64,000 nucleotides of DNA from an uncultured Planctomycetales bacterium (GTDB lineage: Bacteria; Planctomycetota; UBA1135). The stretch spans positions 42,951 to 106,950 of the forward strand of contig CAYFOM010000011.1 in NCBI GenBank assembly GCA_964344765.1, written 5' to 3'. The notes under the pieces are model-generated. The model saw nothing but the letters and a program-made list of their open reading frames with translations, was not told the DNA's origin and ran no database searches. The stretch's first letter is position 1, and every line of letters starts with the position of its first letter. Below, piece after piece: positions 1 through 64,000 of the stretch. The translations under genes were made by a program, and so were the position numbers.

Positions 1-1
1 A

Positions 2-163
2 GCCAAAGAACTGCTGCCGCCGCTGTTGGTTTCGCTGCACAACTTGCATTACATCCAAAGACTAATGCAACGCATGCGCACTGCCATCGCCGACGGCACC
101 TTCGACGTCTTGCGCCGTCAAATTCTCGATGCCTACTTGCCCGACCGCGCCGCCTCGGCTTGA
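2..163 (+). CDS. tgt: tRNA-guanine transglycosylase (queuine tRNA-ribosyltransferase), C-terminal fragment; 5' end is outside the window
   Basis: Frame 2 reads AKELLPPLLVSLHNLHYIQRLMQRMRTAIADGTFDVLRRQILDAYLPDRAASA*, matching the conserved HNLxYxxxLM...R.AI..G.F C-terminal helix of bacterial Tgt. Stop TGA is at 161-163. It is absent from the ORF track because no start lies in the window. Confidence 0.7.
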   Translation, partial: AKELLPPLLVSLHNLHYIQRLMQRMRTAIADGTFDVLRRQILDAYLPDRAASA

Positions 164-1887
164 GCCGGTGCACGTAACGCGCGAATGGCTTCAATGCCGA
201 CGCCCAAAGCGATTGCGACCAATGCAATTGCCAAGCTGAACAGCAACCATTGCTGTTGGTCTTTGAAGTCGACCAGCTTCAGGCTCAAGCTATAAAGCGT
301 CATCGCGATCATGTAAATCGCTGGAATGGCGAGAGGCCAATAGTTTCGCTTTCTCTGCTTCAGATACACCGTTGCCGTCAACAACGCCAAGCCGGCAATC
401 AATTGGTTGGTGCCACCAAATAGCTGCCAAAGCGCTAAGCCGGCGGGTTTGCCGTCGACTTCGTAGGTGGCAAAAAATGCGATCGAAACGCAAGCTCCGG
501 CGGTAGCCAAAAAGCGATTGCGCAGTAGCAATCCGGGCAGGCGCAAGCCGCGGAAACGCAGTAACGAATCGCCGATTTCTTCAATGTTGAAGCGCAGCAA
601 CCGGGTCGCCGAATCCAACGTCGTCAACGCGAACGAAACGACCACCATGGCGACCAAAGTAATCGCCAAGTCCGACGGCACGCCGAGCTCTTCGATGAAC
701 GAAGCCGAACCGCGAATGAAGACGCCGAGCTTTGCACCCAGTCCCTGCACCGCCGCCCAGTTGACGTACAACTTGGCCCACGCTTCTTTGCCGCCGAGCG
801 TGGTGGTGCATGCCAATACGGCAATTAATGCCAGCAGCGATTCGGCATTCATCGCGCCGTAACCGATGGGACGCGCATCGGTTTCTCGATCCAATTGCTT
901 TGCCGTGGTGCCGCTTCCGACCAGCGAGTGAAAACCGCTGGCGGCACCGCATGCAATGGTGATGAAAACGAAGGGCAAAATCGGAGGTGCACCGACCGGA
1001 TTGGGATTGATTGCCGGCGCGTCGAAGGTTGGTCCCATGAGGAAGAAACCGCCGTACATCAGCACCAAACCCAAGCCGAGCAACAGGGAGTTGAGGAAGT
1101 CGCGCGCTTGCAGCAGCAACCAAACCGGCAGCACGCTGGCGAGGTAGGCGTAAACCAGCAGGATCCAAACCCAGTTGTCGGTGCTCGGCCAAGCGCTGGC
1201 TTCCGACACCCCTACCGTCGGGTTCAGATAGCCCAGATAAATCAATCCCAATAAGCCCAAAAACGCCGGCACGGTGACCTTCGCCAGAGGCAGCTTTTTG
1301 ATGTACAGCAAATAACCGGCGCCCATCGCTAGCACCATCAAGCCGGCCGATGGCATCACCGCTTCGGGGAAGCTGGTTTTGGATTGACTCAGTGCTTCGG
1401 GGTTGAAGTCGGCGCCCCACGAAAACAGCAGCGTGATGACGTAAACGAACACGCCCATCGCCAAGGATACGCCGAAGAAAATCAGCGCCAGGAATAGGGC
1501 TTTGGCACGCGGACCGAGGATGTCTTCGCAAAGAGTGCCGATGCTTTTACCTTGGTGGCGCGCGCTCAACACCAACGCGGCGAAGTCGTGCACGCAGCCA
1601 ATCAAAATGGCGCCGAGCACCACCCAGCACAATGCCGGCAGCCAACCCCAGAACACTGCAACCGCCGGTCCGAGCATCGGCGCCAATCCGGCGATGGATG
1701 CGTAATGGTGACCGAACAGTACCTGCGGCCGCGTCGGCACGTAGTCGACGCCGTCTTCCAGCGTGTGCGCCGGAGTGCGCACATTGGGATCGAGGCGGAA
1801 AACTTTTTTGGCTAGCCAACCGCTGTAAAAACGATAGCCAAGTAAGTAGACCGCGAGTGCCGCTGCGGTGACGAGGGCGGCAGACAT
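133..1887 (-). CDS. cstA: Carbon starvation protein CstA family transporter
   Basis: 584-aa polytopic membrane ORF. The N-terminus LLGYRFYSGWLAKKVF, VDYVPTRPQVLFGHHYASIAGLAPMLGP and GAASGFHSLVGSGTTAKQL are CstA-family signatures. Confidence 0.85.
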   Translation of the reverse strand: MSAALVTAAALAVYLLGYRFYSGWLAKKVFRLDPNVRTPAHTLEDGVDYVPTRPQVLFGHHYASIAGLAPMLGPAVAVFWGWLPALCWVVLGAILIGCVHDFAALVLSARHQGKSIGTLCEDILGPRAKALFLALIFFGVSLAMGVFVYVITLLFSWGADFNPEALSQSKTSFPEAVMPSAGLMVLAMGAGYLLYIKKLPLAKVTVPAFLGLLGLIYLGYLNPTVGVSEASAWPSTDNWVWILLVYAYLASVLPVWLLLQARDFLNSLLLGLGLVLMYGGFFLMGPTFDAPAINPNPVGAPPILPFVFITIACGAASGFHSLVGSGTTAKQLDRETDARPIGYGAMNAESLLALIAVLACTTTLGGKEAWAKLYVNWAAVQGLGAKLGVFIRGSASFIEELGVPSDLAITLVAMVVVSFALTTLDSATRLLRFNIEEIGDSLLRFRGLRLPGLLLRNRFLATAGACVSIAFFATYEVDGKPAGLALWQLFGGTNQLIAGLALLTATVYLKQRKRNYWPLAIPAIYMIAMTLYSLSLKLVDFKDQQQWLLFSLAIALVAIALGVGIEAIRALRAPAQAEAARSGK

Positions 1888-1893
1888 GAAGTC

Positions 1894-3300
1894 TTATTCT
1901 TTGTCGCCGGCGCGCGGCATGACGCGCAGTTCCTCCACCGACAAGACTTGCAACTTGGGATCCGCCTGAGTGGGTCTCCAAGTTCCACGCACCGCGATTT
2001 CGCGGCCGAGGAAGTCCTTCAAGTAAAAGCGGCCGTCAAAGCTATGCAACAAGACTTCGCGCTTGCCGCGAACGGCGACAAACGGCGTTTCCGGGTATTG
2101 ATGGGGACGGTACTGCAAGTGGCCGACCCAGGCATAAGCACCTTTGCCACCTTCAGGAATGATTTGCTCTTCCTTCTTCACCGTGGCGCTGGCGTTGCGG
2201 CTGGACAGCTCCTCCTGCAACGCTTCTTTGCGCTGTTGCGCGTCCATTGCCGACCGATGAAAACGGCGCAATGCATCGGAGCGCGTCAAACCTAAGCGCG
2301 CGCTTGCGATCATTTCGGCGTCCTTCTGCTGCAACATAATCTCGGTGAAGACCCACTCGCAGTTGGCGACAATAGCTTCGACGAAACGCTGCGGTTCGGC
2401 GGTTACTTCTTTGGCATGCTCATCCAAATTGGCGCGCGCAGCCTTTAAAGCCGCCGGAACATCTTTGGCATAAGCCTTGGCATCGACCAGCTTTTTCAAC
2501 ACCGGCGAAGGCTTCGCTCCGGGAGTGCGCGGCGAAACATGCTTGGCTCCGCTACCGGAGTCCACCACCGATTCACTAGCGCTGGCGCTCTGGTTGGAGC
2601 TTTGCGACGACTCCGATTTGCTCGAGTCGCTAGTCGTCTGCTTGGCCGAATCCTCAGCCGAGCCCTTTACCACTTCGCCACTGGTCTTCGCCGACGTCAC
2701 CTTTTCGCCACTACCGGCATCACCGCCGCCTTCGTCCTTGCTGGCCGGTTTTTCATCCAACACCACCGGCTTAGCCGTCGCCAAAATCCGGTTTTTACGC
2801 TTCTCGGCTGCAGCTGCCCACTGCTGCTTCCAATCTTTCGGCGTCGCCGCATAAATCTTCAGCTCCTTGGTTGGCACCCAAGCACCCAAGTCCTCTGGCG
2901 CCAGCACCTTCAGCCAATCGTCCTTGCGATCCAACACCGGCAACCGCTGATCCTTCTTCAACTTACCCACCGGATGAGAATTGCCGGCCGTCGACGGCAT
3001 CGGTCGGGCGCGCAGCCGCGAGGTTTGCACGACTGCCGTTTGGCCATCCATGGTGACAAAATCCTTGTGCACCCAAACCACCAGTCCACCCGGAATCTGC
3101 ACCCGTGACCACGGCACGTTTTGGTGCACCACGTTGACCGGCGTGCCCGGGTCCAGCTTCACCAGCACCGGAGTCTTACGGTCGTAGAACGGGCGGATTT
3201 CCGCCGCTTGCTCGGCAGCTACTACCGCCGCCTGCGGTTCGGTAGCTTGGCTTTGCGCCGGAGTGAAAAGGAAAAGGGCAGTGAGGCTTAGCGTCAGCAT
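1894..3300 (-). CDS. Secreted protein with two bacterial SH3-like domains, a Ser-rich linker and an unknown C-terminal domain
   Basis: Signal peptide MLTLSLTALFLFTPAQSQA. There are two SH3b-like segments (VLVKLDPGTPVNVVHQNVPWSRVQIPGGLVVWVHKDFV; GKLKKDQRLPVLDRKDDWLKVLAPEDLGAWVPTKEL). AGGAG lies 6 nt upstream of the ATG. The stop is 6 nt before the cstA start, so the two are probably co-transcribed. Confidence 0.55.
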   Translation of the reverse strand: MLTLSLTALFLFTPAQSQATEPQAAVVAAEQAAEIRPFYDRKTPVLVKLDPGTPVNVVHQNVPWSRVQIPGGLVVWVHKDFVTMDGQTAVVQTSRLRARPMPSTAGNSHPVGKLKKDQRLPVLDRKDDWLKVLAPEDLGAWVPTKELKIYAATPKDWKQQWAAAAEKRKNRILATAKPVVLDEKPASKDEGGGDAGSGEKVTSAKTSGEVVKGSAEDSAKQTTSDSSKSESSQSSNQSASASESVVDSGSGAKHVSPRTPGAKPSPVLKKLVDAKAYAKDVPAALKAARANLDEHAKEVTAEPQRFVEAIVANCEWVFTEIMLQQKDAEMIASARLGLTRSDALRRFHRSAMDAQQRKEALQEELSSRNASATVKKEEQIIPEGGKGAYAWVGHLQYRPHQYPETPFVAVRGKREVLLHSFDGRFYLKDFLGREIAVRGTWRPTQADPKLQVLSVEELRVMPRAGDKE

Positions 3301-3404
3301 GGCGAACTCCTAGTGGTGCCCAGTTTAGCCATTCAGACCGGCCGAGTTCAGCAATTCGCCGACGGGATCGCCGCGCCGTCGGTGCCTGCTAAACTTCCCC
3401 CATC

Positions 3405-4730
3405 TTGGACCCCTACCTTGCACTCCTACTTGGCTTGATCGGCGGCGCGGCGGTTTGCTGGCTGGCGGTGCGCGGCAAAATCACCAGCGCGCACACGCAG
3501 GCCGAGGAGCAGCGGCGGCAGAAGGAAAGCGCGGCCGAACAGTTGGCTGCCCAACAGGTGGAATGGGTCGAATCCAAAGCCCAGCTCAGTGCCCAGCTGG
3601 AAGCCGCCAACAGCACGCTGGACGAGCGCACCCGTCATTTGGCCGACCTCAATGCTCAGCTGGAGAAGTTGCGAACTTCCTATCAAGAGCAATTGCAGCA
3701 GTTGGGCACGCAGCTGGGTGACAAATTGGGGGAAAAATTCCGTCTGCATGCCGACGCCACGCTGAAGAAGCAGGAGACCGACTTTTTGCAGCGCGCCGAG
3801 CAAAAGCTCAAGCCGTTGGATGAGTCGTTGAAGGACCTACGCGACCGCACCGACGAGTTGGAGAAAGCCCGCGCCAAGGCAATCGGTTCCCTGGGTCAGC
3901 AGCTTTCCGATTTGTCGCAGGTCACAATCTCGCTGCGCAGTCAGAGTGAGTCGTTAGCCACCGCATTGCGCGGCAGCAGCAAAGCGCGCGGCCAATGGGG
4001 CGAAACCACGCTGCGCAATTTGGTCGAAATTGCCGGCTTGGTGGAGTACTGCGATTTTCAAGAGCAAAGCGCCAAAGGCCATGACGGCTTGCGCCCGGAC
4101 CTGCTGGTGCGCCTTCCCGGGAAAGAGTTTATTCCGATCGATGCCAAGGTTTCGTTGGCGGCGTACATGGATTACGTCAACGCCAGTGAGGAGACTGAAA
4201 AAGCCAGTCACTTGCTGAAACACGCGCAGGATGTGCGGCAGCATGTGCGCACGCTGGGCGGCAAAGATTACGCCAAGCATGTAGAAGGCGGCATTGATTT
4301 CACCGTGCTTTATTTGCCCGGCGATCACTTTTTGGATGCCGCCTTCCAGCACTTCCCGCAGTTGCAAGAAGAAGCGCTGGCGAAAAAGGTTTTGATCGCA
4401 ACACCGGTAACGCTGTTGGCGTTATTGAAGACGGTGCAATTGGTGTGGCGAAATGAACGCGTTTCTAAGGATGCGCAGAAGATTAAGGATGCCGGCGTTG
4501 ACTTACATAATCGCGTCAAGAAGTTCGCCGAGTATTTAGACACCATGGGCAAGCGCTTGGAATCGACGACCAAGGCTTACAACCAAGCGCGCAATAGCTT
4601 CAACTCGCGCTTGCTGCCCAAGGGCCGCGAGATCTCTAAGTTGACCGTGCAAAGCCAGGAAAGCGAACAGCTCTCCGAACTTAAAGAAGTCAAGACGGTG
4701 CCGAGTTTGCCGGCCGACAGCGACGATTAA
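3405..4730 (+). CDS. rmuC: DNA recombination protein RmuC
   Basis: N-terminal TM helix, a long coiled coil, then the RmuC nuclease-like core (GQWGETTLRNLVEIAGL...RPDLLVRLPGKEFIPIDAKVSLAAY...VLYLPGDHFL). The start is TTG at 3405. Confidence 0.85.
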   Translation: MDPYLALLLGLIGGAAVCWLAVRGKITSAHTQAEEQRRQKESAAEQLAAQQVEWVESKAQLSAQLEAANSTLDERTRHLADLNAQLEKLRTSYQEQLQQLGTQLGDKLGEKFRLHADATLKKQETDFLQRAEQKLKPLDESLKDLRDRTDELEKARAKAIGSLGQQLSDLSQVTISLRSQSESLATALRGSSKARGQWGETTLRNLVEIAGLVEYCDFQEQSAKGHDGLRPDLLVRLPGKEFIPIDAKVSLAAYMDYVNASEETEKASHLLKHAQDVRQHVRTLGGKDYAKHVEGGIDFTVLYLPGDHFLDAAFQHFPQLQEEALAKKVLIATPVTLLALLKTVQLVWRNERVSKDAQKIKDAGVDLHNRVKKFAEYLDTMGKRLESTTKAYNQARNSFNSRLLPKGREISKLTVQSQESEQLSELKEVKTVPSLPADSDD

Positions 4731-4738
4731 AAATCGCT

Positions 4739-5812
4739 TTATTCGGCTTCCTTGACACCCAAATCAACTTTGCGCGATTTCTTGACCTTTGGCGGCTTGG
4801 GGATCTTGGCCCAATAATCACGGAAGGACTGCTGCAGATCGCCGTCGAAGTTGGCCAGCGCAAGCTTTGCCGCAGTATCGGCGGGAAGCTTGTAATTGCC
4901 CCCTAACTCCGGATATTCGTCGTAGCACTTTTGCATCGCAAGCGCGAAGTGATGAAAGAACTTGGGCTGCGATTCCAACGCAAAAACTGCAAACCCATAA
5001 CTTAGGTGAGCAAGGTCGTCTTGATAGGGATTGGCCGCATAGCTCCAAAGATCTTCTAAGCCGTGCTTGTTGACCATGTTTTGCGTCGACGCCCCGCGCC
5101 AGCCACTGTGCGATGCACGCAGTACAAAGCCGTCACGATACCAATTGGCCCAGATCTCTCCGTAAGTCATCTCCTCCATCGCACAGGCGACGCCTTCGGT
5201 CAGCCAAAGCGGCAAGTAGCTGTAACGCCGATGCATTTCCAAGTGAGCAATGCTGTGCGCAGTGGAACGATCTAAACGCGATTCAACTTGCACTTTGACG
5301 TCGTTGAAATTGACGGTGAGCTTGGCTGGGTACAAGGTAAAACCAGTGCCACTGCGTGACCTCTTCAAGTAGTCCTGCAAGTAGTCCGGAGCTACGGCAA
5401 GGATCTCGTCGACCAACGCGTGGTAGGCCGCTTCTTTTTGAATGAGCACCACATCAAAGGGATGGTCTTCGCGCACCCAACGGGTAATGTTCGGCTCGAC
5501 GTAATCCCCTAGCGCCCAGGAGAATGTCGCCAAAATTTCCTCGCAGGCTTTGACCGCTTTTTTGGGCTCGCGACTGCTCTTGAAATCGCTATGCAAGCGA
5601 AAGCGATCCATTTTGCCGTTATATGTCTTGACCTTGTTTTTTTTATTCGCCAAGAAGCGATTCAAAGCCTCGCGTACTAAACGCGCCTCCTTGACCTGCG
5701 GGTGCTCCTGATTCATCACCACAGGCTCGGCCTTCGGTGTGGCGGTACTGGGCGGCGGCGGCGCAACCCCTTGCATACAAAAAAGCAATGTGGCGGTCAG
5801 CATGGCGGACAT
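4739..5812 (-). CDS. Secreted DUF1570-like (gluzincin-like) protein; the metal motif reads HSIAH rather than HExxH
   Basis: Signal peptide MSAMLTATLLFCMQGVAPPP. The segment AHSIAHLEMHRRYSYLPLWLTEGVACAMEE resembles the H-x-x-x-H ... P-x-W-x-x-EG-x-A core I associate with DUF1570. The family assignment is from memory only. Confidence 0.45.
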   Translation of the reverse strand: MSAMLTATLLFCMQGVAPPPPSTATPKAEPVVMNQEHPQVKEARLVREALNRFLANKKNKVKTYNGKMDRFRLHSDFKSSREPKKAVKACEEILATFSWALGDYVEPNITRWVREDHPFDVVLIQKEAAYHALVDEILAVAPDYLQDYLKRSRSGTGFTLYPAKLTVNFNDVKVQVESRLDRSTAHSIAHLEMHRRYSYLPLWLTEGVACAMEEMTYGEIWANWYRDGFVLRASHSGWRGASTQNMVNKHGLEDLWSYAANPYQDDLAHLSYGFAVFALESQPKFFHHFALAMQKCYDEYPELGGNYKLPADTAAKLALANFDGDLQQSFRDYWAKIPKPPKVKKSRKVDLGVKEAE

Positions 5813-5882
5813 GGCGAGGTTTTATACGGGAAACCGCCCTCAGTAACTTTACCAAGGGCGGTCGTGAACAGATTGTAACCGC

Positions 5883-8800
5883 TTAGTTGCGACCGTCCAA
5901 ATGCTGGCGGATGCGCTCTTCCAGCTCGGCATTCTGCGCTTGCAGCTCAGCCATCAGCTTTTCAGTTTCCTGATTGCGTTGCTCCAAATGATGCAACTCC
6001 TGGTGCAGTAAGGTCAAGCGGCGAGACTGCTCGATCAGCTGCCAGAGCTCATCGCTAGGCGGTTGGAATTGAACCAAACGACGGGTTTCGGTGATCAAAG
6101 TGCTCAATTCGCGCACTTTTTCATCGCCGGCCAACTCCCCAGCCAAACGCTGGGCCGCAGCTTGCAGCACCAAGTAGCTATCACCGCGTACGTGATAGCT
6201 ACGACGCATGAACTCGGCGTATTGCGCGGTGACCGCCGCCAAGCGGAACTGCGGAGCGGTTTTCTGCCAATCGCTTTGAACCTGAGCCAGATCAATGGCA
6301 AACGGTTGCTCGACGGCAGCAATCACACCAGTGTCGGGCGAAGGCTCGGCACCATCCGGCTTCCAGCGCAAGCGCACCGTCGCCAAGCTTCCCTCAGAGC
6401 CGGCGTCGACGGGATCCTTCAACTGAACTTCGTACAGCGCAATGATTTCGTGACCGGCACCGACTTCACCGGCATCGACACGATCATCGCGGAACTGGTG
6501 ATCCTGCAACGAACGGTTCTCGTAACCGATCTGGCGCCAACGCAACACATTTGCCTGATTGAATTCAACCTGAATCTTGACGTCACGCGCAATGGTCTGC
6601 ATCGTGCCGGAGAATCGATCGATGAAGACGTGCTTGGCTTCATCAAAGTCATCGACGTAGTGGCAAGAGCCATCGCCCTTGTTCGCCATTTGCTCCAAGA
6701 ACACATCATTGTGGTTATTCATGCCCACACCAATGGTGGTCAAGTCAACCTGACGCGCAGTGAAGTCGGCAATGCGATCCAAGATGCGCTGCTGATCGGT
6801 TTCACCGGTATTGGCAACACCGTCCGACGCCAACACCACACGGTTGGTAGCGCCTTCCTGGTAGTTGCGCGACAGCATCTCGTAGCCCAAGTACAACCCT
6901 TCGGCCGCATTGGTCGAACCGCCCGGCTCCATCTGACGCAAGGCTTCGCGCAGTTTCCACCGCTCGGCACCCTTGGTTGATTCCATGACGATGTGACCGC
7001 TGGAATCAAAGCTGACAATGCCGACGCGATCATCTTCGCGCAACTGATCGACCAACAATTCCAGCGAACGCTTGACCAGTTCCATGCGGTTGTTCTCGCG
7101 CATCGAACCGGACTTATCGATGACAAACACCAAGTTCAGCGGCTTGCGCTCGACTGCACTGATTTCGCGACCTTTGACGCCAACCTTCAGCAGAATGTTG
7201 TCACTGCCTTCGGTGAACGGCGTCGGCGCGGCTTGCATGTGCACGGCGAAGTCTCCCTCACTCGGCGGCGTCAAGTTGTGGTCGAAGTAGTTCAAGAACT
7301 CCTCACTGCGAATCGCAGCTCGCGGAGGAAGCTTGTTGTCGGCCAAATACTTGCGCGCCAACGGATAGCTGGCGGTATCGACGTCGATGGCAAAGGTGCT
7401 GAGGTTGTCCTGAGCGTTGGCTACGAACGGGTTGTCGCCGTAGTAACGGAAGAACATGTCGCGCGGCGATTCATTGCTTTCGATCGGTCGCAGGTAATCC
7501 ACCACGCGGGTGTCGTGGTAAGTGCGTCCATAACCATCGCAGACGATGATGCGCGGTTCGCCGCCACTGCGACGGAAACGCTCGGCATTCTCAAAGTAGT
7601 AACCGGTGGGCTCCTCGAGAGTGGAATCTGGGATTACCAATTCCAATTCTTCACCGAAGGTCGGGACTGGCTTTCCATCGTGATCCAGGTAACCGAGGTC
7701 TTTCAGCTCCTGAAACTCAAGCGCGCGAGTATCAACCACACGACCGAGCTTTTCGGTACCTGCTACATCACCGGCAACATTGCCACTGGCCTCGCCGCGC
7801 TTGGCTGCTTTGGCGTCGTCGCCGGCACCGCGGCCACCGCGATCGCCGTATTTACCACCTATGCCCCCGCCAACTCCGACTGCGTTATTCCACGCTTCGC
7901 TGTCGAAAGCAGCGTCCGTGCTGAAGTTGGGATCGGCCGCAGATTCCAGTGAAGGCTTCTCCTTAACCGGAGGCGGCGGACTCGCTGGCGTAGTTGCACT
8001 TCCCGGTGCAGCTGGAGCAGCCGGTGTCGACGGCGCGCCGGATGCCACCGGAGGCTTCTTCCCCGGAGGAACCGAATCGCCCGGACCCACGTAGGTTCCG
8101 CCGGCACTCTTGGCCTCATCATGCAAAACCATGCCGACGGTGGCCTCTTGTTGTGGCAAGTTAATGGCTTCGAGCAAATCGGCTTGCGTATAGCCCAGCT
8201 GCTCAATGGCCTTGCCATCCACATGAAGAATGGTGGCACCTTTGTCCTGACCCAAATAACCCAATTGGCTTTGCGCTTGCAGCGATTCGACCGCAGCCTT
8301 GTAGGCGGCGCGGTCCAAACCGTTGGAAGCATCGCCGGAATCAGCCGAACCACCGCGGAAACCGCGTGTTTGCAAGCGGGCTAAATCCACTTTGTTCTCA
8401 GCCTCTTCGGCAGGCGATCTGTCAATCCGCATTTCGATCGCATCTTGCTTCTTCGACCTGCTTTCGTTGTTGCTCTTCTCAGCGGAAGGATCCAAATAGC
8501 CGAAGCTCTCCAGCTTGATCATCTCCTTTTCGCTCAACGCCGCAGCAGTATCCGATTGATTCATCTCGACACTGTTCTGGCCTGGACCAAAGAGTAAAAC
8601 TCCAGCCGAAACCAAAGCCACTGCCGCCGCAGCCTTAAGCGCCGGGAAGCGCAAAATGCGGCCAGCAGCCGGTTGCGTTGGATTCGCTCCACTTACCGCA
8701 GCCGTATCCACCGCAACCGGCTTACTTCCAATTCGATCCGCCGCCGCCGCCCGCAACGCCTCGCGACGCTCGTCGGCCAACTCGCCGTTTTCGGTATCAA

Positions 8801-9017
8801 AAGCCGAACGATGAAGCAGACTCAAGGTCTCCTTTAACTGCTCCAGGCGCGCGGCCAAACCGGCATCCTGTTGCAATGCTTGTTCGACCGCAGCACGCTC
8901 TTCGGCGCCCAACTCATCGAACAAGTAAAAGCTCAATAGCTCTTCGGTAGTACGAGGTTCGCGCCCCTCGTTGGCGTGCTCGTCCATCGAGCCGTTGTTT
9001 TCCGCGTAATCACTCAT
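5883..9017 (-). CDS. Membrane anti-sigma factor fused to a YfbK-like extracytoplasmic module (vWA N-terminal domain + VWA + DUF3520-like) and a C-terminal coiled coil
   Basis: The N-terminus LSFYLFDELGAEERAAVEQALQQDAGLAARLEQLKETLSLL is anti-sigma-like. One TM helix (LKAAAAVALVSAGVLLFG). LSTFAIDVDTASYPLARKYL...AIRSEEFLNYF, then a VWA MIDAS motif (LVFVIDKSGSM...GSTNAAEG...LASDGVANTG). The gene lies 18 nt downstream of the ECF sigma gene. Confidence 0.7.
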   Translation of the reverse strand: MSDYAENNGSMDEHANEGREPRTTEELLSFYLFDELGAEERAAVEQALQQDAGLAARLEQLKETLSLLHRSAFDTENGELADERREALRAAAADRIGSKPVAVDTAAVSGANPTQPAAGRILRFPALKAAAAVALVSAGVLLFGPGQNSVEMNQSDTAAALSEKEMIKLESFGYLDPSAEKSNNESRSKKQDAIEMRIDRSPAEEAENKVDLARLQTRGFRGGSADSGDASNGLDRAAYKAAVESLQAQSQLGYLGQDKGATILHVDGKAIEQLGYTQADLLEAINLPQQEATVGMVLHDEAKSAGGTYVGPGDSVPPGKKPPVASGAPSTPAAPAAPGSATTPASPPPPVKEKPSLESAADPNFSTDAAFDSEAWNNAVGVGGGIGGKYGDRGGRGAGDDAKAAKRGEASGNVAGDVAGTEKLGRVVDTRALEFQELKDLGYLDHDGKPVPTFGEELELVIPDSTLEEPTGYYFENAERFRRSGGEPRIIVCDGYGRTYHDTRVVDYLRPIESNESPRDMFFRYYGDNPFVANAQDNLSTFAIDVDTASYPLARKYLADNKLPPRAAIRSEEFLNYFDHNLTPPSEGDFAVHMQAAPTPFTEGSDNILLKVGVKGREISAVERKPLNLVFVIDKSGSMRENNRMELVKRSLELLVDQLREDDRVGIVSFDSSGHIVMESTKGAERWKLREALRQMEPGGSTNAAEGLYLGYEMLSRNYQEGATNRVVLASDGVANTGETDQQRILDRIADFTARQVDLTTIGVGMNNHNDVFLEQMANKGDGSCHYVDDFDEAKHVFIDRFSGTMQTIARDVKIQVEFNQANVLRWRQIGYENRSLQDHQFRDDRVDAGEVGAGHEIIALYEVQLKDPVDAGSEGSLATVRLRWKPDGAEPSPDTGVIAAVEQPFAIDLAQVQSDWQKTAPQFRLAAVTAQYAEFMRRSYHVRGDSYLVLQAAAQRLAGELAGDEKVRELSTLITETRRLVQFQPPSDELWQLIEQSRRLTLLHQELHHLEQRNQETEKLMAELQAQNAELEERIRQHLDGRN

Positions 9018-9035
9018 GTTATTTCCCCTGGAACC

Positions 9036-9590
9036 CTAAATGGCCTCGGCCGCCCGCAGCCGATCGGTGAGATGGTTCATCGCCTGGTGCACCAACCAGC
9101 CAACCGTGCCGGTTTTGACGCCCAGCACCTCGGCGATTTGGTTGTAGCTCAAGCCTTGGTCGACCTTGAGGCGCAAAGCCTCGCGTTCGCGCTCCGGCAG
9201 GTTGTGCAACTCGCGCCGCAAAATGGCGCAGGTCTCCTGCTGCTCGCTGTGGCCGTCGGGAGGCAATGGTGGTTCAGGCACCCCGGCGCGCTCACGTCGC
9301 TTCATTTCTCGTGTTTCCATCTTGCTGTTGTCATAGGCAAGGTTGCGGCAGACACGGTAAAGCCAAGGTCCCAGCACTCCGTCGCTGCCGATGTCCGGCG
9401 TGCTGCGGATGAGCCGAATGAAGGTCTCCTGGACCAGGTCCTCCGCTGCCCCGCGATCACGCACAAAACCGCGCGCAAAACGGATCAGCGGCCCCTGGTA
9501 CCGCTCGACGATTAAGTCGAAGGCGTTGCTGTCTCCCTTAAGGAAAGCGTCAAGCAATAGGCCATCTTTGGATTCCTGCATTGAACTCAC
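9036..9590 (-). CDS. RNA polymerase ECF-type sigma-70 factor
   Basis: Region 2 (DLVQETFIRLI...PWLYRVCRNLAYD) and region 4 HTH (LSYNQIAEVLGVKTGTVGWLVHQA). 184 aa. Confidence 0.85.
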   Translation of the reverse strand: MSSMQESKDGLLLDAFLKGDSNAFDLIVERYQGPLIRFARGFVRDRGAAEDLVQETFIRLIRSTPDIGSDGVLGPWLYRVCRNLAYDNSKMETREMKRRERAGVPEPPLPPDGHSEQQETCAILRRELHNLPEREREALRLKVDQGLSYNQIAEVLGVKTGTVGWLVHQAMNHLTDRLRAAEAI

Positions 9591-9691
9591 GTGTAGGGAA
9601 CGACGGCCGCCTCCGGCCTTTGGGGAAATTTCGCCGCCGAAGCCTACCTGTTCCGAATGGACACAAGTTCGGCTGTCGGCCGCACCCTAGT

Positions 9692-10972
9692 TCAACTCTG
9701 CGAACCAGGGTGCGGTTCAAAACCGTGGCGAGTGAAGACTTCATCACGGTAATCGAGAATCTGGCGGACGTAGGCGCGTTTTTCGGTGTAGCTGCCGGGG
9801 AAGAAGCTGCGCTTAAAGCCGTAAACCAGCAGATGGCGCAAGACTCCGGCGTCGATTTTGAACGCATCGACGGCTTTGGCGTACTCTTCGGTGATCGTGG
9901 TTCGCGACACCAAAGTATTGTCCGTACATAGAGTTACCGAGATCCGCTCATTCAGCATTTTGCCGAATGGATGGCTTTTTAAACTCTTCAACACCGGCAA
10001 AGTCTGCAAATTCGAAGTCAAGCACACCTCCAGCGTGATGCGGCGCTCGGCGACGTAGCGCACCAGCTTTTCGACGTACCCCTTCTTATCGGTGACGCGG
10101 CTGTCGGCCAGCTTGTTGGCGTGAAAAATCCACGTGCCATGGCCGACGCGATCCGCTCGACAATCGGTGATCGCCTGGAAAATGGATTCCGGCCCATAAT
10201 CCTCGCCGGCATGCACGGTTTTGCCGAGGAAGGCTTCGTGCGCCATTTCGTAGGCGCGTTTATGCGCACTAGCTGGGTTGCCCTTTTCCGGACCGGCCAG
10301 GTCCAAACCCACAATCGGCAATCCCAACTCGTCGCGCGCTTTGATTGCGGTACGCACCAAGGTTTCCGACGCGATGCCAAAGACCTGCTCGCGCGGCAGG
10401 TCGGCCAATGAGGTGAGCAGCTCTCGATAAGAAGGCGAAAAGCCCTCTGCGAAAAAGCGCATGGCGCAAACCAAAATGCCGGCGCGGAAGGGCGGTTCTT
10501 TGCCGTTTCGCACCACCGCGCGACTATTAAATTCTTTTTCGGCTTTGGCGATGCCGGCGGCGACCGCTTTCAGCACCTCCATGATGGAGAAGTCGTCGGT
10601 GGTGTGCAGCTGCGGCGCAAAGCGAATTTCGATATAGCGCACGCCGTCGGCCTGGCAGTCTTTACACAGCTCGTAGGTCACGCGCTGCAAAGCCTCGCGA
10701 TCGCGCATCACCGCCGTGGTGTAGGCAAAGCCGTGCAAATAGTCAGGCAGATCCTTGTAGGTCTCCTTGAATACCTTTTTATAGAGCCCGGCACGACTGT
10801 ACGCCGGCAGCTTGACCTTGCGGTCCTTGGCCAATTCAATCAAAGTCTCGGGGCGCAGCGAGCCGTCGAGGTGCAAATGGAGGTCGGTCTTGGGCAGCTC
10901 GCGCAGCAGCTCCAGACTCATCTGGCCCGGTTGGGGAGTCGAGTTCATGTCTCCCAAGTTTGAGCCGCGCAT
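9692..10972 (-). CDS. add: Adenosine deaminase family protein
   Basis: LPKTDLHLHLDGSLRPETL metal-binding motif, plus later HAGE and SLCTDN-like (TLCTDNTLV) motifs. The real start may be the internal MSLELL at 10921. Confidence 0.8.
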   Translation of the reverse strand: MRGSNLGDMNSTPQPGQMSLELLRELPKTDLHLHLDGSLRPETLIELAKDRKVKLPAYSRAGLYKKVFKETYKDLPDYLHGFAYTTAVMRDREALQRVTYELCKDCQADGVRYIEIRFAPQLHTTDDFSIMEVLKAVAAGIAKAEKEFNSRAVVRNGKEPPFRAGILVCAMRFFAEGFSPSYRELLTSLADLPREQVFGIASETLVRTAIKARDELGLPIVGLDLAGPEKGNPASAHKRAYEMAHEAFLGKTVHAGEDYGPESIFQAITDCRADRVGHGTWIFHANKLADSRVTDKKGYVEKLVRYVAERRITLEVCLTSNLQTLPVLKSLKSHPFGKMLNERISVTLCTDNTLVSRTTITEEYAKAVDAFKIDAGVLRHLLVYGFKRSFFPGSYTEKRAYVRQILDYRDEVFTRHGFEPHPGSQS

Positions 10973-11973
10973 TTATTCTTTCAAGGGTGAGTTTCGCAGA
11001 AGACGTTGATTCGCTACACCACCCGTGGCTGCTGCCGTTTGAAGTGGTGGATCTCGCCCCCCACCTCGACCAGCCCAAATGGGGCGTGGTCATGGAAGAC
11101 GGCAATGTTTTGCACCCGACCCAGCGCTGGGAATACGCGGTGGTCGCGCGCGTCAACGGCGGCGAGCATGTGCTCTGTGCCGACGTGGATTTGAAGGATT
11201 CGGCGGCGGAATTTTTGCGCAGCCAACCCGAGGCTCGCGCCGCTTGGTTGCTGCGCGTGGAGCGGCCCAGTGGTGCCGTCGACGTTTTTCGCGGGCCGGA
11301 AGCCATTGCTCCGCGGCCGGTGCGCGATCGCGATGTTGCGTTGTTGATGGATTACGGCCGCGTGCTTTGTCACTTTGATTACCGCTGGTATTCGCAATGC
11401 CATATGGCGGTTTTCGGCCAAGAGCCGGACCCGATGGGCGTGGTTGAGTTAGAAAACTTGCGTCCGGCTTTTGAAGCCGGCGACTTGGACGAAGATCAAT
11501 TTTTCGAGGCTGCGCGCAAGCACCTGCAGCTAATTCCGGCCGACCGCAAGTTGTTTGAATCGGCTTGGGGAAGCATTTTGCGTTTGCACGACGACATGGT
11601 CGCGCTGACGCGCCGTGCGGTGGCGCAGGACAATTGGGAGATGGCGATTGTTTCGAATATTGATCCGATCATCGTGCGCGCGTCGCGTCAGCGTTATGGC
11701 ATTGCCGATTTGTTTCAGGGCGGCGTGTTTTCGCATGCCGAAAGCGTGCGCCCGAAGCACGAAGATGGCTCCATGTGGCGCTTGGCCGAACGCGGTTGCG
11801 CGTTGCGCTTAGGCAATGAACCTTCGCTTGCCGTCGCCACCGACGACATGCCGGTCAACCTAGTCAGCGCCGAACAAGAACCGGCCGTCGATCAGACCAT
11901 CGTGTTCCGCAACCCATACCAATGGTGGTACGAGTTGGGAGCGGCGGGTGCGTACTTGCCGCGCTTGCGCTAG
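10960..11973 (+). CDS. Hypothetical protein with a C-terminal HAD-like hydrolase fold; start uncertain
   Basis: Degenerate HAD motifs: LLMDYGRVL (motif I-like), IVSNIDP (motif II), RPKHED (motif III Lys), ATDDMPVNLVSA (motif IV). The N-terminal ~110 aa are unrecognised. The ORF overlaps the divergent add start, so a downstream start is likely. Confidence 0.4.
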   Translation: MSRAFILSRVSFAEDVDSLHHPWLLPFEVVDLAPHLDQPKWGVVMEDGNVLHPTQRWEYAVVARVNGGEHVLCADVDLKDSAAEFLRSQPEARAAWLLRVERPSGAVDVFRGPEAIAPRPVRDRDVALLMDYGRVLCHFDYRWYSQCHMAVFGQEPDPMGVVELENLRPAFEAGDLDEDQFFEAARKHLQLIPADRKLFESAWGSILRLHDDMVALTRRAVAQDNWEMAIVSNIDPIIVRASRQRYGIADLFQGGVFSHAESVRPKHEDGSMWRLAERGCALRLGNEPSLAVATDDMPVNLVSAEQEPAVDQTIVFRNPYQWWYELGAAGAYLPRLR

Positions 11974-12004
11974 CCCACCCACCTGCTTCGTTGTCGACGG
12001 CGAG

Positions 12005-13339
12005 TTAACCGCCGTACATCATGTTGTGGGCCATGCCCAACAGTTTGCCGCAAACAATCGCGGCTCCGGTGCCGAGCACGTAACCGAAGGTTGCCAATAG
12101 CACGCCAACGGTAGCGAGTGCCGGGTGGAAAGCACTGGCCACGATAGGTGCCGAAGCGGCGCCACCGATGTTCGCTTTGGAGCCAACGGCAACGAAGAAA
12201 ATCGGTGCTTTCATCACACGGCGCAGAATCATCAAGAAGGCGACGTGGAAGATCATCCAAATCGCGCCGATGATCAAGATGCCGGTGTTCTCCGGCTTGA
12301 AGATCTCGCGGAAGTCTGCTTTGGCACCAATGGTGGTCACCAGCAAGTACAAGAACACCGAACCCACGGCCGAGGCTCCCTGCCCCTCCAGTTTGCGCAA
12401 CGGCGTGAACGACAAACTCAGGCCGATGATGGTGACGAGGATCACAATCCATGTGAACTCTTTGATGATTTCACTTGCCCATTCGGCGTTCTCGGTGAGC
12501 CAACCAGAAATTTCGCCGCCGGCCCATGTCGCCAAAACTGCGCCGACGATGGCAATGCCGGAAATGGTCAACAATGCCGATAGATTGGTCGGCTTGGCGA
12601 TCGACGATTGGAAATCGGCAACCTTCTCGCGCACCGCTTCCAAGCTGGATCGATCGGCCCCCATTTTGAGGTCCATCTGTTTTTCGCGGCCGGCGAACAA
12701 CAGCAGGAAGGCCATCCAAACATTGGCTACGGCAACGTCGACGACCACCATCAAAGGAATGATGGAATCCGATGCGCTGAACTCTTCTTGAATGGCAATG
12801 AAGTTTGCGCCGCCACCGATCCACGAACCGGATAACGCGGCAAGACCGCGCCAAGCTTGATCGGCGACCTCGGCGGAAAATACTTCGAAGCCCATTAAGT
12901 TGCCGCCGCCAACGACCAGTAAATAAGCCAGCGGGCCGCCAACCACGATGGATGCGGTTGCGCCAAGGAATAAAATCAGCGCGTTTTTACCTAAGCTGAA
13001 GGTGGCTTTGAGATCCACCGAAAGCGTCAGCAAAACCAAACTTGCCGGCAGCAGCCAGGACTTGATGAACTTGTACAGTTCAAAGCCGCTATCGCGCGGA
13101 ATGATGTTGGTGTTGGACAGTAGCGTCGGCACAAAGTAGGCGAACACCAACAGCGGTAGCACCTTGAAGATTTTGTTGAAGCGCGGGCTGGCGTTCATCG
13201 CGAACAGAATGCCGAGCACCGACAACAAAATGGCGAGCACCGACATGGGTTCGGTGAACAGGGGATCCTTCGCGACCGGTTCCAACTCTTCTTGGACCGC
13301 GGCAGCACCGGACATCAGCGCGCTGAGCAAGCTAGCCAT
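12005..13339 (-). CDS. Polytopic membrane protein, DUF819/YjcL-like
   Basis: About 12 predicted TM helices. The overall pattern (FNKIFKVLPLLVFAYFVPTLLSN...; GGANFIAIQ; GSKANIGGAASAP) recalls DUF819. It overlaps the M20 gene 3' end. The alternative start M9 at 13315 gives a 1-nt overlap. Confidence 0.5.
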   Translation of the reverse strand: MASLLSALMSGAAAVQEELEPVAKDPLFTEPMSVLAILLSVLGILFAMNASPRFNKIFKVLPLLVFAYFVPTLLSNTNIIPRDSGFELYKFIKSWLLPASLVLLTLSVDLKATFSLGKNALILFLGATASIVVGGPLAYLLVVGGGNLMGFEVFSAEVADQAWRGLAALSGSWIGGGANFIAIQEEFSASDSIIPLMVVVDVAVANVWMAFLLLFAGREKQMDLKMGADRSSLEAVREKVADFQSSIAKPTNLSALLTISGIAIVGAVLATWAGGEISGWLTENAEWASEIIKEFTWIVILVTIIGLSLSFTPLRKLEGQGASAVGSVFLYLLVTTIGAKADFREIFKPENTGILIIGAIWMIFHVAFLMILRRVMKAPIFFVAVGSKANIGGAASAPIVASAFHPALATVGVLLATFGYVLGTGAAIVCGKLLGMAHNMMYGG

Positions 13340-14397
13340 TCTGCGTTTCTCTTAATCAATTCGAGGTACAACTGCGCCCCATCTTCTTGGGACGATTTTT
13401 CCATCCACTCCCCACCCATCCAGTCGCCGCCGATGACGTCGCGGTGCGCCTGGTGAATGGAGCCGGGCCCTACAAGGTACTTGCGCCGCGGCTGCCATTG
13501 AAAAAACGGCAAATCGGTGCCGAATGCGGCGACCGAGCACGGGTGGTCGGGCAGGTGCTCCAAGCCGTGCATGGGGTCGCAGGAATAGGCCTGGTGCCAA
13601 TCCACGCGTATGCCGCCGTCGGCGGTCCACGGCTGCAGGATTTCGTCGGCTTGGCGGATGACGTCGGCCGCCGGAATGTCGAGCCGGTACATCAGCGACG
13701 CCGACGCCTCGCCGGGCACCTTGTTGTAGGCGTCGCCGCCCTGCAGCATGGAAATGTTCAGCGTGGTGCCGGCTTCACTGTTGTCGGCAATCCACGGCGC
13801 GCTGCGCAGCGCTTGCAACGCCGGCAGCAGCTTTTCCACTGCCGAATCGCACTCTTCCGGATAACCACTGTGACCTTCCGATCCGTGTGCGAATACCTGC
13901 GCGGTCAACAATCCCTTCTGCGCCAATAAAAACTTGTTTTCCGTCGGCTCGCCGACGATCAGCACTTCGGGTTCGGGCAAGGTTTGGCCGGCATGTTTGG
14001 CGCCGACGTGATCGAACTCTTCGCCGACCACTAATAGCAACCCCAAACCTTCAACGCCGTCATCGCGCGATTGCTCTAAGGCCTCCAGCATCGCCGCCAA
14101 AATGCCTTTGGTATCGCAGGCACCGCGGCCAAACAAGCGCTCACTATCCTCGCGCGGCCCATAAGCATCGGGCACGGTATCGAGATGGGTGTTGAACAAA
14201 ATGCGCGGTGCTTCGGCGTCGAAGCTGCACATTAAATTCAAGCGCCCGCGGTCGGCGTCAACCGACAGCGGGCGCACGTTCCATCCGCGTTGCGGCAATT
14301 CGTTTTGCAACCACAGCGCAAGTTCGCCTTCGCGGCCGGTCACCGAATCAATGGCGATCAGCTCGCGCGTCCAGCGCCGCATGCGGTCGAATTGCAC
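13315..14397 (-). CDS. M20 family metallopeptidase (ArgE/DapE-like deacylase)
   Basis: LIAIDSVTGREGELALWL, NTHLDTVP, RGACDTKG and VGEE motifs are typical of M20 deacetylases/desuccinylases. GTG start. Confidence 0.75.
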   Translation of the reverse strand: MQFDRMRRWTRELIAIDSVTGREGELALWLQNELPQRGWNVRPLSVDADRGRLNLMCSFDAEAPRILFNTHLDTVPDAYGPREDSERLFGRGACDTKGILAAMLEALEQSRDDGVEGLGLLLVVGEEFDHVGAKHAGQTLPEPEVLIVGEPTENKFLLAQKGLLTAQVFAHGSEGHSGYPEECDSAVEKLLPALQALRSAPWIADNSEAGTTLNISMLQGGDAYNKVPGEASASLMYRLDIPAADVIRQADEILQPWTADGGIRVDWHQAYSCDPMHGLEHLPDHPCSVAAFGTDLPFFQWQPRRKYLVGPGSIHQAHRDVIGGDWMGGEWMEKSSQEDGAQLYLELIKRNAEWLACSAR

Positions 14398-14403
14398 CGC
14401 GGC

Positions 14404-14883
14404 TTACTGCTGGAAATCAGGCGGCGGCGGGAATCCCGGTCCACCCGGGCCGGCGGGCACTTCGGCCGGACCGGTTTCGGACGGCTGGTCGGGCTGCACT
14501 TCCAAGTGGTCCAGCGTGTGGCGCGGGAAGGCGATCGGCTGGCCGGCCAAAGTCAGGCGGAAGGTGTAAGTACCGAACTCCTCAAAAGGGAAGTTGGTCA
14601 GGCGGGCCGCAGCGCGCACCTTGAAATTCGGGTCCGGCAGTTCCACCGGCGGCATCTTCATATCGATGGTTTTGCCACTCGGCAATTCCACCTGCATGCC
14701 CATTTCATAAGTACCTTGGCCGCCGGTCATACCGATGGCCAGCGAAAAAGCAGGAAGACGTCCCGGCAACTGGCGGGAGTACAGAGAATCGAACATGCCG
14801 ATCAGACACATCTTTCCGGTTTCGTCGCGGAAAGCGTTGTCGCAGACATGAATCCATTCGAGGGTTGGAGTCGGCTGGTCCAT
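14404..14883 (-). CDS. Hypothetical protein (159 aa) with a Pro/Gly-rich tail
   Basis: The ORF heads the 14883->12005 operon and is preceded by TAAAAT-N6-ATG. No family recognised. Confidence 0.5.
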   Translation of the reverse strand: MDQPTPTLEWIHVCDNAFRDETGKMCLIGMFDSLYSRQLPGRLPAFSLAIGMTGGQGTYEMGMQVELPSGKTIDMKMPPVELPDPNFKVRAAARLTNFPFEEFGTYTFRLTLAGQPIAFPRHTLDHLEVQPDQPSETGPAEVPAGPGGPGFPPPPDFQQ

Positions 14884-14889
14884 CCCGGT

Positions 14890-14895
14890 ATTTTA
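14890..14895 (-). promoter_or_regulatory. Candidate -10 box TAAAAT exactly 6 nt upstream of the ATG at 14883 (leaderless-type arrangement)
   Basis: The minus strand reads GAGC TAAAAT ACCGGG ATG. The geometry is the same as at 35353, 56288 and 60448. Confidence 0.35.
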
Positions 14896-15666
14896 GCTCC
14901 GTCGATCGACAACGGTAGCGCTTGCCTGATCAACTGGAAAAACCAGCACCTCGGCAATATTCACGTGCGCCGGCCGCGACGCGACCCACAGCACGGTCTC
15001 GGCGATGTCGTCGCCGCTGAGCGGGGTCATGCCGTTGTAAGTGGAATCGGCGCGTTGTTGATCGCCGTGGAAACGCACCTTCGAGAACTCGGTGTTGACC
15101 AAGCCGGGATCGACCGTCGACACTTGCACGCCGGTACCGTTGAGGTCGATGCGCATGCCTTTGGTCAGTGCGCCGACGGCGAATTTCGAAGCGCAGTAGG
15201 CCGCCCCATTCGGGTAGACCTCGCGCCCGGCGATCGAGCCGATGTTGATGACGTGGCCGGAACCGCGCTCGACCATGCCGGGAATCACCGCGCGGCTGAC
15301 GTACAGCAACCCCTTGACGTTGGTATCGATCATCTCATCCCAATCGTCCATCGAACCGACTTGCATCGGCTCAAGGCCGCGCGACAAACCGGCGTTGTTG
15401 ACCAACACGTCGATCGACTTCCATTCGTCCGGCAAGCCATTGATGGCCGCACCGACGGCGTCGCGATCGCGCACATCCAACGCGAATAAATGCACGTCGA
15501 CGTCGTACTCCTGCTGTAAATCCACAGCCAAAGAATGCAGCCGCTCTTCGCGGCGCGCGCACATCAAAATCCGCGCGCCGGCTGCAGCAAAAGCCTTGGC
15601 GCAAGCCTGACCGATGCCGGAGCTGGCACCGGTCACAAAAACGGTCCGTCCGGTCATCAACGTCAT
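14893..15666 (-). CDS. Short-chain dehydrogenase/reductase (YdfG-like NADP-dependent)
   Basis: TGASSGIGQA Rossmann motif, NNAG, and the YCASKFAV catalytic YxxxK. Confidence 0.85.
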   Translation of the reverse strand: MTLMTGRTVFVTGASSGIGQACAKAFAAAGARILMCARREERLHSLAVDLQQEYDVDVHLFALDVRDRDAVGAAINGLPDEWKSIDVLVNNAGLSRGLEPMQVGSMDDWDEMIDTNVKGLLYVSRAVIPGMVERGSGHVINIGSIAGREVYPNGAAYCASKFAVGALTKGMRIDLNGTGVQVSTVDPGLVNTEFSKVRFHGDQQRADSTYNGMTPLSGDDIAETVLWVASRPAHVNIAEVLVFPVDQASATVVDRRS

Positions 15667-15698
15667 GGTCAGGCCTGCATGGAGAAAAGCGAGTGGGC

Positions 15699-17459
15699 TT
15701 AGTATTCCAGCGACTTCGAGTCGCGCTTATCGATCAAGTAAGCAATGAACTCATCAATAGGCATCGACTTTTGTTCCTTCACGCCGTGGATGCGCACATT
15801 GACCTTGCCCTCTTCGACCTCGCGGCCACCAAGCACAGCCATGTAAGGAATCTTCTCAAGTTCCGACTCACGCACACGCTTACGCAGCGGACCGTCGGTG
15901 CTGAAGTTTGAACGGAAACCTGCGGCCTTGAGCTTGGATTGCAACTCACGACCGGCGTCAGCTTGCTCTTCGGTGATCGGCAAAACCGCGACCGAAGTCG
16001 GGCACAACCAAAGCGGGAACCAAGCGCCAAAGTGCTCGATCAAACCGCCGACGAATCGCTCCATCGAACCAAAGATCGCGCGGTGCACCATGACCGGACG
16101 CTTCAGGTCGTTATCCGAATCGTTGTATTGAATGTCGAAGCGCTCCGGCAGGTTAAAGTCCACCTGCACCGTCGGGCCCTGCCATTCGCGGCCGAGCGCG
16201 TCCTTGATCTTGAAGTCGATCTTCGGACCGTAGAACACGCCACCACCTGGGTCGTCCTCCAATTCCAATTCACGAGTCGCGGCAGCCGCCTTCAATGCGT
16301 CCATCGCGTGCTCCCAAATCTCATCGGTACCGAGGTACTTCTCAGGGCGCGTCGCCAAGTACGCGGTGTACTCATAACCAAAGGTGCTGAGAATGGTGTG
16401 CACCATTTCCAACACGCCGACAATCTCGTCGGCCAGCTGCTGCGGCGTGCAGAAAATGTGTGCATCGTCTTGGGTAAAGCCGCGCACTCGCAACATGCCG
16501 TGCAAAGTTCCGCTCGGCTCGTAACGGTAAACGGTGCCCAACTCGGCGTAACGCACCGGCAACTCGCGATAGCTATGACGGCGCGAGTTAAAGATGGTGA
16601 CGTGGCCCGGGCAGTTCATCGGCTTGACCCGATGCGGACGATCGTCGACGTCCATCGGCGCCCAAATCATGTCGGCGTAATTCTGCAAGTGACCCGATTG
16701 ACGGAACACCGGCTCGCCGGCAACGTGCGGCGTGTAAACCGGCCAGTAGTTATCGGCGTAGTGCAAATCCCACCACCACTGCTCCAACTGGCGGCGCACA
16801 TGGCCGAGCTTGGAATGCCAGAACACCAAACCGGCACCGAAGTCCGGGTTCAGCGAGAACAGATCCAGCTCGCGACCCAACCGACGGTGGTCGCGCTTTT
16901 TGATCTCTTCCAAGTAATCCATGTACAAGCGCAAGTCCTTCTTCGAGAACCATGCGGTGCCATAGATGCGCTGCAGCATGGCCTTATCCGAATCGCCGCG
17001 CCAATAAGCACCGGCAACCGAAGTCAGCTTGAACGCATCCTTGCGAATTTGCTTGGCCTCTTCGACGTGCGGGCCTTCGCACAAATCCGACCAAGTGCCA
17101 TGGTCGTAAAAGGTGATGTCTTCACCCTCCGGAATGTCGTCAAGCAACTCAATCTTGTAGTCCTGACCACTTTCTTTCAGCCGCGCAATGGCTTCCTCGC
17201 GTGTCATCGACGAGCAAGTGAACTCACCCGCCTCGGTCAAAATCTTGCGCATCTCATCTTCGATCGCCGGCAGATCGTCGTCGGTCAACGCGCGCGGCAG
17301 GTCGAAGTCGTAGTAAAAACCGTTTTCGATGGGCGGACCAATCGCCACCTTTCCTTCGGGGAACAGGCGCAGCACCGCGTCGGCCATGATGTGGCTGACA
17401 CTGTGGCGAAGGGCTTCCAGCGAAACCGGACCTTTTTGGGGTTGAAAGGGCAAAGTCAT
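15699..17459 (-). CDS. thrS: Threonine--tRNA ligase, lacking the N-terminal TGS domain
   Basis: It begins at the editing-domain motif RHSVSHIMADAV...GPPIENGFYYDF. Class II catalytic core and anticodon-binding domain follow. 586 aa. Confidence 0.9.
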   Translation of the reverse strand: MTLPFQPQKGPVSLEALRHSVSHIMADAVLRLFPEGKVAIGPPIENGFYYDFDLPRALTDDDLPAIEDEMRKILTEAGEFTCSSMTREEAIARLKESGQDYKIELLDDIPEGEDITFYDHGTWSDLCEGPHVEEAKQIRKDAFKLTSVAGAYWRGDSDKAMLQRIYGTAWFSKKDLRLYMDYLEEIKKRDHRRLGRELDLFSLNPDFGAGLVFWHSKLGHVRRQLEQWWWDLHYADNYWPVYTPHVAGEPVFRQSGHLQNYADMIWAPMDVDDRPHRVKPMNCPGHVTIFNSRRHSYRELPVRYAELGTVYRYEPSGTLHGMLRVRGFTQDDAHIFCTPQQLADEIVGVLEMVHTILSTFGYEYTAYLATRPEKYLGTDEIWEHAMDALKAAAATRELELEDDPGGGVFYGPKIDFKIKDALGREWQGPTVQVDFNLPERFDIQYNDSDNDLKRPVMVHRAIFGSMERFVGGLIEHFGAWFPLWLCPTSVAVLPITEEQADAGRELQSKLKAAGFRSNFSTDGPLRKRVRESELEKIPYMAVLGGREVEEGKVNVRIHGVKEQKSMPIDEFIAYLIDKRDSKSLEY

Positions 17460-17610
17460 GTCTTTTTCTCGGCCGGCCGTACCTGGGCCGTGCGAGGCGC
17501 AAAGTCTAGCCTAAGCCCCCTACCGACGGCAGCTTGAGCGCCAAAATGCCGCCGATTTTTCCAAAACTCCGCTCCTGACCTCAGGAATTTTCAATTTCTG
17601 CCGATTTTTA

Positions 17611-17638
17611 ACTACCACGGTAAAACTACCCGAGTAGT
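17611..17638 (+). promoter_or_regulatory. Candidate BlaI-family operator: ACTAC half-site plus ACTAC-CCGA-GTAGT dyad
   Basis: ACTAC at 17611-17615. Perfect inverted repeat ACTAC(17625-29)-N4-GTAGT(17634-38), 45 nt upstream of the blaI ATG. Confidence 0.35.
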
Positions 17639-17682
17639 CTGGATGTCTGACGCGCCACCACCGTGGCACCTTCGCCAAAGAC

Positions 17683-18078
17683 ATGAGTAATCGACATCAA
17701 TTGGGGGATTTGCAATTAGCCATCATGCGTGTGCTGTGGTCTCGGGGGGAGGCCACAGCGTCCGCTGTGCACGCGGCTCTGTTAGAAGAGCGCGGCCTGG
17801 CTCCCACCACTATTGCAACGATGTTGCGCAAGATGGAAGACAAGGGTGTGGTCCGCCACCGCACCCAAGGTCGCCAGTTCATTTATCAGCCCACCATCGC
17901 CGAAACCGACGTGCGCGTCGGCATGGTCGGTGACTTGGTCGATCGCCTTTTCCGCGGCAACCCGCGCGAATTGGTCAACCACATGCTCGACGCCGGCGAT
18001 CTTGATGCCAACGAATTAGGTGAGCTGATCAAGATGCTGCAACGCAACGCCCCGGCCACGGAGGACGAAGCATGTTGA
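17683..18078 (+). CDS. blaI: BlaI/MecI/CopY family transcriptional repressor
   Basis: Winged-helix N-terminus LGDLQLAIMRVLWSRGEATASAVHAAL...TIATMLRKMEDKGVV. 131 aa. It overlaps the blaR1-like gene by 7 nt. Confidence 0.85.
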   Translation: MSNRHQLGDLQLAIMRVLWSRGEATASAVHAALLEERGLAPTTIATMLRKMEDKGVVRHRTQGRQFIYQPTIAETDVRVGMVGDLVDRLFRGNPRELVNHMLDAGDLDANELGELIKMLQRNAPATEDEAC

Positions 18079-19568
18079 TCTGGCTTTACTCCTTCTTGGT
18101 GCAAAGCACGCTGTTCCTCGGCGCCACTTGGCTGTTGCTCAAACTGGTTCCGCGCATCAGTCTGCGCAGCCGCGAAATCGCTTGGAACACCGCGATCCTT
18201 GCTGCCCTTGTCGGCCCCGCGTTGCACGTTCTTTGGCCCAACCTTTTGCCGACGCCTTGGCAACTTCCGCAAGGCATCGCCATGACCGCGCCGGTCGAAA
18301 CCGCCGTCGACACCAATCCCATCCTGCCGCCCGAACTGCGCGGCCGGCCCGATGATCTCAGTGAGTTGCTGCACCGCGGCAACTATCCGCCGAGGAACCT
18401 CACACTGGCCGTCACCCCGGCCATGGAAGACCCTGACTTGGTCGCTGCACCGACTGGTCCCGGTTTTTGGAGTTTCTGGCTGACGCGGCTCTGGGTCATC
18501 GGCGCCTGTCTTTCCTTGATGGGTTTTGCCTGGCGCTATACGCGATTCCAGCAATTACTCGTCGACCGCACGCCGGTACTGGACGGTCATGTGCGCTTAA
18601 TGCTCGACCGTTTGCGTCTCGCCGCCGGCTTGCCGCGCCCGATCCGGTTGACGTCTTCCACTAGCTTGGGATCGCCGGTTGCGATCGGCGTCGGCCGCAA
18701 CGCCGAAATCTGCTTGCCGATGCGCGCTTTGGAATCGATGCCGGCCGAGCAAGTCCGCGCGATGCTCGGTCACGAAGTCGCCCACCACATGCGCCGCGAC
18801 CCGGTGCACCTAATTGCTCTCAATTTGCTGCAAGCTCTGTTTTTCTTCCAGCCGCTGCTGCGCGTCGCGCGCGCCGACTTGCACCAAATCGCCGAACAAC
18901 AGTGCGACGCCTGGGGTTCCCATCAAGCTGGAGATCGCTGGTCGATGGCTCGCTGCCTCGCCGAAGTCGCCACCTGGCTGTTGCCCGCCGACGCCACCCA
19001 TGTCGCCGCCGGCATGGCGCGCAAGCGCTCGCAACTGACCACGCGCGTGCGTTCGTTGATGGATGAAAATCACGACGCCGACGCAATCGCCGGCGCCATG
19101 GGTGCACGTAAACACCTAGCGGTCGCCGGGCTGGCACTCATTGCCGCGCCGTTCTTTGCGCCGCAGGTGGTGAGTTCGCCGCCCAACGAGGAATTGGACT
19201 CTGCAACGCAATCAGCCGATCCGCTCGCATTAGGCGACTCTCACGAGGATTCCAACGTGCAGGGTCATGGTCTTTTTGAGCAAGAGCCTGCTGCCGAAGC
19301 CGGTCCGGTTTGGCATCCCAAACTTGGCCCCGACGCGGTTGAATTCTTAACCGCCTGGGATCTGAATCTCGCCGAAGTCCAATACAGCATCTACTTGATT
19401 CGCACTGATCTCGGCCCCTTGGTCGAGCATCCTCGATTCAAGTCCAAAGTCACCAAACTTGAAAATCATCTGCACACTCTAATGCGGATGCGAAATCTGC
19501 TTGAGCAGATTCTCATCCTGCTTTCTTCGGAGGACGGGCCCTCCTCCGAGGGAGCAGCTAACCACTAA
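18072..19568 (+). CDS. BlaR1-like M56 peptidase signal transducer (anti-repressor)
   Basis: N-terminal TM helices and a HEVAHHMRRDP zinc motif, in the position typical for M56. Genetically coupled to blaI. Confidence 0.8.
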   Translation: MLIWLYSFLVQSTLFLGATWLLLKLVPRISLRSREIAWNTAILAALVGPALHVLWPNLLPTPWQLPQGIAMTAPVETAVDTNPILPPELRGRPDDLSELLHRGNYPPRNLTLAVTPAMEDPDLVAAPTGPGFWSFWLTRLWVIGACLSLMGFAWRYTRFQQLLVDRTPVLDGHVRLMLDRLRLAAGLPRPIRLTSSTSLGSPVAIGVGRNAEICLPMRALESMPAEQVRAMLGHEVAHHMRRDPVHLIALNLLQALFFFQPLLRVARADLHQIAEQQCDAWGSHQAGDRWSMARCLAEVATWLLPADATHVAAGMARKRSQLTTRVRSLMDENHDADAIAGAMGARKHLAVAGLALIAAPFFAPQVVSSPPNEELDSATQSADPLALGDSHEDSNVQGHGLFEQEPAAEAGPVWHPKLGPDAVEFLTAWDLNLAEVQYSIYLIRTDLGPLVEHPRFKSKVTKLENHLHTLMRMRNLLEQILILLSSEDGPSSEGAANH

Positions 19569-19603
19569 AGCCAACCTGCAAACAAACTCCACTCACCTGA
19601 ATC

Positions 19604-21265
19604 ATGGAATTCAAAAAACTCATCCTTACGGGCCTGCTTGGCGCCGCATTCGCCTTCAGCGGCAATACGCTGCAGGCACAAGAGAAAAAGAAAGTCATTA
19701 CCTACGGCACGACCAAGCCGGCAAAGGTCAAGGTTAAGGCTCAAGAGCCCGCTGCCAAAGAACATCAAACCAAGTTGTTTGAGAAAGCTGCCAAGCTGAG
19801 CGCCAAAGCCAGCGAATTGGCAGCCGCCGGCAAGCACGAGCAAGCTGCGGAAATGGCGCGCAAAGCTGCCGAGTTGCTGACCAGCAGCTACGCCGAAGCC
19901 AACCAACGTTATGCCGAAGTCCGCGTCAAGGCGGCTGAGAAAGAGGCTGCCAACGCTTACAAGCAAGCGATGAAAGCTCACGAGTACCTGAATCAAGAGC
20001 AGGTGGCTCGCTTGCAAGAGCGGTTGACGAAAATGCAGCCGGACATCGAAATGGCGGTAGTCCCTCAGCTTGCCGAAGTTCTCGAGCAACAGAAGAACAT
20101 CCAGTTAAAGATGATGGATTTCCGCGAGTTGGAAGAGCTTGGCCAACTGAAGGAGCTTCATAACCTTCATGCTTTGAAGGAATTGAAAAACGCCGAGGGC
20201 TTGGAAGCTTTGGCTGCTTTGGGTTACGTCGGTGGTTCCGAGGGTGAGTGCAACGACGGCCGTGACCAAGGCGAATGCGAAGATGTGCAGATCTTCCGCT
20301 ACAAGGCTCGAACCGATGGTGATGGAAGGTTTGCTTTCCCGAGCGGCATCCACAGCAAAGATGGCAACACTTTCTTCTACGAGCATGGCAACCATCAGGG
20401 TCAAGCTCCGGAAGCCTTGTTCTGGCACCAAAAGGGCCATGCACCGCAAACCTTCGAGTGGCACAGTGAGGACGGCGACGTCAAAGGTTCATTCCGCATT
20501 GAGCTGAAGTTGGAAGGCGACGCACCGATGGTGATGCAAGGCCATGCTCCGCACGGATACAAGGGTGCTTTGGCACCAAGCGTTCGCTATTTCGACGCCA
20601 AAGGCAACACGCCTAAGCTTCTTCCCGCTCCTGGTGCCGACGCCGGCGGTCGCTACATCCTTCGTTTGAACGAAGCCGGTGAATGCGAAACCGAATGCGA
20701 AGAAGGCGAATGGGTTGTCGATCTTAGCGAAAACGTCCAGGATTACGTCCAGCTCTACACCGACTCCAAAGACGGTAAGGGCTACATGCAGCTCTACCCC
20801 GGCGGCAAAGACGGCAAAGGCTACAAGCAGTTCTTCCCCGGCACCAAGGACGTAGTCGGTATCGGTGAATACCGCGTGCTTTTGAGCACCGACGCCGAAG
20901 CCGTCTGTGAAACCGAGTGCGAGGTGATCTGCGAGACCGAATGTGAAACCGAGTGCGAAGTTACTTGCGAAGTTGAGTGCGAAGAGCCCTCGCTGTTACC
21001 GGAACCTCGTCCTGAGTACAAAGTTCGCGTCGCACCACGCGGCGAGCGTCGTGGCCTGCCGGGCATTCATGCCGCACCGAAGCCTTCGAAGAAGAGCGAA
21101 GCTCAGGTGTTGATCAATGAGATGCAAGCCGAGCTCGAAGCTCTGCGCAAAGAGATTCAAGAACTGCGCCGCACCATGGGCAACGATCCACTGGTCATGG
21201 AGTACCACAAGCAAGCGAAGGAATACGCCGCTAACCAGGCATTCCCCGTTTCTAGCGAGCGCTAA
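19604..21265 (+). CDS. Secreted coiled-coil protein with Cys/Glu (C-E-x-x)n, GHAP/His-rich and KDGKGY repeats
   Basis: Signal peptide MEFKKLILTGLLGAAFAFSGNTLQA. Motifs: ECETECEEGE; CETECEVICETECETECEVTCEVECEE (Cys every 4th residue, x7); YTDSKDGKGYMQLYPGGKDGKGYKQFFPGTKD; several GHAP/HQG motifs. No family recognised. Confidence 0.6.
   Translation: MEFKKLILTGLLGAAFAFSGNTLQAQEKKKVITYGTTKPAKVKVKAQEPAAKEHQTKLFEKAAKLSAKASELAAAGKHEQAAEMARKAAELLTSSYAEANQRYAEVRVKAAEKEAANAYKQAMKAHEYLNQEQVARLQERLTKMQPDIEMAVVPQLAEVLEQQKNIQLKMMDFRELEELGQLKELHNLHALKELKNAEGLEALAALGYVGGSEGECNDGRDQGECEDVQIFRYKARTDGDGRFAFPSGIHSKDGNTFFYEHGNHQGQAPEALFWHQKGHAPQTFEWHSEDGDVKGSFRIELKLEGDAPMVMQGHAPHGYKGALAPSVRYFDAKGNTPKLLPAPGADAGGRYILRLNEAGECETECEEGEWVVDLSENVQDYVQLYTDSKDGKGYMQLYPGGKDGKGYKQFFPGTKDVVGIGEYRVLLSTDAEAVCETECEVICETECETECEVTCEVECEEPSLLPEPRPEYKVRVAPRGERRGLPGIHAAPKPSKKSEAQVLINEMQAELEALRKEIQELRRTMGNDPLVMEYHKQAKEYAANQAFPVSSER
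20906..20986 (+). repeat. In-frame 12-nt tandem repeat (TGYGARVYNGAR-like) encoding the (C-E-x-x)7 block
   Basis: tgtgaaaccgagtgcgaggtgatctgcgagaccgaatgtgaaaccgagtgcgaagttacttgcgaagttgagtgcgaagag. It is coding, not a CRISPR or satellite. Confidence 0.7.
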
Positions 21266-22157
21266 CCGGTTCGGGCCAAAGCACCAGCTCGGGCTTTAGC
21301 TCGACCCCGCTTTGGTCCTTCACTAGCTGTTGAATGTGAGCCATCGCCTGCCGAACATCGGCGGCGGTGGCTCCTCCCGTATTGACCAAAAAGTTTGCGT
21401 GCAACGGCGACACTTGAATGCCACCACATTGCCAACCTTTGAGTCCGACGGCATCAATTAAGCGTCCGGCACTATCACCATCGGGATTGCGAAACGCGCA
21501 ACCTGCGGTCGACAAAGTCACCGGCTGACTAGCGTTCTTCTTTTTCAAATACGCCTCTTGCTCGGCCTTCACTTCGGCCACCGGCTTTTCTTCCAGCTCC
21601 AGCAACACTTCCAGAACCACGCCTTGGCCAAGATTGCCGTTGCGGTATTGCGGCTGCACTTCATTGGCAGTCTTGGCAACCAACTCACCGCCGGGTTGCC
21701 ACAGCGTGACTTCGCGAACTTGCTGCCAAATCCCCCAGTCGGACGACCCAGCGTTCATCGCCAACGCGCCGCCGACGTGCCCGGGAACGCCGATCAGTTT
21801 TTCCACCCCGCTCAATCCAAGTTCGGTCGCCGCCCGCACCAACTGCGGAAGAGTGACACCCGGCCACAAACGCAAACAGTTGTCTTCGCGGAAGAGGCGC
21901 CGCATATTGCCGGTTTGAATGACCGCCCCAGGTACACCACCATCGGGTGCCAAAACATTGGCACCGGCGCCAAGCATGCGCCACGGCACATCGTCTTGCT
22001 CCAGACGCGTCAGCAAATCGCCGAGGTGCTCAGGCTTCTGCGGCTGAAAGAAAAATTCGGCGGCACCACCAATGCGCAGCGTGGTCCACTCGCTTAGTGG
22101 GACCTGCTGGCGCATCGGGCACAGCTCAGCATAGGCGTCGGGCGAAACGGTCGACAT
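21252..22157 (-). CDS. murB: UDP-N-acetylenolpyruvoylglucosamine reductase
   Basis: PLSEWTTLRIGGAAEFF FAD-binding N-terminus and a C-terminal GCAFRNP...GG(I)QVSPLHANFLVN motif. The start was chosen at the ATG at 22157 (MSTVSP). Alternatives are 22115 and 22229. Confidence 0.85.
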   Translation of the reverse strand: MSTVSPDAYAELCPMRQQVPLSEWTTLRIGGAAEFFFQPQKPEHLGDLLTRLEQDDVPWRMLGAGANVLAPDGGVPGAVIQTGNMRRLFREDNCLRLWPGVTLPQLVRAATELGLSGVEKLIGVPGHVGGALAMNAGSSDWGIWQQVREVTLWQPGGELVAKTANEVQPQYRNGNLGQGVVLEVLLELEEKPVAEVKAEQEAYLKKKNASQPVTLSTAGCAFRNPDGDSAGRLIDAVGLKGWQCGGIQVSPLHANFLVNTGGATAADVRQAMAHIQQLVKDQSGVELKPELVLWPEPVSAR

Positions 22158-23499
22158 TTCCGGCTCCAAGGAAGAGGATGACATCTTCGGACTGCACATT
22201 TTCCCCGAGGAGACGTCGGCCGCGATCAAAATCGGCGACTAGTTTGAGTAAGCGATCGGGGTTGCGCTCGACCAATTCAGGTACCAACTCCTCGACCGAA
22301 GCCTTCAATTGCTGCGGGTCGCGGGCGCGATAGATTTCGAGCAAATACAGCGCGTCGGCGTCGTCGAGGGCTGGCGCAAACTGATCGCGGTAGGCGTGGA
22401 AACGCTGCGCTTGATGGGGCTGGAAGACCACGTGCAACCGACGGTCCGGCCAGCATTCTTTGGCGGCTTGCAGCGTGGCTTGCACCTCGACCGGATGGTG
22501 GGCGTAATCACTGATCACCAAAGCCCCCTGCCATTGGCCGATTTGCTCCAATCGCCGCGCCGCGCCGCGGAACTCGGCCAACGAACTCTGAATCGTCATT
22601 TCATCGAGCTCGAAGTGTCGCAGCACGCCGGCAACCAATGCCGCATTGCGCCGACTGTGGTCACCCGGCAAACCGACGTATTCCTGCGGTCCAAGCTCAA
22701 CGCTGCGCAACCAGTTACCTGGTCCGGCGGCCGACAGATCCGGCGCTTCCGGCCCGGCGAATACCTTGCCCATGGGCGGCACATGGCCAAGAAAATGGCG
22801 GAAAGCTTCTTTGACCTCCGGCAAACCGCCCGGATACGTGTCTGGGTGCTCGGCGTCGACGTTAATCAACGCGACCATCTGCGGGTGTAAATGATGGAAG
22901 GAACGCGCGTATTCACAGCTTTCCAAAACCAGCGGGAGGTCGGCATTGCCCCAATCGGCCGAGCCGTTCAGCTGCGGCACGTCGGCGCCGATTAGGTATC
23001 CCACCGGCACTCCGGCACGCCGCAGCGCCCATGCCAACCATGCAGTGATGGTTGTTTTGCCGTGAGAGCCCGCAACCGCCAACACCGGACGCAGTTTTGA
23101 AATCTCGCCGAGCATTTCGGAGTAAAGCAACGATCGCGAGCCATTCGCTTTGGCCTGTTGAATCGTTACGTCTTTGCCATCAATTGCGGCCGACCGAATG
23201 CACAGTGACACCTTCGGCGGGACTTGCTCCTCGGTCAACGGCTGGAGCCCGGCAGCAACCAACGGATCGTCGGCGGCGAAGGGTTGGCGATCGGCGCCCC
23301 ATACATCCCACCCGGCTTGAAGCAGCAAAGTGGCAAGACCGCGCATGCCGCAACCGCCGGCACCGGCCAAATATGCGGTGGTGCCAAATTCGCCGGCCAA
23401 CTCTTGCAACGCGCCTCCGGCACTGGGTGCGGCCGCAGCGGTTCCCGTGGAGGAAGGTTCGGGTTGGACCGAATCGGGTCGTGCTTGGGGCATAGTCAC
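22126..23499 (-). CDS. murC: UDP-N-acetylmuramate--L-alanine ligase
   Basis: N-terminal GAGGCGMRGLA and Mur-ligase P-loop AVAGSHGKTTITA. Sits between murG and murB. Confidence 0.9.
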   Translation of the reverse strand: MTMPQARPDSVQPEPSSTGTAAAAPSAGGALQELAGEFGTTAYLAGAGGCGMRGLATLLLQAGWDVWGADRQPFAADDPLVAAGLQPLTEEQVPPKVSLCIRSAAIDGKDVTIQQAKANGSRSLLYSEMLGEISKLRPVLAVAGSHGKTTITAWLAWALRRAGVPVGYLIGADVPQLNGSADWGNADLPLVLESCEYARSFHHLHPQMVALINVDAEHPDTYPGGLPEVKEAFRHFLGHVPPMGKVFAGPEAPDLSAAGPGNWLRSVELGPQEYVGLPGDHSRRNAALVAGVLRHFELDEMTIQSSLAEFRGAARRLEQIGQWQGALVISDYAHHPVEVQATLQAAKECWPDRRLHVVFQPHQAQRFHAYRDQFAPALDDADALYLLEIYRARDPQQLKASVEELVPELVERNPDRLLKLVADFDRGRRLLGENVQSEDVILFLGAGNVDRFARRLC

Positions 23500-23502
23500 A
23501 GC

Positions 23503-24540
23503 CTACGGTTTTCCGGCCGCGATTTCTTCCATCAAATCCGCTGCCATGCCGACGCCATCCGGCGGGCAGATTTGGCGTAGGTAGCTTGCCATGCGGCGGC
23601 GTGCAAGTGGATCCGCCACCAAAGCGACGATCCGCTGCTCGGCGGCGCTGTCCAGCGTGTTTTCAATCACCACGCCAGGCTCCAATGCCTGGGCGTTGCG
23701 CTCCTGTTGGCGGTCTTTGTGATACGGATACGGCACAACCACGGCCGGCAGCTGGTTCAACCACAATTCGGCCATCGTCGCCGCCCCACCGCGGCAGAAC
23801 ACAAAATCGGCGGCCGAATAAGCCGCACCCATGTCGCGGCAATGCTCCAACAAACGATGGGTTAATCCGGCGTCCTTGCACGGGCGTTGCAAGTCATCCA
23901 ATTTGCCCGGACCGCAAACGGCAAGCAGCTGAATGCCTTCTACCGCCAACCCCGGGGCCATGCGTGCGATGGATAAGTTCAGATCACGCGCCCCCTGGCT
24001 GCCGCCCAAAACCAACAGCGTGGTGCGGTCGGGCGCTAGGCCGAATTGTGCACAAGCGAGATCGCGTTTTTGTGGTTGCAGATCCCGTCGGCCGATGGGA
24101 CCCACACAGCGACCGCGGCGCAACATGGAAACGGTTTGCGGAAATAGGGTGAAAGTCTTGCGAGCAAACCGATCGAGCAATTTGACGCTTTTGCCAACCA
24201 CAACATTGCTTTCAATGGTCACCATCGGCACCTTGCCGCCAATGGCAAGCGCAGCGGTCGAACCCGCCCCACCTAAAGCCATGACCAAATCCGGCACGAA
24301 CTTACGCGCCTCGCGACGAGCGCGAACCATGGCCCGCATCAGCGCCGCCGGCCGTGGCAATCGACTGTCGTCGATACCAAGCGAATGTGGATCGTCTTCG
24401 TCGCGCAAATAGTTGGCTTCCACCGAGCGCCCGTTGCACAAAAAGCGCGTGACGTGGCCGCGGTTGCGCAACTCTTCGGCCAACCCGATTCCCGGCGTCA
24501 GGTGGCCTCCGGTGCCGCCGCCGACGAAAAGAAAACGCAT
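23503..24540 (-). CDS. murG: UDP-N-acetylglucosamine--LPP GlcNAc transferase
   Basis: MRFLFVGGGTGGHLTPGIGLAEEL signature. The C-terminal GGAATMAEL glycosyltransferase-28 motif is present. Confidence 0.9.
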   Translation of the reverse strand: MRFLFVGGGTGGHLTPGIGLAEELRNRGHVTRFLCNGRSVEANYLRDEDDPHSLGIDDSRLPRPAALMRAMVRARREARKFVPDLVMALGGAGSTAALAIGGKVPMVTIESNVVVGKSVKLLDRFARKTFTLFPQTVSMLRRGRCVGPIGRRDLQPQKRDLACAQFGLAPDRTTLLVLGGSQGARDLNLSIARMAPGLAVEGIQLLAVCGPGKLDDLQRPCKDAGLTHRLLEHCRDMGAAYSAADFVFCRGGAATMAELWLNQLPAVVVPYPYHKDRQQERNAQALEPGVVIENTLDSAAEQRIVALVADPLARRRMASYLRQICPPDGVGMAADLMEEIAAGKP

Positions 24541-24552
24541 CGCTGGGCTTCC

Positions 24553-25422
24553 TTAGTTCACTTGCGGAGGGATGCGGATTTTTTGACCGGCCGCCAAGTC
24601 CTTTGGATCGTTGATCCCGTTGTACTTGAGAATCTTCTTCCAATGTTTCGGCGAACCGTAAAAGCGCAGCGATATGTGGCTGGCGGTTTCGTTTTTGCCG
24701 ACGGTATAAACCGAACCCGGCTTGTCCACAGCGCCGCTCGAAGCAACCGAACCACCAGCTTCGACGGCATCGCCACCGCTGTGATCGCTCGCACTACTTG
24801 CTTGGCCTCCGACTCCATCGCCCGGCAGTTGCAAGCGTTGGCCCAAGCGCACGTGATACGGTTTGGGAATGCCGTTGAGGCTGGCGATTTCGCGCCAACG
24901 GTTGCCGTCGCCCAATTCACGCTTGGCAATGCGGGTCAGGTTGTCGTTTTCCCGAACGCGAATGAAGCGGCCCGGTTTGCGCGGTGGCAAATCGTCGTCG
25001 AGCGGAACCAACGCAGCTGCTTGCCCGCCGGCCGCTACGTCGCCGACGTCTGACGAAGCAATGGGATCGGCTTTGCTTGTGCCACCACTGCTATTCCCAG
25101 AGCTTGCATTCTGCGTCCCTCCGCCGCGCTCGCCGCCGCGATGATCGGCTGCAACCGATTCACTGGCATCGATGTTGCGAGGCTGCACTCCGAGCATCGG
25201 GTTGCGTACCGGCGGACGCACGAAGTCGGCCGGACCGACGAAAAACTGGCGCTGTTCGGGCGGTAAAAACTTCACCCCTTCCAACGTAGCCGGCTCTTGC
25301 GCGGCCAAGCGCGGCGGCACGGTGGCGTCGCTGCCCGGTAATGAGCCGACGTAATGGGCGCCTAGCGCGGTCAGAAGCAATACGGCGAGGGCGATTAGCC
25401 CGCTGCGCTGGACTCGGTCCAT
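24553..25422 (-). CDS. Membrane-anchored protein with two LysM domains, inserted between ftsW and murG
   Basis: Signal anchor LIALAVLLLTALGA. LysM 1 is IRVRENDNLTRIAKRELGDGNRWREIASLNGIPKPYHVRLGQRLQLP. LysM 2 is YTVGKNETASHISLRFYGSPKHWKKILKYNGINDPKDLAAGQKIRIP. Confidence 0.75.
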   Translation of the reverse strand: MDRVQRSGLIALAVLLLTALGAHYVGSLPGSDATVPPRLAAQEPATLEGVKFLPPEQRQFFVGPADFVRPPVRNPMLGVQPRNIDASESVAADHRGGERGGGTQNASSGNSSGGTSKADPIASSDVGDVAAGGQAAALVPLDDDLPPRKPGRFIRVRENDNLTRIAKRELGDGNRWREIASLNGIPKPYHVRLGQRLQLPGDGVGGQASSASDHSGGDAVEAGGSVASSGAVDKPGSVYTVGKNETASHISLRFYGSPKHWKKILKYNGINDPKDLAAGQKIRIPPQVN

Positions 25423-26534
25423 GGGATGAATTCCTCCACGGGAACTTTGGATCTACGTTTATCGAGGCAAGCCCGCACCGCCAAGCCTAGCAGGGCGGAT
25501 AGGGCGAGTACTGAGGTGCCGCCGCGGCTGACGAAGGGCAGCGGCAGACCTTTGGGCGGCATGATGCCGGTGACGACAGCCATGTTCAATGCTGCCTGAA
25601 TGGAAATCATCACTGTTGCTGCGGCGGTGAGAATGGCGCCGTAGCGACGTTCGGCGCGGCGGGCGGCGATGACTCCAAAAACGGTGAAGGCGGCGAACAA
25701 AATCCACAGTGCGCCGGTACCGAACAAGCCCCATTCTTCGGCAATCAGGGCAAAAATGAAGTCGGTGTTCCCCTCAGGAACCCATCCGAATTTCAATTCG
25801 CCTTGGCCGGGGCCGCGGCCGGTCAAACCGCCGGTAGCAAAGGCTTCCAGCGAACGCGAAACTTGAAAATCGGGTTCGGCATTCCAGAAGTTGACCAAGC
25901 GCGACGAAACATGATCGAACATGTACGCGGCGGCGACCAGCAAGCCGGCAACGGCAGGGATGAACACGCGCAAAAAGCGCAGGCTAACGCCGGCAAAAAA
26001 CAGTGTGATGCCGGTGACCATAATGAGGATGATGACCGAGCCAAGGTCGGGCTGCAGCAATACCGGCAACACCAACACGCCAAAGCCGAGCATCAATTTG
26101 GTCAACGCCATCGGCTGCAATAGACGCAACGGGTCGCGAGCTGCCCACGAGGCCAGGATGACGGGCCATAAGCATTGCAACAGAACGGATGGCTGCATCG
26201 TCATCGGCCCTATTTGAACCCAACGTTCTGCGTTGTGGCTGCTGTGGCCGAAGTTGGTGAACAGCATCGCCACCAACACCAAAAAAACCAGAAATAACAT
26301 GCCGGGTGCTGCGTCGCGCATGCGCTCACTAGGCATCGCATACGAAACCAAAAACGCCAGCAATGCCACGATGAGGTGGCCGGCGTGCAGCGATAACGAA
26401 GCCCAGCCGTCACCTGGCTTGGCAGCGGAAACGCCGGCGACCACGCCGATCGCAGCCAACGCCACCACGCACGCCATCATTCCGGCTAAAGCCGGTGCGG
26501 CGCTGGGGCGAGTTGGCTTAGGCGTATCAAACAT
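25395..26534 (-). CDS. ftsW: SEDS-family peptidoglycan glycosyltransferase FtsW/RodA
   Basis: 10-TM protein with PEGNTDFIFALIAEEWGLFG and LPLPFVSRGGTS motifs. dcw position after mraY. Confidence 0.85.
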   Translation of the reverse strand: MFDTPKPTRPSAAPALAGMMACVVALAAIGVVAGVSAAKPGDGWASLSLHAGHLIVALLAFLVSYAMPSERMRDAAPGMLFLVFLVLVAMLFTNFGHSSHNAERWVQIGPMTMQPSVLLQCLWPVILASWAARDPLRLLQPMALTKLMLGFGVLVLPVLLQPDLGSVIILIMVTGITLFFAGVSLRFLRVFIPAVAGLLVAAAYMFDHVSSRLVNFWNAEPDFQVSRSLEAFATGGLTGRGPGQGELKFGWVPEGNTDFIFALIAEEWGLFGTGALWILFAAFTVFGVIAARRAERRYGAILTAAATVMISIQAALNMAVVTGIMPPKGLPLPFVSRGGTSVLALSALLGLAVRACLDKRRSKVPVEEFIPWTESSAAG

Positions 26535-26537
26535 GGT

Positions 26538-27686
26538 CTAACGCAATTTCATGGACAGCAATCCGAGCATGGCACCGATGGCACCGACTAGCCAAAAGCG
26601 CACCACCAGTTGCTGTTCCGGCACGGTGCGTTGAAAGTAATGGTGAATGGGCGCGACCGGCAAAATTCGGCGGCCGGTTCCGGTCAGAATGCGAGTAATT
26701 TTGAAACCGGCGATTTGAACAAAGCTGCTCAATACTTCGATCATGAAGACCAACGCGAGTAGCGGCAGCAACAACTCTTGCTTGGAAACGATGGCAAAGT
26801 AACCGAGTAAAGCGCCCATCGGCAGCGAACCACTGTCGCCCATAAAGATACGCGCCGGGTGAGCGTTGAACCATAAGAAGCCAGTGCTTGCGCCAAGCGC
26901 GGCACCGGCCATGACGCCGACCTCACCGGCACCGGGGATGTGCGGCAAGTGCCAGTATTCGGCAAGTGTCGGCGTGTCGACGGCAATCAAGGCAAACGCA
27001 AGCACCGCATAAGCCGGCAACGCCGAGCCGGCGGCAAGTCCGTCTAAACCGTCGGTTACGTTGACGGCGTGGCTACATGCCAACACAATGAAGGATTCAA
27101 AGGCGACAAAAAGCACAAAGCCATACAAGCCCAAGGTGGACCAATTAGCGAAGAACTCCTTGAACACCGGCATGTAGATGGTGCCAATCTGCGGCCGCCC
27201 CGTTTGCTCGCCCATCATCCACAAAACCGCAGTGGTGTAAATCGCCAACAGCAAACTGGGAATTAATTTGGCCATGCGCGATAAGCCATCGCGTCCGCCT
27301 TCGCGCTTCCATTTGATGTGATCATCCAAGAAGCCAATCACCCCCATTCCGACCAGCAGAATGGCACCGGAGACCACCATTAACTCGGTTGGGTCGGCCC
27401 ACACAAGGGTGGAGAACATGACCGCAGCAACCCAAAACACCCCGCCCATCGTCGGAGTGTGATCTTTGTTGGCAGCGGCGTACATCTTCGATACTTCGGC
27501 GCTATCGGATCGCGCCGAATCCTCGGCCACTCCGGCTTGACGCAATCGCCGAATCATCGGTTTGCCCAACTTGAGCGCCATCGCAAAAGAAAGCGCCGCG
27601 GCGAGGATGGTTCGCACCGATGCGTATTGCAAAGCGTGCAATGGTTGCCAAATGTCTTGCAACCAATCAAACAAATAGGTAATCAC
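26538..27686 (-). CDS. mraY: Phospho-N-acetylmuramoyl-pentapeptide transferase
   Basis: NVTDGLDGLAAG and FMGDSGSLPMGALLG motifs. 382 aa polytopic protein. Confidence 0.9.
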   Translation of the reverse strand: MITYLFDWLQDIWQPLHALQYASVRTILAAALSFAMALKLGKPMIRRLRQAGVAEDSARSDSAEVSKMYAAANKDHTPTMGGVFWVAAVMFSTLVWADPTELMVVSGAILLVGMGVIGFLDDHIKWKREGGRDGLSRMAKLIPSLLLAIYTTAVLWMMGEQTGRPQIGTIYMPVFKEFFANWSTLGLYGFVLFVAFESFIVLACSHAVNVTDGLDGLAAGSALPAYAVLAFALIAVDTPTLAEYWHLPHIPGAGEVGVMAGAALGASTGFLWFNAHPARIFMGDSGSLPMGALLGYFAIVSKQELLLPLLALVFMIEVLSSFVQIAGFKITRILTGTGRRILPVAPIHHYFQRTVPEQQLVVRFWLVGAIGAMLGLLSMKLR

Positions 27687-29089
27687 GCGGCGCCCTCCGG
27701 TTGGCCGTTGGGCACTTCGTTCGCTTGCACGGATTCGACCAAGCTTTCGGCGCGTTGCTTCAGGCTGGGCAGCATGGTTTCCAAACTTTCGGCGCGCGAT
27801 GCTTTCAGCAGAATCAAGTCATCCGCTTGCATTTCCTTTTGCAGCACCGCGGCAGCGGCTGTGGCATCGGCAACGGCGGTGCTGCGCAAGCCGGCTTGCT
27901 GTGCGCTATCGGCAATCCATGCGCCTCCACTGCCGACGCCAATCAACCAATCCAAACGACCGGTCGCAGCTTGTTCACCAACCACACGATGGAAGTGTTC
28001 GGCGGCAGCGCCCATTTCATGCATCGTGCCGAGCACGGCAATGCGACGGCCGTCACCCTTCATTCGCGCGAGCACTTGCAGGGCTGCGGTCACGGCCGCC
28101 GGGCTGGCGTTGTAAGCGTCGTCCAAAACTTGAACGCCGGCGAAGCTATGACGAGACAGGCGTCCGCTCGGGCGCGGCAGCGATTGCAAGCGCTTCTTCA
28201 CCTCGGCAGCTGTCACGCCCAATGTCATAGCAGCTTGGCAAGCGATGGCAATTTGAGTCGCTTCGTGATCGGCCTCCAGTGGCAACTGAACCTCGCCTAC
28301 ACCTGCTAATTGCAGGCTGTAGTCTCCCGGATAGCTGCGCAGCATTTTTTCAACTTCTACGCACTCGGCTCGAGCTCGCCATGAGCTTTGCCGATCTTGC
28401 GCGAGTTGGGCAACTGCTGCCGGCATCCAAACAGCCCCTCGCGGCCGCGTCGCCGCCGCCAGTAAAAGCTTTTCTTCGATGATGGTTTGCAAATCACCCA
28501 TGCCTTCTAAGTGCACCGGAGTCAGCGCGGTAATCCATGACCAATGCGGCTGCGCGATTTGCAGCAAGCGATCCATTTCGCCCGGCGCGTTAATGCCGTA
28601 CTCCAAAACCAACAACCGCGTTTGCAAACCGGCTCCAAGGATGGCAAGCGGCAGTCCGCATTCCGAGTTGTACGACGCCGGCGCCGCGTGAACGCGTTGC
28701 CCTTGCCCGCCTAATAAATGAGCGAGCAAGTCCTTCGCCGTCGTTTTGCCGACGGTACCGGTAATGCCAATTACGGTCGCAGTCAACCGCCCCAAATGAA
28801 AGCGCGCCAAAGCGCCCAATGCCGTCAACGTATCGTTAACGATGATGCATGGCAGCTCGGCCGGTCGATCGCCGCGATCGGGCATGACCAGAGCACCAAC
28901 AGCACCGGCATCGTGCACCTGTTGAAGGTATTGATGTCCATCGGTGCGCGCTCCATCTAAGGCAACAAACAAGTCGCCCGCTTGCACTTGGCGACTATCG
29001 GTCACCACTCGCTTAACTTCGCCGGCGCCGGCGCCGATCAAGTGGCCACCAATGGCGTGAGCAACTCCGGCAAGATCTAACTGCAGCAC
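27683..29089 (-). CDS. murF: UDP-MurNAc-tripeptide--D-Ala-D-Ala ligase
   Basis: Mur ligase P-loop GITGTVGKTTAKD and a C-terminal MHEMG-like motif. 4-nt overlap with mraY. Confidence 0.9.
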   Translation of the reverse strand: MLQLDLAGVAHAIGGHLIGAGAGEVKRVVTDSRQVQAGDLFVALDGARTDGHQYLQQVHDAGAVGALVMPDRGDRPAELPCIIVNDTLTALGALARFHLGRLTATVIGITGTVGKTTAKDLLAHLLGGQGQRVHAAPASYNSECGLPLAILGAGLQTRLLVLEYGINAPGEMDRLLQIAQPHWSWITALTPVHLEGMGDLQTIIEEKLLLAAATRPRGAVWMPAAVAQLAQDRQSSWRARAECVEVEKMLRSYPGDYSLQLAGVGEVQLPLEADHEATQIAIACQAAMTLGVTAAEVKKRLQSLPRPSGRLSRHSFAGVQVLDDAYNASPAAVTAALQVLARMKGDGRRIAVLGTMHEMGAAAEHFHRVVGEQAATGRLDWLIGVGSGGAWIADSAQQAGLRSTAVADATAAAAVLQKEMQADDLILLKASRAESLETMLPSLKQRAESLVESVQANEVPNGQPEGAA

Positions 29090-30594
29090 TTCACTGCCTC
29101 CTCAAGCTCAATCCGATCGTCAAAGGGATGGCGCACGCCGTGGATCTCCTGATACGGCTCGTGCCCCTTGCCGGCGACTAGCAAGACGTCACCGGGTTCA
29201 AGTTGTGCAACTGCTTGTTGAATAGCCAAACGGCGATCCACTTGGCGGTGAATGCGAAGGGCTCCTGCGTCCATAGCGCCTTCTACAACCGCATCCAGAA
29301 TGGCGTCGGGATCTTCGCTGCGCGGGTTGTCGGAGGTGAGCATGCACCAGTCGGCGCCCTCGGCTGCCGCCCGCCCCATCGGCCCACGCTTGACTGGATC
29401 ACGATCACCGCCGGCACCACAGACTATGCCGATGCGCTGCTCCGGATAACTCTTGCGTAGCGCATGCAAAACGCGCTGCAAAGCTTCGGGCGTGTGGGCG
29501 TAGTCGACAAATAAATGCCACGGGGAATGCGGCGCAACGCGCTGCAGACGTCCCGGGGCGGCGTTGGCGGCACAGAGGCCATGCAGACTTTGCTCGATGG
29601 TTAGGCCGGATAAACGCAAGAGTCCAAATGCCAACAACATGTTCTCAGCGTTATGCCTGCCGATGAGTGAGCTGTGCAAAATGCCGCTGCCGAATACGCC
29701 TTGGATTTGCAGTTCCATGCCGTTGGCGGTGGCTTGGTAGCCGGCGGTGAGGTCGGCATCGGAGGTTAGGTCAACCGCCCACGAAAGCATTTTGGATTTT
29801 GCGCCTTTTACTGCATTCCAAATGCGCGAGTCGTCGGCAGGCAGTAACGCAGTGGCGTCCGGGTGCTCAAACAACAGTGCAGCTTTGGCGGCGGCGTAGC
29901 TTTCCAAATCGCCGTGGTAATCGAGGTGATCGTGACTGAGATTGGTCCACCCGATCGCGTCGACGCGCGCCCCTGCCAAACGCTGTTGATGAATGCCATG
30001 CGACGACGCTTCCAACGCCACCGCCTCGGCACCGCGAGCGCGAATGCTGCGCATCCAATCGTGCAATTGATCCGCCGATGGCGTGGTATTCAGCGAATCC
30101 GCCTCTTGCTGCTCAAACCGAAAACCCAAAGTACCGACGCGACCGGCAGCAACGTGGTTGTGATTCCATGCCTGCTCGAGCAGGTGCACGATGGTGCTTT
30201 TGCCATTGGTGCCGGTCACGGCGCTGAGGTGCATTGTGTTGCTGGGATGTCCGGCGAGCACGGCTGCGGCGCGACCGGCTACGGCGGCAACAATTGCATT
30301 GCGGTCAAGCCCGGGCCGCAGCAGCAGGTCGCGGGGAACTTCCAAACGCGGAAGACCGACATCAGCTTGGACGTCCTCTTCGGCGACCAGCCAAGCCACG
30401 GCGCCAGCCGCAATGGCCGCAGGAAGGAACTCCGCTCCATGACTCAGACTGCCCGACAACGCGCAATACAAATCACCCGGACGCACGCGACGCGAATCAA
30501 AGCATGCGCGCCCGACCTCCACGTCGTCGCCGGCATCATGGGCCAGGCGAACTTGTGGGGCCAAGTGTTGCGCCAGGGAGGAAAGTAGCATCAA
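29077..30594 (-). CDS. murE: UDP-MurNAc-L-Ala-D-Glu--2,6-diaminopimelate ligase
   Basis: VTGTNGKSTIVHL P-loop and the DNPRSEDP motif characteristic of MurE. Confidence 0.9.
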   Translation of the reverse strand: MMLLSSLAQHLAPQVRLAHDAGDDVEVGRACFDSRRVRPGDLYCALSGSLSHGAEFLPAAIAAGAVAWLVAEEDVQADVGLPRLEVPRDLLLRPGLDRNAIVAAVAGRAAAVLAGHPSNTMHLSAVTGTNGKSTIVHLLEQAWNHNHVAAGRVGTLGFRFEQQEADSLNTTPSADQLHDWMRSIRARGAEAVALEASSHGIHQQRLAGARVDAIGWTNLSHDHLDYHGDLESYAAAKAALLFEHPDATALLPADDSRIWNAVKGAKSKMLSWAVDLTSDADLTAGYQATANGMELQIQGVFGSGILHSSLIGRHNAENMLLAFGLLRLSGLTIEQSLHGLCAANAAPGRLQRVAPHSPWHLFVDYAHTPEALQRVLHALRKSYPEQRIGIVCGAGGDRDPVKRGPMGRAAAEGADWCMLTSDNPRSEDPDAILDAVVEGAMDAGALRIHRQVDRRLAIQQAVAQLEPGDVLLVAGKGHEPYQEIHGVRHPFDDRIELEEAVKCCS

Positions 30595-32444
30595 CGAACT
30601 TCCTTCAGTCTTGGGTTCAAGTTAGCGTTTGAGCTGGCTGAATCCAAGCGCGAAGCCTCTGCTTTGGGCAGAAGTCCACGAGTTCGCAATGCGTGCTCCA
30701 ATATTTTTCCAGCGAGCGGCCCAGATAGCCGGGTTCCCGAGATGCGGCCTTTGACATCCGGCCATTGGACGATGACCAAAACGACGATTTCCGGATCCGG
30801 AATCGGTCCGAAAGCTGCGAAGGCACAGGTATTGAGGTGGGGCTTGGTTTCGTGGCGCGCCGTGCCACTTTTTCCGCCCCAGCGCACGCCTTCAATCTCC
30901 GGCAACGGGCTGCCGATGCGGCGTTCCACCATCTTCTCCAGAGCGTCCACTATGAAGTCCGAAGTTTCCTCGCTGATCGGTCGTTCCACCCCTACCCGCT
31001 TGGCGTCTCGTTCTGCCGCTTGTTCCGTGGTTGCGTCTTGCTGATCCATCAGCAGATAGGGTTCGATGCGATGACCGCCGTTGATCAGCGATGCAAAACA
31101 TGCGGCATAGCGAATTGGGTTAACCATAAACTCATGGCCGAAAGACGAGCTCGCCAATGTGTAAGGAATGGCTTGGCGGTTGGTCCAGTTTTTCTCGGGC
31201 GGCCCGTGGTAAGTGTTCATTGGGCGTTGACCCAAATAAAGCGGATCCCATAAACCAAACTTAGCCTGCATATCACGAAAGCGTTCGATGCCGGTGCGCA
31301 ACCCAATCAGCACTGAAACGACGTTCGAGGAATGAATCAAACATTCAGCCGCAGTCTTGGGCCCGTATTTCACCCCATCTGCATTTTCAATAATCTCGCG
31401 GCGCCCCTTTACCTTCAAAGTATTGCGGTCTTCAAAAACTTCCGAACGGCTGACGATCCCCTGCTCAATGGCATAGGCAATCAAAAACGGCTTAAATGTG
31501 GATCCAGGCACCACTGGGTTATCAATAGTCAACGCAAAAGTAGATCGTATGCCGCTGTTGTCCAATAAATCGTCATTGATGATCGGATCGCGAGGATCGT
31601 AATCGGGCAAACCAATCAAAGTCAGCAGCTCGCCGGTGTTGGCATCCAACACCACCGCTCCGCACCACTCCGCCTTGAGCTCCACCATCGCCTCATCCAG
31701 AATTTCGCGAGTGGCGGTTCCCAAATCCGCGTCCAAAGTCAAGCGCAAATCGCCACCTTGCTCAGGCTTCTCCAATCCCTTCGCCGGATTCACGCCAAAA
31801 GCTCCGGTCACCATTTGGCTGCCTTTGCTTCCTTCGGTTCCGGTTAGGTGCTCATCGAATTTAACCTCCAGACCGCTCGCACCAGAACGCTTTTCATCTT
31901 GAGCCGTCACGATGCCCAGCAAAGATCCAAAGGTACGACCCAGCGGATATTCACGTTCCACCATCGGCACTAGCTGCAAACCAGTGCTGCGGTACTTACG
32001 CAGGAATGCACGTAATTCCTGACCCTCAAACGGTGTCAGTCCACGGCGCAATAGCGTATAGCCGACCTCTTTGCTTAGCAGCGTCTCGGCCATTTTCTGA
32101 ACCGGCACCTGACAGCGCTCGGCGATCTCCGCGATCTCGGCGGCGATGTCGTCGTCGGTCAGACCCTTGGGACGGTTATTCGGGTGGTAACGTCGATCCT
32201 CCCACACCGAAGTCATCATCAACCAGAACGCCGGCCGGTCGTGAGCCAACGACTTACCGTTGCGATCCACGATGGAACCGCGCATCGCCGGAAGCTCGAC
32301 CTTGTTGTGCAAATACTCCGATACGCCATTGACCACCTCATCCGGCGCGGCGTGCAACTGCACAACGCGACCGAGGATCGCCAAGTACAACATTCCCAGC
32401 GGGGCCAGGATGAAGAACGGGCGCATCGGGCTTAGGCGCGACAT
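30591..32444 (-). CDS. ftsI: Class B penicillin-binding protein (FtsI-type transpeptidase)
   Basis: N-terminal TM helix and PBP dimerisation region. Transpeptidase motifs GSTFKP (SxxK), HSSN (SxN) and GKSGTA (KxG). Confidence 0.85.
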   Translation of the reverse strand: MSRLSPMRPFFILAPLGMLYLAILGRVVQLHAAPDEVVNGVSEYLHNKVELPAMRGSIVDRNGKSLAHDRPAFWLMMTSVWEDRRYHPNNRPKGLTDDDIAAEIAEIAERCQVPVQKMAETLLSKEVGYTLLRRGLTPFEGQELRAFLRKYRSTGLQLVPMVEREYPLGRTFGSLLGIVTAQDEKRSGASGLEVKFDEHLTGTEGSKGSQMVTGAFGVNPAKGLEKPEQGGDLRLTLDADLGTATREILDEAMVELKAEWCGAVVLDANTGELLTLIGLPDYDPRDPIINDDLLDNSGIRSTFALTIDNPVVPGSTFKPFLIAYAIEQGIVSRSEVFEDRNTLKVKGRREIIENADGVKYGPKTAAECLIHSSNVVSVLIGLRTGIERFRDMQAKFGLWDPLYLGQRPMNTYHGPPEKNWTNRQAIPYTLASSSFGHEFMVNPIRYAACFASLINGGHRIEPYLLMDQQDATTEQAAERDAKRVGVERPISEETSDFIVDALEKMVERRIGSPLPEIEGVRWGGKSGTARHETKPHLNTCAFAAFGPIPDPEIVVLVIVQWPDVKGRISGTRLSGPLAGKILEHALRTRGLLPKAEASRLDSASSNANLNPRLKEVR

Positions 32445-32719
32445 TAGAGTTCGGGAAGCTGTTCGACTTCGGCCAACTCTTTCATGTATTCCAATCGGGC
32501 GCGCAGCGCGTCGGGGGAGGTGAGCAGCCGGTACAAGTGCTGATAATGAGCTTTGTGTTGCTCATATTCCAGATAGTTCCGGTTGTATTGCTCGGTCCGA
32601 CTTCGGGAAGCCAGTGCCTCGTTGCGCAAACCCAGCCCGGCCAGTAGTTCACACAAGGTCAACAGGACCAGGCCAGCGATGCGTCCGGTCACTTCGCTTC
32701 CTCCGCACGCTGAATGCAA
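32444..32719 (-). CDS. Small bitopic membrane/coiled-coil protein in the FtsL position
   Basis: 91 aa with one TM helix (IAGLVLLTLCELLAGLGL) followed by a helical segment. It lies between rsmH and ftsI, and its TAA shares one base with the ftsI ATG (TAATG). The call is by position and architecture only. Confidence 0.4.
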   Translation of the reverse strand: MHSACGGSEVTGRIAGLVLLTLCELLAGLGLRNEALASRSRTEQYNRNYLEYEQHKAHYQHLYRLLTSPDALRARLEYMKELAEVEQLPEL

Positions 32720-33633
32720 CGGAGGCGCGCGCTACGGGCGCGAGGATTGCGTCGCTGCTCGGCGCGATCGGCCACCACCCCCCGTGGCAGCAGATCGGTG
32801 TATTCGCCGCTACGCACCTCGTTGCGGAGTACGACCTTGGCGCGCCGGTCTTCCAACGAATGGAACGAGATCACCGCCAGGCGCCCCCCCGGCGCCAAAA
32901 TACGCGGTGCCCCCTCAAGGAAAGCGTCGATCTCGTCCAGTTCGCGGTTGACGGCAATGCGCAACGCTTGGAAGGTGCGCGTCGCCGGATGGTGGCCACG
33001 ACGGCCACCGGGCACGGTGCGCTCGACCAAATCGGCGAGCTGCAAAGTGCGGAGCAAGGGTCCAAAGCGTCGCTGCTGCACGATGGCGTGGGCAATGCGA
33101 CGCGAGAAACGCTCTTCGCCGTATTCACGCAGCCACATTTCCAGCTGGTCTTCACTGGCATTGGCCAGCAAAACCGCAGCACTGGTTTTCTGCTTGTGGC
33201 TGTCCATGCGCATATCCAACGGCCCATCCTGTTGGAAGGAGAAACCGCGGTCGGCTTCATCGAGCTGATCGGACGACACGCCGAAATCGGCAAGAATGCC
33301 GTCGACGCGACCGTGTAGCTCGACCGGCACGCATTGAAGGATCGAAGAAAAGGGTGCATGCACAAAGTGCACGCGGTCCGAATAGGCAGCCAGGCGCTGA
33401 CGGCTGCGGTGCAACGCGTCGGCATCACGATCGATGGCGATCAAGCGCAAATCGGCAGGACCCGCTTTCAACAATGCCTCGGCGTGGCCCCCTCCGCCCA
33501 CCGTGGCATCTACGTAAATCCCTCCGCGCTGCGGATTCAACGCCTGGATGACCTGGTCCAGCAGCACCGGAAGGTGCGTTGTGGGCCCGGTTGGACGAGT
33601 TGGTTTGTCGAAGTTACGGCACAAAAGGATCAC
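32689..33633 (-). CDS. rsmH: 16S rRNA (cytosine1402-N4)-methyltransferase
   Basis: GGIYVDATVGGGGHAEALL SAM motif and ISFHSLEDR motif. 4-nt overlap with mraZ. Confidence 0.9.
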   Translation of the reverse strand: MILLCRNFDKPTRPTGPTTHLPVLLDQVIQALNPQRGGIYVDATVGGGGHAEALLKAGPADLRLIAIDRDADALHRSRQRLAAYSDRVHFVHAPFSSILQCVPVELHGRVDGILADFGVSSDQLDEADRGFSFQQDGPLDMRMDSHKQKTSAAVLLANASEDQLEMWLREYGEERFSRRIAHAIVQQRRFGPLLRTLQLADLVERTVPGGRRGHHPATRTFQALRIAVNRELDEIDAFLEGAPRILAPGGRLAVISFHSLEDRRAKVVLRNEVRSGEYTDLLPRGVVADRAEQRRNPRARSARLRCIQRAEEAK

Positions 33634-34109
33634 CTGCTGTCTCCGTCGTCCATGGCCGAACCATCCAGAAACTGTTCGGCCTGCTTGAGATAAGTTTGCT
33701 CGGCCTCTGGCGCGGCCTCGCCTTCGTAGCGTGCGGAGTCCCAGATTTCGATGTGATCGATGGCGCCGACCACGATCGCGTTTTTGGAAATTCCAACGCG
33801 TTTACGCAACCCTTCGGGGAGGAGCAGGCGGCCCTGGGCGTCCAGGTTTTGTTCCAGCGAAAGAGCGCCGATCCCCCTCATCACGGCGCGGAATTCCGGC
33901 TTGCCGAAAGCCGCCCTCTTCAGACCCGCTAGGTGGTCGCGAAAACCTTCGCGGGTGAACAAGTAGAGGCAGCCGTCCAAACCCAGCGTGACCACAAAGC
34001 GGATGCGGGTGACGTCTTCCTCGTCCATGCCGGCCAGCAAACGCTTGGGGACGAACACTCGACCTTTTTGGTCGACTTTGTGTTCGAACTCGCCGGTAAA
34101 CAGGTGCAT
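33630..34109 (-). CDS. mraZ: Transcriptional regulator MraZ
   Basis: Two SpoVT/AbrB-like repeats with the DxxGR motif (KVDQKGRVFVPKRL; NLDAQGRLLLPEGL). First gene of the dcw cluster. Confidence 0.9.
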   Translation of the reverse strand: MHLFTGEFEHKVDQKGRVFVPKRLLAGMDEEDVTRIRFVVTLGLDGCLYLFTREGFRDHLAGLKRAAFGKPEFRAVMRGIGALSLEQNLDAQGRLLLPEGLRKRVGISKNAIVVGAIDHIEIWDSARYEGEAAPEAEQTYLKQAEQFLDGSAMDDGDSR

Positions 34110-34132
34110 GGAGACTTTTCAGGGAGTGACTG

Positions 34133-34184
34133 ATCCACCACGATCCGCCATTTTCCCCCACAAACCTATTCTGTCGCCCCACCA
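34133..34184 (-). promoter_or_regulatory. Candidate MraZ operator: four direct TGG(T/C)GG / TGTGGG repeats upstream of mraZ
   Basis: The minus strand reads TGGTGGGG (34184-34177), TGTGGGGG (34162-34155), TGGCGG (34150-34145) and TGGTGGAT (34140-34133). Spacings are 22, 12 and 10 nt. The last repeat ends 23 nt before the mraZ ATG. Confidence 0.45.
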
Positions 34185-34288
34185 GAAATGCGCAACTAAA
34201 AAACGGCCCTTTTGGGCAGTTTTTCCGAATTTCTCTGGAATTCTCCGCTGGGGCCCGATTCAGCCAATCAGCGAAACCCGACGGCGAC

Positions 34289-34825
34289 CTAGGCGCCTTC
34301 TACTTCCTTGGGTTCACTCAACAGATCCGTCAACGCGCCTTCGGCGGTCGGATCCATTAACTCGCCCAGCGCGGCGGTGAGCTTGCGGCGACGCTCTTCT
34401 TCGAGCTCGCGCGTCTGCACCTCGTAGACCGTTTGGGTGCGCGGCTTGCGCAGCTGCAGAAACTCCTTAGTGCCGCGACTGCGAACGCCGACCAACTTCA
34501 ACTTGCGATGGCGAACCAACAGCAAGCCGAGCAAAAACCGCAGATCAAGCGGCGCGTCGCCATCTTTCTTCTCCAGCGTTTGGAACAAGGCAAGAATGGC
34601 ATCAAAGTCGAGCTTCAGGCCGCCTTTGGCTTCGGCGTGCGTGGTGCGCCACCAAACCAAGTCGGCGCTTTCTTCGCGGCGGTCGAAACAACCGCTGCAA
34701 AGGTCGCCGCGTTGCAATTCATCGGCTTCGATTTGCAGCAGAGAAAACACCGTTTCCCCCACCGTGAATTCGGAGCCGCAATTCACGCAAAGCCCCTGAC
34801 GTCGATGAAACTTCCAATCGGCCAT
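34289..34825 (-). CDS. Hypothetical protein with an N-terminal CxxC...CxxC zinc-ribbon-like motif
   Basis: GLCVNCGSEF...GDLCSGCFDRRE. 178 aa. 2-nt gap after the upstream lipoprotein gene. Confidence 0.5.
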   Translation of the reverse strand: MADWKFHRRQGLCVNCGSEFTVGETVFSLLQIEADELQRGDLCSGCFDRREESADLVWWRTTHAEAKGGLKLDFDAILALFQTLEKKDGDAPLDLRFLLGLLLVRHRKLKLVGVRSRGTKEFLQLRKPRTQTVYEVQTRELEEERRRKLTAALGELMDPTAEGALTDLLSEPKEVEGA

Positions 34826-34827
34826 CG

Positions 34828-35346
34828 CTACTTGTCCATTCCTTCACGCCATGGCTTGCGCCGATAAAAATCATCCGACGGCCCCGGCGTGGTCACCCGC
34901 GCCAAGAAATGATGCAGCAAGGTTCGCGCGCGCTGCTCATCATCGCCGACCGACTCCCACTTGGCATGGTCTTCGTCGAGAGGCTTGTGCACCTCTTTGT
35001 TGATCTGCACGCGCACGCGCGAACTGACTCGGTAAACGCCGACGGCATCCATCGGCTCGATTTCCAGCATGCCCTGGTAACGCCGCCCATACGACGAAAA
35101 CGGCTGCATGTTCTCGAACCAACCCGAAGTCACTCGGGCACCTGCGTCATCGCGATCGCCGGGTGGATACTTGGCTTTCAGCAGCGCCCACTCACACTCG
35201 GACAGCAGGTCGCGAATCGGTGGAGCGTCGTCGATGATCTCGTGCACCCACAGCTCTTCTTCCTCGACGGAAAACAGGCTGCACGAACCGGTCATTCCGG
35301 TCAGGCAAAGCAGTGCGACTATCCAGAGAAATCCACGGCGCAGCAT
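34828..35346 (-). CDS. Putative lipoprotein (172 aa), function unknown
   Basis: Signal peptide ending LTGMTGSC (lipobox-like). Preceded by TGcTAGAAT-N6-ATG. Confidence 0.5.
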   Translation of the reverse strand: MLRRGFLWIVALLCLTGMTGSCSLFSVEEEELWVHEIIDDAPPIRDLLSECEWALLKAKYPPGDRDDAGARVTSGWFENMQPFSSYGRRYQGMLEIEPMDAVGVYRVSSRVRVQINKEVHKPLDEDHAKWESVGDDEQRARTLLHHFLARVTTPGPSDDFYRRKPWREGMDK

Positions 35347-35352
35347 CGGCGT

Positions 35353-35358
35353 ATTCTA
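35353..35358 (-). promoter_or_regulatory. Candidate extended -10 box (TGc)TAGAAT 6 nt upstream of the ATG at 35346
   Basis: The minus strand reads TTGC TAGAAT ACGCCG ATG. Confidence 0.4.
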
Positions 35359-35391
35359 GCAATCAGGGTTGAGGGGCTCCCGACTCGGCGG

Positions 35392-36741
35392 TTAAGCCTT
35401 TTTGTTGGGACTGCGCTTGCGCGCCCGCAGCACTAAGCGGATGGGCACGTGGCGGTAACCGAGGGATTTTCGCATTTCCCGCGAAATCGCCCGCATCACT
35501 TCTTTTTCGAACAGCTGAGTGCGATTGACGAACAGCAGGAAGGTCGGCGGATGAGTTTTGAGTTGGGTCGCGTAGTAGGCGCGCGGCTTTTCACTGCGAC
35601 CGCGGAAGCGCAGGCGATCGAAGGTGCGCTGCACCGCTCGATTCAGCTCGCCGGTGCCGACGCGCTTGCCGGCTTCCCCGTGCAAGCGGAACGCCGCTTT
35701 CATCACCCGGTCCAAGCCCCTGCCGGTGACGTTGGAAACCGTCACGATTGGCGCACCGCGCAGGTGTGGAAAACGATGCTCGACGCGGCCGCGGAAGTCG
35801 TCGAGGTCTAGATCCGGCACCAAGTCGGACTTGGTTCCCACGATAACCACTGGTTTGTAGCGGTCCATGATGGTGCGCCCTAGCTCTTGGTCCAGACGCG
35901 CCATCGACTCGGTCAAGTCGAGGAACAAGAACGCGATGTCGGCGCTGCGAATGGCCTGATCACTGCGCGTCAGCGAAAAGAACTCAATCGCATTCGCCAA
36001 TTTCCCGCGCCGGTGAATGCCGGCGGTGTCGACCATGGTCAGTGGCTTGCCTTGCCATTCAAAGTCAACTTCCACCGCGTCGCGGGTGGTGCCGGCGATG
36101 TCACTGACAATCACTCGCTGCTCGCCCAACATCGCATTCACGAACGACGACTTGCCGGTGTTGCGTCGCCCCAAAATGGCAAATCGCAATCGCTCCTCAC
36201 GCGACGGTTCGACGTCGACCGGCGGCAGCAGTTCGGACAGGGCGTGATAAAGGTCGTCCATCCCACGACCCTCTTGCGCCGACAGCGGACGCACTTCGCC
36301 AAGCTGCAACTTTTCAAATTCGCCCAAATTCAGCGACGCCGCATGACCTTCGGCTTTGTTTGCGAACAACAAAATCTTGTGGCCGCCTTTGCGCAGCAAG
36401 CGCGCTACTTGTTCATCGAGCAAGGTGCAGCCTTCGCGCGCGTCAACCAAAAACAACACCACCTCGGCGCTGTGCAAACCGGTCAACACTTGATACTCAA
36501 TCGAATCGGCAAGATTGGTGTTATCGACAATGCCGATGCCGCCGGTATCCATCAAATCAAAACCTAGATCAAACTCTTCGATGCTGACCGGCCGCACCAA
36601 TCGATCGCGAGTCACACCGGCAGTAGGTTCCACAATCGCGGTGCGTTGACCGACGATGCGATTAAACAACGAAGACTTGCCGACGTTGGGCCGGCCGACA
36701 ATCGCCACCATCGGGCGTTGGTTAGAAGCGGAATCATGCAT
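35392..36741 (-). CDS. der: Ribosome-associated GTPase Der/EngA
   Basis: Two tandem G domains (VAIVGRPNVGKSSLFN; FAILGRRNTGKSSFVN) plus a C-terminal KH-like domain. The start was chosen at MHDSAS (ATG at 36741), which shares one base with the queE TGA. The ORF-track start at 36939 would lie inside queE. Confidence 0.9.
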   Translation of the reverse strand: MHDSASNQRPMVAIVGRPNVGKSSLFNRIVGQRTAIVEPTAGVTRDRLVRPVSIEEFDLGFDLMDTGGIGIVDNTNLADSIEYQVLTGLHSAEVVLFLVDAREGCTLLDEQVARLLRKGGHKILLFANKAEGHAASLNLGEFEKLQLGEVRPLSAQEGRGMDDLYHALSELLPPVDVEPSREERLRFAILGRRNTGKSSFVNAMLGEQRVIVSDIAGTTRDAVEVDFEWQGKPLTMVDTAGIHRRGKLANAIEFFSLTRSDQAIRSADIAFLFLDLTESMARLDQELGRTIMDRYKPVVIVGTKSDLVPDLDLDDFRGRVEHRFPHLRGAPIVTVSNVTGRGLDRVMKAAFRLHGEAGKRVGTGELNRAVQRTFDRLRFRGRSEKPRAYYATQLKTHPPTFLLFVNRTQLFEKEVMRAISREMRKSLGYRHVPIRLVLRARKRSPNKKA

Positions 36742-37532
36742 CAGAGCACACCCAAGAATGGGTGGATTTGAGGAAGAACTCGCAAGTCCAAGTTCAGACG
36801 ACTGCCTTGGATGAGTTCTGCAAGTAAGGTCGATGCCGACGGCGCATGCACGTCGGTCGAACCTGGGGTCACCGGTTGCAAGTAGACCTCGCAACCCGGC
36901 GCCAGTTCGGCGATTTGCTGCAATTGTTTTTGCAGCCACGCCGATTCAGTGTTTTGTTGCACCACGAATTTGACCCAATATTGCAGGGCTTGCTCGGGCG
37001 CTAAAGAACGATTGCGGCGCTGCGCTTCGGCCGCGGTGAACTGCAAGCATTGCTGGCGTTGCAACAAAGACTCACCGGCATCCAAGGCGGCCTCATCTTT
37101 CCAATCCAGCGAAACCAAATCTAAGCAAGGCAGCAGTTGTTGAAGCTTGTCGGCGTAAATGCCCGACGTTTCCAACAGCGTTCTACCAGACCAAGTCGGC
37201 AACCATTGCTCCAGAAACGAAGCTTGAGTCAACGGCTCGCCGCCGGTTACCGACAACACGACATCCGTCGCATCTACGCCGAAGCCCGCAGCCAACTGAT
37301 GCAACTCGCGATCAAGCTGCTCCATCGACCATGGATTGGCGCACTCGCGGGCGCCGTCGGCATGGTGAACCTCGGCGGTCGCCGTGCGCTTCCAAGACCT
37401 TGGCGTGTCGCAGTAGGTACAGCGCAACGGGCATCCAGCCAACCGCAGAAACAAATGCGGCTTGCCGACCTGGCCGGCTTCCCCTTGAATGCTCAGGAAA
37501 AGCTCGTCAAGGTAGACGACCGGAAGGCTCAG
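36741..37532 (-). CDS. queE: 7-carboxy-7-deazaguanine synthase (radical SAM); probable non-canonical CTG start
   Basis: LAGCPLRCTYCDT radical-SAM cluster. The conserved N-terminal E-L-F-x-S-I-Q-G-E motif is encoded at 37505-37479, upstream of the first TTG/ATG/GTG (37454). The only in-frame candidates are CTG at 37532, CTG at 37496 and ATT at 37490. Confidence 0.75.
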   Translation of the reverse strand: MSLPVVYLDELFLSIQGEAGQVGKPHLFLRLAGCPLRCTYCDTPRSWKRTATAEVHHADGARECANPWSMEQLDRELHQLAAGFGVDATDVVLSVTGGEPLTQASFLEQWLPTWSGRTLLETSGIYADKLQQLLPCLDLVSLDWKDEAALDAGESLLQRQQCLQFTAAEAQRRNRSLAPEQALQYWVKFVVQQNTESAWLQKQLQQIAELAPGCEVYLQPVTPGSTDVHAPSASTLLAELIQGSRLNLDLRVLPQIHPFLGVL

Positions 37533-37786
37533 AGCTCTTCTTCCTCAGAATCAGCTGTTGCTGCGGCTTCCGCGTCTTCCTTTTCCTTCTCAGCAGCGGC
37601 CATTGCCTTCATCTGCTTCTTGGTCAAGGTTTTGAACTGGGTGCGAACTTTGCGCAGGCCGTAGACGGAATCCCCTTCCTGAAAGTCACCGCTTTCGGCG
37701 AGCTTTTCCAGGCGCTCACGGCGGGTGAAGACGGAGCGACTCGAGTTGAGGTTGCTACCGAGGTTCAGCGACTTGTGGATGGACAT
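37529..37786 (-). CDS. Small basic protein with an acidic tail (resembles the TIGR04137-type 'small basic protein' family)
   Basis: MSIHKSLNLGSNLNSSRSVFTRRERLEKLAESGDFQEGDSVYGLRKVRT.... The start was chosen at M13 of the ORF-track entry (ATG at 37786), 4 nt after the upstream gene's stop. The family is recalled from memory. Confidence 0.55.
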   Translation of the reverse strand: MSIHKSLNLGSNLNSSRSVFTRRERLEKLAESGDFQEGDSVYGLRKVRTQFKTLTKKQMKAMAAAEKEKEDAEAAATADSEEEEL

Positions 37787-37790
37787 GGGT

Positions 37791-38423
37791 TCAGTTTGAA
37801 GCGATGGGCCGCCGCCGCTCAATGTATGCAGAGGCGAAGGGCCGAGGATTTTGCGGGAGGGAGTCTACCGATGCTTCCTGCACTTGGCGCAGCAGATCAT
37901 TCAAATCGCCGCTTTCTTCGGACCTACCAATCCACAATTCGTAGATTTCCGGGTCCTCCGGCGGAAATTTGGTCAGCACCACCGATTTCTGCAGGGCGGG
38001 AAACAGATCACGCAGGGCACGACCGCTCTGCACCGCAAGAGCTCGGTTGGCGGGACTGAATGCGTATTTGGCGACCAGCACCGCATAAGGCTCCGTCGAT
38101 TCAACAGCGCTTGAATTGCCGTCGTTTTCGGTGGAGGCTTCGGCGGGACCGAGCGGCCAATACTTCAGACCTAAAAGCACGACCACGGCGAGGGCGACGC
38201 CCAGGCCGATAAGCGGAGACCAACTACGCCCTTGTTTCGGCGCGGAGCCCCCCATCGAAGACAGTCTTTGACTCGACCGGTCCGATGTTGGCGTGCTTGC
38301 TTGAGAAGCTTCGGATTGCGAGGGAGCGGACGGAACACGTCGCTGGGACTGTTTTCTGGATGGACCTTCCCCATTGGGCTTGTCCCTAAGAATGTCCAGA
38401 AGTTCCCTTTTTCGGCGTGCCAT
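37791..38423 (-). CDS. Bitopic membrane protein with a possible C-terminal SPOR-like domain; start uncertain (38423, 38447 or 38480)
   Basis: Basic cytoplasmic N-terminus (MARRKRELLDILRDK), TM helix SPLIGLGVALAVVVLLGL, then YAVLVAKYAFSPANRALAV...YELWIGRSEESGDLNDLLRQV, which resembles the SPOR beta-alpha-beta-beta pattern. TATGAT lies 25 nt upstream of the ATG at 38423. Confidence 0.4.
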   Translation of the reverse strand: MARRKRELLDILRDKPNGEGPSRKQSQRRVPSAPSQSEASQASTPTSDRSSQRLSSMGGSAPKQGRSWSPLIGLGVALAVVVLLGLKYWPLGPAEASTENDGNSSAVESTEPYAVLVAKYAFSPANRALAVQSGRALRDLFPALQKSVVLTKFPPEDPEIYELWIGRSEESGDLNDLLRQVQEASVDSLPQNPRPFASAYIERRRPIASN

Positions 38424-38518
38424 ACCCGTCTTGAGCCTGGAGATCATAAGGTTCTGAGGCAGAAAACGCAATCTTTCCATGTCAGCGCCAAACCCTTGAG
38501 CCCAACCCTGGACGACGA

Positions 38519-38524
38519 AACAAT
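38519..38524 (+). promoter_or_regulatory. Candidate -10-like AACAAT 6 nt upstream of the udg ATG
   Basis: AACAAT GAGGGC ATG. Same N6 geometry as the TAGAAT cases, but a weaker hexamer. Confidence 0.25.
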
Positions 38525-38530
38525 GAGGGC

Positions 38531-39241
38531 ATGGCCCAGGACCCCGGCAACCCGTCGCTGCTCGCTTCCGCGCGCGAGTATCTGCTGGAAGAATTGGCGC
38601 AATTAGGTGTCGAGCACCTGGCCCCGGTCCCGCAGCTCGCTTCGGCGTCGCCGACCCCCACGCCATGCGAGCCGCTTGAGCAAATCGCCGCCGAAATCTC
38701 TCAGTGCCGGCAGTGCGAACTTTGCAACACTCGCACCAACACGGTGCCCGGCGACGGTTCCCAGGAAGCACGAGTCGTCTTTGTCGGCGAAGCCCCGGGC
38801 GCGGAAGAAGATCTCCAGGGCCTGCCGTTTGTCGGCCCTGCCGGTCAGCTTTTGACCAAAATCATTGAAGCCGGCATGGGGCTGAAACGGGAGCAGGTTT
38901 ACATCTGCAACATTTTGAAATGTCGGCCGCCGGGCAACCGCGATCCATTGCCCGCAGAAAAATCCGCCTGCACGCCATTCCTGCAACGGCAACTGAAATC
39001 CCTGCAACCGCAGCTAATTATCTGCCTAGGTCGACATGCGGCCAACTACTTACTTGGCAGCGACGAATCCATGTCCAGAATGCGCGGCAAGTTGCACGAA
39101 TCGGCAATGGGCATTCCCATCCTCGCGACTTATCATCCGGCATATCTTCTGCGCACTCCTGCTGCTAAAGTAGATTGCTGGCAAGACATTCAAATCGCCA
39201 TGAAGCATTTAGGTCTCACGCGTCCGGGAGCAGCCCATTGA
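38531..39241 (+). CDS. Uracil-DNA glycosylase, family 4
   Basis: CRQCELC Fe-S motif, [23 protein letters not shown] motif A, and HPAYLLR at the C-terminus. Confidence 0.85.
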
Positions 39242-40203
39242 ACCGAGCCTTAGGTCTGCACTTTCTTGGCGACCAATACGCCTATGCCCTGATTGAAAAA
39301 TCCGCCGACGCTCCGGTACAAGTGCTCGCTGCCGGCAATGTTGAGCAAGAAAAATTAGCCGGCCTATATGACCGCCTTGGCGGCGAACTCAACCTGCCTT
39401 GGTGCTTAGCCGCCGAAGACGACGGCTCCATGTTGTCGCACCTGCCACCTGATTGGCCCCTGCGCCCAATCGAACCCGAGGTCCTGGTGCACCCGGCGAC
39501 GTCGGCCGCTTTGTGGGATTGGGAGCACGGCCGCATTGATGAAAACGACCTCTATCTATGGTTGCGCTCCGGATTCCTGTTATGGGCGCGCGGCATTCCC
39601 GGCCAAGGTCGCTCCGGCTGCTCGGCAAGGCGCGGACCGCTCATTAGTAATTTACGGCCGATTCTCAATCGCTTTCAACGCAATCGCTGCCCCTCCGTGG
39701 TCAGCATGGAGGGCGATGCTCCGGGCGGTGATTACCTCCTGCAAGCCCTCGCAGATGCCGGCCACAGCGTTCGCGAAATCAATCGACCACCGCATGAAAT
39801 GGGCGCCGACCCTGCAGCTGCCGGCGCCGCGTTGGCTGCCATTTCACCCGACTTCCAAGCGGTCTACGTTCCCGAAAAACGGCAGCGTTCGCCCCATTGG
39901 CGTACTGCAATGGGACTCGGCGCGCTGGTGGCAACGCTGACGGCATTGGCATTCACCTTGGGGCAAGAAAGCAATTTGCGCAGCTGGAAGCGCAGCCTGG
40001 AACCGACCGTTCAAAGCGGAGACTCCTCGGCGCCTACTGCCGCAGCGCCTCCTATTGAGTTGGTTCGACTTATTGAACGTCGCACCCAATTCGTGCAAGC
40101 GCTACGCAACCTTTCGGATTCGCCGCCGAACACTTTGGCCGAAGTGGAAATCGTCGCCGCACCGGATGGCTCAACCGTGCGGGATCGAGTGAGGACCAAA
40201 TGA
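39238..40203 (+). CDS. Bitopic GspL / fused PilM-PilN-like inner-membrane protein (cytoplasmic domain + TM + short periplasmic helical domain)
   Basis: About 220-aa cytoplasmic part beginning LGLHFLGDQYAYALIE (like the PilM/GspL first strand). TM helix WRTAMGLGALVATLTALAFTLG. Periplasmic PIELVRLIERRTQFVQALRNL. A TTG start at 39238 overlaps the udg TGA (TTGA). The call is by architecture and context, not by detected homology. Confidence 0.4.
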   Translation: MNRALGLHFLGDQYAYALIEKSADAPVQVLAAGNVEQEKLAGLYDRLGGELNLPWCLAAEDDGSMLSHLPPDWPLRPIEPEVLVHPATSAALWDWEHGRIDENDLYLWLRSGFLLWARGIPGQGRSGCSARRGPLISNLRPILNRFQRNRCPSVVSMEGDAPGGDYLLQALADAGHSVREINRPPHEMGADPAAAGAALAAISPDFQAVYVPEKRQRSPHWRTAMGLGALVATLTALAFTLGQESNLRSWKRSLEPTVQSGDSSAPTAAAPPIELVRLIERRTQFVQALRNLSDSPPNTLAEVEIVAAPDGSTVRDRVRTK

Positions 40204-40790
40204 TGGAACGTTTGTTCACTCACCGCGGCTACTTATTCACCTGCCTCATCCTGGCGCTCCTGATGGCGTGGCTTTGGCAATCGCGGAGTCAGCGTTTTCT
40301 TGCCATGCAGCCCTCGCTGATGGATTTGGAGGAAAGCGAAGTTCCGGCGAGCTTCGCATGGTTGCAACAAGGCTTGGGCAAGTTGGCCACGCCAGCGCCT
40401 GCTATACGCCAAGAAGCGTTTGAGGGCGCAGAAACCATCGGCTGGTCGCACTTAGATTCGACCTCACCCTTAGCGGTAGCCGCGCAAACGGAATTGGCTC
40501 GCTGGGCAAGTCCCGGACGATTGCCGCTGCAAACGCAAACCGTCAGCGTCTCCGAAGTCGAGGGCTTCCCGGCGATGGAGCTCGGAATCGAAGCCAGTGG
40601 CCCGGAGCTGGAAGTCCTCGCTTGGCTGGATCATTTGCTCCACGCCCCAACGGGCGTTGGCTACTTGACCGACCCGGCCGTGGTTCACCTGAGCACGCAA
40701 GACGAAGAATTGCACTTGCGCCTAGCGGTTCGCGTCTGGCCGGCAGTGGCCTTCCTGCGCCAAGGGCTCAATATGGAGGTGCAGGGATGA
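40200..40790 (+). CDS. PilO/GspM-like bitopic membrane protein
   Basis: N-terminal TM helix (YLFTCLILALLMAWLW), a helical segment, then a ~100-aa periplasmic domain. ATGA overlap with the preceding gene. Call by architecture and context. Confidence 0.4.
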   Translation: MMERLFTHRGYLFTCLILALLMAWLWQSRSQRFLAMQPSLMDLEESEVPASFAWLQQGLGKLATPAPAIRQEAFEGAETIGWSHLDSTSPLAVAAQTELARWASPGRLPLQTQTVSVSEVEGFPAMELGIEASGPELEVLAWLDHLLHAPTGVGYLTDPAVVHLSTQDEELHLRLAVRVWPAVAFLRQGLNMEVQG

Positions 40791-41764
40791 AAGACGCCCT
40801 CCTATTCCTGACCTTGCTCGTCACAGCCGCATGCTTGGGCTTGCTCGCCTTCTTGCCGCACCCTGCTGTGGCCGCGCGCAGCCAAAGTCCGCTGCTACTG
40901 GCCGGTGCCGACGGAATCGAGATCGCCGCCGACGTGCCCGCCGAAACTCGCAGCGCTGCATTGACTTCGGCACTCGCAGCCGCGCACCCCGTCGACGGCA
41001 TAGGGCTGAGTAGTGTTTTTGGCTCGGGCAGCAACGGCGACGAGGAAAGCACGCCTGCACTTGGCGAATTTCCGGCGCTGTACCGGCCACGTGTATTGCG
41101 CGCCAACATCCAAGAGGGCGGCGTACGCCTGAGCTGGCTGCCCCACCCGCGCAATCCGATTGACGACTTGGAATACCGCATCGAGCGCTGGAATAGCGCC
41201 GGCTCGCTCGATGCTTCAGTGGTGCTCACCAACACCGAGTACCTGGACCGCCTGGACTGCGAGGGAATTACCTTCCACTACAGGGTTTACGCCGAATTGG
41301 AACGGGCCGCACCGGGCTTGTCCAACGCCGCGGCCCTACGGCGCAGCTCACCGGCCGCTACTACTAAGGTCGCGCTGGCCAAAAAATCGCAGTGGGTTGC
41401 CGACAAATTGATCGACAATGCGACGCTGGTTTTACGTCTGCAGCGCCCCGACCGCCCCGAATTAGGCCCGTTCGAGGCCTCTCCGGGAGAAAAAATTGCA
41501 GATTCCGGCTGGATCCTGGAATCCTTCACGAAGGGCGAAACCGAAGTGCCTACCATGACTAGAATCCCGCGCTTCGATGAGCTGGGACGGCGTGTCATTG
41601 TCGATGACCGTCCTGCCTATCGTGGCCGCGAGGGCACCGAAACACGGCAATTCGTGACCGTTCACCTTCTGGACCCTTGCGGTTCGCCTTGGCGACAAAA
41701 TCTTCTGCTTCCCCCCCCTGTGCGCCGCCACAATGGTGCGCTTCCCCCCGCAGACTCTCACTGA
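40787..41764 (+). CDS. Membrane-anchored periplasmic protein with a fibronectin type III-like domain (PilP position)
   Basis: The start was chosen at MKDALLFLTLLVTAACLGLLAFL (ATGA overlap with the upstream stop). The ORF-track start at 40622 overlaps the previous gene. The FN3-like segment is PRVLRANIQEGGVRLSWLPHPRNPIDDLEYRIERWNS...FHYRVYAEL. Confidence 0.5.
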   Translation: MKDALLFLTLLVTAACLGLLAFLPHPAVAARSQSPLLLAGADGIEIAADVPAETRSAALTSALAAAHPVDGIGLSSVFGSGSNGDEESTPALGEFPALYRPRVLRANIQEGGVRLSWLPHPRNPIDDLEYRIERWNSAGSLDASVVLTNTEYLDRLDCEGITFHYRVYAELERAAPGLSNAAALRRSSPAATTKVALAKKSQWVADKLIDNATLVLRLQRPDRPELGPFEASPGEKIADSGWILESFTKGETEVPTMTRIPRFDELGRRVIVDDRPAYRGREGTETRQFVTVHLLDPCGSPWRQNLLLPPPVRRHNGALPPADSH

Positions 41765-41919
41765 TCACCCCCGTCAGAACCGCGTTCGTCGATCTTACGG
41801 CTTTACTCGCACAAGGCTCTACGGCACAATCCCTAGCCGCAGCTTCCTGAACCCCCAAACCCTGCTGCGCCGGGCCGCCCTCGAATCGCTGCCTAAACGC
41901 ACCTTAGACCCCTCTCTAC

Positions 41920-44517
41920 ATGCGCATTCCCAAGAAGTCCCTGCTTCTTCTGCCCGCTCTGCTCGCCGCCTCCTGCGCGGACCTGGCTGAGAACGAGGTA
42001 GCGAACTCTTCCCCCATGGTCTCCACGGGCGACGCCGTCGACCTGGATTCCAGCGTCACCTATCAAGAGCCTGGCCAGGAGCCGGGTTCGATTGATCCGC
42101 GTGGTGCTTATGGGGACATTGAAGCTCGCAAGCAGAAGCGCCGCCTCCTAGCGAAGAATTACATCTCGCTGGCTGACGGCTTCTTTAACCGTGGCGATTA
42201 CGAAGGTGCTGCCCAGCACTACGCCGACGCCTTCCAGTTGGACCCCGAAAGCCGCGAAGCCCGCGATGGCCTGCGTCGTTCGCAAGCCGCCATGGGTGGT
42301 AACGCCTGGTCGTGGCAAGACGCCGAAGGAATGGTGGATCAGCAAGCCCTGCGCTGGGCTGCTACTCGTCTGAAGGTAGAGGGCCTGATGAACGATGGCG
42401 ACCGCGCCATGGCTCGTGGTGACTTTGCCGACGCCGAGTCTGCTTACACCACCGCGATGCAAACTCTGCGCATCTCGCCGAACGTCGCCAACGACAGCTT
42501 GAACACTTCACTGGTTCAGGCGCGGATGGACGCCGCCAAGGATGCTCGCTACACCCAAATGGAAGCTAAGCGCGCTGCCGAAACCGCAGCCGCCGAAGCC
42601 GACGCCGCTGCTCAGGAAGCCGCCAACCGCGAGTACTTCGAAAACCGCATCCGTACGCTGTTCGGCGAAGCCAACGCTTCGTTCCAGAACGGCTTCTACG
42701 ACAAGGCTGTGGCCACTTTGGACAAGGTGCTGAAGCTGGACCCGAGCAACGCCGATGCGCAAATGCTGCGTGACGTCGCCAACGAAGCTTGGCACGTGGA
42801 GCGCCAGCAGAAAACGGCAACTGCATTCCGCGAAGAGTGGAAGGAAGCCTTCCAGGAAATGCAGCACTTGGCCGTTCCGCCGAAGAGCACCATTGAGTTC
42901 GACGAGGACTACTGGACCAGCGTTGTTGACATTCGCAAGCCGATTGACGAAATCACCGACGAGACCGAAGCCGATCCCGAGCGCGACGCTATCCAGCGCA
43001 TGCTCGACACCACCCAGATTGAAGCTCGCTTCGATCAGCCGGTGGAAGAGGTGGTCGACAACTTGGCTGCTTACACCAACGTAAACTTCGTCGTCTCCCG
43101 CGCGGTGCGCGAAGACATGGACGAAGACGCCAAGCAGGTCAACTTCGCGTTCAACAAGCCGATGCCGGTTTCGCGCATCATGCGCTTGATTGAAGCGCAA
43201 AGTGACAACCAGTTGAAGTTCGTCATCATGAACGGTGCGGTCAACGTGCTGTCCGCTGAAGAGTCGAACTCGGGTCACGTGCTGCGTCAGTACGAAGTGC
43301 GCTCGATCATTCGTCCGTTGCCGGACTTCGATCTGCCGGAAATCACCATCGCCGGTTCGGGCGGTGTGGGATTCGAGCCGGAGCCGATCAACGAAGATCG
43401 TGAAGCCAACCTGCTGACCGAAGACACTCTGCTGACCATCCTCGGCGTCGATGACTGGGAAGAGCCGGCTTACGCTCAGATCCAGGAAGGCACGCTGATT
43501 GTTTACCACCAGCCGGAAAACCAGCAGAACATCCGCGACATCCTTGCTGACCTGCGCAAGTCCACCAACACCTCGGTAGAGATTTCGGTGCGTTTCATGA
43601 AGGTGGAAGACAGCTTCTTGCAGGACATCGGCATTGACTTCCGCGGCTTGGGCAACAACTCGACCCAGGGCATTGATGGTGCCGGCACCAACGTCGCCTT
43701 CGATGACTTCGGTGATGACCCGTCCTCCACCAACATCGGTTCCGACGGTTCCGCTGGTCTGTACTTCTCCGAGGCCGACGACAACATGAACTTGTTGGGT
43801 CGCACCGAGAACTTGTACGACATGGGCTTGGGTCGCACCTCCGACTCCACCGATGACGGTGTCGACGCCTCCGGTGGATTGTCCGCTCAGTGGACTCTGC
43901 TGGACGATGCCGAAGTGCAGATGATTCTGCGCGCCGTCGAGAAGTCGAAGCGTTCGGAAGTGGTCACCGAGCCGAGCTTGATGGTTTACAACGCCACCCG
44001 CGCAACGCTGACCGTTACCAACCAGGTGTCCTACGTCTCGGACTTCGATGTCGAGATTGCGCAGGCTGCCTCGATTGCGGCACCGATCGTTCGCGTGGTC
44101 ATGGACGGCGTCTTCCTCGACGTCACCCCGGTGGTCAGCTCCGACCGTCGTTCGGTTTCCATCGACCTGCGCCCGACGGTTGCAACTCTGCGTCGCCCGA
44201 TCCGGACCTTCCAGACTTCGCTGGGTTCCGGTTCTCCGGTCACCATCATGTTGCCGGAAATCGAGCTGCAGAAGATTCGCACCCGCACCACCGTGCCGGA
44301 CGGCGGCACTGTGTTGGTCGGTGGCTTCAAGATCATTGAGCAGAATGACATGGACTCGGGTGTGCCGTTCCTGAACCGCATTCCGATCCTCAGCTTCTTC
44401 TTCCAGCGTCAAGGAACTTACGAGTCCTACCGTCGCTTGCTGATTCTGCTGACGGCGCGCATCATGATTCCTGATGAGCACGCGCCGGGTCAAGACGCTG
44501 TCGCCAGCGCCAACTAA
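41920..44517 (+). CDS. Secretin-family outer-membrane channel with an N-terminal lipobox and TPR region (secretin 1)
   Basis: LLPALLAASC lipobox-like signal. At least three TPR-like repeats (NRGDYEGAAQHYADAFQLDPES...; QNGFYDKAVATLDKVLKLDPSN). N-domain. C-terminal secretin core VPDGGTVLVGGF...DSGVPFLNRIPILSFFF. Confidence 0.85.
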   Translation: MRIPKKSLLLLPALLAASCADLAENEVANSSPMVSTGDAVDLDSSVTYQEPGQEPGSIDPRGAYGDIEARKQKRRLLAKNYISLADGFFNRGDYEGAAQHYADAFQLDPESREARDGLRRSQAAMGGNAWSWQDAEGMVDQQALRWAATRLKVEGLMNDGDRAMARGDFADAESAYTTAMQTLRISPNVANDSLNTSLVQARMDAAKDARYTQMEAKRAAETAAAEADAAAQEAANREYFENRIRTLFGEANASFQNGFYDKAVATLDKVLKLDPSNADAQMLRDVANEAWHVERQQKTATAFREEWKEAFQEMQHLAVPPKSTIEFDEDYWTSVVDIRKPIDEITDETEADPERDAIQRMLDTTQIEARFDQPVEEVVDNLAAYTNVNFVVSRAVREDMDEDAKQVNFAFNKPMPVSRIMRLIEAQSDNQLKFVIMNGAVNVLSAEESNSGHVLRQYEVRSIIRPLPDFDLPEITIAGSGGVGFEPEPINEDREANLLTEDTLLTILGVDDWEEPAYAQIQEGTLIVYHQPENQQNIRDILADLRKSTNTSVEISVRFMKVEDSFLQDIGIDFRGLGNNSTQGIDGAGTNVAFDDFGDDPSSTNIGSDGSAGLYFSEADDNMNLLGRTENLYDMGLGRTSDSTDDGVDASGGLSAQWTLLDDAEVQMILRAVEKSKRSEVVTEPSLMVYNATRATLTVTNQVSYVSDFDVEIAQAASIAAPIVRVVMDGVFLDVTPVVSSDRRSVSIDLRPTVATLRRPIRTFQTSLGSGSPVTIMLPEIELQKIRTRTTVPDGGTVLVGGFKIIEQNDMDSGVPFLNRIPILSFFFQRQGTYESYRRLLILLTARIMIPDEHAPGQDAVASAN

Positions 44518-44527
44518 ACCAGCACGA

Positions 44528-44567
44528 GGCCGGGAGCAGGAGCGCACGATGTGCGTCGCTCCCGGCC
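44528..44567 (+). other. GC-rich hairpin just after secretin 1 (no U-tract)
   Basis: GGCCGGGAGC (44528-37) pairs with GCTCCCGGCC (44558-67). There is an inner GCAC-GAT-GTGC stem. It is followed by the CCTTCCCCCCCC motif. Confidence 0.35.
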
Positions 44568-44609
44568 TTCGCCGTTACCTTCCCCCCCCTCCGCACTAAA
44601 TCCTGACCC

Positions 44610-47456
44610 ATGCTTTTCTCGGTCGGAATCCTTGCCTCCGCTGCCCTGTTCGCACCGCAACAAGGTGAAGAAGGAAGCGCTGCCATTCAGAAAGACGCTG
44701 CTTTTGCGCTGGCGTTAACTAAGCAGCTAGGCTTCAGCAGCTTCTCCGAAATGGTGATTGACGACGCGATGGACCGCGCGTCAAGCGCCGAAGATCGCAG
44801 TTCGCTGCTGCTCGCCCGTTGCCAGATTCTGGAAACGGTGGCGGTACGCCCCGGCACTCCCACCGAGGAAGTAGCTGGTTGGCGCTCCGCAGCAGACGCT
44901 TACATCGAATTCATCGCCTCCAAGCCTGCCCAAGCACAGGGCGTCACGGCGCGCCTGCAGCTGGGCTTCGTCGGCTTTCAATACGGCGAGAAGGTCTACA
45001 GCATGTTCGAGAGCACCACTCCGGACAGCGCAACCCGTCAGACCATGCTGGAAGATGCGGAGAAGACCTTCCAGGAATCCCTGACCGCGATTAACTGGAC
45101 CATCGATTGGTGGCGCAGCTTGGATGACCCGGATCACAAAGAGGGTGCCAAGTACACCGTCTTCTTCCCGGCTTCGTTCTACCGCGCGCTGACCTACCAC
45201 TACTGGGGCATGCTCTACCCCGCCGGTTCAGTCGAGCGTGAAGACAACATCGCGCGCGCGCTGGAGTTCCTTGAGGACTTCGCCATTACCGCCGGTGAGA
45301 ACACTCGCGCCGGTTTGCTGGCTTACAAGCACATGGGCGATGGCTTTGTTGCTTTAGGCGATTACGAAATGTCGGATGAACTGTACGACTTCGTCATCGT
45401 CGAAGGTGTGCCTGATGGCGCCGATAAGGTCATGACCCCAGGCGAAATCAGGGGTCGCCGCAACGCTCAGCAAGATGCCTGGCTAGGCCGCATGCTGATG
45501 TTTGAATCGGCCGGCCGTGCTGGTGAAATCCCGGCCCTGGGTGCAACCTTCCAACAGTGGGTTGCTGATAACCGCGTCGCGCTGAACGACTCCGGCTATC
45601 GCGTGCAAATGGCCGTGGCCAAAAACATGATCGCCGACGGCAACTTCGGCGACGCCATCACCTTGCTGCAAGCTGTTGCCGCTGCCAACGAAGGCAAGCT
45701 GCTGCGCCTCGAAGCGGATGCTTTGCTGGGTGATGCTATTGCCGCTGCCCCTCCGGGAGCCGCAATTAACTTGGACGTACTGTTCCAAGCCGGACAAGGC
45801 GCTTACTACTCGAAGAACTACCAAGAGGCGTCGAAAAACCTGCGCCTGCTGATTTCGCGCCTCGACGCCAGTTCGCAAGCGCAAGCCGTCGGCGGTAAGG
45901 CTTACTACTTCCTCGGCCGCGCCCTGGAAGATGACGAGCTGACCCTGGAAGCTGCCGTGGCCTACAGCAAGGGCTATGAAATGTTCTCCGATGATGAGGA
46001 GAACGCCGAAAAGCTGGCTTCGCGCTGGCACAAGTTGGCCGAGCGCTTCCGCAATGCGGATCCGACCGACAACTACCTCGACAACTTCTACAACAACGCG
46101 CTGGATGCGCTGAAGGAGTCGTCGGGAGGCGGTGCCCCCCACGTGGTCATGCTGCGTTCGGCGGATACCGACTACAACCTGGCCAAGGCTGCGTCGCGCA
46201 ACGCTCGCGGCAAGCCGGCTAGCTCGCAAGAAGCTAAGGACGCAATCAAGGCGTTTGACAAAGCCATTCTTTCGTACCGCCGCGTCGATCGCGGAACCGA
46301 GAGTTTCGAGAAAGCCACCGTGCAAATCGGCCTGTGCGAATTCAACAAGTTCGCTTGGCAGCCGCTGGCGATGGATCGCGCGATTGAGGCGTTTGAGGAT
46401 TACCTGAACGTCTACACCAAGGATCAGAACTTCTTGCCGAACACGCCTAAGGGCAAAAAGTATCGCAAAGACTCGATTGCCAAAGCCGACTTCTACCTCG
46501 GCCGCTCCTACCGCAACATGGCCGCCGCCGGCGACCTGACCGCATGGGACAAGATGCTCGAGCACTTCGATGGTTTCGAGCAGCGCCAGGAGGGTCAGGA
46601 TGACCAGATTGGTGCCGCCAAGACTTACCGCACCGAGGCTTACTTGGCCACCGGCCGTGAAGACGAAGCAGTCGGCCAATACGAGAGCCTGGTCGCTTCC
46701 GGCGCGCGCTCGACGTGGCTGAACTCCTGCTCCTTCAAGTTGTACGTTTACTTCAAGGGCAAGATCGATGCCGAAGAAGACATGGAGGCGAAGCTGCCGT
46801 GGCAGCGCAAGGCGGTGAAGTACTTGCAGGTGGCCAACTCGCAAGACCCGCGACCGAAGTGGCAAAACTTGCTGACCGAAGGCCGTCTGTACTTGGCCAT
46901 CGGTGACATTGCTACCGGCACCAAGGTGCTTGAGAACACTTTGCAGCGCTTCGGCCCGGCCGACGGTTTTGATGGTAGCTCGCGTTTCTTCGCGGAAACC
47001 GACCTAATTCAGGCTTACCTCGAGCAGGGCAACACCGGCACCGCGGTGCCGCTGATGGACAAGCTGCTGAAAGAGCGTCCCAAGAACCTGCGCGTCATGT
47101 CGATGGCCATCCGCATTAAGACCGGCTTCCCGGTGGTGCGCGAAGGTCGCGTCGTCAAGGTGCCCGGTGAAGACACCATCGAGGCTTACCAAACCGCTGA
47201 GAAGCTGATTGGCGACTTGCTGCAGCTGGCCGAGCGTAAAGCACTGGACGCCGACAAGAGTAAGTTTGAGCTCAAGGAATGGTGGGAAGCCAAGCTTCAA
47301 CACGTTTACTTGGTCTACAAGTGGAGCCTCAAGGACTCCACCAAGGATCACAAGAAGCTGCTGAGATCCATTGAGCAGCTCGCACCTGACTTCGGTGAAT
47401 CGGTCACCGGGCCGGAAACCAAGCGCATCTTCACGTGGCTCAAGACCCAAGGTTAA
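44610..47456 (+). CDS. Large secreted all-TPR/helical-repeat protein (948 aa)
   Basis: N-terminal signal-like MLFSVGILASAALFAPQQ. Numerous TPR-like A-x-x-x-Y/F...G-x-x-x-x-A repeats throughout. No enzymatic motif seen. Confidence 0.7.
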   Translation: MLFSVGILASAALFAPQQGEEGSAAIQKDAAFALALTKQLGFSSFSEMVIDDAMDRASSAEDRSSLLLARCQILETVAVRPGTPTEEVAGWRSAADAYIEFIASKPAQAQGVTARLQLGFVGFQYGEKVYSMFESTTPDSATRQTMLEDAEKTFQESLTAINWTIDWWRSLDDPDHKEGAKYTVFFPASFYRALTYHYWGMLYPAGSVEREDNIARALEFLEDFAITAGENTRAGLLAYKHMGDGFVALGDYEMSDELYDFVIVEGVPDGADKVMTPGEIRGRRNAQQDAWLGRMLMFESAGRAGEIPALGATFQQWVADNRVALNDSGYRVQMAVAKNMIADGNFGDAITLLQAVAAANEGKLLRLEADALLGDAIAAAPPGAAINLDVLFQAGQGAYYSKNYQEASKNLRLLISRLDASSQAQAVGGKAYYFLGRALEDDELTLEAAVAYSKGYEMFSDDEENAEKLASRWHKLAERFRNADPTDNYLDNFYNNALDALKESSGGGAPHVVMLRSADTDYNLAKAASRNARGKPASSQEAKDAIKAFDKAILSYRRVDRGTESFEKATVQIGLCEFNKFAWQPLAMDRAIEAFEDYLNVYTKDQNFLPNTPKGKKYRKDSIAKADFYLGRSYRNMAAAGDLTAWDKMLEHFDGFEQRQEGQDDQIGAAKTYRTEAYLATGREDEAVGQYESLVASGARSTWLNSCSFKLYVYFKGKIDAEEDMEAKLPWQRKAVKYLQVANSQDPRPKWQNLLTEGRLYLAIGDIATGTKVLENTLQRFGPADGFDGSSRFFAETDLIQAYLEQGNTGTAVPLMDKLLKERPKNLRVMSMAIRIKTGFPVVREGRVVKVPGEDTIEAYQTAEKLIGDLLQLAERKALDADKSKFELKEWWEAKLQHVYLVYKWSLKDSTKDHKKLLRSIEQLAPDFGESVTGPETKRIFTWLKTQG

Positions 47457-47466
47457 GGAGAAAGCA

Positions 47467-48552
47467 ATGATTCCCCTACTCAGCATTCTTCTGGCACTGC
47501 CGCTGGCCGCCCAAGGCCGCGTGGTCAAGCTGGATGGCTCCAGCATTCCCGGCAACATCACTGCCGCGACGTTGGAGAAGGTCGAAATCTCCGCTGCAGG
47601 CGGAGCCACCGAAATCCCTGCCGGCGACGTTTTGCGCCTGCAGTTTGGCAGTGATCCGGCGATCATCACTCAAGCCAAGGGTTACTTGGCCAAGTTGGAG
47701 TTCCAAAACGCCATCAACCTATTGAGTGAGGCAGAAGGCCAAAGCGATCCGGCTTGGTTGCCACCGTACGCCAAGCTGCTCAAGGCCGAGGCGCTGTTGT
47801 CGTGGTCGGCATTTGACGCCGGTCGCGCATCGGCCGCTCAATCGGCCTTCGATGAGTGGCTCGCCACCTACCCCGACCACTTTTGGCAAGCACGCGCCCG
47901 CATGGGCCAGGCCAAAGCCATGGGTCGCGCCGGCAAGGTGCAAGATGCCGGCAAATTGATGCAAGATCTTGCTAGCTTCAGCTTCGACAAGAACTTGGGC
48001 AAGCATGTCGAGTTCGGCGCCCGCCTCACTCGCTGCGAAATCTACCTCGACGGCAAGGAGCCGACCCTGGCCAAGCAGCGCCTGGAAGGCAGCAACGGCT
48101 TGGTGGCCACACTGAAGGCCGCGTCGACGGCACCCGACGCCCCGACCGCCCTGCGCACCATGATGCACGGCTACTGGGTACGCGCCCAAATCCTGCTCGG
48201 CGATTCGATCGAGCAGGCAGATGGCCTGGATAAGGCTAAAAGCCACTGGGAGCGCGTCTTGCGCACGGAAAAGCAGCTTTCGGATGACGCTCGCGCCACC
48301 GGCAAGATCGTCATTGCGCGTGCTTCGCGCGACGCCGGCAAGCTGCGGGAAGCGCAATTTGCTTTGGCAGAAATTGCCGCAACCCTGAACTGCGGGCCGG
48401 ATACTATGGCCCGAGCCTTGTTTACGCTCGGCGAAGTTTGCCAGGAATTGGGTGACAAGCCCACCCCTGGAACCACCTACTTCCGCCGCATCGTAGAACG
48501 CTATCCTGCGTCGGCTTGGGCGGCCAAAGCCCGTAAAAAACTAGGCAACTAG
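47467..48552 (+). CDS. Secreted TPR protein (361 aa) with a small N-terminal beta domain
   Basis: The start was chosen at MIPLLSILLALPLAAQG (ATG at 47467), preceded by AAGGAG (47455-60) overlapping the upstream TAA. TPR repeats (e.g. GKLREAQFALAEIAATL, YFRRIVERYPASAWAAKARKKL). Confidence 0.7.
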   Translation: MIPLLSILLALPLAAQGRVVKLDGSSIPGNITAATLEKVEISAAGGATEIPAGDVLRLQFGSDPAIITQAKGYLAKLEFQNAINLLSEAEGQSDPAWLPPYAKLLKAEALLSWSAFDAGRASAAQSAFDEWLATYPDHFWQARARMGQAKAMGRAGKVQDAGKLMQDLASFSFDKNLGKHVEFGARLTRCEIYLDGKEPTLAKQRLEGSNGLVATLKAASTAPDAPTALRTMMHGYWVRAQILLGDSIEQADGLDKAKSHWERVLRTEKQLSDDARATGKIVIARASRDAGKLREAQFALAEIAATLNCGPDTMARALFTLGEVCQELGDKPTPGTTYFRRIVERYPASAWAAKARKKLGN

Positions 48553-48687
48553 GACCTGCCCCCGCAGGTTCCCTGAAAACCCCTACCCACCTCAAACCAG
48601 GATCGCGCTAGACTTGCCTCCCGCGAATCCAGGGCCGGCCCCCGTCGGCTCTACCTGAACCTTCCCCCCACGAACAAGTAACCCTCG

Positions 48688-49419
48688 ATGTCTCGTCTTC
48701 GACTCATCTTCACTGCTTCAGCTGGTTTCCTGCTGACCTCCACCTTTGCCCTCGCCCAAGAAGGGGCCGCAGCAGCCGATGCTGCAGCCGATTCCGGCGG
48801 CGGCGTCGACATCATGGAGGCGATCTCCGCAGCCGGTACGATCGGTTATCTGATCATCGGTATGTCCATGGTCGCTGGTGCTCTGATCATCGAGCACTTC
48901 ACCAGCATCAAGCGCGACAAGCTTGCTCCGCCGGAGACCATCGACGAGATCGAAGAACTGCTTGCTGAAGGCAACTACCAGGAAGCCCTGGACCTGTGCG
49001 AAGCCGAGCCTTGCTTCTTCACCAACGTCTGCGCTTCCGGTATCCGCAAGATCGGTCACCCGTTCGAAGCTCTGGAGAAGTCCGTTGAAGAGATGGAAGA
49101 CGAGGAGTCGGTCAAGCTTCAGCAGAAGATTGGCTGGTTGTCCTTGATCGCAGGTATCGGCCCGATGATGGGTCTGTTCGGAACTGTGACCGGCATGGTG
49201 GGTGCGTTTGCCACGATTGCAGACGCTGCAGGTGGTGTAGAGCCGTCTGACTTTGCAGGTGACATCTCGATGGCGCTGATGACCACCGTGTTGGGTCTGA
49301 CTGTGGCTATCCCGACCACCGCTTTCTACGCTTTCTTCAAGAACAAGGTGACTCTGACTTCGCTCGAGATCGGCGCCATCATTGAAGAAATGTTTGAGCG
49401 TTTCCGTCCCGCCGAATAA
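48688..49419 (+). CDS. exbB: MotA/TolQ/ExbB family proton-channel protein
   Basis: The three-TM layout and LSLIAGIGPMMGLFGTVTGMVGAF...MALMTTVLGLTVAIPTTAFYAFFKNKV are hallmark ExbB/TolQ motifs. Confidence 0.85.
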   Translation: MSRLRLIFTASAGFLLTSTFALAQEGAAAADAAADSGGGVDIMEAISAAGTIGYLIIGMSMVAGALIIEHFTSIKRDKLAPPETIDEIEELLAEGNYQEALDLCEAEPCFFTNVCASGIRKIGHPFEALEKSVEEMEDEESVKLQQKIGWLSLIAGIGPMMGLFGTVTGMVGAFATIADAAGGVEPSDFAGDISMALMTTVLGLTVAIPTTAFYAFFKNKVTLTSLEIGAIIEEMFERFRPAE

Positions 49420-49422
49420 GTA

Positions 49423-49950
49423 ATGTCACAAAGAGGAAGACAGACATCGGAAGTCGAGGTCGATATGACCCCGATGATCGACTTGACCTTTTTGTTGATC
49501 ATCTTCTTCATCATCGTGAACGACCTCACGCAGCAGGAGCTTGAAGACCTCAAGCTTCCTGTTGCCCAGAAAGCCGGTCACGACGATCCGCCTCCAGGCC
49601 GCCCCATTCTCAACGTCATGGAGGATGGAACGATCATCTGGAAGAAACAGCAGATCTACTGGCCCGGCATTCAGCCGCAAGGAACGGACCCGATCCGCAA
49701 GAATCGTCCGGACCACTACTGGCTGCTGGCGGAAACGATGAAGTTGAATTTCTTGCCCTGGATGAAGTACGAAAAGGATGAAGCGCTCGGCTTGGATTTG
49801 CCGGACGAACCCATCCTGATCCGTGCGGACCGGAACACCCCGTTCCGCTACATCCAGCGCATCATGGAAGTGTGCTCGCGCAAGGACATTCTGATCTGGA
49901 AGGTTCAGTTGGCCGCGTCCGAGCCGGTTACCGCCACCGAAGGACAGTAA
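49423..49950 (+). CDS. exbD: ExbD/TolR family protein 1
   Basis: VDMTPMIDLTFLLIIFFII (conserved Asp in the TM helix) and a periplasmic ILIRADRNTPFRYIQRIMEV domain. 3-nt gap after exbB. Confidence 0.8.
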   Translation: MSQRGRQTSEVEVDMTPMIDLTFLLIIFFIIVNDLTQQELEDLKLPVAQKAGHDDPPPGRPILNVMEDGTIIWKKQQIYWPGIQPQGTDPIRKNRPDHYWLLAETMKLNFLPWMKYEKDEALGLDLPDEPILIRADRNTPFRYIQRIMEVCSRKDILIWKVQLAASEPVTATEGQ

Positions 49951-49962
49951 TAGGAGGAAGAG

Positions 49963-50502
49963 ATGACCAGAAGAATGAAAAATGAATTCGAAGAGGTCAA
50001 GCCGGACATGACGCCAATGATTGACGTCACCTTCCTGTTGCTGATTTTCTTCATCGTGACGCTGAAGTTCAAAACGTTGGAAGGTCGCTTGGACTCCAAC
50101 CTGCCGAAGGACATGGGTACCAGCAATGCGCCCACAGATCCGGTGGAAAAGGTGGACATCGTCATTCGCGTGGGTAACCCAGGCACCAAACAGCCTGACC
50201 CGGCAACGCGCACCAAGTCGAAGCCTCAGGGCCGCTTGGAGCACTTCCGCAACCGCATTTTGAAGGTTTCAGTGGGTACTGCAGTCTTCCAGGTTCGCAA
50301 CGACGTCCACAACTCGGACGGCCTGCTGCAAGACCTCGATAAGCTGCGCCGCGCACTGAAACCCTTCGATAAGGAGGAGACTCCGGTGACCCTCGATGCT
50401 CGTGAAGGCATCATTTACGAGGACGTCATCGGCATTTTGGACCTAGTCATCGACCAAGGCTTCCAAAAGGTGTCGTTCTCCGGTTCGCAAGAACAAGGTT
50501 AA
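49963..50502 (+). CDS. exbD: ExbD/TolR family protein 2
   Basis: PDMTPMIDVTFLLLIFFIV and C-terminal LDAREGIIYEDVIGILDLV. AGGAGG lies 5 nt upstream of the ATG. Confidence 0.8.
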   Translation: MTRRMKNEFEEVKPDMTPMIDVTFLLLIFFIVTLKFKTLEGRLDSNLPKDMGTSNAPTDPVEKVDIVIRVGNPGTKQPDPATRTKSKPQGRLEHFRNRILKVSVGTAVFQVRNDVHNSDGLLQDLDKLRRALKPFDKEETPVTLDAREGIIYEDVIGILDLVIDQGFQKVSFSGSQEQG

Positions 50503-50509
50503 ATCTTTT

Positions 50510-50537
50510 CAGGGCCTCGACTTCGGTCGGGGCCCTG
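50510..50537 (+). terminator. 12-bp hairpin with a UUCG tetraloop after exbD2 (weak terminator, attenuator or mRNA stabiliser)
   Basis: CAGGGCCTCGAC-TTCG-GTCGGGGCCCTG, with one G-U pair. It is followed only by CCTTTCCC, not a real U-tract. Confidence 0.4.
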
Positions 50538-50753
50538 GCCTTTCCCTCACCGGCAGCCAGCAACGGCATTCGCCACCTGCCCAAACCGGTTCCCCCCTCA
50601 AAACATGCCGACCCTCGCGCTCCCTCCCAGTCAAGCGCTATCGGCAAAAAAAGAAGCCCCTTCCGCTGCGTTCAACGTGGCGAACGCGGAGCGGCGCTGC
50701 TAAATTCCTGAACCTGATTTCGGTTCCTCGAGCCGTCGGATACCCCTGCGTCC

Positions 50754-53408
50754 ATGAACAAGCACCTGATCCCGGTTGCCAGCCTGGCCCTGCCCTTGGT
50801 CTTTTTGACCGCGGGCTGTGGCTCAAGCGTCCCCCAAGAAGACCTCGACCAGACCACCACGGCAGATACCGCGGTGGACAACAACGATGCCTTCGGCCCC
50901 AGCAACGCCAGCGCTCCTACTGAGAGCGTTGCCCAGGAGCCTGGCCAAGGCGACCTGGTGCAAACTGCTGTAAAGGCGAAAAACCTGAAGGAGCAGAAGA
51001 TTGCGCTGCTGATTGATGAGCGCCTCTCCAACGCTCGTTCGGCTTACGCCGACGGTCGTTTTGAGGACGCCGCCAACCAGTTGCAGCTCGCTCTGCAACT
51101 CGACCCCACCCACCGCGAGACTCGTTCGTTGTTGACCGACGTGCAAATCGCCATGGGTACGTCGACCAAGGCGGAAGCTGGCTACGAAGCTCAAACCATC
51201 CTCAAGCGCAAGCTTGAGATGCTGAAGGCGGAAGCCCACTCCAACGCCGAGAAGGGCGCCCAACAGCTGGCTGAAGGCGACTACCAAAGCGCCATCACCA
51301 GCTTGATGCTGGCCCGCGCCACCATCGACGGCACGCCTTACAACATTGACTGGGGAACCCTCGGTGCCGAAGTCGGTGCCAACTTGGAGAAGGCTTTGGC
51401 CGATCAAGAGCTGGCGATGGCCTCTCAACTCCAGGAAGAGCGTCAGTCCACTTTCCGCTCACTACAGGAAGAGGAAGAAGCTCGTCAGGCTAAGACGGAA
51501 GCTCGTCAGGCAATGATGCTGCAGGAAGCCATCGAGGCTTACTCGCTGGAAGACTTCGAGCGCACCATCACCTTGACTGAAGAGATTCTGCGCGTCGATC
51601 CGCTCGACGTACGCGCCGCTGAGTTGCGCGACGTCGCAGTGAAGACTCGCCACGAGTTGGTTGCCGAAAGCTTCGTCACCGACCGCCAAGAGCGCTTCCG
51701 CCTGTGGTTGGAAGAGATCGAAGAAAGCCGCGTGCTTCAGAACGATCTTTACTCCGCTCCGGACCAGGAATACTGGAACGAGATTTCCGAAAAGCGTGCT
51801 TCCTACGGTAACTTCGCTTCCGGCGAATCCGCCGATCCGGAGAACGTCGCCATCGCCGTCGCCATGGGTGAAACCCGCATTCCGGGCTTGGCCTTGGATG
51901 GCGTCACTGATCTGCGCGAGGTCATCGACCAGTTGTCCGCCAACGCCGACAACATCCCCTTCTTGGTCAACAACGCTGCTGCCGACGCCGTCGATAGCGA
52001 AGGCATTGAGTTCTCGATGACCCTGGGCTCCTCCATCACCGTGTTGAACGCGTTGGAGCTGATCACTCAGGCTGCCGGTGAAGAGGTGGTTTACACCATC
52101 AACAACGGCGCGGTACACATCACCACTCGTGAGAACGCTTTCGGTCAGGTTGTGACCAAGCCGCACGACATTCAGGACCTGACCATTCAGTTCACTGACT
52201 TTGCTGGTCCGCGGATCGACACCATCTGGTTGCCGGATACCGAAGCCAACGAAGAAGAAGAAGGTTCGATCTACGGTGGCCCGTTCGGTGAGCCGCGTAC
52301 CTTGGTCAACCCGGACGAAATTGCCGACACCGTGATGGCAACCGTCGCCCCGGGCACCTGGGATGACAACACTGCCGAGTACGCCAACGGTTATTTGATC
52401 GTCAAGCACACCCCCGCCGTGCAGCAGCAGGTGGATGACTTCCTCCAGGACCTGCGTCGCTATAACGCTTCGATGGTCTCGATTGAAGCTCGCTTCCTGA
52501 CGATCCAGAAGGACTTCATGAAAGAGATTGGTTTGGACTTCCGCGGCTTGGGTGGTTTCCCGGACGCGAACGACCTGATCGACCTCGACGACGTGATCTC
52601 CGGTGGCGATGACAATTCGTCGGCCGGTCTGGATAACAACGGTAACGGCCTGGGCGACACCAACCCGTCGGCTGGTTTCTTCTTCGACGAAGCTGGTCGC
52701 TGGTCCACTCGCGCCCGTACCGAGAACATGCTCGGCAACTACGGCACCGAGCGCATGTCGGCCGCTGGTGGCTTGACCATGCAGTTCGCCTTCCTGGACG
52801 ATGCCCAGACCTCGCTGATTCTGCGCGCTGTTGAGAAGAACAACCGCTCGCAGGAACTGAACAGCTCCAACATCATGGCGCAGAACACGCAGCGCGCCTT
52901 CATGACGGTGCTAAACCAGGTCACTTACATTCAGGACATGGACGTGGAAGTCGCGCAGGCGGCCTCCGTTGCTGACCCGGTCATCGGCGTAGTTTCGGAC
53001 GGCATCGTCATCGACGTGCGCCCGATCATCTCCCACGACCGCAAGTACATCACGCTGGAGCTGCAGCCGACGGTTGCCACCCTGCTGCGTCCGATTCCGG
53101 AATTCACCTCTTCGCTGTCTGGTCTGACCACCCCGGTCACCCTGCAGCTGCCGGAACTGTTCATCGCTTCTGCGAAGACCAACGCCATCGTGCCGGACGG
53201 CGGTACCGTCGTCATCGCTGGTCTGCGCAAGCTGCTGAACATCGAGCAACGCGCCGAGATCCCCTTCTTGGCCAAGATCCCGATCCTGTCGGTCCTCTTC
53301 AAGACCGAAGGTGAGGCTTACGAGAACGAAGACATCATCGTTCTGATCCGCGCTCAGATTCTGGATACTTCGGAACTCAAAGACAACTTGGACGCACGTC
53401 GCAACTAA
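50754..53408 (+). CDS. Secretin-family outer-membrane channel with an N-terminal lipobox and TPR region (secretin 2, paralog of secretin 1)
   Basis: LVFLTAGC lipobox. TPR-like repeats (ADGRFEDAANQLQLALQLDPTH; LEDFERTITLTEEILRVDPLD). C-terminal secretin core VPDGGTVVIAGL...EIPFLAKIPILSVLF. It is collinear with secretin 1 (RFxxxxxxFxxxIGxDFRGLG, LRAVEK, RPTVATL). Confidence 0.85.
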   Translation: MNKHLIPVASLALPLVFLTAGCGSSVPQEDLDQTTTADTAVDNNDAFGPSNASAPTESVAQEPGQGDLVQTAVKAKNLKEQKIALLIDERLSNARSAYADGRFEDAANQLQLALQLDPTHRETRSLLTDVQIAMGTSTKAEAGYEAQTILKRKLEMLKAEAHSNAEKGAQQLAEGDYQSAITSLMLARATIDGTPYNIDWGTLGAEVGANLEKALADQELAMASQLQEERQSTFRSLQEEEEARQAKTEARQAMMLQEAIEAYSLEDFERTITLTEEILRVDPLDVRAAELRDVAVKTRHELVAESFVTDRQERFRLWLEEIEESRVLQNDLYSAPDQEYWNEISEKRASYGNFASGESADPENVAIAVAMGETRIPGLALDGVTDLREVIDQLSANADNIPFLVNNAAADAVDSEGIEFSMTLGSSITVLNALELITQAAGEEVVYTINNGAVHITTRENAFGQVVTKPHDIQDLTIQFTDFAGPRIDTIWLPDTEANEEEEGSIYGGPFGEPRTLVNPDEIADTVMATVAPGTWDDNTAEYANGYLIVKHTPAVQQQVDDFLQDLRRYNASMVSIEARFLTIQKDFMKEIGLDFRGLGGFPDANDLIDLDDVISGGDDNSSAGLDNNGNGLGDTNPSAGFFFDEAGRWSTRARTENMLGNYGTERMSAAGGLTMQFAFLDDAQTSLILRAVEKNNRSQELNSSNIMAQNTQRAFMTVLNQVTYIQDMDVEVAQAASVADPVIGVVSDGIVIDVRPIISHDRKYITLELQPTVATLLRPIPEFTSSLSGLTTPVTLQLPELFIASAKTNAIVPDGGTVVIAGLRKLLNIEQRAEIPFLAKIPILSVLFKTEGEAYENEDIIVLIRAQILDTSELKDNLDARRN

Positions 53409-53430
53409 GTCTTCGGTCATCCGAAACCAA

Positions 53431-53467
53431 GGACCTTCCCCCCTCGGGAAGGTCCTTTTCTTTTTTG
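53431..53467 (+). terminator. Rho-independent terminator of the secretin cluster
   Basis: 10-bp stem GGACCTTCCC / GGGAAGGTCC, 5-nt loop, then TTTTCTTTTTTT. It lies 23 nt after the secretin 2 stop. Confidence 0.8.
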
Positions 53468-53867
53468 GGTACTTGTGTCGTGTCGAGCCGTTGCCCCGGC
53501 GGCTTAACCGAGGCCGGCTGCGCCGGTCCTCATGCGCCGGCGGGTCAACGGCCCGACACGACACATGCACACCAAACGTGCCAACGTGCAATACAGGACG
53601 ATGCCGAACGGAGGAAGCGGATTTCTTCCATGGATTGTTTAATGCCTGATGAGGTCAGGCGAATTGACTTGTTTGCCAAAAACGGGGCAGTTAAATCATT
53701 GCAATAAAGAGACCAATCGGCGGATCGATGGTTTGAACCATTTGTTTTTGTGGGCTTTAGGGAACTTCCCTCCGCGGCGCTTGAGGACCGGCGAAGTCGG
53801 CCCAGCGGAGCGTGAAGCCCTGGGGGCCAATCTCAACCACCACGACACAAGAACCCAAACACCAACC

Positions 53868-54596
53868 CTAAAGCACCCCGTATACGTCTTTGAGCAACGG
53901 ACGGAGTTCTGTTACCGACTCGATGGAGTGATCAGGCGGAATACTCGGCTCTAGGTGAGCGTATTTGCCGGAACCGCGACTCCAGGTAGCGATCATCCCT
54001 GCTTGTTTAGCAGTTTGAATGTCGCTGAGGGGGTGGTCCCCCACGTGCATGGCCTGGTTGGGTTTGACGCCGGCGGCGCGGCAGGCCAGGCGGTAAAGTT
54101 TGGGGTTGGACTTGGCGATGCCGACTTGATCGGTAATGAAGATCAAGTTGGGGTCAACGAAGTCATCCATGCGCAGGCGCAGAATTTTCTCCATCTGCTT
54201 GTGCAGCAGACCGGCGGAAATCACGCCCAACCGCAACCCGGCGTCGGCCATATCGCGCAGCAGTTGAACCGCATCCTTCTCAATGCGCAGATGCTTCCAC
54301 TTGGTTTCGTGATAGGCAATAAACCCGGCGGTAACCAACAGCGCCTCATTGACGTTTCGCGTCAGCTTCTTCGGCAAACGATGCAGCAGTCGGTTGTAAT
54401 GGCGATCGTCGTTGGATCCGAATTCTTGAACCACCGCCGCGAGCTCCTCCAGCGCTCGATCCAACGAAATATCGAGGCCGCGGTCAATCATCGCTTGCAT
54501 CGCTTTTTCGCGGGCAAGCTTGACGAAAGCCGTGGTGGTGAACATCGTGTCGTCGATGTCCAAGAAAACAGCGCGCAGGTCTTTGGAGGGGCTCAC
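53868..54596 (-). CDS. HAD superfamily hydrolase (subfamily IA-like)
   Basis: VFLDIDDTMF motif I, ISAG motif II, and HVGDHPLSDI motif IV. 4-nt overlap with the upstream ABC ATPase gene. Confidence 0.8.
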   Translation of the reverse strand: MSPSKDLRAVFLDIDDTMFTTTAFVKLAREKAMQAMIDRGLDISLDRALEELAAVVQEFGSNDDRHYNRLLHRLPKKLTRNVNEALLVTAGFIAYHETKWKHLRIEKDAVQLLRDMADAGLRLGVISAGLLHKQMEKILRLRMDDFVDPNLIFITDQVGIAKSNPKLYRLACRAAGVKPNQAMHVGDHPLSDIQTAKQAGMIATWSRGSGKYAHLEPSIPPDHSIESVTELRPLLKDVYGVL

Positions 54597-56281
54597 TGTG
54601 AGATGTGTTTGGCTAGGTTAGGAGCTGCAGCGAGCAAGCGCTGCGTATAAGTGTGTTGTGGGCGATCAAAGACGTCGGCAACGGTGCCGGTCTCGACGAT
54701 TTGACCATTCTGCATGACAGCAACCTGATCGGCAATCTGCTCGACCACGGCGAGGTCGTGGGTAATGAACAAGTATGCCATGCCGAGTTGCTGCTGCAAT
54801 TGGTTCAGCAACTCAAGAATGGCCGCCTGGACTCCAAGGTCCAGGGCCGACACCGCTTCATCGCAAATCACCAACGACGGCTCCAGCGCCAGTGCTCGGG
54901 CAATCGCAACGCGCTGTCGTTGGCCACCGCTTAATTGCGCGGGCTTGCGCTCGGCAAAATCGGCCGGCAGCTGAACCGCCTGCAACAATTCGGCGACGCG
55001 TTCCTGCATTTCCGACCGCCCCATCGAGCGATGCACTTGCAAGGGTTCGGCAATAATTTGGCTGACTCGCCACAGTGGATTCAGCGAGGCGTATGGGTCC
55101 TGGAAGACCAACGAAAGCTCCTGACGAACCTCGCGTAATGCAGAGCCTTGCACTTGCAGCAAATCCACGCAGGAACCGTCGCGGCGGCGGAATTGCCCGT
55201 TGCCTTTGTCCGCCGGAACCAACTGCAACAGAGCGCGTGCCAGACTGGTCTTCCCAGACCCGGATTCACCCACCACAGCCACCGTGCGACCTGAGGGGAT
55301 ATCCAAATCCACCCCATTCACCGCGGTATTCCACGCCGTCGGTCGGCCCAGCAAGCTACGCGAAGCTGGATAGCGCACGGTTAGACCACGGACCTGCAGC
55401 AATAATTGGCCGTCGGAGCTCGGCCCCGACGCAAGTGAGCCGTCTCCGGCGCCGTCTTGCGCTTCAACCGTCGCCCCACTGGCAACGCGCCGCCGTGGCA
55501 AGGAGTCCAGCAGGAAGCGTGTATGCGCGTGCTGCGGTGTGCTCAGCACCTGACGAACCTCGCCCTCTTCCACCAGGTCACCGCGATAGAGCACGGCAAC
55601 TCGGTCACAACACTGCGCGACCACGCCCAAATCGTGGCTAATCCACAACATGCTCAACTGCCGCTGCGCGCGAATTTGAGCGACCAGCTTGAGGATTTCA
55701 GCCTGAACAGTGACATCGAGCGCGGTGGTGGGTTCATCGGCAACCAGCAAATCCGGTTCACCGGCAAGGGCCATCGCAATCATGATGCGTTGGCGCTGGC
55801 CGCCGGAAAGCTCGTGTGGATAGCGACGCTGAATTTGCTCCGGCTCGGGCAATTGCACCTCGGTGAGCAAGCGCAAGACCTCTTGTTGGCGTTGGGCTTT
55901 ACCCATCGGCCGATGCAAGCGCAGCACCTCGTCGATTTGGAATCCAACACGCAGCACCGGATTCAGTGCCGTTGCCGGATCTTGGAATACCAAGGCAATG
56001 CGACCCCCACGAAAACTGCGTAGCTGCGTTTCGGCCAATGCTTGCAGCTCGGTGCCGTCGAACAGCACGGTGCCTGAGGTTCGATCCACGGTTTCAGGCA
56101 ACAGTCCCAGCAGCGAAAGCGCGGTTAGCGATTTACCACTGCCGGATTCGCCCAGCAGACCGACGCTTTGGCCACGTTGCACCGCGAGGTTTAAACCCCG
56201 CACCAATTCCAAACTGCCGCCGTCGGCCGTGGTGGCGGCAAGAGTGAGGTCGCGAATTTCCAGTAAGGGCTGATCGGCCAC
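54593..56281 (-). CDS. Peptide-type ABC transporter ATP-binding protein with two fused ATPase domains (DppD/DppF-like)
   Basis: Two Walker A motifs (GESGSGKS, twice), two LSGGQRQR signatures, and two Walker B motifs (LLVADEPT; LVICDEAV). GTG start. Confidence 0.9.
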
Positions 56282-56287
56282 AACAAG

Positions 56288-56293
56288 ATTCTA
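56288..56293 (-). promoter_or_regulatory. Candidate -10 box TAGAAT 6 nt upstream of the GTG start at 56281
   Basis: The minus strand reads ACAC TAGAAT CTTGTT GTG. The divergent SBP gene starts only 12-39 nt away. Confidence 0.4.
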
Positions 56294-57778
56294 GTGTCTT
56301 GGATCGCTATCCTTCTGTTTGTGATCCGAGTTCTCCTCCTGGTGGCTACTCTGCTGCTCGCCGCCTGTGATCCGCCGCAAGCCGCCCTGCGCGTTGCGAA
56401 CGGCGATGACGTCGGCGTGCTGCATCCGCAGTTGGCGACCACGTCGGCCGAGGGGCGGGTGATGACGGCCTTGCATGCAGGATTGACGCGATTGGATCCG
56501 CATACCCTCGAAGTGCAACCGAACCTTGCTGAATCCGTGCATAGCGAGGACAACGGTCGAGTTTGGCGCTTTCACATTCGCCGCGACTTGCGCTGGTCCG
56601 ACGGCCAAGCGCTGCTACCGACCGACTTTTTGCGCAGTTGGCGGCAGCTTCAAGACCCCAACTTCGGCGCGCCCTACGCCGAATGGCTGAATGGCGCAGA
56701 GCTGCAGCTGGAAGACCACCAATTCACCGTTCGTTTTCCACAGCCGCGACCTGAATTTGGCGAAATGTGCGCCTACCAAGCGCTGGCGCCGGTTCCTGCC
56801 CATGCACCAGCCGACCAAGTCAGCAGCGGCCCGTTCCGTTTGCGCGAACGGCGCATTCGCGACCGCATCGTCGTCGAAAAGAACCCGTATTTCTGGAACG
56901 CCGACGCCGTCCATCTGCCGGCAATCCACTTTTTGACCATTGAATCTCAATTCACCGCGCTGAATTTATTCCTGACCGGCGACGTGCACTATGCGCCGGC
57001 AGTACCAGCTTTGGCGATCCCGAAACTGCTCGAACACCATCCGCGGGAATTCCAACCCACGCCGCAATTCGCCAGTTACTTCCTGCGCTTCAACACCACT
57101 GCGCCGCCCTTTAACGACGTCGGCCAGCGGCGGCGCTTCTTCGCCGCGCTAAAGCCGGCAGCCATCGCGGAAGGCGTCGGCGGTGGAAGACAGCCTGCAC
57201 GTGGATTGGTACCGCCTGGAATTCCAGATTGGCAGCAACCGAATGCACCGGCGTGGGATTTGCCCGCATCGCCTTTGGATGGCGGAGAGGCTTTGCCCGC
57301 CATCGAATATTTATACAACTCATCCGAGCTCAACCGCGACGTCGCCGAGGTCTTGCAACAGCAATGGCGCAACGCCACCGGGGTCACCGTTCGTTTGGCA
57401 AATCAAGAATGGAAGACCTTCCTCGCCAATCAAAAAGGATTGGAGTATCAAATCTCTCGCAGTTCTTGGGTCGGTGACTACCTCGATCCAATGACCTTTC
57501 TGGAAATCTTTCATTCGAAGAGCGGCAACAATCGAACTGGTTGGAAAAACTCGACCTACGATCAACTTCTAACCCAAGCCAGAAAAGCCACCGACAAACA
57601 TCAACGCTTCCAACTGCTTCAACAAGCCGAGCAGTTGTTGATCGACGAAGCCGTCATCGTGCCGCTGTTTTACGAAAATAGTTTTGAACTGGTTGCAACC
57701 AAGGTAGAAGGATTCGGGCGTAACTTGCGCGGATATATCGATTGGAGCCGATTGTCTTTAAGCGGAGGCGAAAAATGA
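56294..57778 (+). CDS. ABC transporter substrate-binding lipoprotein, family 5 (OppA/DppA-like)
   Basis: Signal peptide ending LLLAAC. SBP_bac_5-like core (WSDGQALLPTDF; YLRFNTTAPPFND; GWVGDYLDPMTFLE). The alternative GTG start at 56321 gives a cleaner signal peptide, MIRVLLLVATLLLAAC. Confidence 0.85.
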   Translation: MSWIAILLFVIRVLLLVATLLLAACDPPQAALRVANGDDVGVLHPQLATTSAEGRVMTALHAGLTRLDPHTLEVQPNLAESVHSEDNGRVWRFHIRRDLRWSDGQALLPTDFLRSWRQLQDPNFGAPYAEWLNGAELQLEDHQFTVRFPQPRPEFGEMCAYQALAPVPAHAPADQVSSGPFRLRERRIRDRIVVEKNPYFWNADAVHLPAIHFLTIESQFTALNLFLTGDVHYAPAVPALAIPKLLEHHPREFQPTPQFASYFLRFNTTAPPFNDVGQRRRFFAALKPAAIAEGVGGGRQPARGLVPPGIPDWQQPNAPAWDLPASPLDGGEALPAIEYLYNSSELNRDVAEVLQQQWRNATGVTVRLANQEWKTFLANQKGLEYQISRSSWVGDYLDPMTFLEIFHSKSGNNRTGWKNSTYDQLLTQARKATDKHQRFQLLQQAEQLLIDEAVIVPLFYENSFELVATKVEGFGRNLRGYIDWSRLSLSGGEK

Positions 57779-58692
57779 GCGCGCTGGTTCGTCGTCTATT
57801 CGCCTTGCTCCTGACCTTGATAGCCGTTCACGCCGCAGCATTCGCATTGGTACGCGCGGCGCGCGGCGGACCGTTTGACAGCGAGCGTGAATTCCCGCCG
57901 GCAGTCGAAGCCGCGTTGCGCGCCGAATATCACCTTGACGAACCCATCCTGGTGCAATACGGCCGCTCCTTCCTCGGCATGTTGCAATTCGATTTCGGTC
58001 CGTCGATGCGTTACCGCGATATCAGCGTGAACCGAATCTTGGCGGAAGCCTTCCCCGTTTCCGTCGGCTTAGGATTAGGCGCATTACTGCTCGCAGTCTC
58101 GATTGGCGTGCCATTGGGCTTACTCGCAGCATGGCATCGTAGACGCACAGTCGATCGCGCCGTATTGGTGACGTCGACGTTGTTTTTATCCATCCCCAAC
58201 TTCGTGCTCGCCGGTTTGGTCATCTCGATGTTCTCCTTTGCGCTGCCGCTGTTCCCGGCCGCCGGCAGTGGCACCATTAAGCATTATGTGCTGCCATGCC
58301 TATGCTTGGGCTTACCCTTCGCCGCCCAACTTGCCCGATTGGCTCGCAGTTCGGCCAGTGAAGTGTTGCGCAGCGATTCGGTACGCACCGCCCACGCCAA
58401 AGGGCTATCGCCGACGCAAATCCGCCGACGCCACGTGCTTTTACCGGCGTTGCCGCCACTGCTCGCCTTTCTCGGCCCAACCACTGCAGCGCTTTTGACC
58501 GGCTCGCTGGTGGTAGAACAAGTCTTCGCGCTGCCCGGTCTCGGCACCCACTTTGTACAAGCGGCGCTCAACCGCGATTACACCCTGGCGCTGGGCATTA
58601 CCGTGTCCTACACCGCGTTACTCGGCATCATGACGCTGCTCGCCGACTGGCTGATGTCGCTAGTCGATCCCCGCATCAGGAGCTTTTCATGA
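57775..58692 (+). CDS. ABC transporter permease (DppB/OppB-like)
   Basis: The start was chosen at MSALVRR (ATGA overlap with the SBP stop). An EAA-type loop (SASEVLRSDSVRTAHAKGLS) is present. Confidence 0.85.
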   Translation: MSALVRRLFALLLTLIAVHAAAFALVRAARGGPFDSEREFPPAVEAALRAEYHLDEPILVQYGRSFLGMLQFDFGPSMRYRDISVNRILAEAFPVSVGLGLGALLLAVSIGVPLGLLAAWHRRRTVDRAVLVTSTLFLSIPNFVLAGLVISMFSFALPLFPAAGSGTIKHYVLPCLCLGLPFAAQLARLARSSASEVLRSDSVRTAHAKGLSPTQIRRRHVLLPALPPLLAFLGPTTAALLTGSLVVEQVFALPGLGTHFVQAALNRDYTLALGITVSYTALLGIMTLLADWLMSLVDPRIRSFS

Positions 58693-59534
58693 CCCGGGCC
58701 GACGTCCCCCGCTGGGCGGTCATCGGACTGCTGGTCATCGCGCTCGCCGCACTGCTGGTGCCGTGGCTACCTGTTGCCTCGCCCGAGGAAATGGCATTGG
58801 ATCAGCGTTTGCAAGCGCCTTCTTGGGTGCAAGCGCCGCTGCTCGGCACCGATGCCAAGGGTCGCGATTTATTCGCCCGCACGCTTTGGGGTGCGCGCCT
58901 GTCGTTGTTTGTGGGTTTACTCGGCAGTTTGGTCGCTTTGGCCATCGGCATTCCTTACGGCGCAATCGCCGGCATGCTCGGCGGTCGAGCCGATCGTTTG
59001 ATGATGCGCATTGCCGACTTCTTAGAAGGCATTCCACTCGCCGTCGTCGTGCTTTTTCTGTTGTCGGTGCTGCAGGAATATCGCCTGGAACTTGCTGAAT
59101 TCGGCATTGGCCGTATTCATATCTTCTTCATCGCCATCGGCTGTTTGTTTTGGCTGCCGACGGCACGCATTGCCCGCGCCGAAGCTTTGCGCATACGAGC
59201 AACCGCATTCGTCGAGGCGGCGCATTTGGCCGGCGCCAGCCGTTGGTGGATTCTGCGTAATCACTTCCTCCCCAATCTGATGCCGGCGGCACTGGTCATG
59301 TTGGGCCTGACCCTACCGCGCGTGATTCTGATGGAAGCCTTCCTGAGCTTCCTCGGTTTAGGCGTAGAAGCCCCGGCAATCAGTTGGGGCTTGCTGGCCA
59401 GCGACGGTCTCGCCGCATTGAATCCACTGGTCGATTGCCAATGGTTACTGCTGGTTCCGGCTACAGCGTTGACCTTAACGCTGCTTTGCCTCAACCAAAT
59501 TGCCGACGCCTTGCAAGAACGCTACCGCGTCTAA
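58689..59534 (+). CDS. ABC transporter permease (DppC/OppC-like)
   Basis: Six-TM permease with the loop ARIARAEALRIRATAFVEAAHLAGAS. ATGA overlap with the preceding permease. Confidence 0.85.
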   Translation: MTRADVPRWAVIGLLVIALAALLVPWLPVASPEEMALDQRLQAPSWVQAPLLGTDAKGRDLFARTLWGARLSLFVGLLGSLVALAIGIPYGAIAGMLGGRADRLMMRIADFLEGIPLAVVVLFLLSVLQEYRLELAEFGIGRIHIFFIAIGCLFWLPTARIARAEALRIRATAFVEAAHLAGASRWWILRNHFLPNLMPAALVMLGLTLPRVILMEAFLSFLGLGVEAPAISWGLLASDGLAALNPLVDCQWLLLVPATALTLTLLCLNQIADALQERYRV

Positions 59535-59575
59535 GCTGAGTACCTCAGCATCCGCGTCGAAGCGCCACGCCGCAG

Positions 59576-59950
59576 TTATGGAATCTCGGCGATGACGTCG
59601 ATTTCGATCTGCGCGCCCTTAGGCAACGCCGCAACTTGCACGCAGGCACGCGCCGGCTTGTGGTCGCCGAAGAACTCCGCATAAAGTTCGTTGACGTCGG
59701 CAAAGACACCGAGGTCGATCAAGTACACGGTGGCACGGACCACATTTTGTGGCGTGCATCCTGCCGCAGCCAGCACCGCACGCAGGTTGGCGAAGACTTG
59801 ACGCGCTTCGGCAAGCACGTCACCGTCAACCATTTCGCCATTGCTCTGCAGCGCGATTTGGCCGCTGGTGTAAAGCATGCCTTTGGCAATGTAGGCCTGG
59901 CTGTAGGGGCCGATGGCGGCCGGGGCATCGTCGGTATGCACGACGGTCAT
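59576..59950 (-). CDS. ridA: RidA/YjgF family reactive-intermediate deaminase
   Basis: APAAIGPYSQA and ARACVQVAALPKGAQIEI motifs. 124 aa. Confidence 0.85.
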   Translation of the reverse strand: MTVVHTDDAPAAIGPYSQAYIAKGMLYTSGQIALQSNGEMVDGDVLAEARQVFANLRAVLAAAGCTPQNVVRATVYLIDLGVFADVNELYAEFFGDHKPARACVQVAALPKGAQIEIDVIAEIP

Positions 59951-60441
59951 TTGTTTTCCGGTTGGAGTTTTTGGATCAACGCGTGGTGCACCGCTTCCGG
60001 CAGGAAACGACGCAGTTCGCCGCCGGCTGCATAAACTTCCTTAATCAGGCGGCTGGAAAGGTACGAGTATTGCTCGCTCGGCATGACAAACGAGGTTTCG
60101 ATATTGGGCTCCAAAGCGCGGTTGGTCATCGCCATTTGATATTCATATTCAAAATCGGCAATGGTGCGCACGCCGCGCAGGATGACCGGGATTTTGAGAT
60201 CGCGAGCGTGCTCAACCACCAAGCCGCGGAAGTAATCCACCTTGACCGGCAGGTCGCCGATTTCATTGCGGATGAATTCGATGCGCTCCTCAATGGTGAA
60301 TAGCGGGGTTTTGGTGTTGTTATTGGCCACCGCAACCAAAAGTGGGCCGAATAGCGCCACGCCACGAGTGATCAGATCGATATGGCCCAGCGTCGGCGGG
60401 TCGAATGATCCAGGGTAAAGGGCGTTGAGCTGATCAGCCAT
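59947..60441 (-). CDS. coaD: Phosphopantetheine adenylyltransferase
   Basis: ALYPGSFDPPTLGHIDLI (T/HxGH nucleotidyltransferase motif) and SSRLIKEV. 164 aa. Confidence 0.9.
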   Translation of the reverse strand: MADQLNALYPGSFDPPTLGHIDLITRGVALFGPLLVAVANNNTKTPLFTIEERIEFIRNEIGDLPVKVDYFRGLVVEHARDLKIPVILRGVRTIADFEYEYQMAMTNRALEPNIETSFVMPSEQYSYLSSRLIKEVYAAGGELRRFLPEAVHHALIQKLQPENK

Positions 60442-60447
60442 AGCCAG

Positions 60448-60453
60448 ATTCTA
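60448..60453 (-). promoter_or_regulatory. Candidate -10 box TAGAAT 6 nt upstream of the coaD ATG
   Basis: The minus strand reads ACAC TAGAAT CTGGCT ATG. Confidence 0.4.
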
Positions 60454-60488
60454 GTGTTACCTTTGGCCGAGAAAACCGTCTCCTTGAT

Positions 60489-62615
60489 GTGGAGAGGATT
60501 CGCTTGCTGCCGGCGGCATGGGCGGCGCTGGTATTTGTTGGGACCAGCGCCTGGTTGTGGGCGGCGCGTGCCCCCGGATGGGTCCCGGACGGCGACCCCA
60601 GCCGCTATTTGCTTCAGGCAAAAAGCGCAGCCGCGCTGGCATGTGCCTTGGCGGTCGTTGCTCTAACCGCCACCAAGCGTCCGATTGGAATGACGCTACT
60701 TGTTCTTGCAGCCTGCTGTCTAGCCTGGGCAAGAGCGCCCCTACCGCGCCTGCCGACGTCAACCGATTCCAAAATTGTTGAACTTCAAGCCCGCATCGTG
60801 CGAGTGGAAAGCTCGCAGTTTGGTGGCTGTTGGGGAATGGTCGATCAATTGCACAACTTAGAGGGTGTGCCGTTGGCCAGTGGCAGCCTACGCATGTATT
60901 TCAGAAGTGGCCATCACGAATATGGCGACCCCATCGGTCGAGATCGGCGGGTGGAAGCCGGCAACGTGGTCAGGATCCGCGGCGTGCTTGAAGCCACGAA
61001 CTTGGGTTATTCGCTGAAGAAGTGCGTTATGGCAGCAACTTCTCTCCATCGACCCATCAGTTGGTTGCAGCGCGGACGTCAATGGGTTCGTCATCGATTG
61101 CAAAGCAATCTCCAACCGCCGCATCGGGCTATGGCTTTGGCCCTCTTATTGGGCGAAAAAGGAGAACTTCAATCCGAGCAGCGCTTGCCTTACCGACGTT
61201 TGGGCTTGCTGCATTTGCTTGCCATCTCCGGCATGCATTTTTGGGTTTGGAGTGCGATGTTTCGACGCATCCTCCCCACCTCCTTGGCGTGGATCCGCTT
61301 ACCTATTTTGCTGGGTTTTGCCATGCTCGCCAATTTTTCAGCGCCGGTCCTGAGGGCATTTTGCGCCGTTCTTCTTCGCGACGGAATGGCTTATCGGGGT
61401 CGAGGAATCGCACCCTTCACCTTATGGGCGATTGCCGCCTGGGCCGAACTAGTCTTGACTCCACACGGCGAAACCTCGTTAGGCTTCTTGCTCACCTATT
61501 TGGCAACAGCCGCATTGTTGTGGGCTCGGCCGCCACGTAGCGCCGGACGCATACGGCAAGTTTTACAACCATCCACTGCGGCCTTCCTTGGAACAATGCC
61601 GACGCTCCATGCGTTGCAAGGCACCATCGAGCCGTGGAGCATTCCCTTTACGCCGATCTTTGCCCTGATGATCCCGCCGCGCCTGATCGCCAGTTTGACT
61701 GCCTGCAGCAATGGATTCGGCCAGGGATGCCAGGCACTATTGGAGGGCATCCATCATCTCGAGCAATCCTTGTTTGCTTTGACCAACACGCTTCCCGCTG
61801 CGCCCTATATTGCCACCCACTTATCCAATGAAGTCTTAACCGCCGCAACTCTGCTAATCATGTTGATCATGGGTCCGCTGCACGTTCGCTTCGGCCGCAT
61901 GCTATGGCGACCACTGGCTGTCGGCGCATCGGCGCTCGCATTGCTTCCAGCCACGAGTCAACCCACAGTTTTATCTTTGCCCGTGGGCCACGGTCTTGCC
62001 ACCGCAATCATCGGCGATCGACAAACTTTATTGTTTGACTTAGGTTCGGCCAAGCTCAAACCGGTTTCTCTGGTGGACCGCACCTTGCTACCCGCTCTGA
62101 ACCGAAGTAACGCCCGTCCAGAGCTGAGTATGGTATTTAGTCACTCCGACTCGGACCACACCAACGGCGGAGGATTTCTTAAGCGGCGAATCCCTTATCA
62201 AAGCTTGGATTGCCGTATGGGGGAAACCATAGACTTGCCTCAATTCAAGCCCTTCCAAGTCCAACTCAGCCGTTGTTGGCAAGCCACTCATTCAGGAGGC
62301 AACGAGGGCGGCTTAGTTCTTGATGTCCGGCTGAATCAAAAGCGAGCGGTGATTTTGGGCGATTCCTATGGCTATAGCTTGCGCCGGCTATGCAGCCAGA
62401 TTCCGCAGGGACCTGTGGACTTGCTGATTGTTCCCCATCATGGACTAACCACAGATGGTCTAAGCGAGCTTTTGGATCACCTTCAACCGGCTCAATGTTG
62501 GGCCTCTACCGACAGCAATCCGCAGGCTTTGCCAATCTGGCCTTTGCTCAATCAACGCCAAATTCCGCTGCAAACCAGCCGCTATTCTGCATTGTTCTTT
62601 CCAAGCAACCCCTGA
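60489..62615 (+). CDS. comEC: ComEC/Rec2 family DNA internalisation channel with a C-terminal metallo-beta-lactamase domain
   Basis: Polytopic competence domain (YRRLGLLHLLAISGMHF) and an MBL-like FSHSDSDHTNG motif. GTG start. Confidence 0.8.
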   Translation: MERIRLLPAAWAALVFVGTSAWLWAARAPGWVPDGDPSRYLLQAKSAAALACALAVVALTATKRPIGMTLLVLAACCLAWARAPLPRLPTSTDSKIVELQARIVRVESSQFGGCWGMVDQLHNLEGVPLASGSLRMYFRSGHHEYGDPIGRDRRVEAGNVVRIRGVLEATNLGYSLKKCVMAATSLHRPISWLQRGRQWVRHRLQSNLQPPHRAMALALLLGEKGELQSEQRLPYRRLGLLHLLAISGMHFWVWSAMFRRILPTSLAWIRLPILLGFAMLANFSAPVLRAFCAVLLRDGMAYRGRGIAPFTLWAIAAWAELVLTPHGETSLGFLLTYLATAALLWARPPRSAGRIRQVLQPSTAAFLGTMPTLHALQGTIEPWSIPFTPIFALMIPPRLIASLTACSNGFGQGCQALLEGIHHLEQSLFALTNTLPAAPYIATHLSNEVLTAATLLIMLIMGPLHVRFGRMLWRPLAVGASALALLPATSQPTVLSLPVGHGLATAIIGDRQTLLFDLGSAKLKPVSLVDRTLLPALNRSNARPELSMVFSHSDSDHTNGGGFLKRRIPYQSLDCRMGETIDLPQFKPFQVQLSRCWQATHSGGNEGGLVLDVRLNQKRAVILGDSYGYSLRRLCSQIPQGPVDLLIVPHHGLTTDGLSELLDHLQPAQCWASTDSNPQALPIWPLLNQRQIPLQTSRYSALFFPSNP

Positions 62616-62674
62616 GCCATTGGATCTGAGCTGGATTGCTTGTAACCAAAGTTGCCTAAATTCGTCTTCTAATT

Positions 62675-64000
62675 GTGGAAGCAAGCATCTTTGGAGCAGC
62701 ACTGCATGGCGGCCGAGCGGAATTAGTTCGGGTCGAAGTATTACTCAGCCGCGGGTTACCAAAAACCGTGTTGGTGGGAATGCCGGACCAACCGGCCAAG
62801 GAAGCACGGGAACGCATTCCGTCGGCGTTGGCGGTTCATGGATATCCGTACCCCAAAGCAAAAGTTCTGTTCAACTTGGTTCCGGCTCAAATCCCCAAAG
62901 GTGGGTTGCCTTTGGACTTGGCGTTAGCTGCAGCGGTGTTGCAAGCGCAGCAAGTCATTCGCCCGCCCCGTCATTCGATCCTGTTCCTCGCCGAATTAGA
63001 TCTGCAGGGTCGGCTGCGACCACCGGCCCGGGGCACCCTACTGGCCGCATTACGGGCTGGCGAGCAATCCGATATTCAAACCGTGATCACGGCGATTGAT
63101 TCCGCCGACGAGGCGGCCATTGCGCCGGGAGTGCAAACGGTGGGCTGCGCCGACCTCAGCGAGGTTGTTGAAGTGCTGCAAAACCCATCTCAAATCAGTG
63201 ATCGAGCTCAACTTCCGCCACCCGGCAAGCCTCTTTCGCAAAACGAAAATCCGGGCCGACTGGAGGACATCCGCGGACAAAGCCATGCGCGCTGGGCCGG
63301 AATTCTTGCCGTCGCCGGACGTCACCCGCTGTTGCTGCAAGGGCCGCCGGGGACGGGAAAAAGCATGCTTGCCCAACGACTGGCAGGGCTGATGCCAGAG
63401 CTGGACCCCAACACTGCGATGCAAGTTGCTCAAATGGAAGCGCTGTTAGGTCCAGTAGGCTGCTTGCCATTACAACCGCCCTTTCGAGCTCCGCATCCTT
63501 CCGTATCGGCCCAAGGGATATTCGGCGGCGGACGTCCCCTTCGACCGGGAGAGTTGTCACGCGCACATGGAGGCATCCTGTTCTTAGATGAATTGCCGGA
63601 ATTTTCGCGACCGGTTTTGGAAGGACTGCGGCAACCACTAGAAGAAAAAGAAGTGCGTTTGCAACGAGCTCAAGAATGGGCGACTTTTCCGGCCGACCCA
63701 TTGTTGATTGCCGCCCGCAACCCGTGTCCCTGCGGCTATGCCAGCCACCCGGTAACCCCGTGCGTTTGCACCCCCCACGCCTGGAATCGCTATCGCAATC
63801 GTACAAGTGGACCGCTATTGGACCGCTTTGATTTGTTTGCGGAAATGAATCCGGTTGCGCCGGAAGAGTTGCATGGGGCCCCCACTTCTCCAACCCAGGA
63901 AGAAGCAACGAAGTGGATTCAAAGTGCTCACATGCTTCAGCGCGAACGACAGCAACGCGGCAGCTTTGAACGGGCCAACGAGGCCAGTTTGGAAGATTTA
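62675..64000 (+). CDS. comM: Mg-chelatase-like AAA+ protein YifB/ComM, 5' fragment running off the window
   Basis: Not in the ORF track (no stop in the window). From the GTG at 62675 the frame reads MEASIFGAALHGGRAELVRVEVLLSRGLPKTVLVGMPDQPAKEARERI...LLQGPPGTGKSMLAQRL...GILFLDELPEF...NPCPCG, the canonical ComM/YifB order of Lon-like, AAA+ and zinc-ribbon motifs. Confidence 0.85.
   Translation, partial: MEASIFGAALHGGRAELVRVEVLLSRGLPKTVLVGMPDQPAKEARERIPSALAVHGYPYPKAKVLFNLVPAQIPKGGLPLDLALAAAVLQAQQVIRPPRHSILFLAELDLQGRLRPPARGTLLAALRAGEQSDIQTVITAIDSADEAAIAPGVQTVGCADLSEVVEVLQNPSQISDRAQLPPPGKPLSQNENPGRLEDIRGQSHARWAGILAVAGRHPLLLQGPPGTGKSMLAQRLAGLMPELDPNTAMQVAQMEALLGPVGCLPLQPPFRAPHPSVSAQGIFGGGRPLRPGELSRAHGGILFLDELPEFSRPVLEGLRQPLEEKEVRLQRAQEWATFPADPLLIAARNPCPCGYASHPVTPCVCTPHAWNRYRNRTSGPLLDRFDLFAEMNPVAPEELHGAPTSPTQEEATKWIQSAHMLQRERQQRGSFERANEASLEDL

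Follow-up and report, generated by a model that had tools for sequence, protein, structure and literature searches.

Two described systems come closest to the locus reported here: the pilus-like cluster Amuc_1098-1102 of Akkermansia, and the requirement of P. aeruginosa type IV pili for PocAB-TonB3. The Amuc_1098 secretin of Akkermansia muciniphila combines a lipoprotein/signal sequence and a TPR (BamD-like) N-terminus with a C-terminal secretin domain (PMC4960237), and in its cluster a PilM-like gene is followed by genes for a few envelope proteins without family assignment and then by the secretin gene (PMC5332112). PocAB-TonB3 are ExbB/ExbD/TonB homologues needed for the production and localisation of type IVa pili (T4aP) in P. 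aeruginosa; the N0 domain of PilQ resembles the signalling domain of TBDTs, and contact of TonB3 with N0 has been proposed (PMC5285504). A TonB homologue of A. baumannii (TonB2) is likewise needed for transformation that depends on type IV pili (T4P) (PMC8811193). The AglRQS-Glt/Nfs systems of Myxococcus and the T9SS (GldLM/PorLM) use an inner-membrane pmf motor of the MotAB/TolQR/ExbBD superfamily, together with periplasm-spanning partners and TPR proteins, to power work at the outer membrane or beyond it (PMC3169522). In the literature, we found no description of two secretins and an ExbB/ExbD motor in one conserved cluster. Here, we report such an arrangement from an uncultured Planctomycetota bacterium, in a 64-kb stretch of DNA that was analysed as a whole ("the window").

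Gene content and transcription signals

The first-pass annotation of this DNA had described a run of ten same-strand genes, and all ten ORFs were found where it had placed them (g1 to g10, plus strand, 39238-53408; Table 1). Seven of the ten products are residue-identical to called proteins in a public collection (P0001, P0026, P0041, P0074, P0076, P0077, and P0082). Of the overlaps said to chain the first three genes, the ATGA overlaps are present at g1/g2 and g2/g3, but the TTGA overlap joins the preceding uracil-DNA glycosylase (UDG) gene to g1, so the co-directional chain begins one gene upstream of g1. Transcription of this unit probably starts with the UDG gene, although its product is unlikely to contribute to the function of the machine. 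The gaps of 3 and 12 nt between exbB, exbD, and exbD are as had been claimed, and the SD sequence of g6 (AAGGAG) does overlap the stop codon of g5.

Table 1. Positions of the cluster genes, neighbouring genes, and transcription signals in the window.
Feature	Position	Strand	Description
mraW	32689-33633		dcw cell-division cluster
mraZ	33630-34109		dcw cell-division cluster
UDG	38531-39241	+	family-4 uracil-DNA glycosylase; Pfam UDG E 4.7e-39; TIGR00758 212 bits (cut-off 125)
g1	39238-40203	+	321 aa, bitopic; ASKHA domain ~1-210, TM helix ~220-245
g2	40200-40790	+	196 aa; N-terminal TM helix and periplasmic domain; ATGA overlap at both ends
g3	40787-41764	+	325 aa; N-terminal TM helix, low-confidence linker, two tandem FN3-like beta-sandwich domains, periplasmic
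g4 (secretin 1)	41920-44517	+	865 aa, lipoprotein; Pfam Secretin PF00263 E 6e-26, and TPR
Hairpin after g4	44522-44572	+	GC-rich; MFE -35.5 kcal/mol, z -3.05
g5	44610-47456	+	948 aa, secreted, all-helical TPR-like; weak TPR_14/19/16 matches
g6	47467-48552	+	361 aa, secreted TPR; signal peptide; weak TPR; SD over g5 stop
Hairpins after g6	48553-48652 (48553-48570, 48600-48630, 48631-48652)	+	MFE -35.8 kcal/mol, z -3.4
g7 (ExbB)	48688-49419	+	243 aa, ExbB/TolQ-type proton-channel subunit; Pfam MotA_ExbB E 1.6e-25; cleavable signal peptide
g8 (ExbD1)	49423-49950	+	175 aa; Pfam ExbD E 4.7e-16
g9 (ExbD2)	49963-50502	+	179 aa; Pfam ExbD E 1.1e-15; TM Asp conserved
Hairpin after g9	50510-50537	+	12 bp, UUCG loop, right behind ExbD2 stop; MFE -30.4 kcal/mol, z -3.5
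Promoter-like element	50678-50706	+	TGGCGA, 17 nt, TAAATT; within conserved non-coding stretch ahead of g10
g10 (secretin 2)	50754-53408	+	884 aa, lipoprotein; Pfam Secretin E 9e-22, and TPR
Terminator	53429-53467	+	canonical intrinsic; 12-bp stem, 7 G-C pairs, T-run; MFE -29 kcal/mol, z -4.0
comEC	60489-62615
comM	from ~62675

The strong terminator reported at the end of the run is present (stem at 53429-53457, followed by the T-run) and is the only canonical one within the cluster. The single transcription unit that this seemed to imply could not be established. The hairpin behind g4, the stem of which is kept in two relatives (L005 and L008), is followed by a C-rich rather than a U-rich tract, and a U-tract is absent from the hairpins 3' of g6 and from the one behind ExbD2. 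All of these hairpins are stable and GC-rich. The one behind ExbD2 was matched in stability by none of 200 shuffles, and its structure is maintained in L005 although the sequence differs. Upstream of g10 lies a promoter-like element that occurs once in the window; the block around it is near-identical in L005 and can still be recognised in L006 and L007, and the element may function as a promoter. Taken together, the hairpins after g4, g6, and g9 and the conserved element ahead of g10 point to several transcription units.

Two lipoprotein secretins

Secretins are multimeric pores. Both g4 (91.5 bits) and g10 (77.9 bits) score above the PF00263 cut-off of 27.5, as do the secretins of L026, L093, and L102. 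In secretin 1, a TPR region (~70-290) is followed by N0/STN-like and N1-like regions and a C-terminal secretin domain (672-849); secretin 2 has the same architecture. Neither protein gave a Pfam match to STN or Secretin_N at E <= 0.01, and STN was detected in the L102 secretin (28.7 bits, cut-off 28.4) and in secretin 2 of L093 (24.5 bits). That two relatives of these secretins are predicted to carry this domain, the name of which stands for "secretin and TonB N-terminus", would count in favour of a coupling between secretins and stator.

The predicted architecture of secretin 1 is of the PVC type (Amuc_1098-like). The NCBIfam family Amuc_1098_fam matches g4 over residues 125-710 (E 1.4e-32), and the scores against this family (NF042912) of 112.7 bits for g4 and 60.5 bits for g10 lie below its cut-off of 750 bits, so that neither is a member by the curated threshold. 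Secretin 1 also matches PilQ and MshL in NCBIfam, and PilQ is nearest to the secretin domain among solved structures (6ve2, 6w6m). The GspD model TIGR02517 scores 80.9 bits with g4 and 66.2 bits with g10, its cut-off of 351 not being reached.

The two secretins had been called clear paralogs, and they are: they align over their full length with 31% identity (BLASTP E 1e-110). The lipobox Cys is conserved in their orthologues, which form two separate, congruent clades, and the duplication predates the clade, with both copies kept throughout. In both proteins conservation peaks in the secretin domain (68-85% identity in windows of 50 residues), an argument for a requirement for the pore as such.

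Stator and TPR proteins

The products of g7, g8, and g9 lie above the Pfam cut-offs for MotA_ExbB and ExbD and below the NCBIfam equivalog cut-offs for ExbB, ExbD, TolQ, and TolR; their best NCBIfam matches, likewise below cut-offs, are TolQ for g7 (E 3e-18) and the TolQ/TolR group for g8 and g9. Across the clade, ExbB is 50-92% identical and its TM2/TM3 are 75-91% conserved. The TM Asp of ExbD1 ("MTPMID") is invariant in 19 orthologues. Only the TM segment of ExbD2 aligns with ExbD1, the rest being distinct, and the membrane-proximal block of ExbD2 is 90% conserved. The invariant TM Asp in both ExbDs and the conserved TM2/TM3 of ExbB indicate a stator under purifying selection. TonB and TBDT genes had been reported missing nearby, which agrees with a non-exhaustive Pfam scan in which no cluster protein and none of ~40 ORFs from among the larger ones of the window matched TonB_C, TonB_dep_Rec, or Plug. 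No homologue of TolA, TolB, or Pal was identified in the cluster with Pfam or NCBIfam.

The large TPR protein g5 has a conserved signal peptide and just 25 homologues in 5.8e9 proteins, all from Planctomycetota MAGs; comparison with the PDB yielded generic TPR/PPR matches only. One of its homologues is annotated at source as "TolA-binding protein". The C-terminal repeats of g6 resemble YbgF/CpoB (TIGR02795 tol_pal_ybgF, E 2.6e-10), at 40.9 bits against a cut-off of 90.1. We conjecture that these TPR proteins could form a bridge between stator and secretins.

Conservation across relatives

The core order secretin-TPR-TPR-ExbB-ExbD-ExbD-secretin is kept in all 22 Planctomycetota genome loci with sufficient contig reach, down to identities of 23% (g5) and 32% (secretins). 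Among metagenome loci, which were retrieved by a profile search that reached ExbD2 proteins of 31% identity, it is kept in ~23 of the 26 with enough flank. Thus, the adjacency of secretins and exbB-exbD-exbD is not a peculiarity of one genome but recurs across a deep clade, and its recurrence in dozens of independent contigs is more than chance. In one variant (L093), the genes for ExbB and two ExbDs come directly after the first TPR-secretin gene and before another one, and separate TPR genes are missing, so the link between secretins and stator outlasts change in other parts. Other arrangements depart further: L102 retains the stator with one secretin only, and in L075 and L083 an ExbD2-like gene is present but a secretin gene is not.

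The neighbourhood is also conserved. The UDG gene is found upstream in most related loci, a HAD hydrolase gene is the conserved downstream neighbour, and many relatives have a PLP decarboxylase gene between those for ExbD2 and secretin 2. Since these three belong to the conserved block as well, being adjacent is by itself weak evidence of function. The HAD gene flips strand and the slot before secretin 2 varies among relatives, and the stator still lies between the secretins. Further away, the dcw cell-division cluster (mraZ, mraW) is ~5 kb from the cluster, and comEC and comM are 7 kb downstream, five genes on mixed strands (HAD, ABC oligopeptide transporter, RidA, and cytidylyltransferase) lying between the cluster and comEC.

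The membrane trio

No sequence match to g1, g2, or g3 was found in Pfam, NCBIfam, or the PDB, including the T2SS families of Pfam and NCBIfam; g2 and g3 matched none of the Amuc families of NCBIfam. The AF2 model of g1 (pLDDT 80), which has a short helix and two strands in its periplasmic part, matches ROK kinases, FtsA, and PilM (5eox) in Foldseek with E 3e-6 to 5e-4, PilM (E 5e-4) ranking below sugar kinases. The N-terminal phosphate-binding motif is degenerate, and g1 has just 23 relatives among 1.84e9 representatives. As modelled, a cytoplasmic ASKHA domain with a TM helix would resemble GspL or a PilM-PilN fusion. By position, g2 corresponds to PilN/PilO/GspM, and its orthologues were found in 10 loci. 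The model of g3 (pLDDT 78) matches tandem FN3 pairs (E 3e-5, Foldseek); the protein is bitopic and not a lipoprotein. Accordingly, the names "L-like" for g1 and "FN3" for g3 are borne out at the level of the fold (ASKHA and TM; two FN3-like sandwiches and TM), but neither protein has a family at the level of sequence.

In L025, the protein at the position of g1 has matches both to PilM of M. xanthus (E 7e-9) and to the PilM-like family Amuc_1101_fam (E 4e-12; 46 bits, cut-off 650), and the third gene of the trio is homologous to g3 (hhalign probability 93%). The PilM-like gene is intact there, degenerate in the window, truncated in L003, and absent from L016 and many others, while the core stays. 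The whole trio is missing from L016, L017, L022, and L024 and from 13 or more metagenome loci; L003, L012, and L013 carry it in truncated form. The proposal that an L/M-like scaffold is part of the machine is therefore not supported, as the trio lies outside the conserved core. Its best explanation is a degenerate remnant, in the sub-lineage of the window, of an alignment module like that of type IV pili.

ATPase and pilin genes

We searched in cis, with regular expressions for Walker A motifs and prepilin N-termini. Neither the window nor any of 108 related loci (1.28 Mb) yielded a PilB/GspE-type Walker A, nor was there any PilB/PilT, PilC, prepilin peptidase, or pilin in these sequences or in the 10 kb past the left end of the window. 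The reported absence of ATPase and pilin genes beside the cluster thus holds for the window and the 108 loci, apart from two prepilin-like N-termini, both in L098. However, pilMNOPQ operons of T4aP normally lack pilB/C/T and pilins, so absence in cis cannot show independence from an ATPase, and the inference of a pmf stator in place of an ATPase does not follow from it.

Possible roles of the cluster

We give an even chance to a lineage-wide envelope cluster that ties a Tol/Ton-type stator genetically to PVC-type secretins, with the stator delivering pmf work to them. An inner-membrane complex of ExbB with ExbD1 and ExbD2 would use pmf to perform mechanical work in the periplasm. This work would reach the secretin complexes either straight from the stator or by way of the TPR proteins together with the TPR and N0 regions of the secretins themselves, and might serve secretin assembly, positioning, or gating. 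The conserved linkage of secretins with ExbB/ExbD suggests, without proving, a motor that acts on pores. Coupling is further favoured by the lipoboxes and signal peptides that mark all non-stator core proteins as envelope proteins; by the tight spacing, with the short gaps between stator genes and the SD over the g5 stop; and by the conserved core order, the link kept in L093, the congruent secretin clades, the conserved stator, and the decay of the PilM-like gene. Against it, the cluster has no TonB/TolA-like transducer, which leaves the route from stator to secretins unexplained; UDG, HAD, and PLP decarboxylase are conserved too, showing that the clade keeps neighbourhoods without necessary function; and both the internal hairpins with the promoter-like element and the arrangements of L102, L075, and L083 count in the same direction.

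The same observations bear on a possible, if rather unlikely, alternative, that two systems lie side by side: an ordinary PVC-type T4P/T2-like module, made of g1-g4 and perhaps secretin 2 and served by PilB/PilC/PilT-type ATPases, platform, and pilins encoded elsewhere, and a separate Tol/Ton-like system of TPR proteins and ExbB-ExbD-ExbD, both kept adjacent by an old chromosomal arrangement. The missing ATPase and pilin genes tell little here, as such genes are usually not part of pilMNOPQ operons, and the internal hairpins and promoter-like element would fit separate transcripts, just as the equally conserved UDG, HAD, and PLP decarboxylase genes would fit mere neighbours. The order of a PilM-like protein, two bitopic proteins, and a secretin also mirrors pilMNOPQ and Akkermansia Amuc_1102-1098 (PMC5332112). 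On the other hand, the stator stays between the secretin paralogs though the HAD gene flips, the slot varies, and L093 loses the TPR genes; many lineages that retain the other genes have lost the PilM-like trio, which would be the link to an ATPase; and no gene for TonB, TolA, TolB, Pal, or a TBDT accompanies the stator in cis.

We regard as improbable a Tol-Pal-like system for envelope integrity or division, in which ExbB-ExbD-ExbD would act as TolQR, g6 (with g5) as periplasmic coordinator, and the lipoprotein secretins mainly as outer-membrane anchors that tether or constrict the outer membrane and transport no cargo. The best NCBIfam matches of g7-g9 and the YbgF/CpoB likeness of g6 point this way, as do the name given to the g5 homologue and the nearby dcw cluster, but every Tol match is far under its curated cut-off, the cluster lacks homologues of TolA, TolB, and Pal, and the strong conservation of the secretin domain argues for a need of the pore itself.

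Very improbable, finally, is a DNA-uptake (competence) machine, with secretins admitting DNA (in its favour, DNA enters competent Gram-negative bacteria through PilQ-family secretins), the stator or TPR proteins helping to pull, and the ComEC channel being fed: comEC and comM, although near, are common in non-competent bacteria, the five intervening genes are unrelated, and comEA, pilins, and an ATPase are missing in cis. The contribution of TonB2 to A. baumannii transformation (PMC8811193) speaks for it.

Comparison with known systems

The window cluster shares with AglRQS-Glt/Nfs and the T9SS an inner-membrane pmf motor and TPR proteins. The outer-membrane parts of those systems differ (GltAB/Nfs, Sov/SprA), no homology to them was found beyond the stator, and to our knowledge neither uses secretins. 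Membership of the T2SS fails on three points: the GspD cut-off is missed, g1-g3 have no T2SS family, and there is no GspE-type Walker A in cis. With Ton and Tol-Pal, the cluster shares the stator family with its essential ExbD/TolR TM Asp, and g6 has a CpoB-like TPR segment; unlike them, it has no TonB/TolA transducer, TBDT, TolB, or Pal in cis, and secretins are the outer-membrane partners beside the stator.

The order of actin-fold protein, bitopic periplasmic proteins, and secretin is like that of PilMNOPQ in T4aP. However, counterparts of PilM and PilN would be joined in one degenerate protein in the window, g3 is bitopic with two FN3-like domains instead of a PilP lipoprotein, the secretins have TPR and not AMIN domains, two secretins and a pmf stator lie inside the cluster, and the trio is dispensable in many relatives. 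Amuc_1098-Amuc_1102 is similar in secretin architecture and in the logic of gene order, but its five described genes include no second secretin, separate TPR proteins, or ExbB/ExbD, and the ASKHA protein g1 is shortened, degenerate, and without a PilM match in sequence.

The nearest functional precedent for a secretin machine that is served by a Ton-type motor is given by PocAB-TonB3 and TonB2. PocAB-TonB3 includes a TonB, which is absent from the window cluster, whereas the latter has two ExbD paralogs and dedicated TPR proteins. We know of no report of a poc or tonB3 gene in a pilMNOPQ operon. If the stator does work on the secretins, the dependence would be akin to that of PilQ-based type IV pili on PocAB-TonB3, here fixed in one cluster.

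Gene content of the secretin-stator cluster

All ten forward-strand genes of the cluster predicted in the first-pass annotation (g1 to g10) are present, and its details of their spacing are correct. The two secretins, g4 and g10, are paralogs over their full length (31% identity, E 1e-110), as had been proposed. Their secretin domains fall nearest to PilQ, MshL and GspD in NCBIfam, all well under the cut-offs, and residues 125-710 of g4 align to the Akkermansia "Amuc_1098 family type IV pilus outer membrane protein" (NCBIfam, E 1.4e-32). Between the secretins lie two TPR proteins (g5 and g6), followed by ExbB (g7) and two ExbD proteins, ExbD1 (g8) and ExbD2 (g9), whose transmembrane (TM) segment is their sole common part. 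A profile of g5 searched against the PDB retrieved generic TPR/PPR repeats and nothing more specific. Seven of the cluster products match called proteins in a public collection residue for residue. An Rfam scan of the whole window gave zero matches.

The signal peptides of g5, g6 and g7, like those of their orthologues in the related loci L001-L026, end in a recurring (A/L)(P/A)Q followed by acidic residues, as opposed to the usual A-x-A. This sequence pattern may represent a lineage-specific cleavage or sorting signal.

Coordinates of the cluster, its surroundings and selected related loci (handles beginning with L denote related loci from genomes or metagenomes)
Feature	Locus	Coordinates	Strand	Description
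g1-g10	window	39238-53408	+	ten-gene cluster
g4 (secretin 1)	window	41920-44517	+	865 aa; secretin family and N-terminal TPR repeats (Pfam)
g5	window		+	948 aa; weak TPR matches only (Pfam)
g6	window		+	361 aa; weak TPR matches only (Pfam)
g7	window		+	MotA/ExbB (Pfam)
g8, g9	window		+	ExbD (Pfam)
g10 (secretin 2)	window	50754-53408	+	884 aa; secretin family and N-terminal TPR repeats (Pfam)
Signal peptides of g5, g6, g7	window	44610, 47467, 48688		(A/L)(P/A)Q end
UDG gene	window	38531-39241		family 4
UDG-position gene	L003	4808-5365		
UDG-position gene	L016	6736-7245		
Hairpin after g4	window	44522-44572		no U-tract
Hairpin after g6	window	48553-48652		no U-tract
Hairpin after g9	window	50510-50537		no U-tract
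ExbD2-secretin 2 slot	window	50503-50753		empty
Conserved block	window	50610-50753		non-coding, upstream of secretin 2
Promoter-like element	window	50678-50706		TGGCGA-17 nt-TAAATT
Intrinsic terminator	window	53429-53467		canonical
Slot gene	L001	15911-17455		PLP-dependent decarboxylase
Slot gene	L026	9257-11263		sulfatase-TPR protein
Slot gene	L056	10684-11178		third ExbD
Variant module	L093	5488-13423		TPR-secretin, ExbB, ExbD, ExbD, TPR-secretin
Variant module	L102	599-12411		single secretin, four ExbDs
g5 orthologue	L023	10001-11380 and 11140-12999		two overlapping ORFs (region 10001-12999)
dcw cluster (apparent)	window	21000-34200	-	cell division/cell wall
mraW	window	32689-33633		Pfam-confirmed
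mraZ	window	33630-34109		Pfam-confirmed
Der/EngA	window	35392-36939		
comEC	window	60489-62615		
comM-like	window	62675 to past window end		Mg-chelatase family

Conservation of the core gene order

Among 5.8 billion proteins g5 has 25 homologues, every one from Planctomycetota MAGs. With one genome per species scanned, 22 loci were recovered, labelled Planctomycetota, Planctomycetales or Phycisphaerales, the exceptions being one "Myxococcota" and one unclassified MAG. Carriers of the cluster include the MAGs GCA_004295085.1, PAHY01, JAJFFB01 and JABHIE01. The order secretin 1-TPR-TPR-ExbB-ExbD1-ExbD2-secretin 2 is intact in every genome locus of sufficient length, at identities that fall to 23% in g5, 32% in the secretins and 50% in ExbB. 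Scanning metagenomes with an ExbD2 profile returned more than 445 relatives; the same core occurs in about 23 of the roughly 26 kept loci with enough flank, with ExbD2 identity as low as 31%. The secretin-exbB-exbD-exbD synteny is not confined to this genome. An assembly or annotation artefact is ruled out, since dozens of independent contigs carry the same order.

The two secretins group into congruent clades of orthologues, one for each paralog, with both copies always kept, and the duplication is therefore older than the clade. The lipobox cysteines, the signal peptides and the TM aspartate of ExbD are also conserved. More remote arrangements depart from this plan. In the locus L093 no separate TPR genes stand between the two TPR-secretins, and a pair of paralogous TM proteins of unassigned family is encoded ahead of the module. 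The locus L102 combines one secretin with proteins of 1391 and 442 aa, ExbB and the ExbDs, and has no second secretin, while L075 and L083 carry an ExbD2-like gene without secretins. In L023 the g5 orthologue is split into two overlapping ORFs, either by a frameshift or by an assembly error.

Chromosomal neighbourhood and a variable slot

A gene for a family-4 uracil-DNA glycosylase (UDG) is the conserved upstream neighbour in most related loci. Together with a downstream HAD hydrolase gene, which switches strand, it is retained almost as faithfully as the core itself. In four loci (L003, L012, L013 and L016) the UDG homologue is shorter, shares only 26-28% identity and lacks a UDG Pfam match on record; it may have degenerated or taken on another function in the same position.

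The position between ExbD2 and secretin 2 is variable. Many relatives encode a cytoplasmic-type PLP-dependent decarboxylase there, of which tblastn found no remnant in the gap of the window. L026 has a sulfatase-TPR protein instead, and a third ExbD occupies the slot in L056, L069, L098 and L099.

Just upstream of the locus, on the reverse strand, there appears to be a dcw cell-division and cell-wall cluster, judged from ORF sizes, with mraZ and mraW the only genes confirmed by Pfam. Der/EngA lies between this region and the cluster, a neighbourhood also retained in L003. About 7 kb downstream of the cluster, beyond unrelated genes, comEC is followed by a comM-like gene, and the 4.4-kb contig to the right of the window adds comM. 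A prophage or filamentous-phage pIV secretin was ruled out by the lack of phage genes, a uniform GC content of 0.58-0.61 and the conserved chromosomal context.

The g1-g3 trio

The first-pass annotation described g1 to g3 as a GspL/PilMN-like, a PilO/GspM-like and an FN3 protein. At the sequence level none of the three belongs to any family in Pfam, NCBIfam or profile searches against PDB sequences. For g1, searching 1.84e9 representative proteins in full with an HMM yielded only 23 relatives, a closed family with no sequence bridge to PilM. The AlphaFold model of g1 (pLDDT 80, from 15 homologues) begins with an alpha/beta domain spanning about 210 residues; a long TM helix, a short periplasmic helix and two strands come after it. 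The best PDB structure matches of the N-terminal domain are actin-like (ASKHA) ATPases, namely ROK kinases, FtsA and PilM (E 3e-6 to 5e-4), and the predicted architecture is of the GspL or PilM-PilN fusion type. The phosphate-binding motif near the N-terminus is degenerate in the window (LGLHFLGD). Among the most distant relatives, represented by L025, the g1 position is occupied by a 514-aa protein starting GIDIGDGTLKAV, with hits to PilM of M. xanthus (E 7e-9) and to the "Amuc_1101 family PilM-like pilus complex protein" (E 4e-12).

In the model of g3 (pLDDT 78), a disordered linker joins a TM helix to two FN3-like beta-sandwiches in tandem. The protein is homologous to the third gene product of the L025 trio (hhalign probability 93%) and alone links the two trios, as hhalign comparisons of the g1 and g2 profiles with the L025 proteins at the same positions were not significant. 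By position and topology only, g2 is a candidate PilO/GspM-like protein.

The trio was proposed to be the scaffold of the machine, and its distribution across the relatives argues against this. All three genes are present in the sub-lineage of the window. Of the trio, L003, L012 and L013 keep only g1's TM and periplasmic part, and it is missing altogether from L016, L017, L022, L024 and at least 13 metagenome loci, where the UDG gene directly precedes secretin 1. From this patchy distribution, a PilM-type cytoplasmic adaptor has apparently been decaying across the clade. Decay and loss of the PilM-like cytoplasmic domain would fit, rather than prove, a machine uncoupled from cytoplasmic motors.

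Transcriptional organization

The intrinsic terminator predicted after secretin 2 is canonical and the only such terminator in the stretch. The reported TTGA overlap is real and joins the UDG gene, not a member of the trio, to the g1 start, making the UDG gene the first of the co-directional chain. Stable GC-rich hairpins without U-tracts (z about -3.0 to -3.5) occupy each larger intergenic gap of the cluster, 3' of g4, g6 and g9. Both L005 and L008 conserve the hairpin that follows secretin 1, and the one after ExbD2 retains its structure in L005 despite a changed sequence. These elements may serve in non-canonical termination, in processing or in stability. Upstream of secretin 2, the non-coding block, which includes a promoter-like element, is near-identical in L005, where proteins are just 85-92% identical, and is still recognisable in L006 and L007; secretin 2 may thus be transcribed from a promoter of its own or carry a structured 5' UTR. 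Because of the hairpins and this conserved block, a single transcript for the cluster is not established.

Does linkage reflect coupling?

As the first-pass annotation had noted, a GspE/PilB-type ATPase is lacking in cis: a regular-expression search of the window and of 108 related loci (1.28 Mb) turned up no Walker A motif of the PilB/GspE/PilT type. The same search found just two prepilin-like N-termini, both in L098 and about 9-10 kb downstream of ExbD2. There are no pilus or secretion genes among about 40 of the larger window ORFs scanned with Pfam, nor in the 10 kb past the left end of the window. In well-studied type IVa pili (T4aP), the pilMNOPQ operon likewise lies apart from pilB/C/D, pilT and the pilin genes, so the lack of an ATPase in cis does not imply that one has been replaced.

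The clade clearly preserves its chromosomal neighbourhood, including genes with no plausible envelope role. Since the UDG and HAD neighbours are conserved too, the case for coupling depends on four more specific points: the stator is always flanked by the two secretins, the remaining core products are all envelope proteins, and the secretin-stator link outlasts both the loss of the TPR genes (L093) and the loss of the PilM-like trio. The linkage of stator and secretins is confirmed as far beyond chance. The supported part of the initial interpretation is a Tol/Ton-type stator linked with two PVC-type secretins, conserved and widespread in metagenomes. Replacement of an ATPase by the stator, a periplasmic bridge made of the TPR proteins and the trio as scaffold are inferences, the last of them at odds with the distribution of the trio.

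A bolder reading, which we consider unlikely, is that the core is a self-sufficient, ATPase-independent outer-membrane transporter in which a pmf stator opens or drives the secretin pores, possibly the missing macromolecule-uptake route of Planctomycetes. In the prevailing view, secretins serve solely as exits, passive or gated, for machines that cytoplasmic ATPases power, and Ton- and Tol-type stators act via TonB or TolA on beta-barrel receptors or Pal. If the bolder reading were true, the core would be a functional counterpart of TonB-dependent transport built on secretins, used for macromolecule uptake into the periplasm or for pilus-independent export, and the stepwise loss of the PilM-like adaptor would mark a switch from an ATP-driven to a pmf-driven machine. 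Such uptake could include the "selfish" polysaccharide uptake of Planctomycetes, so far without explanation (PMC6474216), and the cluster is a candidate for this route. 

Whichever reading holds, a stator fixed between secretin paralogs across a whole clade offers a concrete system for testing pmf action on secretins. Even if it merely helps to assemble or position the secretins, this would be a new accessory principle in secretin biogenesis.

Relation to known systems

Membership in the T2SS, Ton or Tol-Pal systems failed, as TonB, TonB-dependent receptors (TBDTs) and TolA/TolB/Pal are missing in cis and scores lie under the equivalog cut-offs. A full-text literature search found no description of a secretin-ExbBD gene cluster; within the literature searchable in full text, the linkage of a stator with two PVC-type secretins is undescribed. 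For g1-g4 the closest described relative is Akkermansia Amuc_1098-1102, which comprises a TPR-secretin (no other outer-membrane protein is as abundant), a PilM/FtsA-like protein and three envelope proteins (PMC4960237, PMC5332112). In its published description, that system lacks both a stator and a second secretin (PMC4960237, PMC5332112), whereas the window cluster has both, and the window secretins resemble the Amuc_1098 family in architecture only. The nearest precedents for a stator-secretin link are genetic. The T4aP of P. aeruginosa needs PocAB-TonB3, and a contact of TonB3 with the N0 domain of PilQ was proposed, since N0 resembles the signalling domain of TBDTs (PMC5285504). In A. baumannii, TonB2 contributes to transformation dependent on type IV pili (PMC8811193). 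Through the cluster, the unexplained need of type IV pili for Poc/TonB3 can be approached genetically.

Follow-up and report, generated by a model that had tools for sequence, protein, structure and literature searches.

What does an ExbB/ExbD-type proton motor drive when its gene cluster encodes no TonB? This question is raised by a locus of an uncultured Planctomycetales bacterium, located in a window of 64,000 nucleotides (the whole stretch of DNA analysed), in which one ExbB gene, two ExbD genes and two genes for TPR proteins lie between two secretin genes, all on the forward strand. We tentatively favour, at somewhat below an even chance, a proton motor of the type encoded by mucin utilization locus 1 (MUL1) of Akkermansia that works, together with TPR scaffolds, with the flanking secretins in polymer transport.

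The motor consists of an ExbB/TolQ-type proton channel subunit (positions 48688-49419; 243 aa; PF01618, 1.6e-25) with a cleavable-looking signal peptide, ExbD1 (49423-49950; 175 aa; PF02472, 4.7e-16), which contains a lineage-specific insert in the periplasmic domain, and ExbD2 (49963-50502; 179 aa; PF02472, 1.1e-15). These matches bear out the first-pass annotation, which had read the segment as one ExbB gene followed by two distinct ExbD genes. The two ExbD paralogs are alike in the membrane segment only (17 of 22 residues), and their periplasmic parts do not align. Both contain the motif D-M-T-P-M-I-D, which, including the membrane Asp that had been noted in both, is at least 90% conserved among 38 ExbD1 and 46 ExbD2 orthologues. 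All three proteins score under the cut-offs of the NCBIfam ExbB/ExbD equivalogs. A second ExbB-ExbD set is encoded on contig C50, next to a TolB-like propeller protein, and is the more canonical one (99 and 101 bits against Pfam, compared to 91 and 54 for the cluster pair); the cluster ExbB falls among its counterparts from the clusters of other families, apart from this paralog.

The two genes directly upstream of the motor encode TPR948 (44610-47456; 948 aa), a giant TPR/alpha-solenoid protein of the periplasm whose hydrophobic N-terminus is signal-like and which has weak TPR Pfam matches, and TPR361 (47467-48552; 361 aa), which comprises a signal peptide, a small six-stranded beta domain and a TPR array. 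The ATG at 47467 is the plausible start of TPR361, 10 nt past the TPR948 stop codon, which is overlapped by AAGGAG. This junction had been considered the only clearly coupled one, which does not hold: ExbB and ExbD1 are 3 nt apart, and the junction of ExbD1 and ExbD2, with a 12-nt gap, has a strong AGGAGG 7 nt before the ExbD2 ATG, so that the TPR junction is not the sole tightly coupled one. The AF2 model of TPR948 consists of about 45 helices (pLDDT 88), and a Foldseek search with it yielded generic large TPR scaffolds only. In the model of TPR361 (pLDDT 91.9), the beta domain occupies residues 18-59, ahead of the TPRs; the earlier description of two secreted, all-helical proteins is thus supported with respect to the signal-like N-termini but not to the fold of TPR361, full-length relatives of which are present in many Planctomycetota families.

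TPR948 and TPR361 have signal-peptide-like N-termini and no membrane anchor, and look like soluble periplasmic proteins. Lacking an anchor, they cannot bind the ExbB pentamer in the manner of the TonB helix and could, at most, act beyond the periplasmic domains of the ExbDs. Their genes are the most constant partners of the motor, adjoining ExbB-ExbD1-ExbD2 in every planctomycete locus examined; in one family (f11, loci L050 and L051), the TPR pair stays with the motor even though the secretins are megabases away. Periplasmic TPR proteins likewise link proton-driven stators to outer-membrane machinery in the Campylobacter flagellar periplasmic scaffold (9hmf chain K), in type IX secretion (SprE/PorW) and in Tol-Pal (CpoB). 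Chains 9hmf_K and 8gl8_I are among the Foldseek matches of both TPR models, but the resemblance to TPR scaffolds of other 5:2 motors is a generic TPR likeness, with TM-scores of at most 0.5 and no evidence of specific relatedness.

The C-terminus of TPR361 matches TIGR02795 (tol_pal_ybgF) at 3.8e-10, tolQ is the top NCBIfam match of ExbB, and relatives of both TPR proteins are named 'TolA-binding protein' by JGI, all of which would fit a substitute for Tol-Pal that keeps the outer membrane stable or constricts it, TPR361 taking the part of CpoB/YbgF. Moreover, one of the five ExbB paralogs and one ExbD paralog of P. limnophila, which may or may not be those of the cluster, are essential (PMC10632474, supplement). 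Against this stand the Tol-Pal equivalog scores, which fall far under the respective cut-offs (tolQ, 66.3 bits vs 221; tolR, 31-36 vs 127; ybgF, 40.4 vs 90.1), and the gene content of the block, where no TolA, TolB or Pal gene was found. Such a function would be better matched by the C50 module with its TolB-like propeller protein, and we consider it improbable for the cluster motor.

The closest insight into function comes from outside the phylum, and this relative is the new element of the present analysis. Three Akkermansiaceae loci (L080-L082, from Akkermansia sp., Luteolibacter and an Akkermansiaceae genome) encode, in permuted order, ExbB, an ExbD1-type and an ExbD2-type protein, a giant TPR protein and a small beta+TPR protein. 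The small protein (310-347 aa) aligns with the TPR361 family starting in the beta domain (hhalign 95.8%, E 8e-9), compared to 1.4% with the TPR948 family, whereas the giant protein shows a moderate profile match to TPR948 (hhalign 78.9%, E 1.6e-5). The same set of five genes, including the two unlike ExbDs, is complete in the window. Judging by these profile comparisons, the two modules are homologous, and TPR948, TPR361, ExbB, ExbD1 and ExbD2 constitute one ancient module common to Planctomycetota and Verrucomicrobiota.

The Akkermansiaceae gene order fits Amuc_0543-0547, and from the locus-tag order in a related Akkermansia species, the counterpart appears to be MUL1. The mul1A gene of this locus (Amuc_0544), a 'mucin transport gene' (bioRxiv 10.1101/2025.02.20.639370), is required for mucin use and import, as known from Akkermansia genetics, and Amuc_0546 is described as a 'biopolymer' transporter (PMC11480725). 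In addition, Akkermansia genomes encode two TPR-secretins belonging to the Amuc_1098 family, which secretin 1 of the window resembles. MUL1, together with MUL2 (Amuc_1098-1102), is the closest known system. The arrangement differs: in Akkermansia, the TPR genes follow the motor, and the secretins and pilus-like genes are located elsewhere in the genome, whereas in the window, the TPR genes precede the motor and everything is encoded in a single same-strand block.

The secretins of this block are secretin 1 (41920-44517; 865 aa; PF00263, 5.9e-26; TPR_2, 1.1e-12), a lipoprotein-type protein in which N-terminal TPRs precede a secretin domain at the C-terminus, and secretin 2 (50754-53408; 884 aa; PF00263, 8.7e-22), which carries the lipobox LTAGC and combines N-terminal TPRs with a secretin domain. 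Secretin 2 is separated from ExbD2 by a 251-nt spacer, a gap that is filled by a sulfatase-TPR or decarboxylase gene in other families, and is followed, at the end of the cluster, by an intrinsic-terminator-like hairpin with a T-run (53429-53467; 12-bp stem, then TTCTTTTTT). The two proteins are collinear paralogs, 31% identical over the full length, and their orthologues stay distinct across families. With 112.7 bits for secretin 1 and 60.5 bits for secretin 2 against the NF042912 (Amuc_1098_fam) cut-off of 750 bits, they are, by profile score, related to the Amuc_1098 family but not members of it; the match to PilQ (TIGR02515) reaches 97.9 bits, with a cut-off of 284.

Upstream of secretin 1, three genes encode membrane-anchored proteins: gene 1 (39175-40203; 342 aa), a bitopic protein that has its single membrane helix near residue 245 and whose start overlaps a UDG gene; gene 2 (40200-40790; 196 aa), with an N-terminal membrane helix; and gene 3 (40787-41764; about 325 aa), with an N-terminal membrane helix, a linker, an FN3-like domain and a C-terminal beta region. 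No Pfam or NCBIfam match was found for genes 1 and 2. In other families, the gene 1 position is occupied by a PilM-PilN fusion, and the profile of these positional counterparts matches PilM structures (3jc8, 6.4e-17), although gene 1 of the window itself cannot be linked to them by sequence. Gene 2 has the position and topology of PilO/GspM, on which its designation as PilO/GspM-type is based, with hhalign against the other-family counterparts at 1.8%. Gene 3 is conserved directly before secretin 1 and matches a profile built from other families only (E 4.7e-9); against the PDB, its profile gave weak FN3 matches. The block contains no pilins, assembly ATPase or platform protein, and T2SSE ATPases are encoded on contigs C3, C12 and C48. 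Given this lack of ATPase and pilins, the flanking secretins and the putative PilM/N/O-type scaffold, the likely target of the motor is a secretin-based envelope machine.

Such a machine could also be a type IVa pilus, assembled or positioned by the motor via the secretin N-terminal domains without any cargo transport. In Pseudomonas aeruginosa, PocA-PocB-TonB3, homologues of ExbB, ExbD and TonB that are functionally tied to the type IVa pilus machine and its secretin, are needed for pilus assembly and localisation, and PilQ's N0 domain resembles the FpvA signalling domain (PMC5285504). The PilM-PilN fusion as the first upstream gene in other families would fit a pilus helper, as would a pilB-pilT-pilB-pilC-like block on contig C3 that lacks a secretin and PilM. 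The Poc system, however, has a TonB paralog and a single ExbD, lacks TPR partners and has its genes away from pilMNOPQ; conversely, the block in the window contains no TonB3-like gene, pilins or ATPase, and further PilM-like genes are present in the genome, adjacent to other secretins and ATPases. Furthermore, Akkermansia, where the same module is linked to mucin import, is non-motile (PMC12418764). We regard a pilus helper as rather unlikely.

Conservation of the module in non-motile Akkermansia, and the presence of secretins, also bear on gliding, for which the Myxococcus motor had been offered as a parallel. The Glt machinery uses TonB-like GltG/GltJ and outer-membrane barrels, not secretins. 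In the block, no Glt-type barrels, no TonB-like GltG/GltJ parts and no TonB_C domain were detected, and secretins are encoded instead. What remains of the parallel is the number of subunits and the occurrence of TPR proteins: the AglR-AglQ-AglS motor likewise combines one TolQ-type with two TolR-type subunits and TPR-rich envelope proteins (Agl/Glt background, PMC3169522). That the motor of the window drives such proteins for surface movement is highly improbable.

The link between the motor and the secretins is read from conserved gene order. The order secretin 1, giant TPR, small TPR, ExbB, ExbD1, ExbD2, secretin 2 recurs in all 20 loci examined from other families, with the orthology of secretins 1 and 2 and of ExbD1 and ExbD2 preserved, and thus reflects more than chance; further loci with more divergent secretins also carry the block. 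Secretin 2 was detected in 207 of the 301 sampled Planctomycetota genomes (E<=1e-40), the same 207 being counted as having paired secretins, and in a hand tally of genomes with both positions listed, about 56 of about 66 have ExbB no more than 10 kb from a cluster secretin. Family f11 and Akkermansia encode the secretins apart from the motor. The UDG gene, although unrelated to the cluster, is also conserved at this locus, which indicates that synteny can be inherited here in the absence of a common function.

The same UDG gene is consistent with the principal alternative, namely, that ExbB-ExbD1-ExbD2 is the housekeeping Ton motor, which energises TonB and receptors in trans, the TPR proteins being accessories similar to Vibrio TtpD or CpoB, and the flanking secretins a matter of inherited synteny. 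Two-ExbD Ton operons with a TPR gene exist in other bacteria, for example, Vibrio TonB2 with TtpD (PMC6957404). As stated in the first-pass annotation, no TonB or TonB-dependent receptor is nearby: neither TonB_C nor a receptor was found on the contig of the window, and TonB was not found in or beside the block in about 40 loci. A genome-wide search for tonB did, however, return a single TonB_C match, on contig C35, directly after a TonB-dependent receptor; Plug matches are located on C35 and C20. Three near-complete relatives (G064, G167 and G264) have no PF01618 gene other than the cluster ExbB and nevertheless encode TonB_C and Plug, which makes at least a partial role as an ordinary Ton motor likely, and the cluster motor of these bacteria probably serves TonB too; in the window's genome, it may also energise a TonB encoded elsewhere, such as that on C35. 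By contrast, no TonB_C match was found in 38 of the 207 cluster-bearing genomes, and one relative assembled in 3 contigs (G168) retains the module and one ExbB with no TonB_C or Plug match. The more canonical C50 pair, and the association of the homologous Akkermansia module with mucin uptake rather than siderophores, also argue against a purely housekeeping role, which we consider unlikely but far from negligible. In summary of the comparison, the motor shares protein families and the conserved membrane Asp with Ton systems but differs in the absence of TonB from the operon, the two unlike ExbDs, the two dedicated TPR proteins and the persistence of the block in genomes without detectable TonB or receptors. 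The earlier proposal that the TPR proteins replace TonB in transmitting force to the secretins is accordingly supported in part: they are constant motor partners, and gene order connects them to the secretins, but a replacement of TonB is not supported, as they lack a membrane anchor, TonB exists on C35, and relatives with a sole ExbB possess TonB.

Under the favoured explanation, a MUL1-type motor working with the secretins, ExbB would enclose one ExbD1 and one ExbD2 in a proton channel, and proton flow via the two conserved Asp residues would move the unlike periplasmic domains of the ExbDs. The soluble TPR proteins would serve as scaffolds or adaptors, relaying this work outward through contacts with the ExbDs and the secretins. 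In Planctomycetota, the module, whose genes have a paralogous TPR-lipoprotein secretin on either side and a putative PilM/N/O-type inner-membrane scaffold upstream, would thereby power a secretin-based machine of the envelope for moving large polymers, probably inward, on proton-motive force; we infer both direction and cargo. A bolder version, possible but doubtful, is that the heteromeric ExbB-ExbD1-ExbD2 motor acts via soluble TPR adaptors, not TonB, to open or drive the secretin pair for polymer uptake into the enlarged planctomycete periplasm, and so represents an undescribed envelope machine and the ancestral, fused state of the Akkermansia MUL system.

Secretins are familiar as export or pilus channels that run on ATP. 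Coupling of a secretin pair to a proton motor, with no ATPase, would imply a different mode of powering and possibly a path for import. How planctomycetes take up whole polysaccharides is unexplained (PMC11131199), as is the mechanism by which the MUL genes required for mucin import act in Akkermansia. The presence of the five MUL1-type genes inside a secretin cluster phylum-wide offers both fields one testable model, in which the planctomycete block is a natural 'fused' version, with partners readable from gene order. The cluster thus becomes a testable candidate route for planctomycete transport of large polymers and, if the bolder version is correct, the long-sought molecular basis of macromolecule uptake in these bacteria; it also bears on the role of the numerous TonB-less bacterial ExbB/ExbD motors.

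Clusters of a related composition have been described in PVC bacteria, comprising a gene for a TPR protein, a tolQ-like gene, two heterologous tolR-like genes and a vWA transducer, in a paper that does not mention secretins (Mol Biol Evol 2025, PMC12204202). The window shares with them the TPR gene, the single TolQ/ExbB-like and two unlike TolR/ExbD-like subunits, and the lack of an adjacent TonB/TolA. In those clusters, the vWA transducer lies downstream, whereas in the window, ExbD2 is followed by the spacer and secretin 2, and no membrane-anchored vWA transducer was found after ExbD2 here or in about 40 related loci. The only vWA protein of the window, with an anti-sigma-like N-terminus, is encoded 35 kb away (5883-9017).

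All five genes proposed in the first-pass annotation for window positions 44610-50502 were recovered. They lie on the same strand and encode a giant TPR protein, TPR948 (44610-47456), a small one, TPR361 (ATG at 47467, 10 nt past the TPR948 stop), ExbB (48688-49419; PF01618, 1.6e-25), and two ExbD proteins with the transmembrane Asp, ExbD1 (49423-49950; PF02472, 4.7e-16) and ExbD2 (49963-50502; PF02472, 1.1e-15). The likeness between ExbD1 and ExbD2 is confined to the membrane segment; the motif D-M-T-P-M-I-D is present in both, and its conservation, also that of the Asp, reaches at least 90% among 38 ExbD1 and 46 ExbD2 orthologues. The AAGGAG before TPR361 overlaps the TPR948 stop, and limiting clear translational coupling to this junction, as initially done, proved too narrow: the gap between ExbB and ExbD1 is 3 nt, and that between ExbD1 and ExbD2 is 12 nt, with a strong AGGAGG. 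The unit is flanked by secretin 1 (41920-44517) and secretin 2 (50754-53408), each consisting of a lipoprotein-type N-terminus, a TPR region and a PF00263 domain; the two are collinear and 31% identical, and a strong terminator-like hairpin is located 3' of secretin 2. The block is best read as a proton motor of the type found in the Akkermansia mucin utilization locus MUL1, with TPR scaffolds, placed within a secretin cluster and with a likely role in polymer transport.

In its AF2 model (pLDDT 91.9, from a 22-sequence alignment), TPR361 has an N-terminal signal-like segment, followed by a beta domain of six strands at residues 18-59 and by TPR helices; the modelled TPR948 (pLDDT 88) forms a solenoid of about 45 helices that includes a single small hairpin. 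Foldseek searches with both models retrieved generic TPR scaffolds only, with TM-scores of at most 0.5, and TPR361 profile searches yielded matches in Planctomycetota only. A membrane anchor is absent from both proteins; judging from the sequences, any force relay by TPR361 and TPR948 would have to act beyond the ExbD periplasmic domains, not through TonB-like ExbB docking.

The same block is present in relatives with TPR361 identity of 44-68%. All 20 loci of a set spanning many families share the order UDG (uracil-DNA glycosylase), about 3 kb, secretin 1, giant TPR, small TPR, ExbB, ExbD1, ExbD2 and secretin 2, with additional ExbD copies or a single inserted gene ahead of secretin 2 at some loci, and orthology of secretins 1 and 2 and of ExbD1 and ExbD2 is retained across the set. 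At 16 more loci, picked from cases where the secretin search had failed, the core is unchanged and the secretins are divergent in most. The secretin pair was detected in 207 of the 301 sampled Planctomycetota genomes, and in a hand tally of listed coordinates, about 56 of about 66 genomes had a cluster secretin no more than 10 kb from ExbB. Two complete genomes of one planctomycete family, f11, clearly deviate: the TPR pair stays with the motor and the secretins are megabases away. The TPR pair is a constant partner of the motor, which partly supports the idea of the first-pass annotation; its suggestion that these proteins replace TonB stays a hypothesis, and a link of the TPR proteins and the motor to the flanking secretins is plausible from synteny. 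The parallel drawn there with the Agl/Glt gliding machinery is superficial. A literature search on planctomycete secretin with ExbD, and on crateriform structures with secretin, found no description of the planctomycete block.

In the two f11 genomes (G008 and G176, loci L050/L051; about 9.4 Mb, complete), the TPR-TPR-ExbB-ExbD1-ExbD2 unit stands apart from the secretins, and the genes downstream resemble, by eye only, those for a SurA-type chaperone, a bitopic protein with an FN3-like domain and a small Ras-like GTPase; a protein by the f11 motor that resembles gene 3, the third of the trio upstream of the block, gave no match to the gene 3 profile. Three or four ExbD genes follow ExbB in some families (L024, L026, L036, L046, L047, L049, L055), and at L055 the ExbD pair is apparently duplicated, D1-D2-D1-D2. 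The family-4 UDG gene (38531-39241 in the window, where it overlaps gene 1 of the trio) is the first gene of the cluster at most planctomycete loci; in Akkermansia, too, there is a UDG-like gene (L080:13005-14018), at a distance of 2.3 kb from the ExbB module. This conservation warns that synteny here need not imply common function.

The main rival explanation is a plain Ton role for ExbB-ExbD1-ExbD2. A genome search for tonB, one of the checks initially proposed, found a single TonB_C gene in the assembly (88% complete), on contig C35, directly 3' of a TonB-dependent receptor gene; a second Plug gene is on C20, and a second, more canonical ExbB-ExbD pair is on C50. The reported lack of TonB thus holds near the motor, but not for the cell as a whole. 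Across genomes, the evidence on TonB dependence of the motor points both ways. TonB_C was undetected in 38 of the 207 cluster-bearing genomes, and in one of the genomes analyzed (G168; 3 contigs, 91% complete), which has one ExbB, neither TonB_C nor Plug was found. In three near-complete genomes (G064, G167, G264), the cluster ExbB is the sole PF01618 gene, and TonB_C and Plug are present; if TonB works in these bacteria, the cluster motor must power it. The simplest reading is that the motor has a TonB-independent core role and can also serve TonB.

In the C50 module (C50:16179-25967), a gene for a 1003-aa TPR protein is followed by ExbB, one ExbD and a gene for a protein of 1260 aa. In the last of these proteins, N-terminal repeats that look TolB-like by eye are accompanied by a membrane helix, an extended disordered linker and a globular domain at the C-terminus. 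In the ExbB tree, the cluster type is separate from the C50 type, and lineages without secretins are unresolved. A P. limnophila Tn-seq supplement (PMC10632474) lists as essential one of five MotA/TolQ/ExbB paralogs, one member of the ExbD group Plim_3760/3133/3805 and one of the adjacent hypotheticals Plim_3134/3759; ExbB/ExbD sets of this species include Plim_3131-3134, 3759-3762 and 3805-3807.

The MUL1 comparison comes from Verrucomicrobiota genomes, which were reached with a published Akkermansia rpoB primer, an earlier Akkermansia primer having given no matches. In an uncultured Akkermansia species, Luteolibacter sp. AS25 and one Akkermansiaceae genome, four genes come after the best ExbB homologue. 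They encode an ExbD for which the ExbD1 profile is the best fit, an ExbD for which the ExbD2 profile is, a giant TPR protein (998-1110 aa) and a small protein (310-347 aa) in which a signal peptide and an N-terminal part that looks rich in beta structure are combined with TPR-like helices. In profile-profile comparison, the small protein matches the TPR361 family (95.8%, E 8e-9, 210 columns, from the beta domain on) and not the TPR948 family (1.4%), which the giant protein matches moderately (78.9%, E 1.6e-5). The gene order is compatible with locus tags Amuc_0543-0547, where mul1A, a 'mucin transport gene', is Amuc_0544 (bioRxiv 10.1101/2025.02.20.639370) and Amuc_0546 is given as a 'biopolymer' transporter (PMC11480725). 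From these two papers on neighbouring tags, together with sequence, the five Akkermansiaceae genes probably equal MUL1.

Each of five Akkermansia genomes (G301, G306-G309) carries two TPR-secretins of the Amuc_1098 family, and in G301, the only one of these in which the motor was mapped as well, they are on contigs other than that of the motor. Secretin 1 as a single query had no match in Akkermansia; the NCBIfam model NF042912 (Amuc_1098_fam) does match. The Akkermansia duo parallels the pairing of secretins 1 and 2 in Planctomycetota. Akkermansia also has a second ExbB, with one ExbD gene and a TPR protein gene after it. This ExbB is closer to the C50 type than to the window type, which suggests that both motor types are older than the split of the two phyla. 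At locus L083, this one-ExbD-plus-TPR module is similar to that on C50.

Upstream of the block, the first trio gene of other families encodes a protein of about 500 aa that matches PilM structures in profile searches (3jc8, 6.4e-17; 2ych; 5eox) and in which the PilM-like part precedes a membrane helix and a coiled stretch; it is a PilM-PilN fusion. The window's gene 3 and its counterparts elsewhere are homologous (E 4.7e-9), and clean profile tests of window genes 1 and 2 against their other-family counterparts gave no sequence link. The PilM assignment of the window's own gene 1 was withdrawn after these negative tests; the earlier grouping was a mixed-seed artefact of an iterative profile seeded with window genes 1 and 2 plus PilM-N and PilO-like genes. 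The PilM/N/O reading for the window accordingly rests on position and topology. The block contains no ATPase and no pilin; a pilB-pilT-pilB-pilC-like set is on contig C3, and further secretin/ATPase sets are on C12 and C48. In P. aeruginosa, PocA-PocB-TonB3 sets a precedent for motors of the ExbB/ExbD type that act on type IVa pilus machinery (PMC5285504).

A vWA protein as transducer was considered and rejected, given that none is adjacent and that the vWA protein of the window has an anti-sigma-like N-terminus. In this 1044-aa protein (5883-9017, minus strand), encoded 35 kb from the motor, the N-terminus resembles an anti-sigma factor and is accompanied by a single membrane helix, an extended disordered linker and vWF_A/VWA/YfbK_C domains; there is no TonB-like helix motif. 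In neither the window nor related loci is ExbD2 followed by a vWA gene; insertions at this position in the latter encode either a sulfatase-family (PF00884) protein of 600-690 aa with a C-terminal TPR region, found between ExbD2 and secretin 2 in several families (L025, L026, L030, L033, L034, L035, L055), or a pyridoxal-dependent decarboxylase, found there in close relatives of the window (L004/L005). In the window, this interval is a 251-nt spacer alone. The motif CCTTCCCCCC, with at most one mismatch, occurs in five copies in the window (4.4 expected by chance), all of them in or near cluster gene boundaries (41707-53443). Elsewhere in the window, a cell-wall synthesis block on the minus strand (21252-32444) includes murB, Mur ligases, murG, ftsW-type, mraY-type and penicillin-binding protein genes, with a gene for a LysM protein inserted between murG and the ftsW-type gene.
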